DNA from: a virus
Lineage: Duplodnaviria; Caudoviricetes
Direction: 5' to 3' (one strand)
DNA length: 56,485 nucleotides
IMG/VR virus record: IMGVR_UViG_3300002988_000063
Coordinates: 1 to 56,485 of that record
Both the position numbers and the translations under genes were made by a program. Under the pieces are notes generated by a model, which was given only the letters and a program-made list of their open reading frames with translations, did no database searches and was not told where the DNA came from. The first letter of the stretch is position 1. Every line of letters starts with the position of its first letter. This document shows positions 1-56,485 of the stretch, piece by piece.

Positions 1-639
1 TTATTCTACCATTAACATGTAAATATAACTTTCATAATACTTATCAGCCGCAACCATTTTCAGCGCAACTTCTTTAGCCTTATCGAGTTCAAACCGTCTT
101 ATATAGAAATACCAGAGACGACCCAGATAGAAGAGGTTGCCGGGATTCAAATTTATCAATTCATTAAGTTTATTGAAAAGCTCAAGGGATGTGTGTCCTA
201 ACCTGTCTTCTATCCCTAATAATTGGTCATGAATCTCCCCAAGTTCGTCCGCGCTATTAAAGAATTCCCGGAATTCCTCTCGATTCTCTACTACATTCCC
301 AGAAACATAAAGCTCTCTGTCTCTCTCACACTCAGCATAATCCTTTAACTCCGGGAACTTTTCTATCACTGAATTAATAACTTCTAATGCCATCTTAAAG
401 GAAGATTTTCCATCCCCTTTTTTCCAAATATCTTTTATTTTTCCTGCCGTGATGTAATGGCTAAACAAATCCAATAAATAATAGGGGTTATCAGGTTCTT
501 CGTTTATCTTAACCATTACTCTATCTATGAAACCTTCCTCGCCAAGATAGATAATGCCTATCTCTTCCGACCATATTCCCCAGTTTTTGGATATCTCGGG
601 ATGTAATTTATTGTATTCTTGTCTATTCATTTCAATCAC
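1..639 (-). CDS. TPR-like helical protein (family C, two internal repeats)
   Basis: Motifs EEPDNPYYLLDL and NLNPGNLFYLGRLWYFYIRRFELDKAKEV; the second is shared with 1394..1807. Confidence 0.6.
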   Translation of the reverse strand: MIEMNRQEYNKLHPEISKNWGIWSEEIGIIYLGEEGFIDRVMVKINEEPDNPYYLLDLFSHYITAGKIKDIWKKGDGKSSFKMALEVINSVIEKFPELKDYAECERDRELYVSGNVVENREEFREFFNSADELGEIHDQLLGIEDRLGHTSLELFNKLNELINLNPGNLFYLGRLWYFYIRRFELDKAKEVALKMVAADKYYESYIYMLMVE

Positions 640-645
640 CGCCTA

Positions 646-699
646 CCTTACTATACGACGGATTTTCAACTTTCTGCGCGGTTGCTATCGGTTATTTTA
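646..699 (-). repeat. Conserved intergenic repeat, copy 1
   Basis: CCTTACTATACGACGGA-N8-TTTCTGCGCGGTT-N6-GGTTATTTTA; 47/54 identical to 1814..1867. Confidence 0.9.
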
Positions 700-1422
700 T
701 TCCTCTTTATTTAATTCTTTCGCATCTTCCCTCATAAGAAGTGATAATATTTCTTCTTGTGTTTTTCCTTTTTTCTTGGCATTATCGGTAGTCACTCTTA
801 AATCCTTGGCTATTGCACGTTCCAGTTTTTTGAATTCTTTTTTAATATCGGTGAAGTCATATTTGATAATGAAATCACCCCCATGTAACTCTTTTTGAAC
901 AATATAACTCTCAATATTTAAAAGTCTTTCATATAAATAAGCGACCCCATCCTTTACATAAAGATTAATGACTTTCATAGGGTCTTCATTTTTTGCCGTA
1001 ATAAAAATGGCTTCATTAAGGGAATATTCATTTGAAAATACTTTACAATCAGTAGATGCTTTTAGAAATAAATTTTTTATTTTATCCTTGAACTCTTCAA
1101 AATTATAAGTCAAATTGAAGACTTTGCCCCCTAACTTATTAATACCTCTGTTATTTACTTTTTCCGTAAGAGCGTCAATATCTTTAACTCTTTTATCAAT
1201 GCCTAATATGTAAGTTTTAAATATCGTTATAAAAATCTTCAAGTCAATGGGAGTTTTGTATGAAGGGTCGTTAGGAGATAGAAGAACCATATCAGGAATG
1301 GCCTGTTTCATCTTATTTAAAAAATCTACCCTATTATTTATAGCCCAATTTTCCCATAATAATTCTATTATTTTAGCGGTATCTATACCCATATTAACTC
1401 CTTTCAAATATAGAAGATTCAA
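697..1422 (-). CDS. Hypothetical protein, possibly a distant member of family A
   Basis: Long ORF in operon orientation; weak C-terminal resemblance (FIIKYDFTDIKK vs WDISYDIGILDK). Confidence 0.55.
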   Translation of the reverse strand: MNLLYLKGVNMGIDTAKIIELLWENWAINNRVDFLNKMKQAIPDMVLLSPNDPSYKTPIDLKIFITIFKTYILGIDKRVKDIDALTEKVNNRGINKLGGKVFNLTYNFEEFKDKIKNLFLKASTDCKVFSNEYSLNEAIFITAKNEDPMKVINLYVKDGVAYLYERLLNIESYIVQKELHGGDFIIKYDFTDIKKEFKKLERAIAKDLRVTTDNAKKKGKTQEEILSLLMREDAKELNKEE

Positions 1423-1807
1423 TCTTTTTCAAATAATCTTCGGGTATTACTTTTTTATTCCCCCAAAGGTAAACTTTAAGGTAGACATCTAATCGGCTCA
1501 CATCATTATCCAAATCCGCAATAATTTCCCAATGCTCTATCATGTCTTCGGGGTAATCTACCGGAAACATTTTTATTACTTCCCGCGCTTTATCCAACTC
1601 AAATCTTATAACATAGAACTCATATAACTCCTCTACATAAAAAGGGTTGTGAGGGTCATTTTTTAAGAGTTCCATTAATTTATCATAAACTTTTTGCGAC
1701 CCATAACCATAATCAATCTTAAGGCGGTCGATACCCATAGCCACTTCAATATATTTCTCTTTTGTCGGGAAATATTTCGGCACTAAATCTTCAAACATAA
1801 TAATCAC
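1394..1807 (-). CDS. TPR-like protein (family C)
   Basis: DPHNPFYVEELYEFYVIRFELDKAREV; paralog of 1..639. Confidence 0.6.
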   Translation of the reverse strand: MIIMFEDLVPKYFPTKEKYIEVAMGIDRLKIDYGYGSQKVYDKLMELLKNDPHNPFYVEELYEFYVIRFELDKAREVIKMFPVDYPEDMIEHWEIIADLDNDVSRLDVYLKVYLWGNKKVIPEDYLKKIESSIFERS

Positions 1808-1813
1808 CCCCTG

Positions 1814-1867
1814 CCTTACTATACGACGGAATTTTGAATTTCTGCGCGGTTACTCTGGGTTATTTTA
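1814..1867 (-). repeat. Conserved intergenic repeat, copy 2
   Basis: Near-identical to 646..699; starts at the TAA of the upstream gene. Confidence 0.9.
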
Positions 1868-2257
1868 TTCCCATATTTCCTGTAATCGCTTTTTAAGCCA
1901 TTGTAAAGTCTCTTCATTTCCAGGCATACTGTCGGACAATAGAAAGGCCCGGCAAGCTTCAAATTCCTTCTTGTAATGCTCCATATCAGGGTATAATTCA
2001 ATTAATTTAACGAAGGTTTGTAGAGCCTTTAAATATTCATGTTCCCTCTGATATTCCAAACCCATCCAACGTAGGAGGTCAGGAGCGTCGGGATATTTAG
2101 CATTCATCTCTAAAAGGAAGGGTAAGACTCCCTCTATTTTTCTTGCACATAATTCATTATATTTATGAATAAGTTTAACCGCAAAAAGAGGGTCATTGGG
2201 AACTTTCTTTTCCCAGTATGAAAATATCCCGAAAGGAGTCTTCTTCTCTTTCTTCAT
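1865..2257 (-). CDS. TPR-like protein (family B, YPDAPD motif)
   Basis: PFLLEMNAKYPDAPDLL...KLIELYP...DSMP..EETLQWL. Confidence 0.7.
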   Translation of the reverse strand: MKKEKKTPFGIFSYWEKKVPNDPLFAVKLIHKYNELCARKIEGVLPFLLEMNAKYPDAPDLLRWMGLEYQREHEYLKALQTFVKLIELYPDMEHYKKEFEACRAFLLSDSMPGNEETLQWLKKRLQEIWE

Positions 2258-2265
2258 AATTCACC

Positions 2266-2658
2266 TTATTTCCATATTTCGTTTATCTTATTCCGCAACC
2301 ACTGTAAGGTCTCTTCGCTCTCCGGCATACTATCCGCTTCTATGTAGGCTTTACAGCTTTCAATATCTTTACGGTAATGTTCAACGGCAGGATATAATTC
2401 AATTAGTTTTGAATAAATCTGAAGAGCTTTTAAGTAATCATCATCCTTTTCATAAGCTTCCGCCAACCAGTGAAGGATATCAGGGGCGTCAGGGTATTTA
2501 GCCTTCATCTCTAAAAGGAATGGGAATAAACTGTCGCCCTTCTCCAGTAATGAAGTGTGCCTATCCATAACTTTGATAGCGAACCATTTCCCTTCGGAGT
2601 GATTTGCTTCCCAATATCTTATTCCTTCTTTATAATGTCCTGATTTATGAGAAGTCAT
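2266..2658 (-). CDS. TPR-like protein (family B)
   Basis: PFLLEMKAKYPDAPDIL...KLIELYP...ADSMPESEETLQWL. Confidence 0.7.
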   Translation of the reverse strand: MTSHKSGHYKEGIRYWEANHSEGKWFAIKVMDRHTSLLEKGDSLFPFLLEMKAKYPDAPDILHWLAEAYEKDDDYLKALQIYSKLIELYPAVEHYRKDIESCKAYIEADSMPESEETLQWLRNKINEIWK

Positions 2659-2671
2659 GATATGCCTCCTG

Positions 2672-3343
2672 TTATAGGTTATTTAATATATTGTAATCAT
2701 CCTGTAATTCCGATAACCGGACTTTTATGTTTTTATCCAGAATGCCAATATCATAAGAAATATCCCAGACACTATTAGATAGAACAAGCTTTTCGCCGTC
2801 CTTAAATTCTTCTGTGTCGAAAGTAAAATAAAATTGAAGCAGGATTTCCTCTCTAATATTATCCAGTATGTCCTGAATATTTTTGGCTCCTTCTATTACG
2901 GTTTTCCCGTTTTTATATCCCAGATTCTTTTTATTCTGGTAATATCCTGCCAAACTATCTATGATAAGAATGTTTTTATTTCTTTTTAAAAGTCTCAGGT
3001 CTTCTTCTAATTTTTTATTTATTCTTGCAATCTCTTCGATTAAGAGGTCAAGTTGAAGTTTTAAATGTCTTTGCTCAATATCGTTGGTTTTAAAGGATTT
3101 GGCAAGTAATCCTCTTTTAACACTTTCAATATAACCTATACTGAAACTGAATTTACCTATAACACTTTTATAGACATCGTAAAGCTTCTTATACTCTTCA
3201 TTAAAAGTATTATAGTCCGGAACATTCCTGTCGCTTATTTCAATCTTGCCTTGAAAGCCTTTAGTCCCCAAGTAATGAATATAACCTTCGATTTTCTTTA
3301 TGTCCACTGCTTCATTAATATTGAATAAAAATGTCTTTATCAT
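2672..3343 (-). CDS. Hypothetical protein (family A)
   Basis: MIKTFLFNINEAVDIK...; clear paralog of 3870..4562. Confidence 0.7.
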   Translation of the reverse strand: MIKTFLFNINEAVDIKKIEGYIHYLGTKGFQGKIEISDRNVPDYNTFNEEYKKLYDVYKSVIGKFSFSIGYIESVKRGLLAKSFKTNDIEQRHLKLQLDLLIEEIARINKKLEEDLRLLKRNKNILIIDSLAGYYQNKKNLGYKNGKTVIEGAKNIQDILDNIREEILLQFYFTFDTEEFKDGEKLVLSNSVWDISYDIGILDKNIKVRLSELQDDYNILNNL

Positions 3344-3397
3344 TTTTATTCCCTCCCATGAATTATCTCCCTAATATATAATACAGGTTCCGGAGAG

Positions 3398-3426
3398 TTT
3401 CTGCACGGTTGCTCTCGGTTATTTTA
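3398..3426 (-). repeat. Conserved intergenic repeat, copy 3 (partial)
   Basis: TTTCTGCACGGTTGCTCTCGGTTATTTTA; 27/29 identical to copy 1. Confidence 0.85.
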
Positions 3427-3873
3427 GTTCCAAATCTCCTGTAATCGTTTTTTAAGCCATTCAAGCGTTTCTTCACTTTCTGGCATACTGTCCGCTTCTA
3501 TGTAGGCACGACAAGCTTCTACCCTCCTCTGGTAATCACTAACAAAGGGATATAGTTCGGTAAGTTTCATGTAATATTTTATCGCCGTAATATGTTCTTC
3601 GTTCTCGTGGTAAGTCTGAGCTAAAAAATTAAGAATGTCAGGCGCATCGGGATACTCATTAAGTAGTTCCAATAAATAAGAAGTAGGGTCTAATCCTTTG
3701 AATTCATAATCGCTATATTTCTCCATTATCGTCAAGTAATGACTGGCTTTTTTAGGGTGTTTATATCCCCAGTAATTCTTAACTAACTCAGAGGAACTAA
3801 TTCTTTGACCCTCTGATATAATTTTATTGAGGTATAAACCGAATATCTGGCTTCCTACTTCTAAATCATTCAT
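3424..3873 (-). CDS. TPR-like protein (family B)
   Basis: YPDAPDILNFLA...KLTELYP...ADSMPESEETLEWL. Confidence 0.7.
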   Translation of the reverse strand: MNDLEVGSQIFGLYLNKIISEGQRISSSELVKNYWGYKHPKKASHYLTIMEKYSDYEFKGLDPTSYLLELLNEYPDAPDILNFLAQTYHENEEHITAIKYYMKLTELYPFVSDYQRRVEACRAYIEADSMPESEETLEWLKKRLQEIWN

Positions 3874-4562
3874 TTTGAACCTGCTTTCACGTTCTTAAAA
3901 ATGTTCAAATCTTCCTCTAACTCAAGAAGTCTGCTTTTTATATTTTCGTCGATATCTTTGAGAGGATAGGTAATATCCCAGTATTTTAAATGAAAGACAA
4001 TCTGTTCATTCTCAATGGTAATATAAAGGTTAGACCTTTGATAGAAGTTTTTCAGATAGTCTTTTATAATCTCCAACAACTCCTGAATTCCTTCATTTCC
4101 CGTTAATTGTATTTTAGTCTCCTTATATTTAAGCTTTTTCCGGTTGTGATAGAAACCGCTTGTGCTTTCCCTGAGACTCTTTTCAAACTTCTTTAAAATA
4201 TTCAAGTCTTTTTCCAGTAACTCTCTCTGGGTCTGTAATGACTCCTTAAAAAGTTCCAGTTTTATTCCAAAATGTCTGGCCTCTATTTGGTTATGTTTGA
4301 AAGACTTAGAATATAAATTGGCCTTCAAAGTTTCCACATACTCTTCTTCCTTACTGAATAAATTGGCTATACTATCATACCATCCATAGATTTTCTTATA
4401 GTAAGAGTTGAAATCCCCGTAACTTAATATGTTTGGGCTATGTAAATTAATACTCCCCTTGAAACCTTCCCGCCCCAACTCATAAATATAACTTCGAATG
4501 ATTTTAATATCCACTGCTTCATTAATCCTGAATAACAGAGTTTTTATAGTCATAGCACTCAC
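3870..4562 (-). CDS. Hypothetical protein (family A)
   Basis: IKTLLFRINEAVDIK; ATGA overlap with the downstream family B gene. Confidence 0.7.
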   Translation of the reverse strand: MSAMTIKTLLFRINEAVDIKIIRSYIYELGREGFKGSINLHSPNILSYGDFNSYYKKIYGWYDSIANLFSKEEEYVETLKANLYSKSFKHNQIEARHFGIKLELFKESLQTQRELLEKDLNILKKFEKSLRESTSGFYHNRKKLKYKETKIQLTGNEGIQELLEIIKDYLKNFYQRSNLYITIENEQIVFHLKYWDITYPLKDIDENIKSRLLELEEDLNIFKNVKAGSK

Positions 4563-4596
4563 TCCTAAGATTTAATTCCTATCTGTAATTTATAAC

Positions 4597-5478
4597 TTAT
4601 TTCGTAGTCACGCTATAACTCTGATACTGTTCGATTTTAGCCGCTCCATATGCCAGTTTGAAGTAGCCGGAATTCCCCCAACTTGTTCCCCAACTATTCT
4701 TGATTATCCAACACTTCTCAGCATCATTATATCCAACCACGCAGACCGCATGGCCTCCCGCTGAAACCGTCGTGTTGGGGCTATAGACGCCGCTCCTGTA
4801 ATAGTTAAGGTCACGGTAATAGACCATGGAGCTAACGATGGGGCCTTTCTGGAGGTAGTATTTCATATTGTCCGCACCATTGAACCCGGTATAGCTCTTT
4901 ATCTTATGGCACAACGGTATCTTGGTGGTATAGGTGGGGGTTTTAGGTATCTGGGAGTAAGGTGCGTCGGTCTCTCTGCAATACCCGTTAAATGCTTTCG
5001 CTGAGTCAAGGCACCACGAGATGAGTCCGCCCGTTTTGTAATAGGTTGCGGATTTGCCCTTGGAGCGGTAGAAAAGGTCGAGCTCTGAGTAGTCCAGAGC
5101 TTTCTTCATATTGTTATCGATATTCTCCTGCGCTTCAATAGCGGCGATACTTGCAAAGGCGGTGCAGACTGGATATATGCTCTGGTTCCTTACCGGAGTA
5201 GCGAATTGAGTCCAGTCGATTTTAGACGGGGCCTTGAAGTTAGCCGGAGCGTGTGCGATAGGGGGAGCGGCGGGGATATAAGAAGGGTTATTCTCGGCGT
5301 TATTGGAGAAGAGTTGGTCGAGGGTTGTTGTTGTAATTGAGGCATTTTCTGTGGATACGACGTTATTTGAAATAGGGGAAGTAACTGTTTCGGAACCAGA
5401 TGAAAGGCATCCTACAAGGACCAAGGTGAAAACCATTAAAAACACCAGATTAATTGCTGTTTTAGTCATAACAACCAC
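4597..5478 (-). CDS. Papain-like C1 cysteine peptidase, lipoprotein
   Basis: Lipobox LVGC; IDW..TPVRNQ, catalytic Cys in VCTAFA, GGHAVCVVGY, WIIKNSWG. Confidence 0.9.
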   Translation of the reverse strand: MVVMTKTAINLVFLMVFTLVLVGCLSSGSETVTSPISNNVVSTENASITTTTLDQLFSNNAENNPSYIPAAPPIAHAPANFKAPSKIDWTQFATPVRNQSIYPVCTAFASIAAIEAQENIDNNMKKALDYSELDLFYRSKGKSATYYKTGGLISWCLDSAKAFNGYCRETDAPYSQIPKTPTYTTKIPLCHKIKSYTGFNGADNMKYYLQKGPIVSSMVYYRDLNYYRSGVYSPNTTVSAGGHAVCVVGYNDAEKCWIIKNSWGTSWGNSGYFKLAYGAAKIEQYQSYSVTTK

Positions 5479-5584
5479 TCCTTTTTATTTCTTGATTAGG
5501 ACCATGTAAATTAGTGACTCTTAAACGATAAACTAGTGACAAGAGAGGACTTCGTTCATATTTCTTCTCAACCATTTCGCCTAA

Positions 5585-6007
5585 CTACAGGTTAACGCCT
5601 ATCATCCATTTATCCATTGCTTTATCGAATTCGTGATATCCTTCGATACCTGATGAAAATTGAAAATCCATAAGTATTTTTATAAGTTCGTGCTTCTTAA
5701 CGAAATCAGTAACTTCCGGATACGCGAAAACAAGTATTTTCGAAACTATATACGCTGCGAATAAGTTGTCGCTATTATGGAAATGGTCAGCCAGCATTAT
5801 AAGGACACCTGGAGAGTCTGGATAATGTTCGAAAAGCGTTATTAAATAACTTGTTTGGGAATCGCCTATAATTTTATGTTTGGCCAGTTCTGTTAAAATC
5901 GTGTATTGATAGAATGGTTTCCCTTTCTGTTCCCAATACAGGTCTATTACGGCCTGAGAGTCCGTTAAATCCGGCGCAAATATTTTGTTTTCGTTCATAA
6001 TCAACAC
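5585..6007 (-). CDS. Diverged TPR-like protein (family B)
   Basis: YLITLFEHYPDSPGVLIMLA. Confidence 0.55.
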   Translation of the reverse strand: MLIMNENKIFAPDLTDSQAVIDLYWEQKGKPFYQYTILTELAKHKIIGDSQTSYLITLFEHYPDSPGVLIMLADHFHNSDNLFAAYIVSKILVFAYPEVTDFVKKHELIKILMDFQFSSGIEGYHEFDKAMDKWMIGVNL

Positions 6008-6033
6008 CTCTGGATTCGTATATTCCGCATTTC

Positions 6034-6891
6034 TTATAGAGTTAACTTATGGCCTTTGAAACATAAATAGCCTGGCTCGAATTCGATTTCTACCGGCTTA
6101 TCGTCATTCTCATCAAGGTGGTATTCTTTCACTATGTCTTCGTAATGCTCCTCGTTCTTTAGTATGTCTCTGAGCATTTCTTTCACGGTGGCAGGCTTGT
6201 CGCTTGTTTTTTCTCCCCTATATTTCGATAACACTTTCCATGCGTCCAAAAAATTCCGTTTGAATTCAGGATGGTTTGAATAGTAACGATAATAACGTCC
6301 GCATTCTATGCACAGCCCGCTATGTCTCCAGTTTGAAAGTATCAAAAGCCCCTCTACCATATAGACGTTTCCGCCACAGTTTTCGCATTTACACACCAGT
6401 TCTTCGTCGGACCATAGCTTCAATAAAGCTCCGAGATGTAAAGGTCCGCCCCCGAAATATGGCGACTGTAACCATACGCCATTAATGGTAATATTAGAGT
6501 ATTTCGGGGTCGCAAGGATTAAATCACGTTGTTCTATTATCTGTTTCATAAAAGAGTAAAACCTTCCACTATCGGTGTTTCTCATCCTGTGTTCGTTAGC
6601 CGCTTTAGTGATAGATTTTAAAGTTTCCTCTGTAACGCCGTAAAAGGCTTTAATTCTATTGAAAAATCTGTTCTTAATAACGCCTTTTTCTTCAGCATCT
6701 TTAAGCCGGGAAATCCATGTCTCTTCAATAGGCAATCCCATACCTATGAGGGCGGATTCGTATGTGAGAGACCTTTCTATACGCAGACACTTAAAGTATT
6801 CTCCGAAAAGATTATTGTTTATCATGTTTGCCCTCCTCGCGGTCCATGTTTTCAATATAATCATCGAACCAACCGTATAGTTCAGCGCCAT
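6034..6891 (-). CDS. Protein with N-terminal XRE-like HTH and C-terminal Zn-ribbon
   Basis: FGEYFKCLRIERSLT...ISRL...E; CENC...CIEC; true start probably near 6825. Confidence 0.55.
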   Translation of the reverse strand: MALNYTVGSMIILKTWTARRANMINNNLFGEYFKCLRIERSLTYESALIGMGLPIEETWISRLKDAEEKGVIKNRFFNRIKAFYGVTEETLKSITKAANEHRMRNTDSGRFYSFMKQIIEQRDLILATPKYSNITINGVWLQSPYFGGGPLHLGALLKLWSDEELVCKCENCGGNVYMVEGLLILSNWRHSGLCIECGRYYRYYSNHPEFKRNFLDAWKVLSKYRGEKTSDKPATVKEMLRDILKNEEHYEDIVKEYHLDENDDKPVEIEFEPGYLCFKGHKLTL

Positions 6892-7303
6892 GCCTTATAA
6901 GTTCGCTTTTCTCTGTCGCTATTTCTCCGCTTGTGAAGATTTTCAAAAGTTTATTGTTTTGCTTTATTGAACCGACACTATGGTATATACGGGCCATTTC
7001 GCACGAGTATTTAAAGGCTGCTATGGTATTATTTTCTTTAAGATAAGCATTTTTGATTTCGGATAAGACATCAGGGGCTTCGGGATACGCTTCTATCAGG
7101 CGAATAAGGTATGGAATCGTCGGCAAACCGTTGTCGTTAAGACGCTTTAATTCGGCGGCTATTTCGATATATTTTCCAGGCTCTCCCAGCAGTTCCCAGT
7201 AGTATTGTGACAGGTCGTTGATTTTATGGAGGTCGTAACCATTAGCGAACCTCGGGCTTGCATTAATAATCTCTGTTATCTTTGACATTTCAACCACCTC
7301 CAC
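6812..7303 (-). CDS. Diverged TPR-like protein (family B)
   Basis: PYLIRLIEAYPEAPDVL. Confidence 0.55.
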   Translation of the reverse strand: MEVVEMSKITEIINASPRFANGYDLHKINDLSQYYWELLGEPGKYIEIAAELKRLNDNGLPTIPYLIRLIEAYPEAPDVLSEIKNAYLKENNTIAAFKYSCEMARIYHSVGSIKQNNKLLKIFTSGEIATEKSELIRHGAELYGWFDDYIENMDREEGKHDKQ

Positions 7304-7397
7304 TACATTATACGGAAACGCTCATTACTCTGGACAAATATATGGTAGTTTTTTTGGAGGTTCGATATGGCTGTCAACTCTTTTTGTTGCGTTCATA

Positions 7398-8096
7398 TTA
7401 TTTCAATAGTTTCCCGGTTTCTTTCGATTCATATTTGGCCGCTATATCAAGTGGTGTCCTTCCTTCATTGTCTTCGGTGTAGGTATCAGCGCCACGCTCT
7501 ATAAGTAATTTAGCGGTGTCGTTCAAATTTTTCCAGGCTGCGTTATGAAGCGGAGTCCAGCCACTATTATCTTTAGCATTGACCTCCGCGCCATGACCTA
7601 TCAATAGCTCTGAAATTTCTTTGTGACGACTCAATTGTAATGCGGTCTTTCCAGCATTAGTTTTAGCATGGATATCAGCGCCATGGGCTAACAACAATTC
7701 GACTATGTCTTTTAGCTTTGCCCATGAAGCGCAGTGAAGTGGAGTTTCCCCGCAACCGTTTTTAGCGTTAACATCTGCTCCGTGAGTTATCAATAGTTTT
7801 ACGATTGCTTTGGATTTTCTCTGAACGGCATAAAAAAGAGGTGTCATTTCGAATACGTCTTTCGCATTGACATTTACGCCTAAAGCTATAAATGAAGAAA
7901 GGGTTTTCGCGCTATAATCGTTAATTGATTTTATAAAAAAGTCGTTGCGGCAGGTTATCCACAATTGATTTAGTTTTTGTTGAGCGATGACTGAATCAAA
8001 TTTATCGGCGGGACAAGAACTGCTGGGACATACATTAACTTTATCTGAAACCCGCTTCACGCATCCTGGATTTTTTATAAGTGCCATAACTATCAC
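7398..8096 (-). CDS. Ankyrin repeat protein
   Basis: Repeated GADVNAK..G.TPLH.A units. Confidence 0.95.
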   Translation of the reverse strand: MIVMALIKNPGCVKRVSDKVNVCPSSSCPADKFDSVIAQQKLNQLWITCRNDFFIKSINDYSAKTLSSFIALGVNVNAKDVFEMTPLFYAVQRKSKAIVKLLITHGADVNAKNGCGETPLHCASWAKLKDIVELLLAHGADIHAKTNAGKTALQLSRHKEISELLIGHGAEVNAKDNSGWTPLHNAAWKNLNDTAKLLIERGADTYTEDNEGRTPLDIAAKYESKETGKLLK

Positions 8097-8360
8097 CTTT
8101 CTCCTTTATTCGAACACTAACGTTAAACTATTAACTTTTTCAAATATTTATAATAATAATTAATAAGCATAAAACATGCCGGGTTAATTTCGTGATTTGA
8201 AACAACCTTTTAAAAACCGACATTGACGAAGGTAAATGTTAAATAAATTAAGGGCTTATTGGCGAGGTATAATTTTCAATCGAACCAGACGGCAAAATAA
8301 TCGTTTTTATAGTTATTCTTTATTAAATATTTATCGATAGTTAAGTATTTCAAAAAAATA

Positions 8361-8744
8361 TCAGGCTTTCTCGTGTTGACTTATCCATTCCCGGACATAT
8401 CGCTCATCGTATCTTCCTTCGGCGGTTCCAAGTCCCAGGTCAACCAATTCGGCCTGTGTGTAGTTCAGGTTGATACCGTTCATCTTGGTCAGCAGGAGCA
8501 TCATACAGACGCCTATACGCTTATTGCCGTCCATAAAGCCATGGTTCTTTATCAAACCATGGCTTATGGCGGCAATTTTATCTTCGAGGGCTGGAAAGAG
8601 GTCATTGGAATCGAATGAAGCGAATGCTCTTTTTATAGCAGCGTCGATGAGCGAAGCATCACGGACTTTTTTATCTCCTCCGGCCATCTCCGCTATCTTA
8701 GCGTGGAAAAGGAATACATTATCGATTCCAATAGATTTCATCAC
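8361..8744 (-). CDS. doc: Doc/Fic family toxin (death-on-curing type)
   Basis: NHGFMDGNKRIG Fic motif, 127 aa. Confidence 0.9.
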   Translation of the reverse strand: MMKSIGIDNVFLFHAKIAEMAGGDKKVRDASLIDAAIKRAFASFDSNDLFPALEDKIAAISHGLIKNHGFMDGNKRIGVCMMLLLTKMNGINLNYTQAELVDLGLGTAEGRYDERYVREWISQHEKA

Positions 8745-8869
8745 TTCGCCAGCTCCTTTAAAGCTTCGATGTTATCGGCTATGATTAAGTCCATGAGTCG
8801 TTCCAGTTCCTTCTGGTTGGCCATGGACAGGTTGTGGTCATATGGTGGTAGAACATGATTATTTGTCAT
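8741..8869 (-). CDS. Putative small antitoxin (Phd-like C-terminus)
   Basis: GGGAGG RBS before ATG 8869; ends DNIEALKELAK; overlaps the doc start. Confidence 0.6.
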   Translation of the reverse strand: MTNNHVLPPYDHNLSMANQKELERLMDLIIADNIEALKELAK

Positions 8870-9144
8870 AGCGAGCCTCCCCAAGGAATAATCGATGAAG
8901 TCTACGTATCTCTTTTTTAGTCTCTGATAGGTTGAATTTATAACTTTTAATCTGGTTACTTTTTTCATCAAGTTTACTGATTTTATATACCAAACAGTTT
9001 TTAAAATTTCGCACTCCTGCTCTAAAAAGGTTAATTTAGTCGTGAGTCTTTTACGCGATAGTCAGACCTTTTTCTTCTGTTTGGCTACAGAATGGGTAGG
9101 TCCATTCGGTTGTCGGGTACTATGCAACGATATAACACATCACT

Positions 9145-10254
9145 TTAAACTTCTTCTGTTTCGGTGTCACGAGAATAGTTATAGTCACTTTGTAGGCGTT
9201 TAAAATCTTGAAGGACTGTATAAACGCCCGAATCTTTCTCTTTGACAATATCCATGAGATTCGGGTCACCATTAATTAATTTTTCTATAAAGTATGCATT
9301 TCTTACGAATTTTAAAGCTTCTATCAAACTGTTCTTGTTTACTAAAGCTTGGTTACGCAATTTTTCGAAATCTTTTTCATTTTTGTAAGCGCAAAACAGC
9401 CTTATAATGATTTCTTTTGCGTCACTTAAATATAGGGGAATAGCATTTTCGGGATTTTCCCTAAAACTGTCAAAAGTTTTCATTAGTATTTCCGTGTCTT
9501 TTTCATATGCTTCTTCCAGGTATATAGCGCCTCCATAAGGCCAAGCGTATAAGCTTTTTTTGTTATTTAGTGCATCTTCGTTAAGGATTTTAAAAACTAT
9601 AGTATTGTTTCTGTAGTAATTCATACTAAGCCATTCTGCAATAGATTCACAGACGATTTTATCCGCGAGGGTTCTATAAAACTTGCCGATGGGGTATTGT
9701 AACTGCACATCTTTAGAATTAATACCCTCGACCGTAATAGCGTGAGCATGTTCGTGAATCAGCACGGCCTTCATTATGTCCCAGAAAAGGTCTGGGGCAT
9801 TTCCTTGGTTTTCACGGTCGGCATAAGTTCTACACTGGTTATATCCTATAACCACCACTCCATTGGTTGAAAGGGATTTAATAAAAGCATCATTATAGCC
9901 AAAGTTTCCGAGTTTTTTAATAAGGTCCGGGGTTGGAGTATGCCTTGGATGAAAATACACTCCCAGTAAATGGATTTCGCATTCCCTGTCGCTTTCACGG
10001 TTTTCCCTGCCCTCATTATTTTCTTCTTCTTCATTATAATTTTCTCTGTCTTTCAGCGGTATTTCATCTACGATTATCGTCGGAACGGGATAATATCGGC
10101 ACTTCGTAATGGTTTCGAGATAAAACACGCTATCTTGAATTAAATCTTTTATTTTGGGTATATCTCCTGAAATGTCTGCACTCGTAGCTGGTATTACTAC
10201 CGTAGTTATCTTGGGATTGCTTGTTTCGGCTGCGCTATTAGTCATTCTCTTCAC
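9145..10254 (-). CDS. HExxH zincin-like protein
   Basis: VLIHEHAH motif with downstream ESIAE. Confidence 0.6.
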   Translation of the reverse strand: MKRMTNSAAETSNPKITTVVIPATSADISGDIPKIKDLIQDSVFYLETITKCRYYPVPTIIVDEIPLKDRENYNEEEENNEGRENRESDRECEIHLLGVYFHPRHTPTPDLIKKLGNFGYNDAFIKSLSTNGVVVIGYNQCRTYADRENQGNAPDLFWDIMKAVLIHEHAHAITVEGINSKDVQLQYPIGKFYRTLADKIVCESIAEWLSMNYYRNNTIVFKILNEDALNNKKSLYAWPYGGAIYLEEAYEKDTEILMKTFDSFRENPENAIPLYLSDAKEIIIRLFCAYKNEKDFEKLRNQALVNKNSLIEALKFVRNAYFIEKLINGDPNLMDIVKEKDSGVYTVLQDFKRLQSDYNYSRDTETEEV

Positions 10255-10331
10255 CCTCTTTTAAATTTTCAATGAGCTATTTTGATTTTTTAAAATTCTT
10301 TATTAACGAGTGTTTTCGATTCTTGTCCCGA

Positions 10332-10979
10332 CTATGTCAGTAACCATAACGTCTTCTGCTTTGCCCTTGATATACGCTCATAGTGTTCTTTGTGGGATTC
10401 TTCTTCGGTCACTTCGCCTCTGAAGTTACCTATATGGATTATCAGGCTAATCGTAATTCCGTTCTCCGCAATTATTTTAGAGGTCTTTTCGGCCCAGGCT
10501 TTAATATCAGATTTAGTCGTGCTTTCCGAAAGACCCTTGCTGACATAGTCAACCATATTGCGCCTAACTAATTCAGGCTTGCAGAAGCGGAACAACTCGC
10601 ACTCGTTATTCACTCCTGCCCACTTCATTATAATGACCTTCACCTGGTTCCAAGAAGCGGCATCGTGTCTGAAAAGCGACTTGACAATAGAAATAAGCGC
10701 GTCTAACACCTCGACGAATATAGCTGTTTTTTCGGGTATATGTTCGCTGTAGTCAAAAGTGACTAAGATTTTTTTGAGTTCGGGTTTATCAGAAGTAGCG
10801 CCGAATTCACCTTCGTATCGTTTATTCGGAGCAAAATAATCGAATGATTCGTTAATATTGAGAGCTTTGAATATAAGTTTTCCAAAAGTCTTCTTCCAGT
10901 CTTTTGGGGCGGGTTGACCGTTTTCGGAATGAAGCTCAATCTTATGAGGACGCTCTTCAATGAAAGACATTATATTCAC
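10332..10979 (-). CDS. Hypothetical protein
   Basis: 215-aa ORF in the same orientation as its neighbours. Confidence 0.55.
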   Translation of the reverse strand: MNIMSFIEERPHKIELHSENGQPAPKDWKKTFGKLIFKALNINESFDYFAPNKRYEGEFGATSDKPELKKILVTFDYSEHIPEKTAIFVEVLDALISIVKSLFRHDAASWNQVKVIIMKWAGVNNECELFRFCKPELVRRNMVDYVSKGLSESTTKSDIKAWAEKTSKIIAENGITISLIIHIGNFRGEVTEEESHKEHYERISRAKQKTLWLLT

Positions 10980-11165
10980 CGCCTTTAAAGGGTTTTCAAA
11001 TAAGTTTTAAAAATGTGCAGCCGAGTGTTTATTATACCACAAAACCACTTTAATCTTAAATAACTTACGTCTTATTAAAATACTTTTTTAAATATTTATG
11101 TTAGGTGATATAAATACATAATTCGTACCATCGTTTTACCAAAGTATCCATTTCATTACCAAATA

Positions 11166-11200
11166 TATCTCCATTATATCACAATGGAGATAAAAGTCAA
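11166..11200 (-). promoter_or_regulatory. Sigma70-type promoter overlapped by a perfect 10-bp inverted repeat (putative operator)
   Basis: Minus strand TTGACT-N16-TATAAT with extended -10 TG; TATCTCCATT-N7-AATGGAGATA at 11166..11192. Confidence 0.6.
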
Positions 11201-11356
11201 GCGGTTAATCGTTGGAAATCGCAACGTTGGTTTTTCTTGCACCGTTGTTATTTCCACCACTTTAAATATTTGTTTTACGATTATGAAGCGAATAGACCGG
11301 TCACCGTTTGCTCCGAGAATTAATGCTATATGTAGTTTTGAGATTTTTTTTGACTA

Positions 11357-12742
11357 TCATTTTCTGCCGCGAGAGGGTTGATAGGATAACAGCGGAGTAT
11401 AGTTGGTCGTTCCATTGATTAGAACTAAGTCATCTTTAAATTCAAAGGAATAGTCTAACTGGAATGTGCTGTTTCCAGGCCATATCATGAGTTTGATATC
11501 AGGAGCGTCACCCCTGAATATGCGTTTCATGAGTTCGAAAAAGATACAAGAAATAGGATAATAGTGGCTCTTTATAGGGTTCTTATGAGATAATTCAGCG
11601 ATGACCTGATGCAAGGTATAGTATGTTCGCTCTTCGCCAGGCTCAGCTTTAGTGTTCTTCTTAAGTATTTTTAAAACGTTTTCCATCACGTTGTGCACCT
11701 TGAAAAACTCTTCGGAAATCTCGTTATGAAAGCAACCGAAGTGCTCTTTTAAACCGGAATCCTGACTGATATCAAAGCTATTTCTTAGTCTGAAAATAGG
11801 AATCTCTCTTCTCTCTTTATAGTTGCAGTGATTCAGGCCGTTAATGGAAGCGGTAAAGTTATCGATATAATTTTTAGATATGAGGGCCGATTCAAAAACC
11901 GAATGCTCCTCTCTCGCTTCTTCTAAAAGGGTTTCGAAAAGCATATTAAAAAAGTTACTTTCGCATAAGAGAATCCTGGAATTCCTTGTCGAAGTTATTT
12001 GAAGTCCTGAAAGCTCTACTATTCCAGGATACTTGTTTTCGAGTAGTGAGGTGATTTGATAAATATTCAGCCACATACTGGAAGAGTATCGGGAAAGTTG
12101 CTCTGCGAAAGGGAAAACGATTGCTTCAAATGCCATAGTGACTGAAGAATCAGCCATAGAAGAGCTGCCTTGAGCGAGGTTTTCATTTCTGATATCTAAT
12201 GAAAGAAAAATTGATTTTATCTTATCGCTCAGCCCATATTTTTTCCAGAATTTACGGAACTTTTCAAGGCTTTCAATATATTCTTTATTTTTGATATAAC
12301 TTGCTTTTTTGACCTTTTCCGTATCCGATGACCGATTCGTTTCTATCGCTATTTCCTTCTGTAGCTTTTTAGTAGCGGTCCCTTCAACATATTCGTAGTG
12401 GGTAGCCGATTTAAAATAACTGCTACCGCCATGACTTATATTCTTCTGCTTATGTGGGCGATATCCGTAATCGTGCAATATTTCGGCTATCATCGAGCCT
12501 ATTAAGCGCCGAAAGCTTTTATTCTTTTCTATGTCAAGCATGCCTAAAGCGGCCTTGCCTTCGCCTTCTTCAATGACTTGTTGCAATCCTACAATCGGAG
12601 GCTTATCCATATTGTCGTTAGCGTTAATCATTTTCTCGATATTTTCGGGCAATGACATGACGCCATAGAGGTTTTTCAATTCCTCTACGTTCTCATATTT
12701 ATTATAGATAGGCCACCATTCGAATATTCTTTCCCACGGCAT
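11357..12742 (-). CDS. Hypothetical protein, paralog of 12765..14006
   Basis: Shared motifs IGS.I..I...GY, S.YF, KFWK.Y, YPGI..LS.L. Confidence 0.7.
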   Translation of the reverse strand: MPWERIFEWWPIYNKYENVEELKNLYGVMSLPENIEKMINANDNMDKPPIVGLQQVIEEGEGKAALGMLDIEKNKSFRRLIGSMIAEILHDYGYRPHKQKNISHGGSSYFKSATHYEYVEGTATKKLQKEIAIETNRSSDTEKVKKASYIKNKEYIESLEKFRKFWKKYGLSDKIKSIFLSLDIRNENLAQGSSSMADSSVTMAFEAIVFPFAEQLSRYSSSMWLNIYQITSLLENKYPGIVELSGLQITSTRNSRILLCESNFFNMLFETLLEEAREEHSVFESALISKNYIDNFTASINGLNHCNYKERREIPIFRLRNSFDISQDSGLKEHFGCFHNEISEEFFKVHNVMENVLKILKKNTKAEPGEERTYYTLHQVIAELSHKNPIKSHYYPISCIFFELMKRIFRGDAPDIKLMIWPGNSTFQLDYSFEFKDDLVLINGTTNYTPLLSYQPSRGRK

Positions 12743-12764
12743 AATTCAACATCTCCGGTCAATT

Positions 12765-14006
12765 TTAAGAGTTATATTTAAAAAGAGGAATATACTTCGA
12801 AAGTCCTGAAATTTCATAATGATTATAACTTAGCGAATTAACATCACGTCCAGACCAAAACTCGAGTTCGATATCCTTTACTTCGCCCCGCCATATCCTT
12901 CGGGCCAGTTCCTTAAACAATAGTGCAAAGGATACGTGATTAGATAAATTTTTAATCCTCGATATGCTTAATGATAACTGTTGAAGGCTCATAAACTTAA
13001 AGGTTTTTTGCCCCTCGGCTTCATGGCAGCTTTCCGTTAAGACCTTCTTCGCAGCATCTATGAATCCGAACTCATCGAATACTTTTGCGCCCCACTCATC
13101 ACGAACGTTTTCTGCTGTCCTTTTAATCTCGTTCATATCAGTGGTTTCGGGCTTAGATATACGCCAGAGACAATTCGTTTTCTGACCAAATATTCTTAGC
13201 CCTTCATAGCTTAGTTCTATGGCCTTGTCAAAACTATCTGATAACTCTGTGATTTCAAGTTTTATCTTTCGTTCCCAGGCATACTCAGCCAAGTTATCCG
13301 AAATCATAGTAAAGAAACGGTAACTCTTCTGATACCCTATAACCCCGAAGTCAAAAGCTTCGAGTTCGGATAATGCTATAATTCCTGGATACTGACGCTC
13401 AAGCTCGATGGCTATTTGACAAGTGGAAATAAAAAGTCTTGAACCGTAGTGTTTTTCGATAATCCAGGAGTAAGGCCAGAAATCTAACGAGGTGTTTTTT
13501 AGTGAAGTGTATGTTTCAATTCTGTAAGAGTCGTATTGGTTGCCTGATAACCGGCTCCAATTTTCAAGTATCTTTATGACCTTTTCGCCGACACTATATG
13601 TCTTCCAAAACTTTCGAGCCTTTTCCTTCAATTCATCATTACTTTCATCTTTTACATAGAGCGTTCCCGCGCTAAAATAATCAGACTCTTGTGGATTGAG
13701 GTTCTTATTCCGTTCCTTGATATAACCGTGTTCCTTCATTATCAGGCTTATGACAGAACCTATAAAGAGCTTCAAAAAAATGTTCTTCTTAAAGTTCATG
13801 CCGTCTTTTCCGGCCTTTTTGTCGTGAAACGCCGCTTCAATATTTCTTGTAATAGCTGAAATAGCCGGTCTTCTATTTTCGCTAACACGTATTAGGGAAT
13901 CAATAGTTGAGGGACGCCACAAGAAGTCATACAGTTCCTTAATTCCTGGAACAGATGACAGGGACGAAAATCTCGGATATTTTTCGAAGAATGCTTTTAG
14001 CGTCAT
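12765..14006 (-). CDS. Hypothetical protein, paralog of 11357..12742
   Basis: Same shared motifs as 11357..12742. Confidence 0.7.
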   Translation of the reverse strand: MTLKAFFEKYPRFSSLSSVPGIKELYDFLWRPSTIDSLIRVSENRRPAISAITRNIEAAFHDKKAGKDGMNFKKNIFLKLFIGSVISLIMKEHGYIKERNKNLNPQESDYFSAGTLYVKDESNDELKEKARKFWKTYSVGEKVIKILENWSRLSGNQYDSYRIETYTSLKNTSLDFWPYSWIIEKHYGSRLFISTCQIAIELERQYPGIIALSELEAFDFGVIGYQKSYRFFTMISDNLAEYAWERKIKLEITELSDSFDKAIELSYEGLRIFGQKTNCLWRISKPETTDMNEIKRTAENVRDEWGAKVFDEFGFIDAAKKVLTESCHEAEGQKTFKFMSLQQLSLSISRIKNLSNHVSFALLFKELARRIWRGEVKDIELEFWSGRDVNSLSYNHYEISGLSKYIPLFKYNS

Positions 14007-14035
14007 ATAGCCAACCTTAAATATTTATCCATGGT

Positions 14036-14154
14036 ATTATGTCATTTTTTGCTGTTTAAGTCAAGAGGTTAAGTGGAAGCTGTTTCTTAGCAATTCTGCA
14101 ATAGATTCAATATTTCACAAACGCCTTGACATATTCCATGAAATTTAATAAGAT
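14036..14154. promoter_or_regulatory. Divergent sigma70 promoters
   Basis: Minus: TTGACT-N17-CATAAT (14064..14036); plus: TTGACA-N17-TAAGAT (14126..14154). Confidence 0.6.
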
Positions 14155-14184
14155 TGAAATGGAATATTTATAGTAAGGACAACC

Positions 14185-15639
14185 ATGCCGAATATCACCA
14201 AAGACATATTCCTTAAAGCTACTGACTGCCTTAAACGCGGCTGGCTTATACTGCGTGATAAAGCTAATGGGGTCGTCAACGAACTTTCTCCTGACGAAAA
14301 ACTCAGGATGGAAGAAGGGCTTGAAATAGGAATCCGCGCCCGTAATCTTTATCCGCAAGGACGGCTAATAAGCGAGAAGAATATAAAGAAGGCAGCTAAA
14401 CTTACCAGAGAGCTTATCTCCAATGACTCTGTTGATGTGATATTCGAGGCAACCTTTCAAAGTGGGGATATGGTCGCTAAGGCCGATATACTTAAACGCG
14501 ACGGACATTCCTGGCATCTCATTGAAGTTAAGAGTGGAAAAGAAGCCACTGACGAATACATTGCCGACATCGCATATACATTCTCCGTATTAAGAGGGAG
14601 CGGGCTAAATGTATCCGCCGCTTCATTAATGTGCGTTTCCGGTGACTATAGGCTTGGAATGGGTGACGAAGCCCTGTTCTCTGAATTCGATGTGACCAAA
14701 CAGGTGCTTGAAACGGCTGAAGGATTCGAAACTAACCGTGATAGCATATGTAAAAATTTAACTCTGAAAAAGGCTCCGAAAGCAGACTTCAAATTAGTCT
14801 GTAAGGGATGCGGCTATTTCGAAGATTGTGTCGGAAAGGGAATAGCTAACCCTATTTTCAACCTTCCAAGAATCTCTTTAAAGTTATTCGACAGACTCAA
14901 TGCCGATAATATTAAATCTATTGAAGAAATCCCGGCAAGCTTCGATTTAACTGATAACCAGGAGATAGTCGCAAGGTCAGTTAGGTCGGGAGAAACATTT
15001 ATATCGGGAAAACTTAAGACGGCTCTGGAAACTATCGTCTGGCCTGCATACTACCTGGACTTCGAAACCATAATGACGGCCCTTCCCTTATTTAAAAACG
15101 TTGCCCCATACGAACAGCTTCTTACCCAGTATTCGCTTCACATATGTTCTGAACCGGGAAAGGTAGTAGAGCACCGCGAATACTTAGCTGGGCATGATAA
15201 AGATTACAGGCGAGAGTTAGCCGAAAGACTTATTGAAGATTTGGAAACTAAGGGAAGCATTATCGTTTACCATACCTTCGAAAAGACTATGATAAGTGGT
15301 TTAATCAAACTCTTCCCTGACCTTAAAACACAGCTAACCAAAATTATCAATAGGCTGGTAGACCTGAAAGCTATTATCAACAAGCATTTTTACCACCCTG
15401 ATTTTCATGGCAGCTATTCCATCAAGGTTGTTCTTCCTGTATTAGTCGCCGAAATGAGCTACAAAAACCTGACTATTAAAAACGGCGGGGAGGCTATTGC
15501 GGCTTTCGTCGATATGATTAAGGGGCGATATACTAAGACAGCGGTGAATAAAATCAGGAAGGCGCTGCTCGAATACTGTGCCCTGGATACGATGGCGATG
15601 GTCAAACTGCATGAGAAGTTAGTAGAAATTGCCTTATAA
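14185..15639 (+). CDS. DUF2779 domain protein (PD-(D/E)xK nuclease plus RNase H-like domain)
   Basis: ADIL...LIEVKS; conserved Cys cluster; YLDFET, YSIKVVLP, YCALDT. Confidence 0.85.
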   Translation: MPNITKDIFLKATDCLKRGWLILRDKANGVVNELSPDEKLRMEEGLEIGIRARNLYPQGRLISEKNIKKAAKLTRELISNDSVDVIFEATFQSGDMVAKADILKRDGHSWHLIEVKSGKEATDEYIADIAYTFSVLRGSGLNVSAASLMCVSGDYRLGMGDEALFSEFDVTKQVLETAEGFETNRDSICKNLTLKKAPKADFKLVCKGCGYFEDCVGKGIANPIFNLPRISLKLFDRLNADNIKSIEEIPASFDLTDNQEIVARSVRSGETFISGKLKTALETIVWPAYYLDFETIMTALPLFKNVAPYEQLLTQYSLHICSEPGKVVEHREYLAGHDKDYRRELAERLIEDLETKGSIIVYHTFEKTMISGLIKLFPDLKTQLTKIINRLVDLKAIINKHFYHPDFHGSYSIKVVLPVLVAEMSYKNLTIKNGGEAIAAFVDMIKGRYTKTAVNKIRKALLEYCALDTMAMVKLHEKLVEIAL

Positions 15640-15845
15640 AATGATGAGAAAGCATCTTGGTTACTTTCTATAAATTCGGTTACTCACTCTTTAGAAAAGC
15701 GCAGCTGCTCGAGCTATTCGAAAGAGAGCTTGCAAAGGTAATGACGATTGACCTTGAAGCGATAGCGAAGTTCCGTGAAATGAAAAATCTTAAAACCCAG
15801 ATGCAAGCCCGGGCGGTTAAGAAACTTCAATTAGAAGGGTGAAAA

Positions 15846-16019
15846 ATGGAAGAAAAAGAAATATCTGTCAACAGCGAACAACAGACGAAAGAGAATTTTT
15901 GGAATAAGATTTCAGGTTATGTGTTTGCGTTTTTTCTCGGCGCTTTAACAACTTTTGCCGTATTATATTGGATGTTTTCTCCAATGTTCATGGAAATATG
16001 CAATACCGGCTCAAAATAG
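15846..16019 (+). CDS. Small single-TM protein (57 aa)
   Basis: MEEKEISV...GYVFAFFLGALTTFAVLYWMF; RBS GAAGGGTG; below the ORF-track length cutoff. Confidence 0.5.
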   Translation: MEEKEISVNSEQQTKENFWNKISGYVFAFFLGALTTFAVLYWMFSPMFMEICNTGSK

Positions 16020-16055
16020 AATCTGCCAGAATCAGTGCCCCGGCTTTCGTGGGCG

Positions 16056-16162
16056 GTCCTAACGCAAGCACAGATAAGAAAGCGTAAAGCCGTGTAAAAC
16101 CAGAAAAGAGAGCAATGATAACACTCGGTCACGGCTTTCATGCCTTCTATATTATTTATGAC
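16056..16162 (-). other. attC-like imperfect hairpin (degenerate)
   Basis: GTCCTAAC...TTTATGAC ends; inner stem AAAGCCGTG/CACGGCTTT with extension. Confidence 0.35.
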
Positions 16163-16511
16163 TAATAACATCCCCGGAAGTTGGCATTGCAGTTGCCCAC
16201 GCAAGTGAGAATTCCCTATCGAAATGTGACAGGAGCATCTCAATAAACCGCCCATGAAAAATAGCATAGACAGTGGTGGAAATGTTTACATTCTGAGGTT
16301 TAATTATGTTAAACACTAAAAGATCGTTGCCCTCATACTTTGGAAGTAGCCAAGCCTTGCCTGTCCATTGTTTATCACTTGTTGCATGAGTAAAATACTG
16401 CTTTTGATTATGTGTTTCATATTTCCAAGTGACAATACGGCCATCATTAATATCTTTCTTTATCTTTTCCAGCAAACGGGAAGGGTTGTCTGTTCTAATT
16501 TTTACTGCCAT
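16152..16511 (-). CDS. Hypothetical protein, partner of the TIR gene
   Basis: TW.Y...FTH...QW..KAWL.P...YAIFHGRFIEMLL; 40 bp downstream of the TIR gene. Confidence 0.7.
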   Translation of the reverse strand: MAVKIRTDNPSRLLEKIKKDINDGRIVTWKYETHNQKQYFTHATSDKQWTGKAWLLPKYEGNDLLVFNIIKPQNVNISTTVYAIFHGRFIEMLLSHFDREFSLAWATAMPTSGDVISHK

Positions 16512-16551
16512 GTTTTTCTCCTCCCCCCTATAATTGGGGTATTAATCAGTT

Positions 16552-17256
16552 TTATTGAGTTTCCTCCGGGGGAGGGACAATGTTTTTTGAGGAAGGATCG
16601 CCTTTGGTCGGTGAGGCTTTAATTTCCCCTTTTTCTTGAGTTGGCGTATCAACAGGTGTGAAATCTGATGGCTTCCCGGGTTCTGGAATACGTTTCAATT
16701 CGCGATCAATCCCTCGAGTAATCTGAATAATTTCTTCAAGAAGGTCACGATCAGTCCTTTTCGTTGAGGGAGGCTCGGAAACGTTGTCGGCCTCAGCAAT
16801 CTTTTTTTCAAAATCTGGCCAAAGTCTTTCGAACAATCTTTTCAATCTATCTGACTCAAGTTTATCAGGATTTACAGAATTTATTGATTCGAGAAGCTTA
16901 AGTGTTCCGTCTTTGTCGGCGTTAACATTTTGAAATTGAGCCAATGGAAAAGCAATATCAGTCGCAGCAATTCCAATTCGATATGGTATAACTCGGGACT
17001 GATCAATACTCTTTCCAAGACAACCGGCCTCATAGAGAAGCCATGGAGCCAGCAAGTTATCAGGGGTTATACAAATTATCCCGAAATTGCATTCCTGCAA
17101 TTGAGTTCCTAGCTCATTGCCCCAACGAGACCCAGCTTCAATGTCATGTTGTGACATAAAAACATCAACGCTTTGAACTAAGTCGGGCAACCAATCCTTA
17201 ATTGCGGATGCTACTAACCTGCTCTTGGGGCCTGACCAACTGACGAAAACTTTCAT
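16552..17256 (-). CDS. TIR domain protein (TIR_2-like)
   Basis: MKVFVSWSG...DIEAGSRW...L....FGIICIT..N...PWLLYEAG, with the catalytic-type Glu present. Confidence 0.9.
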   Translation of the reverse strand: MKVFVSWSGPKSRLVASAIKDWLPDLVQSVDVFMSQHDIEAGSRWGNELGTQLQECNFGIICITPDNLLAPWLLYEAGCLGKSIDQSRVIPYRIGIAATDIAFPLAQFQNVNADKDGTLKLLESINSVNPDKLESDRLKRLFERLWPDFEKKIAEADNVSEPPSTKRTDRDLLEEIIQITRGIDRELKRIPEPGKPSDFTPVDTPTQEKGEIKASPTKGDPSSKNIVPPPEETQ

Positions 17257-17299
17257 TTAATGATTACCTCCAAAAATTTTGGATTTGCTTTCTTAATTA

Positions 17300-17392
17300 G
17301 CCCAATGCCATGCGTGAACATCGACGTAATATGCGTTTTTATTGAGTGAATAAGAGCGTCTGTGTAAATGTCGAACAGTGACGGAATTAGGC
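17300..17392 (-). other. attC-like imperfect hairpin
   Basis: GCCCAAT...ATTAGGC ends; inner TCGACGT/ATGTCGA and GCGTTTTTATT/AATAAGAGCGT pair with G-T wobbles on the plus (bottom) strand. Confidence 0.4.
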
Positions 17393-17407
17393 ATTACTTG
17401 AAAATAA

Positions 17408-17506
17408 CTAAACAAAAACCTTTACGTTGTTCTGTTTTTCTAGTTCTTGAACTCTTTTTTCCAATTCTTCAACTTGATGTGGTTTGATTTTCGTTGGCGT
17501 TGACAT
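17408..17506 (-). pseudogene. 32-codon ORF or gene remnant
   Basis: AAGGA RBS; MSTPTKIKPHQVEELEKRVQELEKQNNVKVFV. Confidence 0.35.
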
Positions 17507-17542
17507 TGCTATCAATCCTTTTATTTGTAATTGTTGAAATTA

Positions 17543-17571
17543 ATTGTATCTCAAATGTTGTCGTAAGTCAA
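17543..17571 (-). promoter_or_regulatory. Sigma70 promoter facing the TIR gene pair
   Basis: TTGACT-N17-TACAAT. Confidence 0.6.
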
Positions 17572-17920
17572 CAGCTGTTTAAATCTACCCGAACCAGCGC
17601 ATCGCGTTCTTGGCTCTATCTTAACGCACATATACCAGATAACTAAAGAACCATAAACCCTTATTAAATCAAGAAAGTAACGGATTACATTTGTCTAAGT
17701 TCCGATTGAATCTACACTTACAACACAAGATTTCCGTTTTCGTTCACAAAACGGCCTAATTCGGTTAAAATATACCGAATTGGAAGGCGAAAATCCGCCG
17801 GAATCTGCCGAGCCGCTTTCGGAATAAGCGCAGAAACGAGCTGTGAGGGTCTGGACACTAAAAGCATCGGCGAGGATGTTGCCGTTGGACTGATGTAATG
17901 ATATCGCACTAATCCTGAAT

Positions 17921-17960
17921 AAAAAAGAAACCCGGCCTACATAAGACCAGGTTTCTTTTT
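17921..17960. terminator. Bidirectional intrinsic terminator downstream of the tRNA remnant
   Basis: AAAAAAGAAACCCGG...CCAGGTTTCTTTTT. Confidence 0.7.
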
Positions 17961-18096
17961 ATTGTTTTTGATTTTGTTCCGGTATATTTCGGAGTAAGGC
18001 TTGATTTTAAGAATAAATCGGTTATAATTAAAGAGGAATGGATGGTTGAAATCGTACCGGATTCGTACTTTTTTTTATTGATACCTTGAAAAGGTA

Positions 18097-18143
18097 TGCC
18101 CCTGGGCGGAATTGAACCACCGGCACACGGTTTAGGAAACCGC
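18097..18143 (-). other. Prophage attachment site: 3' half of tRNA-Arg(CCT)
   Basis: GCGGT-TTCCTAA-ACCGT anticodon arm, GGTGG-TTCAATT-CCGCC T arm, CAGGGGCA end; no D arm or 5' acceptor strand; 200 bp from the integrase. Confidence 0.85.
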
Positions 18144-18218
18144 CCCGATGTATTTCATTCCATTTCAACCTATCCCGATACTATTTCAATAAACCAATGG
18201 TATAAAGGCTTTTCCGGT

Positions 18219-18247
18219 TTGACTAATTTCATTTTATCTGATATAAT
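18219..18247 (+). promoter_or_regulatory. Integrase promoter
   Basis: TTGACT-N17-TATAAT. Confidence 0.7.
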
Positions 18248-18268
18248 CTCATAGTAGGTCACATATTG

Positions 18269-18301
18269 AAGTTACACCAAAGTTACACTGGGAATTACAC
18301 C
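18269..18301 (+). repeat. Three direct repeats, likely integrase arm-type sites
   Basis: AAGTTACACC, AAGTTACACT, GAATTACACC at 11-12 bp period between att and int. Confidence 0.7.
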
Positions 18302-18344
18302 GCTCAAAATAAACTGTTTTTTATTTTATCAGAAGGAGGCCGCT

Positions 18345-19448
18345 ATGTCAATATATCTTTTTTGCAGAAAATGTAAGGTGACAAGTAAGCTCGGATCTAA
18401 AAAGTGTAAAAGCTGCGGCCAAGCCTTTCCGGCGCAAAATAAAGAATACCGTGTTATTGTTAAATTTCAAAAGCAAACAGTTTCGAAGGTTCTTGAAGGC
18501 TTGCCCTTAGCGCAGAGATTCGAAACAATGACCAAACATGAATTACAGGAAGGCCGATATTTCGAGGCTCACGCCGCGCCTATGCAATTTTCGGCGATCT
18601 TCGCAGCCTATACCGCGGGAAAGAAAAATATCATAGCCGAAAAACAGATCAGGCTTATGAACGTCAGATACGCGCTTTATATTGAAAAGGTAATAGGTAG
18701 CCTCCCGCTCGCGTCTATCAAACCTACGCATATTGAGAAACTTAAAACGGATCTATTTACGGCCACCGTGCGCGGTCATAAGCTTTCGCCTACGACGATC
18801 AATCGTGTCATCGACCTGGTATCATCCGTATTCGTCTATGCGCGTAAATTTCACGCTTTTAAAGGCGGTAATCCCTGCGAAGCGATCGAACGGCCGAAAG
18901 TAAATAACACGATCGTTCGATATTTGACGCCGGAACAAAAGAGCGCGCTCTCGAAAGTTCTCGATGAATGGTATGATAAGACAGTGGCAAATTTTTACCG
19001 CTTCCTTATTCTTACCGGATTCCGCGTCGGCGAAGCTTATAAATTGAAGTGGGCTGACGTAGATCTCGACAATGCGATAATCCGGCTTGTAAAACCTAAA
19101 ACCGGAAAGGACCAGACGCGCGTCATCTGCATCGATGCGGTTAGAGTATTGACAAATCAGCGTTCTATCGCGCCCGGGGAATTAGTTTTTCCAAGTTCTA
19201 TCACCGGAAAGCAGCTTACAACCACAAGACACTCATGGTACACGATCCGAAAGATGGCCGGCATCCCGAATAATTTCCGGATCCACGATCTCCGTCATAA
19301 TTTTGGAACCGAGTTAGCGTCCGGAGGCGTCCAGCAAACGACGATAGCGAAGTTATTAGGTCACTCGCAGACCAAAACCACAGAAAGATATGTCCACGCG
19401 ACCGACCCCGCTCAGAGGGCCGCTATTGAACTTATACGCATGAAATAA
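18345..19448 (+). CDS. int: Tyrosine integrase with N-terminal Zn-ribbon
   Basis: TGFRVGE, HDLRH, LGHS...TT.RY; N-terminal CRKC...CKSC. Confidence 0.95.
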   Translation: MSIYLFCRKCKVTSKLGSKKCKSCGQAFPAQNKEYRVIVKFQKQTVSKVLEGLPLAQRFETMTKHELQEGRYFEAHAAPMQFSAIFAAYTAGKKNIIAEKQIRLMNVRYALYIEKVIGSLPLASIKPTHIEKLKTDLFTATVRGHKLSPTTINRVIDLVSSVFVYARKFHAFKGGNPCEAIERPKVNNTIVRYLTPEQKSALSKVLDEWYDKTVANFYRFLILTGFRVGEAYKLKWADVDLDNAIIRLVKPKTGKDQTRVICIDAVRVLTNQRSIAPGELVFPSSITGKQLTTTRHSWYTIRKMAGIPNNFRIHDLRHNFGTELASGGVQQTTIAKLLGHSQTKTTERYVHATDPAQRAAIELIRMK

Positions 19449-19484
19449 AAACGCCCCGGATATTCCAACCCCCGGAGCGTTCTT
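19447..19484. terminator. Terminator between int and the late operon
   Basis: AAAAACGCCCCGG...CCGGAGCGTTCTT between convergent genes. Confidence 0.6.
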
Positions 19485-19515
19485 ATCTTGCGTACATTCA
19501 GTTTTTAAGCGGACC

Positions 19516-19578
19516 TTAGCAGCCCTTCTTGCCCATTTTCTTCATAGGCATTTTAGCCGTAGCTTTCTTTTTAGCCAT
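19516..19578 (-). CDS. 20-aa lysine-rich peptide
   Basis: MAKKKATAKMPMKKMGKKGC with AAAGGAG upstream. Confidence 0.5.
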   Translation of the reverse strand: MAKKKATAKMPMKKMGKKGC

Positions 19579-19594
19579 TGATAATCACTCTCCT

Positions 19595-20320
19595 TTATTC
19601 AAAAGTTATGAGCGCCGACGCGCTGATCTCTGCGGTATCTGCGGTAGTGGCCGCCGTTATCTTAATGTCGGATTTTGGCGACACTGTAAGCGGATAGTCA
19701 AAGATCACCGTGGCCGTATTTGAATCTACGTTAAGCCTGTTGACGGCGGCAAATGCGCTGCCGTATTCCTTTATTTTAAGTTCAAATTTCACCGGGGCGC
19801 CGACGGCCGAGACGGTCCAGCTGTTGATCGCGCCGTATTTTTTCTCAGGGACTGTGTATAACGCGCTCTGGCTCTCAATGTTACCGGCCATTATTTTAGC
19901 ATAGATCGCCGTGCCTAATCCGGCCGTGATGTTTCCTATCGACGTTTCGCCGGTCCCGAATGTCAGCGCCCTTATCTTATTTATTCGCAAATACGAATTG
20001 ACGCTCACGGCCGCCGTGGTCCCGTTCATCGTAACGCCCTCGGAGATCTCGGCGTAATTCGCATCGAGGCCCTGTATCAAAAGCGTCCGGACGCCGATGC
20101 CAGCCGCCGTATCGCTCGTGCTGCTGCTTGATATCTCTATGGTAGCCGCAGCCGCGGGGAACGTGACGCCGACGGTATCCGCGACGGGCGCAACCACTGT
20201 TGTCTGAGACGGACTGTATCCGAGGATATGCGTGGCGCTATGCTTGAAAGTCTGTGCGCTCGCGGGCATAACCGTCAAGGCAATTAATAGGATCGTGATT
20301 AAAAAAATTCTCATGTTCAC
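19595..20320 (-). CDS. Beta-rich putative virion protein with Sec signal peptide
   Basis: MRIFLITILLIALTVMPASA|Q; Thr/Ala/Ser-rich body. Confidence 0.65.
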   Translation of the reverse strand: MNMRIFLITILLIALTVMPASAQTFKHSATHILGYSPSQTTVVAPVADTVGVTFPAAAATIEISSSSTSDTAAGIGVRTLLIQGLDANYAEISEGVTMNGTTAAVSVNSYLRINKIRALTFGTGETSIGNITAGLGTAIYAKIMAGNIESQSALYTVPEKKYGAINSWTVSAVGAPVKFELKIKEYGSAFAAVNRLNVDSNTATVIFDYPLTVSPKSDIKITAATTADTAEISASALITFE

Positions 20321-20328
20321 TCCTTTGC

Positions 20329-20577
20329 TTAAATATGAAATGCGACTTTAAAAATCAACAAAATGATGATATTGACTATAGTTATCGATGCAACGAGTTT
20401 CCCGAAAGATTTGTCACCGGCTGTTTCAACGGCCTTTTTTCCGTTGATATAAGTTTGGTGATCGTCGCACATTTTTTTCTTATCTTTCCATTCCTCGGTA
20501 AGCCAGCGAACGGCAAAATGGACCTCAGCAAGTTTAACTTCGTCGCTCACCTTCCCGTCTGAGAATTCAGGTGCCAT
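20329..20577 (-). CDS. Small protein with C-terminal TM helix (holin/XhlA-like)
   Basis: LVASITIVNIIILLIF; directly follows the glucosaminidase gene. Confidence 0.5.
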   Translation of the reverse strand: MAPEFSDGKVSDEVKLAEVHFAVRWLTEEWKDKKKMCDDHQTYINGKKAVETAGDKSFGKLVASITIVNIIILLIFKVAFHI

Positions 20578-20592
20578 AAAACTGCTCCTTTC

Positions 20593-21153
20593 TTATTTTA
20601 ATGAGGTCCAGATTTTATCCATGAGCGCCTTTATACCTTCGATCCAGTCCAGGCGGCTCACGCTGTCATGGAAGTCGCCGCAGTATGAATGGCCTTCGGG
20701 TTTCTGCGGATGATCGGCGATATCAACGAGGGTCCTCTGGCCGCAGTTAACATAGGAAAGCTTTATCATCTTGCAAAAAGCCTTGATGGAATCGTTTATC
20801 GTCGGATAAGGCGCGGGCGCTCCGTCCTCGCCTTTTGGCTGGATGCCGAAAGCGTTATTGTATTCTTTGAGAAAGCGGCTCTGGCCATGTCCGGTTTCGT
20901 GGATCGCGACGGCCAGGGCGAATATCGGACTGATGCCCCATGTCTGACATTCCGCGATAAATGCGTCGCCTTTGCTTTTTAAAACATTGGTATTCGGCTC
21001 AGACGCCAAATATAACTTGATCGCCGCGATATATTCCTCGCGTAAATGTGTCCAGTTAACGTCAACTTCGAACTCGTTTCTCCTGGCGTATAATTTCTTT
21101 GCGCGTATCGGGTCCCTGTCTTTCACCGCTCCCCATTTGCCTCTTGTTACCAT
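20593..21153 (-). CDS. Glucosaminidase-family (GH73-like) peptidoglycan hydrolase, probable endolysin
   Basis: GISPIFALAVAIHETG.G.S....NNAFGI. Confidence 0.8.
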   Translation of the reverse strand: MVTRGKWGAVKDRDPIRAKKLYARRNEFEVDVNWTHLREEYIAAIKLYLASEPNTNVLKSKGDAFIAECQTWGISPIFALAVAIHETGHGQSRFLKEYNNAFGIQPKGEDGAPAPYPTINDSIKAFCKMIKLSYVNCGQRTLVDIADHPQKPEGHSYCGDFHDSVSRLDWIEGIKALMDKIWTSLK

Positions 21154-21201
21154 GTGTTTTCCTCCTCAATCGTTTTGATCTTTTAAATTATTTGCCTCCC
21201 C

Positions 21202-24200
21202 TTATTTATTGAACTCTTTGAATTTCTTTAATATGTCCGCTCTTTCCTGCTTTGTTTTTGCGTATTTTAAAGCCTTCCTCAGATTCTCCTTTTCCATGTT
21301 TGATTTACCCGCTTTCTGTGCCTGGAACTCGCGGAGATTCCGCGATACAGTGCCGCCGTTTATTCTCAATCCTTCAGCCTTGGCACGGTCAATAAATTCT
21401 TTTTTGATCGCTGTTATATCTTCGCCGGTCTGCTTTGCCTCGAATATCCTTGACGCCAGTTCTCTTGAAAGCTCAACGCTCTGGGCGTCTTTTTGTTTAA
21501 GGTTCGAGTCTGCCTCCGGAGCTTCGGCGCCGGATCTGATAAACTTGCCGAACAAAGCTTTTACCGCTGTTTCAAGTGGAGTATTTCGCACGGCGTTCGG
21601 GCTGTTCGCGTCTACGTTCATTCTGTATATGCTGCCGAAAAGATAATTATTCCAAAGGTTCTTGGCCATAGCCTCGGCCTTTATTTTGCCGCCGGAATCC
21701 CACTGCGTCTGCGACATAATCGGTTTTCCTGTCATGGTATTTTGTGGCGGAGTTTCGCCAGGATAATCGACGGCCATTCCAACAACGCCCATCATAGGGT
21801 TAAGGCTTGGAAGCTCATTCATTATTCCCGCGAACATACGCGATGCCACATCAGGCTTTTGTGATACCGCCGATCGCATGACCTTTATAAAAGGCTTTAA
21901 CGACTGTGGCATTGGTATTGTAAAATATTCAATTTCGCCGTTATCCTTCGTAAACAGTGGAAATGCGATATAGTTTTCTTTATCCCATTTCTTCATCTTG
22001 GAATAATCTTTTTTTGTGTCCTTGCCGAATGCACCATTTTCAGCCAATGCGGTGGCGGCCGCCATGGCAAATGGAACCGCCGCGGCTGTCAAAAATCCAA
22101 GCTTATCTTTTTTGTAAAAATACCAATCGGCGCGATATCCTTCCTTCGCGGCATTCAGAAACATCAGTATATTATTCGCGACGATCTTACCAGTGCCGCC
22201 GCCACGAACTGCGAACGCCGGAGAGCCTAAGCGTCTTATCATATTGACCTTTTCCGCTTCGGAGTATTCCGGAAGTTTATCCAGGACACGTTTGGCCGCG
22301 ACCTTGTTTATGTTCTCAATGGCATGGCCAAAATCTTTTATTTCCTCGCCAACATGGCCGATTATTCCACCGCCACCGCGCGCGTCTTCAACGTAAGTCT
22401 GTATCAGACGCTCGGCAACTGGTATGCCAGCCTCACCGGCGTAACGGCTTTCTTTCGACGATAAGAGCGCGCCTTTCGCATTATTGGAAGCAATGTCTTT
22501 TTCGAACTGAGTATCATGCAGATCTTTGCCGAAAAGAGATTTCGAAATATCGTTCACAAATGGAGTATATGACGCGACCACCTGCGGAAGCAATTTCGCC
22601 TGTTCAACGCCGAGCCTTAATTTGTTTTTGAATCCGGGCATCTGGATAAGCGCCGTCATTATGTCGCGCGGCAAGTTTGACGTTAGCTGCCATATCGGGT
22701 TATATTCTATCCAGGCGGCGCGGAATATCTGCGTGCCTTGATTCCAGAAACGAAGCGCGGAGCCTAATTGTCCGTTCTGGCCAGACGCTTCACGGAACGC
22801 CCAGGTAACTTCTTTCGGAACATAATAACCCTGTGTCTCGCCGTTTTCGCGAAAGGTTATCAGCTCCAAATTAGAACCGGGTGCCGCGTCTTTATAAGTT
22901 TTGAAATTAATTGAAATTTTGTTTCCGGAAGCCGTGTCGTATTCTTTCACATATTGTTTATCAACTTCCGCCGGCTGAATGTCCGACTTAGCGAAACTGC
23001 GCATGGCGTCAACCGTCTGCATCTTCGCGTAATTTATTTTATTCGCCGCCAATAAAGAAAGATCCTTTTTCATCGTCATGGCTATCGGGTCATCGATGGC
23101 CTTTGAAGTTCCCTGCTGAACCTTTATCGAACCGGTCGGCCCGTACTCGATTGAGCCAGGTCCCGCGCCGTAATAATCGCCGACCATGAATGTCGTATAG
23201 TCAGGATTGTTAGCCGCGAAGTCTGCGAGGTCTCCGGCCTGTCCGCCTTTTCTCTCAAGCTCATCAATAACGAATTTCTTTCGGGTCTCGAACCAGTTCT
23301 GTAAAGACTTTTCAAGCACTGCCATTTTGTCCGGAGGAACGCTATCTAAAAATGATTGAGCCTCTTTTATTGTGAAAGGGTTTTTGATGTTCGAACGCTC
23401 GCCGACAATGCGCTTCATGGTCGCGGTATTGCGAAGATCGGCGTATGAAAGACCATCGATTTTAAGCGGGTCGATGACGTTTTTACTCACTTCGTTCATA
23501 TAGCCCTGCGCGTATGACGGCAGATAAAATATGTCCTCTAAATGTTTCTGTAAATGTTCAGACGCTTTTCCGACGAGCTTCCCGGCGCCTACGACCCTGT
23601 CATAGATCGGCGTGAATACATCTACGAACTCGCGGCGTATCATCGCACCTGTCGATTCTGCGCGGTTCTTTGATTCCTGTTTGATGGACTGCTCTTTTTT
23701 CCCAACAGTATCAAACATCGCGTTTGCTTTGGACGCGACAGCAGGATCTCCGACGGTCGATTGTCTGTCGAGTTCATAATCGTTCTTGCCGAATAATTTC
23801 TCATATGCGTTCTGGAGAGTTCCCGCGCCGAACGCTCCAATTTTTGGTGTTGGTTCTACGGCAACTGGTTTCGTTTTTATCTCCGGAGAAATAGCAGTTT
23901 CCCGACCCGTGGCGACGTTCTCCGGAGCGCTCCCGAGTGTTTGCTCGTTCTTGATTTCCGGAGGCGTTATAATCGCGTTCTGTGTGTTCGGGGTTTCGGC
24001 AGGCTGCTCGCTCGGTTTATATCCGAATTTTTGTAAAGATAAAGCGTCGTTCTTCGCTTTCAATGCGGCACGATCGACGCTTATGTCTTCACCGGCCATT
24101 TGTCTTTTAGCCAGGGCGTATGCTTCGGCTTTTATTTCCGGTGTCTGCGGTTCGACTCTGCCGCTGTCGTCCAGGACAAGCGCGGAAAGTTTTCCCGTCT

Positions 24201-25353
24201 GCGCGCTTTTTATCAATGGATTCGCAATAACTTTAGCGGTATGCGTTCCCATTAATCCGGACATAAGAAGATCTGTAACACCTTCTATCGGAGCTTCCAT
24301 AAATCGTTTTATCGTCTCGGGATTCTGCGATAACAGGCCCCATGTCGTTTTCAAGCCTTCCCATGGAATACCAAGATATATTTCTTTCGCGGTTTGCGGT
24401 AATTCGCTTTCTCCAATGACGGATTTGAATTTCTCCGTGAACTGGTCGAACGGAATAGCATCGGGATATTTCGCTTTGAATTCGTCAGGGCTTAATCTTT
24501 TACTGTCGTATAAAAACTTATTCGTCATGGCCTTTTCAACGGCCTCGGGGTATTTGGTATTAAATGTTTTCCCGTCCGCCGTTTTAACGGGGACCAGCGG
24601 GCGTGAGGCTGTCGGTCCGACGATCTGCTGTGTAACGTCTTCGTCCGTTATGTTTTTATTCTCCCATTCGTTTTTAACTTTGCTCTTAAAAAACGCGCTT
24701 AAAGCCGAAACTGTATCAGATATTTCATTTGCTGATTGGTTGAAGTTTTGCGCGGCTTCCGGACTTATCGCGCCGACTTCGCGAAGGCCGACGGCTGGTA
24801 TCTTTATTCCTTCGGTCCCAAGCCGCGTGAGGTATTCGGGAAGCATCGAAGCGACGTTTGCGAGAGCCGCCGGCGCATTATTGGCGGCAGTCTCGGCGAG
24901 CTTTAACGTCGGTGAATTATCGATGATCTTGTTGGCGTTCGCGGATGCGTTGTCGATAAGATTATTTGCGTCTGCCGAAATATCAACAGGCGTCGGAGCT
25001 ATTATTAAAGGCTGCGTTTGTGGAACTGCCGGGCCGTCCGTCGGCTGTGGAGACTGCGGCATATAGTTCGTCTGCGCGACTCCGCTCTCTCCGGAGAAGT
25101 CGTTAGACGGCGGAGCGGGTGCGCCTGGCAATAAGTTCGCCAAAAAATCAGGCACGGCGTTTGCAATGCTCTGCGACATTGTAAAATCCGGCTTTATGAC
25201 GGGCGCGGATTTATCTATGGTTTCCGCCGGCGCAGGTGGTTCTTCATCCCACGTTATATTTGGTTTCTTAACCTCGTCATCCCAAACGATGGTTGGAGCC
25301 GACTCTTTTGGAGTTTCGTCATCCCAAGTTATATTCGCCATTATTTCATCCAT
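21202..25353 (-). CDS. Large internal virion (ejection) protein
   Basis: 1383 aa; N-terminal ITWDDE-type repeats; position after the tail genes as in podoviruses. Confidence 0.7.
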   Translation of the reverse strand: MDEIMANITWDDETPKESAPTIVWDDEVKKPNITWDEEPPAPAETIDKSAPVIKPDFTMSQSIANAVPDFLANLLPGAPAPPSNDFSGESGVAQTNYMPQSPQPTDGPAVPQTQPLIIAPTPVDISADANNLIDNASANANKIIDNSPTLKLAETAANNAPAALANVASMLPEYLTRLGTEGIKIPAVGLREVGAISPEAAQNFNQSANEISDTVSALSAFFKSKVKNEWENKNITDEDVTQQIVGPTASRPLVPVKTADGKTFNTKYPEAVEKAMTNKFLYDSKRLSPDEFKAKYPDAIPFDQFTEKFKSVIGESELPQTAKEIYLGIPWEGLKTTWGLLSQNPETIKRFMEAPIEGVTDLLMSGLMGTHTAKVIANPLIKSAQTGKLSALVLDDSGRVEPQTPEIKAEAYALAKRQMAGEDISVDRAALKAKNDALSLQKFGYKPSEQPAETPNTQNAIITPPEIKNEQTLGSAPENVATGRETAISPEIKTKPVAVEPTPKIGAFGAGTLQNAYEKLFGKNDYELDRQSTVGDPAVASKANAMFDTVGKKEQSIKQESKNRAESTGAMIRREFVDVFTPIYDRVVGAGKLVGKASEHLQKHLEDIFYLPSYAQGYMNEVSKNVIDPLKIDGLSYADLRNTATMKRIVGERSNIKNPFTIKEAQSFLDSVPPDKMAVLEKSLQNWFETRKKFVIDELERKGGQAGDLADFAANNPDYTTFMVGDYYGAGPGSIEYGPTGSIKVQQGTSKAIDDPIAMTMKKDLSLLAANKINYAKMQTVDAMRSFAKSDIQPAEVDKQYVKEYDTASGNKISINFKTYKDAAPGSNLELITFRENGETQGYYVPKEVTWAFREASGQNGQLGSALRFWNQGTQIFRAAWIEYNPIWQLTSNLPRDIMTALIQMPGFKNKLRLGVEQAKLLPQVVASYTPFVNDISKSLFGKDLHDTQFEKDIASNNAKGALLSSKESRYAGEAGIPVAERLIQTYVEDARGGGGIIGHVGEEIKDFGHAIENINKVAAKRVLDKLPEYSEAEKVNMIRRLGSPAFAVRGGGTGKIVANNILMFLNAAKEGYRADWYFYKKDKLGFLTAAAVPFAMAAATALAENGAFGKDTKKDYSKMKKWDKENYIAFPLFTKDNGEIEYFTIPMPQSLKPFIKVMRSAVSQKPDVASRMFAGIMNELPSLNPMMGVVGMAVDYPGETPPQNTMTGKPIMSQTQWDSGGKIKAEAMAKNLWNNYLFGSIYRMNVDANSPNAVRNTPLETAVKALFGKFIRSGAEAPEADSNLKQKDAQSVELSRELASRIFEAKQTGEDITAIKKEFIDRAKAEGLRINGGTVSRNLREFQAQKAGKSNMEKENLRKALKYAKTKQERADILKKFKEFNK

Positions 25354-26603
25354 CCTTTGCGGCCGTTTGCATCAATAATTCTACGGCCTAATTTTGGATC
25401 GGTTTCACCAGTAAACGTTATTCCATTATTAGCCGGAGCCTGGGCAGGCGGTGGAGCCGGAATAGTAGCGGGCTGCGTTGGCTTGGGTGTTGCCGTCGGA
25501 GCTGTCGCATTCGAACCGCTTTCAACCAACTTTTCAGCGTTTGACGATCCAACTCTTTTTTCACGCTGTTCAATAAGATCGTGATTTGTGAGTTTCAAAT
25601 CGTTGATTTCCTTATCGATATTATCGATGGCTTCCTGATCTGCGAAGTCCTGCGTCGCTTTCAATTTCATATCTTTAAGTTTATCAATTCTATTGCGATT
25701 AACTTTAATGGTATCTTCATCGAACTTGGCCACGGCTTTCGGGTCGCCTATTTTCGCAAGCAGACCACGAACTACGAACTGCTTTTCGCCGACCTTTGCA
25801 TTCAAATTAGCGGCGAACTGATAAGCATTCGCGGTGTATGCGTCGTTATAGTTTTTATATTTGCCGGCGGCGACGTCTTCCTTGGCTTTAGTGTCGACCA
25901 GGGCGACGCTCGAATCATCATAAAGCTGGCTTGCGGAACTTCCGGCCGCGCTGTGTTTTCCTGAACGCCCGCCCATTCTCGCCATTATAGCCTGTTGACG
26001 CAGCTCGTCCATCTGTATTTTCCTGTCAAGATCCTGCTGCTTCATATCAAGTTCGGTCTCGCGGCGGTCGCGATCAAATATCGTCTGCGGATTCTGCTCA
26101 TTCGCGTTAATGTCGAACTCTTTCTGCCACTGATACATATCTTTCTGTTCGGCCAGTTTTTGCTGGGCGCTCTGGTCCTGTCCGGCGATCTCTTCGTTTT
26201 TAGCATTGAGATTATTAAGCGCCTGCAGGAAGTTTCCGAAGCCGGCCGCGATTCCGGAACCGCTATGAGCCGTCGCGTTTATTGGTTCATTCATTACTGC
26301 AGTCCTTAACGGCTGGCGCCCTGGAACCTGTGCGCCGAAATCCGTTTTTCTCAATTCAATCGGTGTCTGGACAGGCGCGGGAGCTGCAGCAGCCGAAGGC
26401 GCGAAACGCTTCATCAGTATATTTTTTATCATTGTCGCCTGGTCTGCCACGCTCGAAGGCGGAGCGCCGGAGACGTTCGGATTCGGTAATTGAAGATTCG
26501 GAACCTGCTGAGTATTATCCGCCGGCTGACCGCCAAACATAGATGAAAGGTCAAGATTAATTCCGGTACGCCTTAAAATGTCCTGTAAAAAATTATTGTC
26601 CAT
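25341..26603 (-). CDS. Internal virion (ejection) protein
   Basis: Q/A-rich helical protein, GIAAGFGNFLQA segment, synteny. Confidence 0.6.
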   Translation of the reverse strand: MDNNFLQDILRRTGINLDLSSMFGGQPADNTQQVPNLQLPNPNVSGAPPSSVADQATMIKNILMKRFAPSAAAAPAPVQTPIELRKTDFGAQVPGRQPLRTAVMNEPINATAHSGSGIAAGFGNFLQALNNLNAKNEEIAGQDQSAQQKLAEQKDMYQWQKEFDINANEQNPQTIFDRDRRETELDMKQQDLDRKIQMDELRQQAIMARMGGRSGKHSAAGSSASQLYDDSSVALVDTKAKEDVAAGKYKNYNDAYTANAYQFAANLNAKVGEKQFVVRGLLAKIGDPKAVAKFDEDTIKVNRNRIDKLKDMKLKATQDFADQEAIDNIDKEINDLKLTNHDLIEQREKRVGSSNAEKLVESGSNATAPTATPKPTQPATIPAPPPAQAPANNGITFTGETDPKLGRRIIDANGRKGWMK

Positions 26604-26620
26604 TCTCGTACTCCTTCCTC

Positions 26621-28549
26621 TTATGACGGTATGTTTTTAGACATTGAATAGTTTTTAGAATTGTTGTAAGTGCTGACCACGCTCGGCGTCGGCAGTGTGT
26701 AGGTCGGCACGGTATATGTCGAAGGCTGATAGGTCGTTGAAGCCGTTCCGGTCGAATTGCCTTTTGAATTGAAATAATTCAACGCGCCCGAAAGCGTACC
26801 GCTCACAAGGCTCTGCTTATCTTTAGCGGCGGCCGTCTCTGCTTTAAACGCATCGGAAAGCGCGTTCGCCTGTATCTGCTGAGGTCCGCTTTGCGACGAA
26901 TATAGCGAAAGAATATTATTGAAAATGTTCTGGAGCTGATTTCTCTGATCGGTCTCGTAGGCAGTTTTCAAATTCATATTCGTCAACTGGCGATCGGTGT
27001 TCGTCTTGGCCATATTGTTAAGCGCATCGAGGACGCTCATCTGTGCGGTCTGGCCAGCGACGCCTGCGCCTGCTATGTCGTTCGCAATGTTCGCCTGCGT
27101 CGTAGCGGTATTATTCGCAAGATTGGTGAGATTATTAAACGCCTGCGCGCTCTGATCCGTTCCCTGCTGCTGAAGCGTACCTGCCGCCGTGGTTGCCTGT
27201 AACTGCTGATTGGCGAGGCCTGTTTCATTATTCATTGCGTTCGTGATAATATCCGTTATAAGTGATTCGGCGTCGGCTGCGGATCTCGCGCCGATAACTC
27301 CTAAATTTCTGTCCAGGTCGCGGTTCAATCCGGCGTTCGTGCTATTCACTATGGTCTGCGAGTTGCCCATGCGCGTGGCGATATCGGCGGCATTCTTCGC
27401 CGTGGCTTCTTCGGTTCTTGCGATCAGAGGATCCGAAGCGGCTTTATATAAATTAGCGCGGTAGTCTGCGCCGTTATTTGAAACCGCGTCAGACATGCGT
27501 TTCATAACGACTTGACGCACTGCCTGCTGACCCGCCGACGGTCCGCCGGCTTCCTCGATCTTCTTGACGTAGGGATTATTCTTTAACTCAGTCGCGGTTT
27601 TCTCAAGCGCCGCCATATATTCTTTTTGCTTCGTCGGATCCGCCGCCTGCTTCAATATGGCCACGGCTTCGTCGATGGTCTTTATGGCGGGGTTCTCGTT
27701 CATCAGCTTCGTAAGCTGCTCTTTGACGAGCTTTTCTTCTTCCGGCGCCTTCACCTGCGGATAAGGCGTGGTCTGGACGCCTTCTTTATCAATGGTTTTT
27801 GAGTATTTGAAATTCGCGCCTTCGGGATAAGAAACTGTGCCCGTCTTTTCGTCGGGTTTAAACTGCGTCGTGAATTCCTTTTCAACGTCGTTTATGTCAT
27901 AGCCCTGCGATATAAGGTTCTGTTTCATGGCTTCCATTTTCTGCGACGTTTTCAACATATTATATGTCAGCGGGTCGGCCATGTAATTATCTTTCGCCCA
28001 CTGTAACATCTGCTGATTTTCAGGCGTGTAAAGGTTATCTTTTTCGAGGCGCATCTTAATATAATCCGCGCCGTTGTTTATAGGATTTTTCGCATCTTTG
28101 CCGATACCCTTATCGGCGTAGTCTTTCCAGTCGTTGCCGTATTTGCTTATGAGCTGGAAAAACTCTTTTGACTTCGGAGTGTCGGCGACGATCTTTAATG
28201 CCTGGTCAGCGTTCGGCAGTTTCGCGCCGGGTGTGTTCGCAGCGTTTGTAACGGCCAAACTATCATACGGGACGCCCTGATTATTATATTTCGCCTTGAC
28301 GTAATCCTCGGGCGTGTAGTTCGTGCGCTTGTCGATCTCGGTATTCGTATAATCGGTTATGGCCGATTTCATCTCGTCGTAATTCAGACCCATGGCTTTT
28401 GACAATGACAATAAAAGCGGGTCCATCTGTCTCTGTAGATCTGTTTTCATCTGCTCTGCGGTAGGCGCGCTCGGGGCGTCTCCGGACATAAACGATGATA
28501 AAAGTGGTCCAGCTATGGCTGATATAAGGCCTAAGTCCATAATATCCAC
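26621..28549 (-). CDS. Internal virion / DNA pilot-like protein
   Basis: N-terminal LGLISAIAGPLLSS; A/N/Q/T-rich C-terminal half. Confidence 0.6.
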   Translation of the reverse strand: MDIMDLGLISAIAGPLLSSFMSGDAPSAPTAEQMKTDLQRQMDPLLLSLSKAMGLNYDEMKSAITDYTNTEIDKRTNYTPEDYVKAKYNNQGVPYDSLAVTNAANTPGAKLPNADQALKIVADTPKSKEFFQLISKYGNDWKDYADKGIGKDAKNPINNGADYIKMRLEKDNLYTPENQQMLQWAKDNYMADPLTYNMLKTSQKMEAMKQNLISQGYDINDVEKEFTTQFKPDEKTGTVSYPEGANFKYSKTIDKEGVQTTPYPQVKAPEEEKLVKEQLTKLMNENPAIKTIDEAVAILKQAADPTKQKEYMAALEKTATELKNNPYVKKIEEAGGPSAGQQAVRQVVMKRMSDAVSNNGADYRANLYKAASDPLIARTEEATAKNAADIATRMGNSQTIVNSTNAGLNRDLDRNLGVIGARSAADAESLITDIITNAMNNETGLANQQLQATTAAGTLQQQGTDQSAQAFNNLTNLANNTATTQANIANDIAGAGVAGQTAQMSVLDALNNMAKTNTDRQLTNMNLKTAYETDQRNQLQNIFNNILSLYSSQSGPQQIQANALSDAFKAETAAAKDKQSLVSGTLSGALNYFNSKGNSTGTASTTYQPSTYTVPTYTLPTPSVVSTYNNSKNYSMSKNIPS

Positions 28550-28556
28550 TCCCTTA

Positions 28557-29099
28557 TTAATAACGTTTTTCTATAATCTTTTTGTGTATTAAAATCTCGC
28601 CGGTGAGGTTCACGGGCGTCGGCTCCGTGAGGCTTATCGTTATCGTATTCGCTGATGCCGTTACGTTTTTTATGAGCACCGGGAAAGTTACGCCCTGGCT
28701 AAAACTTTGCGACGGTACAGAAACCGTTTGAGCGGGAACAGTTATTGTCACGCTTTCGGTGCCTACCGTGAAAGTTATATTCTGCGCGGGAACCGTAATA
28801 TTTTGCGCCGGCGTCACAATAGAGATATTGCGAGATACTACGGCGATCGATGCCGGTTCTTTAATGGCGGCCGCCGCGTTATCCGTCGCTAAAACTCCAG
28901 GCACATTAAGCGCGATCGAACTCTGGCCAGCCGTCATTGTAAAGACTTCCGATGTGCAAAGTAATAATTGCATTTCCTCGAAATTGCGCTTGATATTCCG
29001 CATGTTGACATCGAGCGGCCCCGGGAATATCGGCTGCATGGCGCATGCCGTTTCACAAGATATAAGTAATATGAAAATGATTGAAAATATTTTCTTCAT
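28557..29099 (-). CDS. Putative tail protein with signal peptide
   Basis: MKKIFSIIFILLISCETACA|M; TVPAQ-type repeats; coupled to the nozzle gene. Confidence 0.6.
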   Translation of the reverse strand: MKKIFSIIFILLISCETACAMQPIFPGPLDVNMRNIKRNFEEMQLLLCTSEVFTMTAGQSSIALNVPGVLATDNAAAAIKEPASIAVVSRNISIVTPAQNITVPAQNITFTVGTESVTITVPAQTVSVPSQSFSQGVTFPVLIKNVTASANTITISLTEPTPVNLTGEILIHKKIIEKRY

Positions 29100-30613
29100 C
29101 GTATCTCGTTCCCTTTGATATTGCCGACGTTACGGTAGAAAATTCTGATCTGTTTTATGAAGCTCGTTGATGATACCGTGCCGCTGTTGTAAAGCCATTT
29201 GAGATATATACGTTTGACGGCCTTTCTCAATCCTACATTCCAGACAAGCGTATTCGTCGGCGGACGGACACCCTTTGATGCCGCGGTATAATTTTTACCG
29301 ATGAATGTTTTGCTGATATAGCCCTCTCCAGATTTCTCGCTATAGCCGAGGCCAACTTCCGCACTTGCGCCGCCGGTTAAAAGCGTGTCCATTTCAATCC
29401 TTACGATCTCTTTATTATTCGCCGCGTTTCCGTCGAGCGTGATCCAGCATGACTTCCATGAGAACGGCGTGATCTGCGTCGAAGTGCTCTGGCTCAAAGT
29501 CGGCAGTGGCGAAAATAAAAAGTTTCCGCTGACGAAAAAACGGTCTGCGATCAGGCCTTTTATTATCGGGATCTCGAAATAACTTTTGGTTTGAATGTCG
29601 TAGATCACCCCGGCGGCTGACGAAACATTACCGAACGCGAGGTATCTGTCATACCACATTGCGAGCGTGTCGAATGAATAGCCGCTATAAGGTATCTGGC
29701 ATAGCTTTTGAAGGTTATAACCTTCGAGCATATAAACGTCCTTGCCGTCGTGTAATATGATCGCGCCTTTGTAAGGTATGATTGATTTCTGACCTCCGGA
29801 AACCGCGAACGTCACAACCTTATCAATGCGCCATGTGTCCGGACTATCGCCGCCGGAAACCAGATAAACGCCGTCCCAGCACACAACATAAAGGCCGGCC
29901 AGTGTCGAGATAAGTTTCGTGATCTTCGCATAATTCGGAACGTCCCAGACGTTGCCGCGATTTTCGGCGGGCGTAAAATCTTCCCAATCGGTAGGACTTG
30001 AAATAAACATGCGATTATAAACGCCTCCCGGGCTCGCGCCGGAAACCCATAATCTATTCTTCCAGATCGCCGCCGAGGTCGCGGTATATCCGGCTTCGTA
30101 GAACGGCAGATTATATCCGGTGACGCCTATGACTTTCGTTCCTGCTCCGGTAGTAGCTTTATACATGGCCTTTTCGTTCATAGCATAATAATAATAGCCT
30201 GACTTGTAAAAGCCGAACGCGAACAGGAAAAGAGATCCGCCGTCAGCTGCAGGTATTATTTCCGTCTGCGTCGAATAGCGTTTCACCTGATAATTGCCGC
30301 CGGTGAAATAGTTATAAAATACTTCGTCAGCTACCATGCAAGCTTCGATAAAAACGCTATTTGAATCCGTCGTTGGCAGGAAGCCATAAGTCAAAGTTGA
30401 AAGGCCATTATCCGACGGATAAAGGTTCGAACATTCCGCGGCGAATTTCGAATCTTCCGTGTTTTCCTCTGCGCCGAATCCGAGAATGTCGGGACCGTTC
30501 AACACGAGCGTCTGTAATGCTTTATCGCTCTGGCCGGCGAGGAGCATAAACGGCGAGCAAAAAAGGACGAGGCCGAGAACAAGCATTAAGAGAGCGAATA
30601 TGACTTTCTTCAT
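29096..30613 (-). CDS. Tail nozzle / tubular protein B-like beta-propeller with signal peptide
   Basis: WKNRLWVSG...RMFISSP.DWEDF, ITKL...LYV; follows an adaptor gene; hydrophobic N-terminus MKKVIFALLMLVLGLVLF. Confidence 0.75.
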   Translation of the reverse strand: MKKVIFALLMLVLGLVLFCSPFMLLAGQSDKALQTLVLNGPDILGFGAEENTEDSKFAAECSNLYPSDNGLSTLTYGFLPTTDSNSVFIEACMVADEVFYNYFTGGNYQVKRYSTQTEIIPAADGGSLFLFAFGFYKSGYYYYAMNEKAMYKATTGAGTKVIGVTGYNLPFYEAGYTATSAAIWKNRLWVSGASPGGVYNRMFISSPTDWEDFTPAENRGNVWDVPNYAKITKLISTLAGLYVVCWDGVYLVSGGDSPDTWRIDKVVTFAVSGGQKSIIPYKGAIILHDGKDVYMLEGYNLQKLCQIPYSGYSFDTLAMWYDRYLAFGNVSSAAGVIYDIQTKSYFEIPIIKGLIADRFFVSGNFLFSPLPTLSQSTSTQITPFSWKSCWITLDGNAANNKEIVRIEMDTLLTGGASAEVGLGYSEKSGEGYISKTFIGKNYTAASKGVRPPTNTLVWNVGLRKAVKRIYLKWLYNSGTVSSTSFIKQIRIFYRNVGNIKGNEIR

Positions 30614-30614
30614 A

Positions 30615-31325
30615 TTATTTCACCGCCGGCGGAGTCTGGATCATCGGCGGCGTGATAACATTGCTGCCGTCCATGAACATATTTTTTGTGGTTATATGGT
30701 CCATCATCAGCGCCTTGAATCCGGCAGCTCTGTCCGTCTGCCCGTCCTGTTGTAAAACCGTATAGCAGGTCGCCCAGATAACGAAGTCATCGTGTGCCGT
30801 GGCAGTCGAAAGTATCGCGCCGTCGGTATCAAGCGAATCGGGCTTTCTCAAGTAATGAAGATATACGTCCTGCGTGTCAGAGGTCGGCATCGGGAATACC
30901 TGAATCTTATCGCCCATGATACAGAACATAGGATCGCGTAATGTTGCCTGTAATGTGCGCGCGTAATACTCGGTAGGCCGTACTTGTATCGCTGGCTTTC
31001 CCGCATACTTACACGCGACGAGTTTATAGAAATTCGTCGGCAGCGTGTAATACGCCTCGGTCGTTGACACGGCTATCTCGGCCGTCGTGAGGAGATTATA
31101 ATTGACGGACGGCGTAAGCATATCGAGCATAAGACCTTCGGCTACACGCACGGCGCGGTTGATCTGTTTATTCGTGTAGATCGTGTTAACCTCGTCCGTT
31201 TCGAAAAGAGCCTCGCGGACATCGTAGCGGATCTCGGCCAGTGTCGTCGCGTTCGCCGGTATGTTTACAAAGAGGATGACGCATATTGATAATGCCGCTA
31301 AAATATGTTTACTAAAAAGTTTCAT
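30615..31325 (-). CDS. Head-tail adaptor / tubular protein A-like with signal peptide
   Basis: ...IPANA|TTLAEIR..VR...YTLPTNF...IQVFPMP...Y...P. Confidence 0.75.
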   Translation of the reverse strand: MKLFSKHILAALSICVILFVNIPANATTLAEIRYDVREALFETDEVNTIYTNKQINRAVRVAEGLMLDMLTPSVNYNLLTTAEIAVSTTEAYYTLPTNFYKLVACKYAGKPAIQVRPTEYYARTLQATLRDPMFCIMGDKIQVFPMPTSDTQDVYLHYLRKPDSLDTDGAILSTATAHDDFVIWATCYTVLQQDGQTDRAAGFKALMMDHITTKNMFMDGSNVITPPMIQTPPAVK

Positions 31326-31337
31326 TTAATCCTCCGG

Positions 31338-31520
31338 TTAAAATCTTCTCGTATATTTGAATCCGACGTAAACGTCATCGTTGCCGGATCTATAAAACTT
31401 GCCGATTTTAAATTCATAATTATCATTTTTATAAACGCTGATGTTTGGCGTGATTATGAGATTTCCGCGACCGTTCATTGTCTTTTGTTCTGCGACGATC
31501 GCGGAAACCTCATCTATGAC
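31338..31520 (-). CDS. -1 frame extension of the holin-like gene
   Basis: No convincing RBS of its own; in the -1 frame at A_AAA_AAG; ends YVGFKYTRRF. Confidence 0.65.
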   Translation of the reverse strand, partial: VIDEVSAIVAEQKTMNGRGNLIITPNISVYKNDNYEFKIGKFYRSGNDDVYVGFKYTRRF

Positions 31521-31526
31521 TTTTTT
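31456..31526 (-). promoter_or_regulatory. Programmed -1 ribosomal frameshift signal
   Basis: A AAA AAG (31526..31520), 6-nt spacer, 19-bp stem (31513..31495 with 31474..31456), 20-nt loop. Confidence 0.8.
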
Positions 31527-31921
31527 TTGATTTCTGCCAGTATATATTCTTTCTGCGTCTCGAACCACTTATCGAGCGAGCCTACGACGAGCGTATAAAT
31601 AAATTTTCCGATAAGCCCGATCTGCTCGAAGAATATTCTTTTAGCGTGGTCCGCGACTTCCGTCTGTTCTTCCTTTGTAAGTTTACCGTCGGCCTTTTTC
31701 GCTTTCAGATCTTCGACCACGGTTGACTGAACGACGGTGACCGCGACGATCACCTTCTGGATGAGCGCCTTGATTACTGCGTTATTTATTTTAGCCAGGA
31801 TAAAACCGAGTACGCCTACGACCGCCGCGAAAAAGAATATTGCGATCTGGTCGGCATAGTTATTGATAATGAATTCAAGAAGATTCCCGAGGACTGAATA
31901 GAATTTCTCCATAAATACCAT
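31514..31921 (-). CDS. Holin-like membrane protein (resembles the LL-H family)
   Basis: TM segment IAIFFFAAVVGVLGFILA; AV..VQ.T.V..LK....DGKLT.EE; likely start 31912. Confidence 0.65.
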   Translation of the reverse strand: MVFMEKFYSVLGNLLEFIINNYADQIAIFFFAAVVGVLGFILAKINNAVIKALIQKVIVAVTVVQSTVVEDLKAKKADGKLTKEEQTEVADHAKRIFFEQIGLIGKFIYTLVVGSLDKWFETQKEYILAEIKKKS

Positions 31922-31934
31922 CCTTTTATTTTAT

Positions 31935-32014
31935 TGGTCGCTTCCGGCGGGGCTTGAACCCGCGTATTAGTTTCGGGTTGAAACTTTGCTTTGTCCGTGT
32001 TAAGCTACGGAAGC
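31935..32014 (-). ncRNA. tRNA-like RNA with a non-canonical anticodon arm
   Basis: GCTTCCG/CGGAAGC acceptor, GCTT/AAGC D stem, GCGGG-TTCAAGC-CCCGC T arm; anticodon region AGTTT-CAACCCG-AAACT lacks U33. Confidence 0.75.
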
Positions 32015-32125
32015 AGGGATTATTTTATTCTAATATTGTGATATAACTTGTTTTAATTGGTCTGGTTGTTTTTCCGGAGTAGAATATGGCCTGTTTAAAG
32101 GGTATAACATTTTTTTAGAATATCA

Positions 32126-32662
32126 CTAAAACTCTAATGTTTCGCGCAATTCCTGATAGTGAAATCCTTTCGCATACCAGAAATCAAGACAGGTACTTTC
32201 TTTATCAGCGTATGTTGTTTCAAAATTCGACTGCATCAGAAGCGTTTCATCGGTGTTCGTCATTATCAAGATGTGATGATACTGCCCTTTGAGGACGTCG
32301 CCTCTCAGATAATAATGTTTCACCTTTGAAACAATTCTGGTATTTTGGCTTTTCTTATAGCGCAAAAAATCCATATAATATCGCGCTATTCCGGTGCAAT
32401 TTCCCCAGCCTCGCGTCATCGTTTCCGTCGGGGTCGGCGCGCGGTCGAGTAGAAGAACGTCGTCGATCTCATTCGCGTAGGTATAGCCCTTTTTCACAAG
32501 ATTGTCATTCAACAATGCTACGTCATTGAAGCCGTCCCAGTATGCGTGAAGTTCGGCCTCTGTCCATGTGTGTCCGGTGCTCTGCCATTCCGTCGTTGTG
32601 AAGCAGCCGAGCAGAAAGGCGAACGATGAGAGCATTGCGGTTATGAGGATTAGTTTTTTCAT
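32126..32662 (-). CDS. Lipoprotein with transglutaminase-like Cys/His motifs
   Basis: MKKLILITAMLSSFAFLLG|C; GNCTGIA...HHILI. Confidence 0.6.
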   Translation of the reverse strand: MKKLILITAMLSSFAFLLGCFTTTEWQSTGHTWTEAELHAYWDGFNDVALLNDNLVKKGYTYANEIDDVLLLDRAPTPTETMTRGWGNCTGIARYYMDFLRYKKSQNTRIVSKVKHYYLRGDVLKGQYHHILIMTNTDETLLMQSNFETTYADKESTCLDFWYAKGFHYQELRETLEF

Positions 32663-32666
32663 ATCA

Positions 32667-33353
32667 TCACAACCCATTAACTTTGCTCGGAACGCTTACT
32701 CCTAAAACCTTTGCCGCCGATGTTACACCGTTGACTTTTTTGGAATAGCCGGTTGTGTAAGTTACGGAAAGTTTCGGAGGGTATGTTTGACTTTGCCCGT
32801 AAATATCGTAATGAACTCCGGTATAAGCGGAAGGTGCATCACCGGATATACCTATTCTAAAACCAGTATATCCCGTTTTGGATATGCTCGAAAGATTGGA
32901 TAGGGATATTGTTTCGTCTGGGTATAAATTCCCTGAAGAAATTGAAAACGCCGTTGTTCCAACAGACGCAGAATAATCAGAATTCGATATTGAAGTAAAC
33001 GAATAGTATTCGCCGTCTGCGGTTCTCCCACCGGTATTCATTGCGCTCGCGGTGTAAACTTGTAAATATAAAGTAGCCGATGTTATCGTCGCGTTATCTG
33101 GCAAGGAGGACGTGTCAAATCTCAATAATATACTATTTACGATATAGTCGGAACCATCGTTTTGTTTATAAAGTCGGAGATAACCAGAAGTATAACACGC
33201 TTGGTTTGACGTGTCAGGAGGATATGTAGAGCTATATCGAGTGCAATATCCATCATCTTCATCCGCCGGGGAATAAAAATCAACCGTTGTTTGCGCAAAA
33301 GCACTTGAGCCAAAAAACAATGTTAAAAGTATCGCCATTATTATCTTTTTCAT
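32667..33353 (-). CDS. DNRLRE/CBM-like protein with signal peptide, candidate receptor-binding protein
   Basis: MKKIIMAILLTLFFGSSAFA|Q; LLRFDTSSLP.NATITSATLYL; PKLSVTY. Confidence 0.7.
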   Translation of the reverse strand: MKKIIMAILLTLFFGSSAFAQTTVDFYSPADEDDGYCTRYSSTYPPDTSNQACYTSGYLRLYKQNDGSDYIVNSILLRFDTSSLPDNATITSATLYLQVYTASAMNTGGRTADGEYYSFTSISNSDYSASVGTTAFSISSGNLYPDETISLSNLSSISKTGYTGFRIGISGDAPSAYTGVHYDIYGQSQTYPPKLSVTYTTGYSKKVNGVTSAAKVLGVSVPSKVNGL

Positions 33354-33354
33354 G

Positions 33355-35871
33355 TTATATCTCCACATATGTTCCGTCAAAATAGAAGTACACTGTATCC
33401 GCGCTTAAAGCCGTTCCGATTATCTGAACCTGCTGACCTGTCGAACTTGGAGCCGTAGCCGTAATCGCTCCCGCCGTTGCTGCCGAAACATATATTTTCT
33501 GGCCTTTCGTAAACGACCAGCCGCTATTCCTAACAATGCCTCTTATCAATACCTTGCGGTTCCCTGTGCCCGTTTCAACGCAAAGACCCTTTGCGGGTAT
33601 CGTCGTTGCCGAATCGGCCTTTGCAATCGTCCAACCACCGGAAGCAAGGTATAAGCATTGTCCTACCGTGGCGCTCGCCGCCATGCCGTCAACTATAACT
33701 TCGCCCGTATAATCGTTATACGCCATATTGAGCGGATACCATGTTTTGGCTTGCGTTTCGGAAGTAGCCGCCGCTATCGCCGAATCAACCGCCGCTTTTG
33801 AATATACCGCGTCGTCTATCGTTTCAAGCGCCTGCTGAACTGTCGTATCTGCCGATGATAATATGCCGTTGAAATTCGTCGTTGCCGCGCTTACAAGGGC
33901 TGCTATATTCGTCGCGCCGCTGCCTGTGGTCGTGCCTTTAAGCGTGCTTTTCTGGACCTGCACTTCTTCGATATATCCGCTTGATACGTTATTCTGGACG
34001 ATGATATATCCGAGTTGCGCAAGTTCTAACGCCGCTAATTCATTCGTGGCCGCTGCGACGCCTGTGGTTATAGCCGTCTGCGCCTGTCCTAAATTCGTAT
34101 ATTGCGCCGTCTGCATGACCGCGTAATACTGCGGCGTCGAGCCGTTAAGCGTGTCTTTGCCGACATAGAGCCTGAATACTCCGCGCTTTAAACTATCAAT
34201 AGCCGTAGCCGTTCCAGCGGCGTTATAATACATAGGCACGGTCGCCTGACTTGCATATCTTATCCACTTGCCAGCCGCGTTTGTATAGTAGTAATTTATC
34301 GTGATCGCCGCTGCCGAACTGTCCGGTATCGTTACCGTCAGGCCATGATCTTCGAGAAGGTCCGCGCCGGTTAATTTCACCGATCTATCGTTAGCGCTGC
34401 CGCCTGTGCCGGTTCCGAGTTTGCCTATGTTCGCACCGCCGTCGGAGTTTCTTATAAGCGGTCCGAAGTTATTGTGCATATACAAACTTGAAGCCGTGTC
34501 CATTGCGTAAGGATGATTTTCACGAGCGACCTGATAGATTGTGCCGTCGTATAAAACTTCGGCTATGTTTATTTTAGTCCCGTCGAATGTAGAAGTTATC
34601 CCGATCAAGCCATTCGCGCCCACATAAACATATTGCGTAGTATTCGCTGTAAGCACTTCTGACGTCTGTGGCGCGTTGAAACGTATGTGCTTACCATTGA
34701 TGAACCCATAGCCGCCAATGTCGAGTCTGAACGCGCCGCCGGTGATCGTGTAATATGTTCCGGCGCTATCCCAAATATCGAAGCCGGTTCGCGCTGCTTT
34801 ATTTATCGAAACAGCTATTGAACCGAGCTGACCTTCAACCGTTGTGGCGTCGCTGACCTCATTCGTTCCGCTGACATTCAAATCGTTCCAGCCGCGCGTT
34901 CCGCTGCCGTTCGTGCCGTAATATTTATAATTTCCCGGCGCCGCCGAATCGTTTACAAATTCAACGATATGGCTCGTCAAATTAGCCGCTAAAGAGTTCC
35001 CGACCTTATCACCGAGGTAGCCCGTCGTTGGATCTGCCGCGTCGGTTTTAACCTGTTCGTCAGGGCTGATACCAGGCGCGCCGAAAACTACGCCCGTGCC
35101 GAGCGCATTGACTTTCAGAACTTTGTTCTCCTGGCCGACGTAAGTATTCGGACAATCCGACAATTCGGTGAATGCCGCGCTTGCGAGCTGACTTAATCCG
35201 CCGGATTTAAAAACGACTTCGCTTGAATTTGCTTTCAAAAGAATAGCAGCTTCCGCGCTGGTCATAGATAACTGCGTCGCCTTCAATGCTAATTTCGCGT
35301 CCACTTCGGCGGTGTCATAAAAATCCGCGTCAATCTCTAATTTTGTGTAATACGCTGCGAGCGCGGAGCTTTCAGCTTTCGCGGATAAAGCGGATTCGAG
35401 CTGCAGGTGTGAAAGCGTTCCGATGCTCACAAGTCCGTTATGATCTATCGCTATATTCGCGCTGCCGTCGAAGGCTGTCCCCGCTATCGTTCTCGCAAAT
35501 TGTAACTGCGTCGCGGTTCCGGCGTTTCCGGTGATCGCCCCGTCCATTGTGCCAGCTTTGAAATTTCCGCTGGAATCGCGGCTGATAATTTTGCTCACGA
35601 CATTTTCGGAAGTCTGGCCGTGCGCCGTAGTTTCATTGATAATATGCGTATCAAAATCGGTGGTACTTGCGATATTCCCGCTCAAAGGAAGTCGCGCCTC
35701 GATGCTGCCCATGTCATATTCGACGCTTCTTGCGTTCGTCCTGTATATGTCTTTCGCCTCGTGCATTACGCCGGTCACAAGGTCATGGATTTTATAGCTT
35801 ATCGCGTCGGCATACGTCGCGGCGAAAAAAACCAAAAACAAAAGGCACCCGATTATAAAAAATCTCTTCAC
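33355..35871 (-). CDS. Tail fibre protein with signal peptide
   Basis: MKRFFIIGCLLFLVFFAATYADA|I; GNAGTATQLQFARTIAGTAFDGSANI and FTELSDCP..Y.GQ fibre motifs. Confidence 0.8.
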   Translation of the reverse strand: MKRFFIIGCLLFLVFFAATYADAISYKIHDLVTGVMHEAKDIYRTNARSVEYDMGSIEARLPLSGNIASTTDFDTHIINETTAHGQTSENVVSKIISRDSSGNFKAGTMDGAITGNAGTATQLQFARTIAGTAFDGSANIAIDHNGLVSIGTLSHLQLESALSAKAESSALAAYYTKLEIDADFYDTAEVDAKLALKATQLSMTSAEAAILLKANSSEVVFKSGGLSQLASAAFTELSDCPNTYVGQENKVLKVNALGTGVVFGAPGISPDEQVKTDAADPTTGYLGDKVGNSLAANLTSHIVEFVNDSAAPGNYKYYGTNGSGTRGWNDLNVSGTNEVSDATTVEGQLGSIAVSINKAARTGFDIWDSAGTYYTITGGAFRLDIGGYGFINGKHIRFNAPQTSEVLTANTTQYVYVGANGLIGITSTFDGTKINIAEVLYDGTIYQVARENHPYAMDTASSLYMHNNFGPLIRNSDGGANIGKLGTGTGGSANDRSVKLTGADLLEDHGLTVTIPDSSAAAITINYYYTNAAGKWIRYASQATVPMYYNAAGTATAIDSLKRGVFRLYVGKDTLNGSTPQYYAVMQTAQYTNLGQAQTAITTGVAAATNELAALELAQLGYIIVQNNVSSGYIEEVQVQKSTLKGTTTGSGATNIAALVSAATTNFNGILSSADTTVQQALETIDDAVYSKAAVDSAIAAATSETQAKTWYPLNMAYNDYTGEVIVDGMAASATVGQCLYLASGGWTIAKADSATTIPAKGLCVETGTGNRKVLIRGIVRNSGWSFTKGQKIYVSAATAGAITATAPSSTGQQVQIIGTALSADTVYFYFDGTYVEI

Positions 35872-35883
35872 TTCTCGTCCTCC

Positions 35884-36435
35884 TTAACTCGTAGCCATAG
35901 CGAGTCTGTATCTTGCCTCGTATGTCAGTTTGCCGCCGCTCGCGTTCTTGATCGTCAGACGCAGCGTGTTCGATCCTGTGGCCATTGAAAGATTGATCTC
36001 GATGTCTGTTACGCGCGAAGGGTCCGAGGCGTATTCCGAAACAATGCCTATGATCTTCGGTTCGAACGTCGCCGTCTTATAATTTACGACCTTACAATTC
36101 ACGATCGCTTCGGCCACATACGGCGTATTGCAATAAACATATATCCAGAAATCTGCCGCCTGTCCCGCCGCTACAGTTATGTCTTTTATGAAAGTGTCGC
36201 TGGTTACGTCCTCGGCCGCGACCCGCGTACTGTCCGCTATGACGGAACCGCCCAGCCAGAGCAGCGAGTTCTTCGTAGCCTTCAAAACAATATTGCCTTC
36301 TGCATCATAGAAGGTCACGCCATCCGTATCGACGCGGTACATCTTCGCGTCGGTATCATCATTTATGTGTTCTTCGTAATCCTTGACGCGGATCACATTT
36401 ATAAAATTCTCCTGGTCTAATGAATTTGGATTCAT
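35884..36435 (-). CDS. Hypothetical virion protein (no signal peptide)
   Basis: Position in the late operon; coupled to 36432..37118. Confidence 0.55.
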   Translation of the reverse strand: MNPNSLDQENFINVIRVKDYEEHINDDTDAKMYRVDTDGVTFYDAEGNIVLKATKNSLLWLGGSVIADSTRVAAEDVTSDTFIKDITVAAGQAADFWIYVYCNTPYVAEAIVNCKVVNYKTATFEPKIIGIVSEYASDPSRVTDIEINLSMATGSNTLRLTIKNASGGKLTYEARYRLAMATS

Positions 36436-37118
36436 CTTCTTACGCCTCCCGTCCTGGTATTTTTAACGAATCTGCTGCCGTTTCCGGTAAACGCAAATTT
36501 CAAGCGGCAAGCTTCAACGTTTTCTTTGTAACGATTCTCGGCGTCATCCGCCGCTTTGAACGCCGCGTCAGTTCCGAAAACGCCGCGTAATATTTTGCTT
36601 ACCGCCAGATCACAAAGACCTGAAGAATAAGGATCCGGTATATAAAATTCTTCGCTGTCAGCCGTGAGTTTGGGAGGAAGATAAAACCCGAATATCTGGA
36701 TAAGTTCGCCGTCGTATTTCGGCGCGGGATAAAGCTTGATCTTGCCTTTGGTCGTGTGATCGTCATAGCCCAGAGGAGAAAATTTACTGCTGACCTTCTG
36801 CCATGCTGGAAGGTAACGGCGCTCAACTTTTTCGAGATCACGCGAGCGATAGCCCCGCGAGTATTTTACATACTCAACTTCAAACAAGCCGGTCGGCTTA
36901 TCATAAAGGGACTGTTTTTTAACGGTCGGAATAAGATAAGGGCGTTTCGCGCCGCGATAGATTTTTGTATATGCGACGCCTTTCTCCTGGGCGAGATTTA
37001 ATTCGGAAATAATTAAGGCGTCCAGGACGGATAAGTTTTTCCCGTCTGTCATTTTATTCACTGAAGCAAAGGCCTGAAGGCGTTCACGGACGTATTCAAC
37101 CGCACCAGACAATATCAT
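36432..37118 (-). CDS. Head-tail adaptor-like protein (no signal peptide)
   Basis: VRERL...LN.AQ...Y..P...IKLYPAP...P.L.....IP..Y. Confidence 0.7.
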   Translation of the reverse strand: MILSGAVEYVRERLQAFASVNKMTDGKNLSVLDALIISELNLAQEKGVAYTKIYRGAKRPYLIPTVKKQSLYDKPTGLFEVEYVKYSRGYRSRDLEKVERRYLPAWQKVSSKFSPLGYDDHTTKGKIKLYPAPKYDGELIQIFGFYLPPKLTADSEEFYIPDPYSSGLCDLAVSKILRGVFGTDAAFKAADDAENRYKENVEACRLKFAFTGNGSRFVKNTRTGGVRR

Positions 37119-37136
37119 TTTATCTTCCTCCGGTTA

Positions 37137-37694
37137 TCAATATTTAATGACGTTAACTTTGGGCGGCCTGACTGCCATATTGTAAAAGGTCGTGGTTAAT
37201 CCCGACGCCGCGAAACTTGTGGTCCCGAGCGTAAACGGAACCGTCGCGCAGACTACCTTCGCGTATCCCATAAATATATTGTCTGCAGGTATCACGACAT
37301 TCGTTACGTCCGTATCGCCGACGGCGCCCACGGTCACTTCGGTCGTCGAGTTCACAACATCATAGGAAAAGACATACAGTTTTGTTTCCGTAGTGTTCTG
37401 AACGTCCGCCGTGAGTATTACGTCATCGGTTCCGGTAGCCGCCGTTATAGAATAAAAAACGCCGTCCTTTATTGCCTGGACGGTATTCGTTATTTTTATG
37501 TGCGCCGGATCGCCGGTTGCCGCGCCTATGCCCGGAGTAGCGAGAATGCGAGTCACCGCAGCTTCGCGAAGATCATACTGAAGGCTCACGAGATCCGCCG
37601 TTCCGTATCCGTTCGGAGTGATGTCCGCCGCATACAGCGGGAGCGAGAAAAGAACGATGAAAAGGATTGCGAGTATCAAAAGTTTTTTTATCAT
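37137..37694 (-). CDS. Putative virion/decoration protein with signal peptide
   Basis: GGAGG RBS; MIKKLLILAILFIVLFSLPLYA|A. Confidence 0.65.
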   Translation of the reverse strand: MIKKLLILAILFIVLFSLPLYAADITPNGYGTADLVSLQYDLREAAVTRILATPGIGAATGDPAHIKITNTVQAIKDGVFYSITAATGTDDVILTADVQNTTETKLYVFSYDVVNSTTEVTVGAVGDTDVTNVVIPADNIFMGYAKVVCATVPFTLGTTSFAASGLTTTFYNMAVRPPKVNVIKY

Positions 37695-37791
37695 TGTGAA
37701 AAATCCTCCATTCATTTTTTGAAGAAGGCCGAAGAAATCTGCCCCGAAATCCCCGGCCTTCTTTGGTTAGGTCTCCTGTTCCGGGAGACTA

Positions 37792-38229
37792 TTAATATTT
37801 CTCGTTCAACTGATAGAACTCTATCGAGAAGAGCGCTTTGCCGGTATCTGCCGCAGCGGAGAGCGTCGCCCATATCGAGCCGGCCGCTTTGTAGTATTTT
37901 CCGCCGGTGCCGAAAAGTGTGGATTCCGCTGTCGCGTTCGAGCCTTCCATTGCGTCGAGACCTGCGTTGAGATCTACCGCGGCATCGAATAAATTAGCGG
38001 TTGTGCCGTCGCCTATGTCCGCCGTGAGCGCTGCGCCTTCGAGCTTTTTCTTTACGGTCCTTACGGCCACTACGACGGTGCCTGCGGGAACTTCCATTAT
38101 CTTCACGCGGTCGCCGCTTGCGCAGTTATTAACCGCGAAATCAACTTCGCACTCCGAAGTCGCTTTTATACCGGGCCTGTAAGTGTTATTCGGGGAACCG
38201 TTGTGATCTACAAAATAAGTTACATCCAT
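37792..38229 (-). CDS. Capsid decoration/cement-like protein
   Basis: Directly after the major capsid gene; GD.VKI..VPAGTVV motif. Confidence 0.65.
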   Translation of the reverse strand: MDVTYFVDHNGSPNNTYRPGIKATSECEVDFAVNNCASGDRVKIMEVPAGTVVVAVRTVKKKLEGAALTADIGDGTTANLFDAAVDLNAGLDAMEGSNATAESTLFGTGGKYYKAAGSIWATLSAAADTGKALFSIEFYQLNEKY

Positions 38230-38269
38230 TGTGATTCACTATCCTTTCAATTTATTTTTTATTCGCCGA

Positions 38270-39292
38270 TTAGTCCGAAACCTGCGTTCTCGCGAAGAGC
38301 GCTTTTACAACTGCCCAGTCGTAATCGAGACCGGTGAAGTTCACTCTTTCGCAGCCGAGAATGAAATCCCAGCAGTATGATTTCCAGTGGTTGTGCTCGC
38401 GCGGCTCTACCGAGATTCCGAAGTTCGGGCCGGGTGCATAGCATAACGCTTTCTGGCCGAGGAAATAAGCTTCGCCGTAAGGAACGGTCGCGCCGTTTAA
38501 GCCGGCCGCGAATATCGGAAGGCGTCTGTGTGAGTGGAGAATTACGCCGTCAACGACAGCCGTTGCGCCTGTGAAAAGCGGATTGTCTTTACCGCGTGCC
38601 TCGGCTTCTCTCAAGTAAGCCTGCATCGTCGGATCCTGTTTGAAATCGAAAAGGAGATCGTCATGCACCAGGCATACGATATGTTCTTTGCCGTCAACCA
38701 TGTACGGTATCATCGGCTGCTGCGATTTGTTCCAGCCGTTGAGCATACCTGTTTTGATGAAGGAGAGCGCGCGAGGCGTTATCTTATCGCCGGCCGCGAG
38801 GCCTGAAGGAACTGCGCCAACGCCGGTGGTCGGTGTGGCTTTGCCGAGGAATACTTTCGTATGTCCGGCAGCGGTGAGCGCGTCGAATTTTTTCTTATCG
38901 ACGTATGCGGCGCCGAGGCGTTTGAGCGCGGATTCGGTTTCGTCGTCAACTTCGAATAATACCCTCTGTGAAGAGAGTCCGCCGTCGGCACGGGCCGCGA
39001 GCGATTCCATATCGATCGCGATATTCTGGTTATAGTGCGAAAGAACCTGCTCGGATCCGTAAACGGACTGGCCGTTCTTGATGACTTTGTTCTCGTCGAG
39101 TACGTCCATGGCGTATATCTTTATGGTGTCGCCCTTGCTTTTTTTCAGCGCGTCTTTTACATATACGCAGGAGTCGCCTTTCTTGGATTCGAACTTATTG
39201 AAATACGTCGAGTCGAGCGTCAAGCGCATCATATCCTCATCGTAAAGTTTCTTGGTTGCGGGGTCATCGGTTGCATAAATTTTTATTGCCAT
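38270..39292 (-). CDS. Major capsid protein (N4-gp56/DUF4043-like)
   Basis: LKKSKGDTI, G.E..L, DP.....REAEARG.DNPLFTGA...DGV. Confidence 0.9.
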   Translation of the reverse strand: MAIKIYATDDPATKKLYDEDMMRLTLDSTYFNKFESKKGDSCVYVKDALKKSKGDTIKIYAMDVLDENKVIKNGQSVYGSEQVLSHYNQNIAIDMESLAARADGGLSSQRVLFEVDDETESALKRLGAAYVDKKKFDALTAAGHTKVFLGKATPTTGVGAVPSGLAAGDKITPRALSFIKTGMLNGWNKSQQPMIPYMVDGKEHIVCLVHDDLLFDFKQDPTMQAYLREAEARGKDNPLFTGATAVVDGVILHSHRRLPIFAAGLNGATVPYGEAYFLGQKALCYAPGPNFGISVEPREHNHWKSYCWDFILGCERVNFTGLDYDWAVVKALFARTQVSD

Positions 39293-39299
39293 AACTTAT

Positions 39300-40478
39300 T
39301 CACTTCCTGTCTTTATATTTTTTTAATAACTCCCGGATCTGTTTCGTCGGCATCTCTTTTATCTTCTCATCCGTGAGGTTCGATAAATCGTCGCCGCCTT
39401 TAAAATTGTTATTCGCCGGTGCCTGGCCGGAAGTATTCGACATGGACCCGCCTTTTGCGGCGCGGTCTATTTTATCCAGGACATCAGCGGGCGCACTCGT
39501 TAACTGCGCTATCTTTGCTTCTAATTGCTTGATTTTAATACTGTCCTTCGCTCTCATCGAATAGTTGTAAAGCATGTCATCCGGGACGGTGGTATATTTC
39601 TTTTTCTTAAATTCCTCGATAAATTCAGGCGGCATCTTGTCCACCTCGGCGAGGATCGAGTAGATCTCGTTTTCAATCGCGTCGTATTCCGGAACCATGA
39701 TCTTTATGTTCTTCTCTTTTTCCTCGCGAGCTTTACGGGCGGTGTCCTCAGCCTCGAGCGCCTTTGTCTGCTTCTGTGCGAGGTTCGTTTCGAGCGAGAG
39801 CATTAAATGCTCTTTGACCTTTGGATTTTCAAGGGCCTTGATAAAGCCTTCGGGTTTTCCGTCAAGCAGATCGTTCACGAAATCGCCAAGATCTGCCCCG
39901 GATTCGCCGGCGTTATTCTGACCCTGCGGCGCGGCGGCGCCAGGTAGATGAGTCTGTAAAAAGTCGATCGCCTTCTTTGGATCCGCGAGCATATTATTAA
40001 ACGCGCCTATGATCTTGCGCATTTCGCCTATCTCGTTTCCGCGCTTATTCTCGAAGTCGGATTTGTCCTTGATGATTTTGTCGCGCTTCTCAAGTTCTGT
40101 CTTGAGTTCGCGATAACGGGCTTTGGCCTTCTCGGGATCGGTTGTATCCAGATCTTCATCTGAACCGTCGCCGTCGGCTTTCTGCTCTTTTTCATCAGGC
40201 TTTTTCTCGTCGGGCTTCTTCTCGGGATTGGCGTCCTTATCTTCCTTGGCCTCTTTTTCTTCCTTCGGTTTGCCGTATAATCTTTCGCGGATTTTTTCCG
40301 ATGGCAGATCTCTGATGTCCTGATCCGTTAATTCATTGTTCTGCTTCTCGGTTACCGGCTTCTCGTCGGGAGGCGGCGGGATGTTCGGGACGGTATTCCA
40401 TCCGGGAGACATCGACGGGGTTGACTGAGCATTAGCGTTTGTTTCTGAGGCGGGTGCTGCGTTTCCAAGTGCGGGCAT
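39300..40478 (-). CDS. Scaffolding protein
   Basis: Charged coiled-coil protein between portal and capsid genes. Confidence 0.75.
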   Translation of the reverse strand: MPALGNAAPASETNANAQSTPSMSPGWNTVPNIPPPPDEKPVTEKQNNELTDQDIRDLPSEKIRERLYGKPKEEKEAKEDKDANPEKKPDEKKPDEKEQKADGDGSDEDLDTTDPEKAKARYRELKTELEKRDKIIKDKSDFENKRGNEIGEMRKIIGAFNNMLADPKKAIDFLQTHLPGAAAPQGQNNAGESGADLGDFVNDLLDGKPEGFIKALENPKVKEHLMLSLETNLAQKQTKALEAEDTARKAREEKEKNIKIMVPEYDAIENEIYSILAEVDKMPPEFIEEFKKKKYTTVPDDMLYNYSMRAKDSIKIKQLEAKIAQLTSAPADVLDKIDRAAKGGSMSNTSGQAPANNNFKGGDDLSNLTDEKIKEMPTKQIRELLKKYKDRK

Positions 40479-40528
40479 AGACTACTCCTTTTGCGGCACG
40501 GGGTCCGTGGTGTTCCGCGTTTATTTCA

Positions 40529-42772
40529 TTACGCTGCCAACTGCTGACCGGCTGCTCCGGGTTGAAGTTTGGCGAGTAATGTTTTTAATATTTCCGTTTT
40601 CTGTTTGTTCTGCTCGTCCGCTGATTTCGCCTGCTCCGCTGCCGTCACCATTTTCATTATCTCGGCCTTATCAGGCTCAGGGATCGGGGACATCTTTATG
40701 AGAACGGGCATCGGGATGGCCAGACCTTTACCGGCCATATCAGCCATGAGAAGGTAGTTCGCCATCTTGGTCGTTGGAGCCTCGGCGCTCTCGCCCACTG
40801 CCACGTCGTATTTTGTAAGGTCTGTATTTCTCAGGAGCTCTATGATCTGGTCTTTTGAATATTTTTCGAAGGGCTGCTTGCCGATCTCTATTGTGTTACG
40901 CTGATTGCGTGAATTCAATATTCTGTATATTCTCTCGGGCGTATATGTTTTCTGGATGACCGCGACAATAAGCTTGCCGAGTCTATGTTTCGCGAGGCCC
41001 GCGTTATCGAATAAGAATTCATTTCCAAGCGTGGCCGATTGTTTTCTCTGGAGGATAGCGACGCCGCTGTCAGCGTTCGAAGGCTGACCGGCCATCTCTG
41101 AATTGATGCTAAATATTCTATCGAATAACGAGAGCATGCTGCTGTTATAACGCTCGAGCGCAACCGGCGTCTGCATTCCGTCTTCGCGAATCGGCCTGTT
41201 GTTTTTCGCGTCGACGAGTTCCAGACAGAAGCCAGGCGTCGCTACGATATCCTTGAAATTCTCAACATCATCATCATTGGCCAACATGCCCTTATCCCAG
41301 AACCAGCCGCCGCCGTTCATCTTATTGAGAAGGTCCGCGTGCACGGAGTAGCGTTTGTTCGTCTCGTCCTGGATGTCGAATACATGGCGGACCTTGCCGA
41401 TAAATCTATCTTTGATCTTCTCCGCATAGACCGGCGCCACGAGGAAGTCCGGAATGTCGGCGTAATATCTTTCGAGGTGGACGGCATGCGCGATCTTCGT
41501 TACGAGGATTTTCGTATTCACGCGATTGACCACTTTGACGCCCGGGATCTTTTTGGCCATGGCGATATCCGCATCAGACCAGCCGGACAATACAGTGATG
41601 AAAGGATTCAGCGGGTCGGCCGTATCGGCGAACACGTTCACGCTCTCATAGACTTTTTCCCAGGCTTCTTTGACGCGGATGTTTTTATTATTGCGATCGA
41701 TATCGTCATCGGCGAGCTTTGAGATATCCGGCGATATCTGAATATATTCGGGGATGTTCTTCTGGTCGTAAACGCTTTCGTCCGGGCCGTTTATCGTTCC
41801 GGTGCCAGGCGTCAATATCTTTTCAAGCTTATCTTTCAATGCCGGGTACATGCGCTTGAGATTCTCGATCGAGAAGTATTTAACCTTGACGAGATATTCG
41901 AGATCGTACAGGTCTTTCTTCGTATGCGGCCCGAGTAAAAGATTGTCATAGTCAAACTTTTCAATCTTTATGTCGCCGTGGATATTCCGCGAGTAGTCAA
42001 CGAAAAGATTCCAGAAACTTAAACCCGCTATGGCCGCTTCTGAAAAGACGTCGCTTTCCTCGTTCGCGAAATTGTTCTCGTCACACAGCGCTTTCACAAG
42101 ATGATTCAACATCTCGGCGACAAGCCCTGACTCATCCTCGCGCGGCCAGAACTTCATATCGGTGCGGTTCGTCCGCTGGATGCCCATTAATATTTTTATG
42201 CCGGCCTGGATAATGTTTATTGTGAGCGCCGCGCGTTCGACGTTCTCCACTGAGTCTTCGTCTTCTTCGTTCCACTGCTCGCCCATATAATATTTATAGG
42301 CCTTCGCCGCTTCCTCGAGGCTCTTGCGGTTTATCTGATAGGCCTTGTCGTAATAACGATGTACCCGCTCGATGTCATCCTTCTCGTCGAAGTCTTCTTC
42401 ATCGGCCGGCAACGTATCAGTTATCACTATGTCTTCCAGTTCGTGTTTATGTCCGTCCGGTCCCGGCGTCATTTCCAAAGGCGATTGCATGGCGGGAGGT
42501 TCAGACGCGCCCTGCATCATCGGAGTCGCGCCGGGATCAGGCGGGATATTTGAATTCTCTTGTAACATCTCGGGAGGAATGCCGGGGCCGGGCTGCATCG
42601 TCGACATTGCCGCAGGTGGTTGATTCATCATAGGAGCCGTCATCTCCCTGCGCACCATCTGATGAATATGTTTCTCGGCCCGCGAACTGCGCCCGGTCCC
42701 ATCATCCGATAAATAAAAAACATGGGCATGTTTTAAGCTTGGATTATCAACCGTTCTTTTAAACGTTGGCAT
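40529..42772 (-). CDS. Portal protein (P22-like)
   Basis: YYMGEQW, LTINII, SGVAI..R, KYDVAV..SA..PT. Confidence 0.9.
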   Translation of the reverse strand: MPTFKRTVDNPSLKHAHVFYLSDDGTGRSSRAEKHIHQMVRREMTAPMMNQPPAAMSTMQPGPGIPPEMLQENSNIPPDPGATPMMQGASEPPAMQSPLEMTPGPDGHKHELEDIVITDTLPADEEDFDEKDDIERVHRYYDKAYQINRKSLEEAAKAYKYYMGEQWNEEDEDSVENVERAALTINIIQAGIKILMGIQRTNRTDMKFWPREDESGLVAEMLNHLVKALCDENNFANEESDVFSEAAIAGLSFWNLFVDYSRNIHGDIKIEKFDYDNLLLGPHTKKDLYDLEYLVKVKYFSIENLKRMYPALKDKLEKILTPGTGTINGPDESVYDQKNIPEYIQISPDISKLADDDIDRNNKNIRVKEAWEKVYESVNVFADTADPLNPFITVLSGWSDADIAMAKKIPGVKVVNRVNTKILVTKIAHAVHLERYYADIPDFLVAPVYAEKIKDRFIGKVRHVFDIQDETNKRYSVHADLLNKMNGGGWFWDKGMLANDDDVENFKDIVATPGFCLELVDAKNNRPIREDGMQTPVALERYNSSMLSLFDRIFSINSEMAGQPSNADSGVAILQRKQSATLGNEFLFDNAGLAKHRLGKLIVAVIQKTYTPERIYRILNSRNQRNTIEIGKQPFEKYSKDQIIELLRNTDLTKYDVAVGESAEAPTTKMANYLLMADMAGKGLAIPMPVLIKMSPIPEPDKAEIMKMVTAAEQAKSADEQNKQKTEILKTLLAKLQPGAAGQQLAA

Positions 42773-42777
42773 AATTT

Positions 42778-44358
42778 CTACGCTCCCATAAATGTTTTCT
42801 TGCCTTTAATATTTTTCAAAGCCTTTAGCTTTCTCAGCCTCGCCGCCGCTTCATCTTCTTTTAAAGGGCGAAACGATATATAATTAAAACCGCGATCAAA
42901 CGTTAAGGATAAAGAATCTGCCTTGTCCGGACTCCTGCGCAAGCGGCGTCTTATGTCGTCTTTAGCTTCTATCTGTATCAGCCCTTTGTCATTGCGCTTC
43001 CACTTGATGCACGCCAGTTCTTCTATCAACTCGGAATCGTTAGGTATCGATAACAGCCCGTTCTCGAATGCCTCGCGCATCGTCCAATATAATTCCGCCC
43101 GCTTATTCGCGAATCTGCTTTTGTCTCGCGCGTCGCCCTGGCTGACTATGCTCCTGCAATTCATGAACTTCTTCTGGATCACTGGAAACAGGAATGTCCC
43201 TACGCCGTTGGTGTCCATAAACAAAATCGCCGGGTCCTGAAGCGTCGCAAATTCTTCGATCTCATCCATGATCTGTTGCGAGCGAACGTTATTAATAACC
43301 ACTGTCTTATCAACTCGCCCGCCATACCGCGGAGTGATACAAGTTCTGTCGTGGCCCTGACCTGCAGGATCTATCCCGAGGCATCCCTTTAATTCCGGCG
43401 GCACTTCGAGCTCTCTATTCTTCGCAAGCATCAGCCATTCAATAGGAATCAGCGCGTCCTTCTCCACGTTCGGCGGAAGGCCCAGCACGAACACGCGATA
43501 ATAATTACTGTCGCGCCCGTGTCTCGCCGCTCTCTCAATTGCCGCCCTTGAAACCAGCTCACTGTCTTCTGCGTTCCAATTCAGGACAATCCAGTTCGCA
43601 CTTTCCTCCGGGTCGAACGCCGCACGATACGCATAGCCGGTCGTTCTCGTCGGGTTATAAAGCAGGATCGCTAAATTCAAATCGCCGGTCATCGTCGAGT
43701 CCATTGACATGAACACGCTCTCGGTTACGCCGTCGGCCTCCGTGACCACGAAAACAAGCACTGGCGCATGCAAGCCGTCGAAGGTTTTGCTTGACATTTC
43801 CTCGGAAGAATTTTTCTGCGCCACTTTCATGAACGCGAAACCTTTCTTCTTATCCGTCATTTTATTAAAGATCGTTGTGGCGCCGATGTCATAGTTCTCT
43901 GATATGCAGCACTTGGCCTTCTGCGTCTTCTCGTCCTTCGCGTAAACCCACGTTTTAACTTCCGGCCAGGTGATCGTCTTTAACTGGTCCTCGCCCGGCG
44001 CTGTGCAGATGATCTTCGCGTCATGCCATACGTCTATGAAGTATGCGATCGTCGCCGCACCCGCTCCGTCCTTGCCTACGCCCTTGCCCGCCGGTAACGC
44101 TATGCCCTTCTTCGCCGTGTATCTCTCAAGATGCTCAGACTTTATCTGATCCGCAGTCCCGTACTTAAGCAAAAATTTCGCCCGTAATAATTTCCCCAGC
44201 GCCGTCCAGTATTCAATCTGCTGCTTTGTCGGCTTCATCCCCAAGATCTCGCGAACCCACGCCAGAGGATTAAACAAGTATTCCTCATACAGTTCTTGTA
44301 ATCTGCGCGCCTGCTCCTCTAACTGCGGCGGTAACGTTATCTCGGGTTTGCTGCTCAT
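42778..44358 (-). CDS. terL: Terminase large subunit
   Basis: AGKGVGK Walker A, NPTRTTG, LGIDPAG.G.D, SPDKADSL. Confidence 0.95.
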   Translation of the reverse strand: MSSKPEITLPPQLEEQARRLQELYEEYLFNPLAWVREILGMKPTKQQIEYWTALGKLLRAKFLLKYGTADQIKSEHLERYTAKKGIALPAGKGVGKDGAGAATIAYFIDVWHDAKIICTAPGEDQLKTITWPEVKTWVYAKDEKTQKAKCCISENYDIGATTIFNKMTDKKKGFAFMKVAQKNSSEEMSSKTFDGLHAPVLVFVVTEADGVTESVFMSMDSTMTGDLNLAILLYNPTRTTGYAYRAAFDPEESANWIVLNWNAEDSELVSRAAIERAARHGRDSNYYRVFVLGLPPNVEKDALIPIEWLMLAKNRELEVPPELKGCLGIDPAGQGHDRTCITPRYGGRVDKTVVINNVRSQQIMDEIEEFATLQDPAILFMDTNGVGTFLFPVIQKKFMNCRSIVSQGDARDKSRFANKRAELYWTMREAFENGLLSIPNDSELIEELACIKWKRNDKGLIQIEAKDDIRRRLRRSPDKADSLSLTFDRGFNYISFRPLKEDEAAARLRKLKALKNIKGKKTFMGA

Positions 44359-44489
44359 CTATATTCAATATCCCTTATACACTTTGTTAAATTTTCTTGG
44401 GTTGCGCGGGGGTTATGGGATAAAGTTTTTTCAAAACTTCGGACCATGCCCCGCCGCTGCCCCCCCTGTGCCTTGGGTGTCAGGTGTTT

Positions 44490-45236
44490 TCAAATGTCAG
44501 ACCAATCTGCAGGCGCGTCTTTCTGCTGATCTTCAGTGCCTTGATTGCCTGGCCGGACTGGGTCTATCTGTATATCAATGACCGATGAATCTGCGGGGGT
44601 TCCTTCAAAATTGGTTGACATATTATCTGTTATCGGACTGGACACGTCTAATCGGATTGGCTCTGCCACAAGGCTTTTACTGTTTATATCGCTTTCCTTA
44701 TATTCGGTTTGCTGCGGTGCGGTTTCGCCTATCGTTGATTTAAGCATCTTTTCAAGTGACGTCTGTTTGCGGTGTTCTACCTTCTCGATCGCAGATTGTC
44801 TGGCGCTATTCACAACCTGAAGAATGTTGATCGTCATGTTCTGCGCGAGCATACCGAGTTCCTTCTTCTCCGTGGTCGCTGCCAGTATGCGGATCGCGTC
44901 TGAATCTTCAAGCTCGCCCTCTCTGGCCTTGTAAAGTAACATTCCGATGACTTCTTGCTTAAGTTGCTCTACCGTTGCGTTTTCGACCACTTTACGGGGG
45001 GCCTTTGGCTTCACTTCCTGCTTTAGTTCCGGCTCGGGTTTTGTTTTTGGTTTTTCAACGAACTTGGCCGCGGGTGTTTTTGGCGGCTCGGGCTCCATAT
45101 CACATGCAAGCATCTGTTTCTTAATTTTGGCTACGGTTGCAGAGCTTGCGCCAGTAGCTTTTTGAATATCATCCCATTTTTCACCGGCGAGGAGCATTTT
45201 TTTAATTTGAGTTCGAACAGGATAAGAAAGTCCCAT
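44490..45236 (-). CDS. Putative terminase small subunit
   Basis: N-terminal HTH (WDDIQKATGASSATVAKI); upstream of terL. Confidence 0.6.
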   Translation of the reverse strand: MGLSYPVRTQIKKMLLAGEKWDDIQKATGASSATVAKIKKQMLACDMEPEPPKTPAAKFVEKPKTKPEPELKQEVKPKAPRKVVENATVEQLKQEVIGMLLYKAREGELEDSDAIRILAATTEKKELGMLAQNMTINILQVVNSARQSAIEKVEHRKQTSLEKMLKSTIGETAPQQTEYKESDINSKSLVAEPIRLDVSSPITDNMSTNFEGTPADSSVIDIQIDPVRPGNQGTEDQQKDAPADWSDI

Positions 45237-45453
45237 AAAGTAAATGCTCCAATCTCAAATTGATACAAATTTGTCTCATAATGATATTGTAAGCGATAGA
45301 CAAAAAAAGATAAATGAAAAGCATTTTAAAACCTGTGAAAATCATTTGTATCTAATATAGATAGATACGGAGCATAAAAAAGCGGAGTTCGGCGAGTAAT
45401 TTTTCGGTGCTTAGACAGCCATTAAACGGGCGCACGACAAGGGATTTGATGCC

Positions 45454-45674
45454 ATGGCGGAGTAACCGAGTAAAAAACGACTTAAACATTCTCTATATAT
45501 GTGCATAGCACGATGTGTATAGCGCTTAAGGCTAAGGCAATATACTATTGTACTATTATTAATAAATATTACTCGGTTACTCCGCCGAGTGTTTGAAACG
45601 GCTTGACGCTTCTCGTTTTTGACCTTCCGAGTAAATCGAGAATATACTCCGCCGTTACTCGGTTACTCCGCCAT
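45454..45674. repeat. Iteron-like convergent repeats around an AT-rich core (candidate origin or pac region)
   Basis: GGCGGAGTAACCGAGTAA at 45456, reverse complement at 45569 and 45655, plus partial copies. Confidence 0.75.
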
Positions 45675-45716
45675 AAAAAAAGAAAGCGATTCTCAGATCG
45701 AGGACCGCCAGAAAGC

Positions 45717-45747
45717 AAAAAATCCCCCGGCGATTAAGCCAGGGGAT
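45717..45747 (-). terminator. Intrinsic terminator of the ankyrin moron
   Basis: ATCCCC.GGC...GCC.GGGGAT stem followed by a T-run on the minus strand. Confidence 0.65.
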
Positions 45748-45773
45748 CTCTGGAGACGTTACGATCGAAAAAT

Positions 45774-46625
45774 CTATTCTTCGAAAAGTTTAATATGTTT
45801 CGGCTTCGCGGCCTTCGAATATTCTTCTGCGGTGTTGCCGTTTTTATCTTTGGCTTTGACGTCGGCGCCTTTCTCAATCAGCTGATCGGCGAGCTCATTG
45901 AGCTTGAATAACTTGGCGAGCATGAGAGGAGTCAAGCCGTCGCTGCCAGCTTCGTTGATCGCGTAACGATTACTTTTGATAATGCGTTCGGCAGCGATCG
46001 TGTTACCGCATTTGATATGCCAGGTGAGAAACGTGTCTCCTGATTTGACTCTGCAATCCTCTTCGTATTGAACTCTTTCAGCTTCTGTCATGCCACGCTG
46101 GCCGCCATTTGCGTTATTAAGCTCGGCCTGATCTTGAAGATAGTTTCCGATGGCGGCGAGAGCGCCCGAACCTTTCCCGGGACCGGCAACAAGGCGCTGG
46201 CGTCCGCTTGGAGAGGCGGTTTGATTTTGCTTTATAATTTCCAAGATCTTATTGGCGATCGTTCGCAGATCCGCGGCGACCAACAAACTTTTCTTGCCCT
46301 GAAAATCTCCATAAACGGCGGAGATATGTAGCGTGTTCGCCTCAACTAAAAGGCTCTGGCCTGTTCTATAAGCTCGAGCAGATCCATCTAAAATATAAAT
46401 GTCGTTGGCTGTAACGCCTATAGCGAGAATGGGAAGGTCAACAGAAATACCGCCGACGCCTTTTATCTCGGTGCCTGTAATTATTATTTGTTTGGCGTGT
46501 TCGATATGTTTATTCAGGTCGATCTGATCCAGAAACTTTTCGGCGTCATAATCCGTCATATATTCTGCCCGCGCCGAACCGGCAAACAATAAGATCAGTA
46601 TTATTCCGATGATTATTCTTTTCAT
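45774..46625 (-). CDS. Secreted protein with C-terminal ankyrin repeats (moron-like)
   Basis: MKRIIIGIILILLFAGSARA|E; DGLTPLMLA...LIEKGADVKAKDKNGNTA. Confidence 0.8.
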   Translation of the reverse strand: MKRIIIGIILILLFAGSARAEYMTDYDAEKFLDQIDLNKHIEHAKQIIITGTEIKGVGGISVDLPILAIGVTANDIYILDGSARAYRTGQSLLVEANTLHISAVYGDFQGKKSLLVAADLRTIANKILEIIKQNQTASPSGRQRLVAGPGKGSGALAAIGNYLQDQAELNNANGGQRGMTEAERVQYEEDCRVKSGDTFLTWHIKCGNTIAAERIIKSNRYAINEAGSDGLTPLMLAKLFKLNELADQLIEKGADVKAKDKNGNTAEEYSKAAKPKHIKLFEE

Positions 46626-46978
46626 AATCGATCTCCTTATAAGTAAAATACGTCATATATTATAACATAGCTATATCAATAATTCAAACTTTTGAGGATT
46701 TTCAAGCAGATGTAATTCTGACTTTTAACCTCATAAATTGAAAAAAGCGTAGGCGCCGGTGAACAAAAAATCTTGAAAAAGTTTCCTCTATCTGGCAGGG
46801 CGTTTCATTCTCTTAAAATGCGAATATACTCAATATTATTCGTGCTTTTCTGAAGCGTTGACTTTCGATTCTCACCCGTGATATAATGGGAACATCAAGG
46901 GCAATCAATCGAAAATATTTTCGAAACAAAGGGCTGGGCGGTCGCGACGATCCGGCGAAGAGAATAAAGAGAGGTCCG

Positions 46979-47143
46979 ATGAACGGAAATTCAAGGAAAA
47001 GTATCAGAGCAGAAATTGTAGGTCAGCGGGGCCGCATGGCGCAAATAAGAACTGTTGATGGAATGACAGGCAGCCTTCCGATCGAAGGAATAGCGCCGGG
47101 CCACTTAATAACAATCATAATCGAAAAAGGATCTTCTGCTTAA
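46979..47143 (+). CDS. Small beta-rich protein with its own promoter
   Basis: GAGAGGT RBS; TTGACT-N18-TATAAT at 46858..46887. Confidence 0.5.
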   Translation: MNGNSRKSIRAEIVGQRGRMAQIRTVDGMTGSLPIEGIAPGHLITIIIEKGSSA

Positions 47144-47180
47144 AGACGATCCCACATAATAAATAGCCGCCGTTTAATAC

Positions 47181-47226
47181 AAACCGCCGCTTTGATCTCT
47201 TAACCGAGGTCTTGCGGCGGTTTTTT
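47181..47226. terminator. Terminator between convergent genes
   Basis: AAACCGCCGC...GCGGCGGTTTTTT. Confidence 0.7.
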
Positions 47227-47671
47227 ATTTACCTTTGCGTTCTTTTGGTTTGGGATATATTGCGTCTAACTTTTTATGATATTCTTCTTGAAGCTTTGCA
47301 GCGGTGAGAAACTTTTCGCGGTGCTCCGGGTATTTATCGAAAAAGTTTAGAACTAAAACAAGAAACTCTTTTTCTTTTTCGGGATCGCCGGATTCCAAAT
47401 CAATAATACGATCGATTATTTGAACGAGCTCTTCGTTAGCCTTTCCGCTTATTTTAATAATCATCGGTCCCTCTCCGGTAAATAACCAGTGGACGCTGAT
47501 GTCAAAATGTGTGCGAAGCTTTTCGATCATATCGGCGTCCAGGGAAAGCTTAGCTTTTTCATATTTTGAATAATTTGATTGGTCAATGCCAAGTTTTTTT
47601 GCAATTTTTTCTTGACTCAAACCAAGCGTTTTTCTTAGTTCTTTCAGCCTTTCGTGAATCATAAAAAACAC
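47225..47671 (-). CDS. XRE-family repressor (cI-like, no S24 peptidase domain)
   Basis: RLKELRK.LGLSQ..IAKKLGI.QS.YS.YE; WLFTGEGPM. Confidence 0.9.
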   Translation of the reverse strand: MFFMIHERLKELRKTLGLSQEKIAKKLGIDQSNYSKYEKAKLSLDADMIEKLRTHFDISVHWLFTGEGPMIIKISGKANEELVQIIDRIIDLESGDPEKEKEFLVLVLNFFDKYPEHREKFLTAAKLQEEYHKKLDAIYPKPKERKGK

Positions 47672-47684
47672 ATCCTTTAAAAAA

Positions 47685-47756
47685 TAGTTAAAAATTACCT
47701 TGACATTTAGGTAAAATTTGACTATAATGGGAAATATAAAAGTTAATTTCTACCTA
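47685..47756 (+). promoter_or_regulatory. Genetic switch: consensus promoter with three 17-bp operators
   Basis: TTGACA-N17-TATAAT (47700..47728); TAGTTAAAAATTACCTT, TAGGTAAAATTTGACTA, AAGTTAATTTCTACCTA. Confidence 0.8.
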
Positions 47757-47809
47757 ACCAACAATTTAAATATAACACAAAATTAAAATTAAAGCAAGGA
47801 GAGAACAAA

Positions 47810-47986
47810 ATGGCAGAAATCAAAGTTCCTAAAACAATGGTTCTCGATTTTGAACGCATGGCCGGTCTTGGCAGGGCGCTTGAAACGAAAATCAACCAGG
47901 AGAATCCTAAAAGACTCGTTCCGGTAAGCGACGCCACGAAATATGTTACGGAACTTATTGAAAAGCACGTTGAGGAGGCCAGATAG
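47810..47986 (+). CDS. Small regulator in the Cro position (58 aa)
   Basis: AAGGAG RBS; MAEIKVPKTMVLDF...; divergent from the repressor. Confidence 0.65.
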   Translation: MAEIKVPKTMVLDFERMAGLGRALETKINQENPKRLVPVSDATKYVTELIEKHVEEAR

Positions 47987-47987
47987 T

Positions 47988-48122
47988 ATGACAGTAAAAA
48001 AACTTCAGGAGATCCTCGAGAAAAGATTCCCCGGCCTTAAAGTAACCATCGAAGAAAACGTGATCCAGATCGGCCAGATGAAAATAGATTACCCGAAAGC
48101 GAGAGCCCTGGCCAGATCGTAA
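47988..48122 (+). CDS. Hypothetical protein (44 aa)
   Basis: GAGGAGG RBS; MTVKKLQEILEKRFPG... Confidence 0.55.
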   Translation: MTVKKLQEILEKRFPGLKVTIEENVIQIGQMKIDYPKARALARS

Positions 48123-48152
48123 AAAACAAAATACAGACGCCCGATCGTCTCT

Positions 48153-48191
48153 AAACCGGTGTTAAGTCGAAAGATTTGCACCGGTTTTTTT
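48153..48191 (+). terminator. Early terminator
   Basis: AAACCGGTG...CACCGGTTTTTTT. Confidence 0.75.
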
Positions 48192-48207
48192 ATTTGTCGT
48201 AGCTTGT

Positions 48208-48226
48208 GACCTTTGAAAATTGAATA
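48208..48226 (+). promoter_or_regulatory. boxA-like antitermination element
   Basis: GACCTTTGAAAATTGAATA resembles rRNA-leader boxA (CTTTGAAAAnTGAA). Confidence 0.45.
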
Positions 48227-48238
48227 TAGAAACAATTA

Positions 48239-48311
48239 AGGGGCGTAGCCAAGCGATTAAGGCAGTAGATTTTGAATCTACCATGCGTTGGTTTAAATCC
48301 AACCGCCTCTG
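48239..48311 (+). tRNA. tRNA-Gln(TTG), phage-encoded, no CCA
   Basis: AGGGGCG/CGCCTCT acceptor; GTAGA-TTTTGAA-TCTAC anticodon arm; GTTGG-TTTAAAT-CCAAC T arm. Confidence 0.85.
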
Positions 48312-48444
48312 TTACCCGTAGCCGGACCGCTACGGCGAATCAACTCCTTATTCTACATTCCCGCGGCGCAGGTTTACCCCCGAGCGTCGCGGTCTTTTGA
48401 GCGCAAACCCCAAACATAAATCAAATTAATTTAGGAGGATCAGT

Positions 48445-48768
48445 ATGTTACATCTTAAAACCAAACTCGCGGAGAAACAACCTTACAAATGTGTTTTTTG
48501 CCAGCTCGCCGGCGAGGTCACAATGACAACGATGCGTCAGGAATTCAAAAACGAACAGGGCTTCGAGGTCAAGATGCCGTTTTGCGGCGCTCATAGCGAA
48601 TTATCACCGGACGTAATAATCGAAGCTATTAAACAGGCGTTCACACCGCCGCCGGATCCGCAGATGAATTTTGAAGACGCCGCGGATGATGACGAAGGCG
48701 AACAGGCCTCGCCGCCGGAAGAAACTAAAGCTCTGGCAATTCGTGGAAAAAGAGGTGGCCGCAAATGA
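48445..48768 (+). CDS. Hypothetical protein with CxxC...CxxH
   Basis: AGGAGG RBS; CVFC...CGAH. Confidence 0.65.
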   Translation: MLHLKTKLAEKQPYKCVFCQLAGEVTMTTMRQEFKNEQGFEVKMPFCGAHSELSPDVIIEAIKQAFTPPPDPQMNFEDAADDDEGEQASPPEETKALAIRGKRGGRK

Positions 48769-48938
48769 AAGTAGAAATCGAAGTCAATGACCTTGCGGAC
48801 CTCGTAGGCAATTCAAAGCTTTATGCTTATTACTCAAAGAAGATCACCGACATCACCGCCGTTGTAAAGTCATTCGAAGGCAGCAATAACATGCCGGCCG
48901 GTATCGAAGAAATTAAGAAGATCATCGAGAGGTTTTAA
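48765..48938 (+). CDS. Hypothetical protein (57 aa)
   Basis: ATGA coupling; fills the gap up to the helicase start. Confidence 0.6.
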   Translation: MKVEIEVNDLADLVGNSKLYAYYSKKITDITAVVKSFEGSNNMPAGIEEIKKIIERF

Positions 48939-48940
48939 AT

Positions 48941-50335
48941 ATGGGCCTGTATCCACATCAAGAATTAACGGTCAATTTAATAATGCGCGAGAAGCGCGCC
49001 GCGGTGTGGCTTGAAATGCGATTAGGTAAAACGCTATGTACTATTGAAGCTGCGAAGCGACTGGACTCCAAACGCTTTCTGGTGGTAGTCCCGAATTATC
49101 TAAAGGGCACCTGGCGCGACGAGTTCCAAAAATGGAGTCCCGGCACAGCCGTCGAGATCGTAGATGCCGCCGGCCGCGAGCGCGCATTAAAATCGGAAAC
49201 GTGGCCCAAGGTTATTAATTACGAAGGGTTCCGAATAGACTATAAACTAATTAAAAGCCTGAAGCCTGATATGGTAGTTTTCGACGAGTCACATTACCTG
49301 AAGGGCCGCACGGCCCGAGTGACTAAATGCGCTTGGGATTTAGGGAAATACACAGACACTCGAATCGTTTTAATGACGGGGACGCCGATCGGAAATCACT
49401 TCTCAGACTATTACGCACAATATAAGATACTTCGGCCGGATCTGTTTCCGACATTCACGCAATTCAAATATGATTATCTACACATGGGCGGATATATGGG
49501 ATATGAGGAAATCGAGCATCATAAAAATCCCGAGGTCCAGAAACTCATAGATGATAAACACGCCAAAATAAACGCTAAAATCGATTCATTCACAATACGT
49601 TTAAAGAAATCAGATTGCATCAAAGATCTTCCACCAAAGTTATACCAGACCATCGAGGCTGAAATGCCCGACGAGCTACGCGTTAAATACCAGACCATGG
49701 CCAAAGAGGCCGTAATGGAATTGGAAAACGCGAAAGCGATAACGGCGGATATGATCGTCACGCGGCTCATGCGCCTTCAACAAATCTGCTCCGGCTGGAT
49801 AGGCCATTTCGCCGATAATGATCCGGAACATAAAAAACCTTTAGTTCATGAGATATGTGCATCTCCGAAACTCGCACCGCTGATCGAGAAAATAAGTAAC
49901 GATAATCAGCAGTGTCTTATCTGGGCCCACTTCAAACACGACATCAAGAACATAGTCGAGGCACTGACTAAAGCTAAAATATCGGTAGCGACGATAAACG
50001 GCAGCGTCTGTGAAAACGATCGCGAGATAGCTAAACGCGACTTTCAGCAGGGCAAACTTATGTGCTTGGTCATACAGGATAGTATCGTGGCCGGCATGGA
50101 TCTGTCGAAAGCCACCGTCGTTCACTTTTATCAAAACTCGTATTCACATCTCCAGAGAACACAGGCCGAGGATCGCTGCCAAAGTATGACGCAGAAAAAC
50201 TCGGTGATCTATTATGACTGGATAACTAAAAACAGCATCGAAGAGCGCATATTACAGAAGTTAAGAGATAAGAAAAACCTGGCCGCCATCGTAGATAAAA
50301 ACGAATTAAGAGATATTTTCTTGGGAGGGAAATAA
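48941..50335 (+). CDS. SNF2-family phage helicase
   Basis: EMRLGKT, DESH, TGTP, QAEDR. Confidence 0.9.
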   Translation: MGLYPHQELTVNLIMREKRAAVWLEMRLGKTLCTIEAAKRLDSKRFLVVVPNYLKGTWRDEFQKWSPGTAVEIVDAAGRERALKSETWPKVINYEGFRIDYKLIKSLKPDMVVFDESHYLKGRTARVTKCAWDLGKYTDTRIVLMTGTPIGNHFSDYYAQYKILRPDLFPTFTQFKYDYLHMGGYMGYEEIEHHKNPEVQKLIDDKHAKINAKIDSFTIRLKKSDCIKDLPPKLYQTIEAEMPDELRVKYQTMAKEAVMELENAKAITADMIVTRLMRLQQICSGWIGHFADNDPEHKKPLVHEICASPKLAPLIEKISNDNQQCLIWAHFKHDIKNIVEALTKAKISVATINGSVCENDREIAKRDFQQGKLMCLVIQDSIVAGMDLSKATVVHFYQNSYSHLQRTQAEDRCQSMTQKNSVIYYDWITKNSIEERILQKLRDKKNLAAIVDKNELRDIFLGGK

Positions 50336-50745
50336 TGACAGAAGAAAAACAAATTACAATAAAAGACTTAGCTACCAAGTATAAAAAACTTCGCGATGAT
50401 AAGGATTATCATTCGGATGAAACAAAACGTCTGGAAAAAGAAATAAAAATAGCTGAAAAAGAATTGATAGACAAGATGCTCGAACAAGGACTTACGTCAT
50501 TCAAATCTAAAGAGATCGGAACGCTCGCCGCCTCAAATAAATTGGTAGCTAAAATAACGGATTTTATCAAATTCGCTCAATTTTTAAAAGATAACGGACA
50601 CGAACACTTAATAAAAACGGAAGTCAACTATATGACGCTCCAATCGTTCGCCAACGAGTTAGGCCCCGAGAGCGAATTGCTCAAAAAAGCTCACGAGAAC
50701 GGCCTCGATTACGAAGAACGCGCAACATTATCGTTAAGAAAATAA
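50335..50745 (+). CDS. Coiled-coil phage replication-module protein
   Basis: Typical composition and position before the SSB-like gene. Confidence 0.6.
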   Translation: MTEEKQITIKDLATKYKKLRDDKDYHSDETKRLEKEIKIAEKELIDKMLEQGLTSFKSKEIGTLAASNKLVAKITDFIKFAQFLKDNGHEHLIKTEVNYMTLQSFANELGPESELLKKAHENGLDYEERATLSLRK

Positions 50746-50763
50746 ATTCAGGAGGAAGTAAAA

Positions 50764-51495
50764 ATGATAAAAGAACTCGCAAAAGTAGATCAGAATAATA
50801 TGGTGGCTCTCTTCGGAGAAAAGTTCGGCCAGGATAACTCGATCATGGATACCGCGGACTACGTCAAACTCCCTAAGATCGAGATCCTCAAAGAGGTCGC
50901 GATGTTCAAAATGAACGGCGACGACAACGACGTCCAGAAAGAGATCACCGGCTACATCGTTGGCAAGACTACGGGGCGCGCGCACTGGGCCGGCCTCATA
51001 TCGGAACAGAAGACCGACGAAGAAAAGAAACCGGACTGCGTGAGCACCGACGGTAAGAGCGGTTCGAAGTATTCGACCAACTGCGAGAAATGCCCGCTGA
51101 ATTATCTTAACGTCAAAGACGCCGAGGCCAAAAAGACCGCCTGCAAATCAAGCCTTAATCTCTTTATCTACATCGAGGGCCGCGGCGATATGCCTTATCA
51201 CTTGAAAGCGTCGGCCACAAGCATAAAATATTGGACGCCGTTCGCACTTAACCTCGCCAGCAAATATGGAAAAGTTCCTCTCTGCGGCGTGAAAGTCAAA
51301 CTGACGCTGAAAAAGGAAATTAAGAATAACATGACGTATAGCACGGTCCAGTATGCCGACGCAGGCCTGGTCGAAACGCGCGAAGTGTACGAACGCAATA
51401 ATAAACTGGCCGCGACGTTCGCGACCGCGATGCACAAGAATATAGAAACGGCGGCGTCAACCGTAGCCGACGGCACAGAAGAGAATCCTTTCTAA
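50764..51495 (+). CDS. Putative ssDNA-binding protein
   Basis: PDC.S.DG...C..CP...ACK motif; acidic C-terminus EENPF. Confidence 0.65.
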   Translation: MIKELAKVDQNNMVALFGEKFGQDNSIMDTADYVKLPKIEILKEVAMFKMNGDDNDVQKEITGYIVGKTTGRAHWAGLISEQKTDEEKKPDCVSTDGKSGSKYSTNCEKCPLNYLNVKDAEAKKTACKSSLNLFIYIEGRGDMPYHLKASATSIKYWTPFALNLASKYGKVPLCGVKVKLTLKKEIKNNMTYSTVQYADAGLVETREVYERNNKLAATFATAMHKNIETAASTVADGTEENPF

Positions 51496-51537
51496 ATAAA
51501 ATCTCCGGGGCCTTCGGGCCTCGGCCCGAGGTGAACG

Positions 51538-51825
51538 ATGTTAGAGAAAGATATTCAGAAAAAGATATTAGCCTGGCTGAACGCGCAGCCGAGATGTCAC
51601 GCCGTAAAAATAAGCGCGAACCCATTCCAACGTAGCGGCATCAGCGACATCCTCGCGTGCACGGAAGGGCGGTTCATGGCCATAGAGGTAAAAAGACCCG
51701 GCGAAGAACCGACCGCCTTGCAGACAACGTTTATCGAACGCATAAAGGCATCCGGCGGCATAGCGTTCACTGCCACAAGTTTGGAACAAGTCAAGGTGAT
51801 GTTCGAATGTTCGTTGCGCCCATAG
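51538..51825 (+). CDS. VRR-NUC nuclease / resolvase
   Basis: EKDIQ...GISDI...IEVK.PG..PT.LQ. Confidence 0.9.
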   Translation: MLEKDIQKKILAWLNAQPRCHAVKISANPFQRSGISDILACTEGRFMAIEVKRPGEEPTALQTTFIERIKASGGIAFTATSLEQVKVMFECSLRP

Positions 51826-52121
51826 CCGAAACCGAAACGCAGAAACACGATGATTGCCATATCCAAGATCAGATCGGCAAGATGTATTTGAAGCTTCAAA
51901 CAGAAGGCTACTTCGGCGATTATAACGACTATTTAACGGCAAAATATGAAGAGGATATTCATAAGATGTACGTCGGTACACTGACCGGCGATAACACTAA
52001 AAAACAATGTTTCGACGCATTAAGAACGTTTTATGAATACTACAAAACGAAAGCAAATAAGATCGACCCGGACGCCGCAAGCCTCGAATATGTGCGGGAA
52101 AGGATGAGTAATGCTAAGTGA
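51807..52121 (+). CDS. Hypothetical protein
   Basis: AAGGTG RBS; overlaps both neighbours. Confidence 0.55.
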   Translation: MFVAPIAETETQKHDDCHIQDQIGKMYLKLQTEGYFGDYNDYLTAKYEEDIHKMYVGTLTGDNTKKQCFDALRTFYEYYKTKANKIDPDAASLEYVRERMSNAK

Positions 52122-54405
52122 ACTTTATCAGAAATACATAAAAAACGGCTACAAAGTTATACATTCCACCGGCTACTCATCTCGCAATGAGTTTCGCGAT
52201 CTTAAAAACGATATGGCCTATGCCATAGCTAAAAAACCCGTCGGAAACGCCTGGCAAAAGTCCGAGGGCAAAAGCCTCGATGCCTGTCAAAAATGGTTAG
52301 ACGAAGGTGGCTGGCTTGCGGTAGTAATGCCGGAATATTTAATGGCCGTTGACGTGGACGGGCATCCGTCGAAACAAAACTTATATTACGAGATCAATAA
52401 AAGATATAAGGGTAAATGTGGAATTCATAATACCAATAACGGGCGCCATTATGTCTATCTCGTTCCCAAAGATGAGATGGAAAAAATCAGATCTACGCCA
52501 AAAGCTATATCGAAATGCGGATTGCATTTAACTTATCGCGTCGGCGGTAAAAGCAATATCATCGTCGCGCCGACGCCCGGACGCAGCTGGGAAAACTTCT
52601 GTGAAAATTCCGAACTCATCGAGCTCCCGAAAGAATTTCGTCCAATAGATCTTAAAAACGTCGAAGAAATAAAAAAAGCTCTTGTCTTCCAATTAAAATG
52701 GGCTTACAAAAATAAAGATCTTCAAGGCAACGAACACATAGACATGATGTTCATGGGCGTTCTCGTTCGTAACCTTGGCTATGATCTTCCCACGGTGGAA
52801 GACATATTCGAAGACATATACGAGGGCGAATATAACGCAGGTCAAACAAAGGCTAATTTTGACCGTTCTAAAAATCTTGACCAGGCACAACGCGCAGGCG
52901 CGTTTTTTAAGATCCTCGAAGAAAGACATCTGGACAATATAAAGGATCTTTTAAGCGCTCTTCTAAGTCTGAAAGAAAACAAAACAAACGATAAACCCGC
53001 AAACAAGGCTTCTAAATTAAAAGAAATGACGAATGAAAGAGCCGAGGCATATTCATTACAAAATAATATCATCTGTCATAAATCAATATTTTATAAAAAG
53101 AATTCTGAAAAATTCTACGGTTTTTATGACGAGGCGAATTTAAGAACCGCCATGTCTAATCTTATGACTGTCGGCGAATTTGATAACAAAATCATTAATA
53201 ACGTTGTTTCGCTCATTAGAAATCGTAGGAACGTAAACGAGCTAATAGACGAAGGCAAGGCGTTCGTTGAATTTTTAATGAACGACGGCCGGATCTTCAA
53301 TACTCAAACAAAATCGCTTAGGGAATTAACGGATAAAGACTATTTCTTTTATAAGCTCAATGTGTCCTACAAACCAGAGGCTAAATGTCCGCGCTGGTTG
53401 AACTTCTTGAAAGAGATATTTCCGGAAAATACTCAAGACTATATCGACTTTCTTCAACGGTACGTCGGATATATATTCTATCCTCAGAATGTTCACGAAT
53501 TATGCCTCATACTCCGCGGCGATGGCGCCAATGGTAAAGGCGTATTCGTTGACGTAATAAAGCATCTTATCGGTGAACAAAACTACGATTCCGTTTCTAT
53601 GTCAAATCTTAAGGATCCTTACCTTATCCGACTTCAAAATAAACTTTTAAACGTATGCACTGAAATCGATAGTAAAATGTTTTTCAGCGAAGATGGGATA
53701 TTCAAACAGGTCGTTTCGGGTGATGATATAACAGCCAAAGGGCTATATAAGGATCCGATAAAATTCAGGCCGTTTTGTAAATTCATATTCAGCTCTAATA
53801 ATCCTGTCGTGTCGGCTGATAGATCCACCGGGTACGAAAGGCGTATAGCGTTCATTCATTTCGACGTTGATTTTAATCTCAGTCCTAACAAAGATCCATA
53901 TTTAAGACAAAAGTTATACGAAGAGGCCGACGGCATTTTTCTCTGGGCCATGGAAGGCCTTCAACAAGTGATGCAGAAAAAATCTTTGGTCATTCCACAA
54001 AGTCTCATTCGCCGAAGCCAGCGTGAGCACAATTTGAATAATCCCGTCTGGCAGTTCGCGAGTGAATACGTTTATTGGTCGAACGTAGAGCACGAAAAAG
54101 CTAAATGTCACGAACTTTACGAAGAATATACTAAATTCTGTAAATGGAATAATCTCGGCGATATGAAGCGTCAAACATTTGCAAGGCTATTCAGGGGAGT
54201 TATAAAGAAATCTAATCCAGGCGTTCTCGAAACCGAGGTTGATAAATTAACCGCATTCAAACACATGAGATTAAGGCCCGTTCCTTACGACGTGTTCAAA
54301 CGCTGTTTTAATCCGGAACTTGTCGTAAATCTCGGAGAGGTAAAATACAAGCCCGTTACGGAAATAACTTTAAGTGAACATTTAAAAACAAGGGAGCCGT
54401 TTTAA
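52111..54405 (+). CDS. Primase-helicase (Prim-Pol N-terminus plus P4/D5-type SF3 helicase)
   Basis: AVDVD, T..GRHY; CPRW..FL; GDGANGKG; FSSNN. Confidence 0.9.
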   Translation: MLSELYQKYIKNGYKVIHSTGYSSRNEFRDLKNDMAYAIAKKPVGNAWQKSEGKSLDACQKWLDEGGWLAVVMPEYLMAVDVDGHPSKQNLYYEINKRYKGKCGIHNTNNGRHYVYLVPKDEMEKIRSTPKAISKCGLHLTYRVGGKSNIIVAPTPGRSWENFCENSELIELPKEFRPIDLKNVEEIKKALVFQLKWAYKNKDLQGNEHIDMMFMGVLVRNLGYDLPTVEDIFEDIYEGEYNAGQTKANFDRSKNLDQAQRAGAFFKILEERHLDNIKDLLSALLSLKENKTNDKPANKASKLKEMTNERAEAYSLQNNIICHKSIFYKKNSEKFYGFYDEANLRTAMSNLMTVGEFDNKIINNVVSLIRNRRNVNELIDEGKAFVEFLMNDGRIFNTQTKSLRELTDKDYFFYKLNVSYKPEAKCPRWLNFLKEIFPENTQDYIDFLQRYVGYIFYPQNVHELCLILRGDGANGKGVFVDVIKHLIGEQNYDSVSMSNLKDPYLIRLQNKLLNVCTEIDSKMFFSEDGIFKQVVSGDDITAKGLYKDPIKFRPFCKFIFSSNNPVVSADRSTGYERRIAFIHFDVDFNLSPNKDPYLRQKLYEEADGIFLWAMEGLQQVMQKKSLVIPQSLIRRSQREHNLNNPVWQFASEYVYWSNVEHEKAKCHELYEEYTKFCKWNNLGDMKRQTFARLFRGVIKKSNPGVLETEVDKLTAFKHMRLRPVPYDVFKRCFNPELVVNLGEVKYKPVTEITLSEHLKTREPF

Positions 54406-54578
54406 TGAGAATAGAAGCAGACAGCGAAGAATTCAGCATTAATTTACCTAATGATTGGCAAATGACCGTGACAGTTAACGATCCGATTGATGAAAACATT
54501 CGATTTTATGTAAGAGGGCACTTCTTAAAAGCTTTCTCTTTCGAAGACTTCATAGGTCTCGTAAATGAAGCGGAGTGA
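54405..54578 (+). CDS. Hypothetical protein (57 aa)
   Basis: TAATG coupling; AGGGAG RBS. Confidence 0.55.
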   Translation: MRIEADSEEFSINLPNDWQMTVTVNDPIDENIRFYVRGHFLKAFSFEDFIGLVNEAE

Positions 54579-54584
54579 TGTTCA

Positions 54585-54773
54585 ATGGATTTTATAATAT
54601 GTATAGACTGTCAAACTATCACCGAACGCATAAACAACGTTCATAAGCGTTGCAAGCCGTGCGCCGAGATCGAGCGTAAAAAAAAGAATAAAGGATATCT
54701 CAAAAGGTTTTACGAAAAAAATCCTAATTACCACAAAAATAAAATGAACGAATATCGCGAAGGTGACCTATGA
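54585..54773 (+). CDS. Small Zn-finger protein
   Basis: CIDC...CKPC. Confidence 0.6.
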   Translation: MDFIICIDCQTITERINNVHKRCKPCAEIERKKKNKGYLKRFYEKNPNYHKNKMNEYREGDL

Positions 54774-54907
54774 AATATCTTAACCACTGCAAAACCTGCG
54801 GCACCGCCGAGACGAAAGCGGGCCCGCACAGTAATTTAATCGAACTGCACGACGGAAGCCATGTGTGCGTCGCGTGTATGTTGAAGAGGGCGGAGGAAAA
54901 GAAATGA
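54770..54907 (+). CDS. Small Zn-finger protein (45 aa)
   Basis: CKTC...CVAC; ATGA coupling. Confidence 0.55.
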   Translation: MKYLNHCKTCGTAETKAGPHSNLIELHDGSHVCVACMLKRAEEKK

Positions 54908-55077
54908 CAGACGGAATGGTCCAGGTATGCTGCGAATATCTTTACGAAGAATACATATTGCAGGGCGTTCCGGAGCGGAACTGGCCCGACCTGCATCAGC
55001 GGATCGCGAAGCAGGTGGACTTCGCGAAATGGATGGAACTGAAAATGGAGAGGGAAAAGAAAGAGGTTGAGAAATGA
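54904..55077 (+). CDS. Hypothetical protein
   Basis: GGAGG RBS; ATGA coupling. Confidence 0.5.
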   Translation: MTDGMVQVCCEYLYEEYILQGVPERNWPDLHQRIAKQVDFAKWMELKMEREKKEVEK

Positions 55078-55265
55078 ACAATAACAGCCATCCGGACGGC
55101 TATAAAAAGAAATATAAGTGCAAATGTTCGACCTGCAAGCGCGTGATCTATAAATGTCATCCGCCGGATGAACGGAACTACTGTTCGCAAAATTGTAATC
55201 AAGCTAATTGGATAAGGAGACAAAAATGCACAAAAATAACTGCTTCATCTGCAACGGCAAGGTAA
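55074..55265 (+). CDS. Small Zn-finger protein
   Basis: CSTC...YCSQNC. Confidence 0.55.
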   Translation: MNNNSHPDGYKKKYKCKCSTCKRVIYKCHPPDERNYCSQNCNQANWIRRQKCTKITASSATAR

Positions 55266-55329
55266 AAACATTAACGATCTGTAAGGACTGCGCGGCGAAG
55301 GTGCCGACGATAAGGACGGTGGGGAAATA

Positions 55330-55662
55330 GTGCCAACGACATATGTTTACGAGCCGGTATTAATCCCAACAGATAATACATTTATCGGCAAATCTGGAAT
55401 GACTACTGACGAAGCCATATTAATAAAAGATTGGGCGTTATTTAAAGCCAGAGACGCCGCCGGAACGCCGTATTATAATGAACATTTCTATACAACATCA
55501 GAGATCATAGCGGGGCCTCGCAGAGCGGAGCAGGAAAAATTAGAGAAGAACGCGCTAAAATATGAAGATTTAGACATGGTAAAAGTCTATTATTTCATAA
55601 CCGTTTTAGTTCTTCTTGTGATTATTTTCAAACAATGGATGAATAAAAATTCTTTTTATTAG
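55330..55662 (+). CDS. Hypothetical protein with C-terminal TM helix
   Basis: VYYFITVLVLLVIIF. Confidence 0.55.
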   Translation: MPTTYVYEPVLIPTDNTFIGKSGMTTDEAILIKDWALFKARDAAGTPYYNEHFYTTSEIIAGPRRAEQEKLEKNALKYEDLDMVKVYYFITVLVLLVIIFKQWMNKNSFY

Positions 55663-55672
55663 GAGAAACATA

Positions 55673-55864
55673 ATGAACTGCCCATACTGCGGTGAAGAAT
55701 TGGTTTATCACGACTATTACATGAAAGGCCATAACGGCCCGAAGGTCGGAGATATTTATAAATGCCCTTCGGTGTCGAACGGCGAAAAATGCGAAAGTCA
55801 GATATTTAACAGCTTTTTTTATACAGATATAAACGGTAACTTCAGAGAGGGTTATCCGTGTTAA
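55673..55864 (+). CDS. Small Cys-rich protein
   Basis: AGGAG RBS; CPYC...C...C. Confidence 0.65.
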   Translation: MNCPYCGEELVYHDYYMKGHNGPKVGDIYKCPSVSNGEKCESQIFNSFFYTDINGNFREGYPC

Positions 55865-55874
55865 GAAGGAAAGA

Positions 55875-56189
55875 ATGATAAAGAAAAACATAATCGAAAC
55901 GATGTATTGCGCCGCTTGCGAAAAAGAAATAATGTCAGTAAACGGCGTATTTGATCACAAAGACAAAGAAAGAATAAAAACGGAAAAGCTTTTATTTCAA
56001 TATGTTTCGGACACTTCGAAAAACATAATAGTTCAAATACATTTTGACGATCCCACTTTGATAGGTGCTAATCCAGGTGACCACGGGTTCTTATGCGACA
56101 GTTGCAAAGAAAAATATCTGCTTGAAATAGCGAGAAGAATACGAGAAAGGAACTTGCAATTTGAAGAAGACAACGAGGTATCAAAATGA
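55875..56189 (+). CDS. Zn-finger hypothetical protein
   Basis: CAAC...CDSC. Confidence 0.6.
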   Translation: MIKKNIIETMYCAACEKEIMSVNGVFDHKDKERIKTEKLLFQYVSDTSKNIIVQIHFDDPTLIGANPGDHGFLCDSCKEKYLLEIARRIRERNLQFEEDNEVSK

Positions 56190-56485
56190 AAGACTTCGGC
56201 GCAGAATTCAGCGCGAAAGCGTATGAAATGACAATGCTAATGAGCGAGGCGGCGCGAGAGTTAAAGAAAGAATACACCACGAACGAAAAGATCATCCGCG
56301 CCATCGAGGACTTAGACGAGGAACCGTGGCAGGAGTTTCTGAAAGCGTTCGCGTTTCTGGTAACGGCGGACGAGCTCAAAGAGATGTTAGGTAAGCTCGA
56401 AGAACGCGAGCGGAAAACTAAGCTGCTCGAAACATTCGATAAAATACAGGAGAGGAAAGGAGATGTGGCGCATCATGCAGTGTGA
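56186..56485 (+). CDS. Hypothetical helical protein
   Basis: GAGGT RBS; ATGA coupling. Confidence 0.55.
   Translation: MKDFGAEFSAKAYEMTMLMSEAARELKKEYTTNEKIIRAIEDLDEEPWQEFLKAFAFLVTADELKEMLGKLEERERKTKLLETFDKIQERKGDVAHHAV

Follow-up and report, generated by a model that had tools for sequence, protein, structure and literature searches.

Introduction

To our knowledge, virion assembly is assumed to be cytoplasmic from start to finish in every tailed phage studied so far. Short-tailed phages of the Bcep22, KPP25 and SU10 kind are distant kin, in head and adaptor, of the phage described here. The Bcep22-like phages (Lessievirus), KPP25 (Kochitakasuvirus) and the Ralstonia GP4 type have portal and capsid proteins that are its distant homologues, at about 23–24% identity, and they share with it the order portal, scaffold, capsid, small head protein, adaptor. 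Bcep22 carries two tandem SU10_adaptor paralogues, gp58 and gp59, both of them signal-less and annotated as structural. For SU10 (Kuravirus), the part of the structural report available to us describes a tail with a dodecameric adaptor, gp11, and a hexameric nozzle, gp17, in which a C-terminal embracing loop of the adaptor grips the ring above, the helix bundle of the adaptor carries the nozzle and the fibres dock via their N termini; no signal peptide is mentioned in that part (PMC9509320).

The DNA analysed here, a stretch of 56,485 nucleotides that we call the window, is that of a temperate short-tailed phage belonging to a small group of uncultured short-tailed phages. A preliminary description had pointed to eight late proteins with signal-like N termini, and all eight were located at the genes it named, on the minus strand. 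In this group each outer tail part begins with a signal for bacterial export, and no such signal is present on head proteins or on those that are injected, which suggests that head and tail are manufactured in different compartments and joined late. A literature search returned no report of such a head/tail signal split and no precedent for it among tailed phages.

Results

Signal peptides on late proteins

Signals were called by rule, the caller requiring an uncharged run of at least 10 residues that begins within the first 15, a best 8-residue Kyte–Doolittle mean of at least 2.2, and either a −3/−1 site or a lipobox; the strict setting further demands a charge of +1 or more in the n-region and raises the required mean to at least 2.8. 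Under loose and strict settings the identical eight of the 22 late genes in the window were flagged, two lipobox candidates included. All eight have a basic n-region and a hydrophobic core followed by a small-residue cleavage site or lipobox, and the set shows the usual make-up of a Sec signal (basic n-region, core of about 7–15 residues, small neutral residues at −3 and −1, all within the first 35 or so residues). Unlike the window, Bcep22 and KPP25 gave no strict calls among their late proteins (0/23 and 0/21; loose, 2/23 and 2/21), and with the signal-less relative L006 (strict 0/14, loose 1/14) the pooled strict count in these three is 0/58.

Clear Shine–Dalgarno sequences precede five of the eight starts (GGAGGA at 37694, AAGGAGGA at 35871, GGAG at 33353, GGAGGA at 31325 and AAGGAG at 20314), the starts at 30613 and 29099 abut or overlap an upstream stop, and that at 32662 has a weak ribosome site. 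The preliminary description had allowed that true starts might lie downstream of the hydrophobic segments. No in-frame alternative removes such a segment without cutting conserved mature sequence, with two exceptions, M23 of the nozzle-like protein and M21 of 28557 (proteins are designated where convenient by the lower coordinate of their gene), and neither Met is kept in orthologues.

Across orthologues the leaders diverge while the mature N termini align, as in ADITPNG, G.(D/S)D..LQ, QPI.P and (I/V)H(D/N).(T/V)TG(V/I)MH. Comparison thus supports the view that the leaders behave like genuine export signals, conserved in character and not in sequence. The point at which homology begins had been proposed as a check; against signal-less virion proteins it falls at the predicted cleavage sites, and matches to leaderless relatives start there for the adaptor family, the nozzle-like protein and 19595. 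Most of the mature parts have an odd number of cysteines, a pattern that offers no sign of disulfide formation in the periplasm and counts against export. A ninth signal-bearing protein, with ankyrin repeats, is encoded at 45774–46625, beyond the range covered by the preliminary description.

Two adaptors, one of them with a signal

Both window adaptors exceed the curated gathering threshold of the SU10_adaptor family (PF24175, 27 bits), whereas SU10 is described with one adaptor in the available part of its report (PMC9509320). Adaptor 1, the proximal one (36432..37118 (−); 47 bits over residues 18–197), has no signal, nor has the 183-residue adaptor-1 appendage (35884..36435 (−)), which is homologous to residues 231–402 of the 517-residue adaptor-1 fusion protein of the related genome L003 (E 3e-5). 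Adaptor 2, the distal one (30615..31325 (−); 48.3 bits), bears a signal with predicted cleavage after residue 26 (ANA↓TT), and its residues 27–208, beginning with the first residue after that site, align to profile positions 1–175. What had been described simply as the adaptor is therefore an adaptor with a signal, but the second of two paralogues, the first being signal-less. While the Bcep22-type adaptor genes are tandem, the second adaptor of the window adjoins the nozzle-like gene and bears a leader.

A phmmer search with adaptor 2 against 1.84 billion representatives gave 42 matches, and the family alignment holds 30 sequences, 22 long and 8 short forms. All long forms but one are called signal-bearing (21/22), and the remaining one, P0013, has its signal behind an upstream extension. 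The residue at −1 is Ala in 19 of 21, no more than 2 residues separate the best cleavage site from the homology start in 19 of 21, and the short forms begin 0–4 residues from the predicted cleavage column without exception (8/8). In the adaptor tree, 20 of the 22 signal forms fall in one clade (support 95/94). The family profile matched 12-chain virion entries in the PDB (8jov_2, E 1.1e-4; 9k09_d, E 2.7e-3); among 50,697 GenBank (INPHARED) phage records, tblastn found no match for either adaptor 2 or the nozzle-like protein.

The nozzle-like protein and its neighbour

The order adaptor, nozzle-like gene of about 500 codons directly downstream, ejection proteins is common to the window, L003 and L011. 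The nozzle-like protein of the window (505 residues, 29096..30613 (−)) has a signal with predicted cleavage at LLA↓GQSD, and its orthologues P0002 and those in L003 and L011 keep the leader, with the alignment running from the mature Gly. Structural matches in the ESM Atlas start at residues 27–30; the Atlas neighbours are viral proteins of 470–512 residues, with PF11134 in 17% of the members of one cluster, and one of four orthologues has a Kelch motif match (E 7e-4); we treat these as leads towards a candidate beta-propeller hub fold. By sequence, membership of the T7 gp12/P22 gp10/SU10 gp17 nozzle family was rejected: there is no Pfam, PHROG or PDB sequence match, hhalign probabilities against P22 gp10 and T7 gp12 are below 1%, and comparisons with Bcep22 gp67 and KPP25 gp09 are not significant. 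The earlier designation as the nozzle thus holds for the signal, which the orthologues share, and we write nozzle-like since the name itself draws only on gene order and ESM Atlas leads.

The small protein encoded beside it (180 residues, 28557..29099 (−)) has two alternative predictions, a lipoprotein signal (LLIS↓C) and a cleavage site at ACA↓MQPIFP. Ser14-Cys15 in its leader is invariant in three orthologues, so that the protein may be a lipoprotein, and the mature QPI.P motif is conserved as well. The candidate lipobox of the family reads LISC, WLSC or ALSC, two of the three being off consensus at −3, with signal peptidase I sites downstream.

The fibre and other signal-bearing proteins

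The tail fibre (838 residues, 33355..35871 (−); PHROG tail fibre phrog_1833 over residues 45–152) begins with a GTG preceded by a strong Shine–Dalgarno site and has a predicted cleavage at ADA↓ISYKIH; its leader is kept in P0046, in the fibre-like gene of L003 and in the fibre of G001. The signals proposed in the preliminary description are present, but orthologues move two cleavage sites, that of the nozzle-like protein to LLA↓G and that of the fibre to ADA↓I, and 28557 is possibly a lipoprotein.

Four further proteins complete the set. The 185-residue protein at 37137..37694 (−), behind the GGAGGA noted above, has a predicted cleavage at LYA↓ADITPNG; orthologues in L003, G001 and L005 keep the leader, the mature start ADITPNG is common to the window, L003 and G001, and in the ESM Atlas it groups with small beta-domain proteins of viruses. 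The lipoprotein at 32126..32662 (−), with lipobox LLG↓C, is homologous to a lipoprotein of G001 (VIA↓C; E 5e-11) that also lies upstream of adaptor 2; they share a WGNC...H motif, and both fit [LVI][ASTVI][GAS]C at the end of the core. The 228-residue protein at 32667..33353 (−), with a predicted cleavage at AFA↓QT, has no recognised orthologue in the relatives and no Pfam or PHROG match, and it is not similar to the extra signal protein of G001. The 239-residue protein at 19595..20314 (−) (phrog_8198, 4.5e-19; predicted cleavage ASA↓QT) has tblastn matches that start at residues 21–26, two of them in cyanophage genes annotated as virion proteins; its homologue P0165 is leaderless and its G001 orthologue has a leader (E 2e-20). 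Some decoration proteins had also been thought to be exported, a suggestion we do not retain, as no evidence was found that any signal-bearing protein is a head-decoration protein.

Head, ejection and lysis proteins

The head module (37792..45236 (−)) encodes a small terminase candidate, large terminase, portal, scaffold, major capsid protein and a 145-residue head protein. PHROG matches cover the terminase (phrog_2), portal (phrog_156, 3.5e-79) and major head protein (phrog_334), and the major capsid protein also matches Pfam Phage_capsid_3. Three large proteins of 642, 420 and 1383 residues (21202..28549 (−)) are taken as ejection proteins from their position and size, by parallel with other podoviruses; PHROG and Pfam searches gave no family match for them. 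None of the head-module genes was flagged by the caller and neither were the ejection-protein candidates, whose counterparts in L003 and G001 likewise lack signals; the hydrophobic N terminus of ejection protein 26621 is acidic and of a non-signal type. The earlier claim that terminase, portal, scaffold, capsid and ejection proteins have no signals is therefore confirmed. The holin-like membrane protein (31514..31921 (−); phrog_13712 ‘holin’, 2.5e-6) has hydrophobic segments and no signal, and the endolysin (20593..21153 (−)) is a single, signal-less glucosaminidase domain (PF01832, 48 bits, cut-off 30.2) that matches PHROG endolysin families. A tyrosine integrase (18345..19448 (+)), with PF00589 recorded for the protein and its homologues, lies at the end of the late operon.

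The same split in related genomes

A survey of related phages had been suggested. Two further genomes, L003 and G001, both divergent, show the head/tail split too, and the signals there are again conserved by character and not by sequence. In L003 (CheckV 45% complete), 5 of 18 late ORFs are flagged, all orthologous to the window set. G001 (43,194 bases, CheckV 100% complete) has 7 of 20 flagged, namely the orthologues of 37137, 19595, the fibre, lipoprotein 32126, adaptor 2, the nozzle-like protein and 28557, while its head genes, adaptor-1 fusion, three ejection proteins and amidase are signal-less. Neither strand of G001 showed another set of tail genes; its sole fibre, sole nozzle-like gene and sole second adaptor all bear signals, and without those three it would have no tail.

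Discussion

The comparisons show the signals, their conservation and exactly where they end against signal-less homologues; from these we infer that the proteins are exported, cleaved and built into the virion, and when and where the halves join. The reading we find most likely, to which we give an even chance, is that the distal tail is exported by Sec and joins DNA-filled cytoplasmic heads at or after holin action. All proteins of the distal tail would be synthesised as precursors whose Sec signal peptides are cleaved off. They would include the second adaptor ring, the nozzle-like hub, its small neighbour and the fibre, together with two or three accessory proteins of small size, and in one or two members of the set the signal would be of the lipoprotein type. 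No signal would be present on the terminase, portal, scaffold or capsid, on the first adaptor and its appendage, or on the ejection proteins. Heads would be filled in the cytoplasm, where the first adaptor ring would bind the portal, while tail subunits would be exported unfolded, processed and kept in the periplasm. The halves would meet only once the holin has opened the inner membrane and the signal-less endolysin has dissolved the wall, or in the lysate, and the C-terminal loop of adaptor 2 may then dock on the adaptor-1 ring, a joint that we propose by analogy with the SU10 adaptor. The single-domain, signal-less endolysins (glucosaminidase here, amidase in G001) would fit a holin that makes large lesions, and the short leaders together with the single-domain lysins may point to a host with two membranes. 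A difficulty for this mechanism is the size of the complexes, several hundred kDa, for whose formation there would have to be room in the peptidoglycan mesh or next to it.

A more elaborate version, which we offer tentatively and consider rather improbable, has the tail pre-built in the periplasm as a free-standing organelle. The Ser-Cys protein by the nozzle-like hub would be a lipoprotein tethering the tail tip to a membrane, the Cys-His lipoprotein (32126 family) might remodel the wall or process subunits, and the adaptor-2 ring would face inward so that DNA-filled heads capped by adaptor 1 could dock through the holin lesion. If true, assembly would run along a line spanning two compartments, and no tailed phage before this one would have had a tail that is never in folded form in the cytoplasm.

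It is unlikely that the hydrophobic N termini are instead retained in the virion as helices that insert into membranes at infection, for example to form a channel through the host envelope, with cytoplasmic assembly as in other podoviruses. Virion proteins with hydrophobic N termini do exist, an example being gp70 of Bcep22, whose annotation reads ‘virion structural protein, contains potential signal peptide’. The nozzle-like leader of the window is long, with 26 uncharged residues, and residues 1–73 of the protein are almost identical to P0002 against 57% identity overall; this leader could be a membrane anchor instead of a signal. The nozzle leaders of L003 and L011, however, are short classical signals of 18–19 residues. 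The adaptor homologues show the full n-h-c layout with the near-constant Ala at −1 yet no conserved sequence, signal-less homologues begin at the cleavage column, and the acidic N terminus of ejection protein 26621 represents a different pattern. A basic n-region with a strong hydrophobic core would, moreover, engage Sec or SRP in the producing cell.

We hold it to be similarly improbable that the proteins are exported but lie outside the virion, as a periplasmic or surface set for phage exclusion, lysis or cell-surface change. Lambda Lom and Bor are exported proteins from phage late operons, 32667 is without an orthologue in the relatives, and 19595 lies beside the attachment end of the prophage. 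The Rz1 lipoprotein is another exported late-operon product, according to the part of the source at hand (PMC9144972). Such a set would, however, have to include the only fibre, nozzle-like gene and second adaptor of the complete genome G001. Adaptor 2 scores above the Pfam cut-off for a family of virion adaptors, the two signal-less paralogues in Bcep22 are annotated as structural, and the signal-bearing proteins form a coherent group of presumed interaction partners. Miscalled starts or chance hydrophobic N termini in AT-rich leaders are very improbable: in-frame Met residues at or near the mature start occur in two genes, but these are not kept in orthologues, five of the eight starts have clear Shine–Dalgarno sequences and two are coupled to an upstream stop, leaders recur in three divergent genomes and nearly all long adaptor homologues, and the strict controls are clean.

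If Sec export of the distal tail is borne out, a lineage that passes all its distal tail parts through Sec breaks the cytoplasm-only rule, podovirus tails can be assembled separately from heads, and completion of the virion is tied to the lysis clock. The phage would also be a natural system of periplasmic fibre folding, useful for engineering receptor-binding proteins that need to fold in the periplasm.

Signals on phage late products are familiar from Lom, Bor and SAR endolysins, which are held in the envelope until lysis. As described in the available parts of the respective sources, the T4 antiholin RI is a Sec-exported, non-virion late protein (PMC8385771), and the Rz1 o-spanin lipoprotein is an envelope-held late product (PMC9144972). 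Sec and SAR endolysins, RI, Rz1, Lom and Bor are lysis or conversion proteins, whereas the signals in the window sit on core tail homologues. In filamentous phages (Inoviridae) and membrane-containing phages, virion subunits are known to pass the host export machinery before assembly (PMC4823517). Extrusion of the inovirus type was considered and rejected for the window phage, as its terminase, portal, Phage_capsid_3 capsid, holin-like protein and endolysin point to cytoplasmic DNA packaging and, most likely, lysis. Long-tailed phages finish heads and tails apart and then join them, both halves being cytoplasmic in lambda and T4. ATV, an archaeal two-tailed virus, grows its tails extracellularly after release, and the tail morphogenesis outside the cytoplasm proposed for the window phage may be likened to this process, although the archaeal virus is unrelated.

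Organisation of the late operon

The late operon occupies the minus strand from approximately position 45236 to 19595, where a tyrosine integrase gene (18345-19448) adjoins its end. Its head module, all on the minus strand, is ordinary as judged from sequence: beside a large terminase and a scaffold-like protein it encodes a portal that matches phrog_156 (3.5e-79), a capsid protein assigned to phrog_334 and to Pfam Phage_capsid_3, and a head protein of 145 aa. Bcep22, KPP25 and the Ralstonia GP4-type podoviruses have a portal and a capsid protein with approximately 23-24% identity to those of this phage. Ahead of its PHROG match the portal is extended at the N terminus by about 130 residues (residues 1-130; 42380-42772), a stretch in which two H-x-H motifs flank a DG(T/S)G turn that recurs, together with them, in the portals of the related viral records L005, L006, L007, L008 and G001.

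Downstream of the head module, with genes named by their lower coordinate, the minus strand encodes the 185-aa protein 37137, an SU10-type adaptor (adaptor 1; 36432-37118), the 183-aa appendage 35884, an 838-aa fibre (33355-35871) and two small proteins, 32667 and 32126. A tRNA and then the holin-like protein 31514 lie between 32126 and a second SU10-type adaptor (adaptor 2; 30615-31325, minus strand), and there follow, on the same strand, a 505-aa nozzle-like protein (29096-30613), the 180-aa protein 28557, three large proteins with no family match, a glucosaminidase endolysin, an 82-aa tail-anchored protein and, last in the operon, the 239-aa protein 19595. ARAGORN called the tRNA within the operon as an 81-base tRNA-Gly with anticodon ACC (31935-32015), of odd length and anticodon and possibly a false call, and placed a tRNA-Gln at 48239-48311. 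The low-GC flank (35-41%) at 1-17256 encodes at least five small TPR-like paralogues that occur in pairs with proteins some 225 aa long, as well as a papain-like lipoprotein, an ankyrin protein, a RecB-like nuclease and a TIR-like protein, and has the appearance of an island for defence or accessory functions.

Predicted signal peptides of the tail proteins

The preliminary description had assigned Sec signal peptides to eight late proteins (37137, the fibre, 32667, the lipoprotein 32126, adaptor 2, the nozzle-like protein, 28557 and 19595). All eight signal-like N termini are present in the sequence, and the start sites of their genes comprise five with a clear Shine-Dalgarno sequence, two that abut an upstream stop and one with a weak site. 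Leaders were scored with our own rule-based caller at a loose and a strict setting, and both flagged 8 of the 22 late genes of the window. The caller found no signal on the terminase, portal, scaffold, capsid or the three large proteins that are candidates for ejection, as had been described, nor on adaptor 1, the appendage 35884 or the endolysin.

A ninth signal-bearing protein, with ankyrin repeats, is encoded at 45774-46625, outside the range originally described. It has a classical signal with the site ARA|EY, and its gene sits between a small-terminase candidate (44490-45236) and a helix-turn-helix protein (47225-47671). The idea that the putatively exported proteins might share periplasmic disulfides was dropped, the cysteine counts of their mature parts (1, 3, 2, 3, 3, 5, 1 and 0) forming no pattern.

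Adaptor 2 and the identity of the leaders

Both adaptors score above the Pfam SU10_adaptor threshold; BLASTP showed no likeness between the two (E 0.15). The match of adaptor 2 runs from residue 27 to residue 208 and spans profile positions 1-175, so that its homology starts at the first residue past the predicted ANA| site. A phmmer search with adaptor 2 against 1.84 billion representatives returned 42 proteins, of which 33 were fetched and 30 aligned. The rows left unfetched from the 41 non-self matches (P0023, P0024, P0025, P0027, P0029, P0030, P0033 and P0042) are fragments, long multi-domain proteins or, for P0042, a weak partial match; fetched and kept outside the alignment were P0021 (a 170-aa fragment with a leader), P0039 (with a leader) and P0036 and P0040 (without).

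Among the aligned long forms 21 of 22 were called signal-bearing, and the remaining one has its leader behind an upstream extension. The best-scoring cleavage site coincides with the start of homology in 13 of the 21 and lies within two residues of it in 19; alanine occupies position -1 in 19/21. All eight short forms begin 0-4 residues from the homology-start column, and the leaders have a common character without a common sequence. A tree built from the mature sequences groups 20 of the 22 signal forms as a clade (support 95/94); a single origin of the signal-bearing adaptors may be entertained. An alternative reading, in which the leaders are retained and act as membrane-inserting helices, appears unlikely.

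The extreme C terminus of adaptor 2 (30615-30620) is a separate matter: lysine is the last residue in 20 of the 22 signal-bearing homologues, with asparagine in the other two, and in only one of the eight leaderless forms. Braun's lipoprotein is linked to the cell wall through a C-terminal lysine, which the free lysine of an exported adaptor recalls; it could equally be an embracing-loop contact.

Mature parts as possible virion proteins

Adaptor 2 belongs to a virion adaptor family whose profile picks up 12-chain entries from solved phage particles. The fibre has a tail-fibre PHROG match and repeats common to hundreds of tail-fibre proteins. Protein 19595 has a match in phrog_8198, and tblastn against phage records aligns it from residues 21-26 onward. 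Two of its cyanophage homologues bear a virion-protein annotation, and one homologue lacks a leader. In the ESM Atlas the structural neighbours of the nozzle-like protein are viral proteins that match it from residues 27-30 onward; in one neighbouring cluster 17% of the members carry PF11134. Among four nozzle-like orthologues, a Pfam scan gave one Kelch motif and a PHROG scan one weak match (phrog_7629, E 0.085), so that for the nozzle identity of 29096 there are leads only. Comparison by hhalign with P22 gp10, T7 gp12, Bcep22 gp67 and KPP25 gp09 was not significant, and a nozzle assignment by sequence was rejected. That the leader-bearing proteins are exported without being virion parts is, on balance, improbable.

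Two further features were observed. The first 73 residues of the nozzle-like protein (30395-30613), among them its leader, are near-identical to those of its homologue P0002, the whole proteins being 57% identical, which could mark a mosaic boundary or a strong N-terminal constraint. The lipoprotein 32126 (32126-32662) and its G001 homologue (L011 1094-1627), both encoded upstream of adaptor 2, have in common a WGNC motif and a later histidine, resembling a candidate Cys-His peptidase or transglutaminase-like site; 32126 matched no Pfam family.

The same split in related genomes

Three related records were readable, and the division between head and tail recurs in two of them. L003, a syntenic 39.5-kb IMG/VR contig that CheckV rates 45% complete, is 37% identical to the window in adaptor 2 and 45% in capsid, and 5 of its 18 late ORFs carry leaders, namely the counterparts of 37137, of the fibre, of adaptor 2, of the nozzle-like protein and of 28557. 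G001 (43,194 bases; CheckV 100% complete) has them on 7 of 20, adding to the same five the orthologues of 19595 (E 2e-20) and of the lipoprotein 32126 (E 5e-11); its fibre gene spans the contig ends. Its terminase, portal, scaffold, capsid, adaptor-1 fusion, three large proteins and amidase endolysin are without a signal. The opposite strand of G001 carries small early genes only, so that in this complete genome the signal-bearing tail genes are the sole tail set. L005 stops just inside a signal-bearing orthologue of 37137. Leaders are also kept in the close homologues P0002 (nozzle-like) and P0046 (fibre), and across orthologues they diverge while the mature N termini align directly past the predicted site, with conserved starts ADITPNG, G.(D/S)D..LQ and QPI.P and a fibre motif around TG(V/I)MH. 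No likeness was seen between 32667 and the extra signal protein of G001, or between the holin-like protein and a small membrane protein of L003.

In the more distant L006-L008 (capsid 34-38% identical) the readable parts hold no leader by the strict rule, L006 alone reaching tail genes past the capsid region. As controls, the annotated late genes of Bcep22 gave 2/23 matches at the loose setting and 0/23 at the strict, those of KPP25 2/21 and 0/21, and the signal-less relative L006 1/14 and 0/14, the loose matches being weakly hydrophobic fibre N termini and small lysis-cassette proteins. That the leaders are an artefact is exceedingly improbable. Genuine export signals on tail proteins are well supported by comparison, and the original observation is confirmed and extended to a clade.

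Searches for relatives and host

Neither the nozzle-like protein nor the adaptor alignment recovered a relative from the genome collection, and screening viral sequences with the nozzle-like protein, with the portal and with the proteins P0010 and P0004 returned nothing. Two metagenome scans gave nothing new, the second re-finding the L003 contig, and a homologue search with the nozzle-like protein yielded one relative besides the window's own. Adaptor 2 and the nozzle-like protein had no tblastn match in 50,697 GenBank phage records. A sequencing-run search listed two holders with small shares and no RNA holder, and NCBIfam searches on ten flanking genes gave no pointer to the host. A homologue search with the integrase and a cluster look-up yielded no organism for the close matches; the integrase homologue P0168, 63% identical, lies on a 253-kb NCBI contig.

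Proposed assembly and comparison with known systems

The signal-bearing proteins make up a consistent set of presumed partners, each of them placed distal to adaptor 1, and the signal-less set is everything required in the cytoplasm for DNA packaging or for packing into the head. The appendage 35884 is tied to the cytoplasmic side by its counterpart in L003, which is fused to adaptor 1 (E 3e-5). The L003 fusion (4688-6241) joins adaptor 1 to a 35884-like domain and a C-terminal domain that resembles, by eye, the C terminus of the signal-bearing fibre-like protein of the same contig (6238-7467).

Putative extracytoplasmic assembly, in which exported tail parts join cytoplasmic heads outside the cytoplasm as first proposed, is the most economical explanation. 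The endolysins of the window and of G001 are single-domain proteins lacking a signal, and a holin would therefore have to open the inner membrane; this opening may also bring heads and exported tail parts together. In SU10, the adaptor grips the ring above through a C-terminal embracing loop and its helix bundle carries the nozzle (PMC9509320). By analogy, the C-terminal loop of adaptor 2 might dock on the adaptor-1 ring and form the head-tail joint. A precedent for two stacked adaptor rings comes from Bcep22, whose tandem SU10_adaptor paralogues gp58 and gp59 are annotated as structural proteins and are both leaderless.

At the level of titles and the beginnings of abstracts, the literature on signal peptides of tail and virion proteins offered neither a head/tail signal split nor a signal on a podovirus tail module. 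Among tailed phages, exported late proteins are known for lysis and conversion functions, and exported virion subunits are known from the filamentous and membrane-containing phages.
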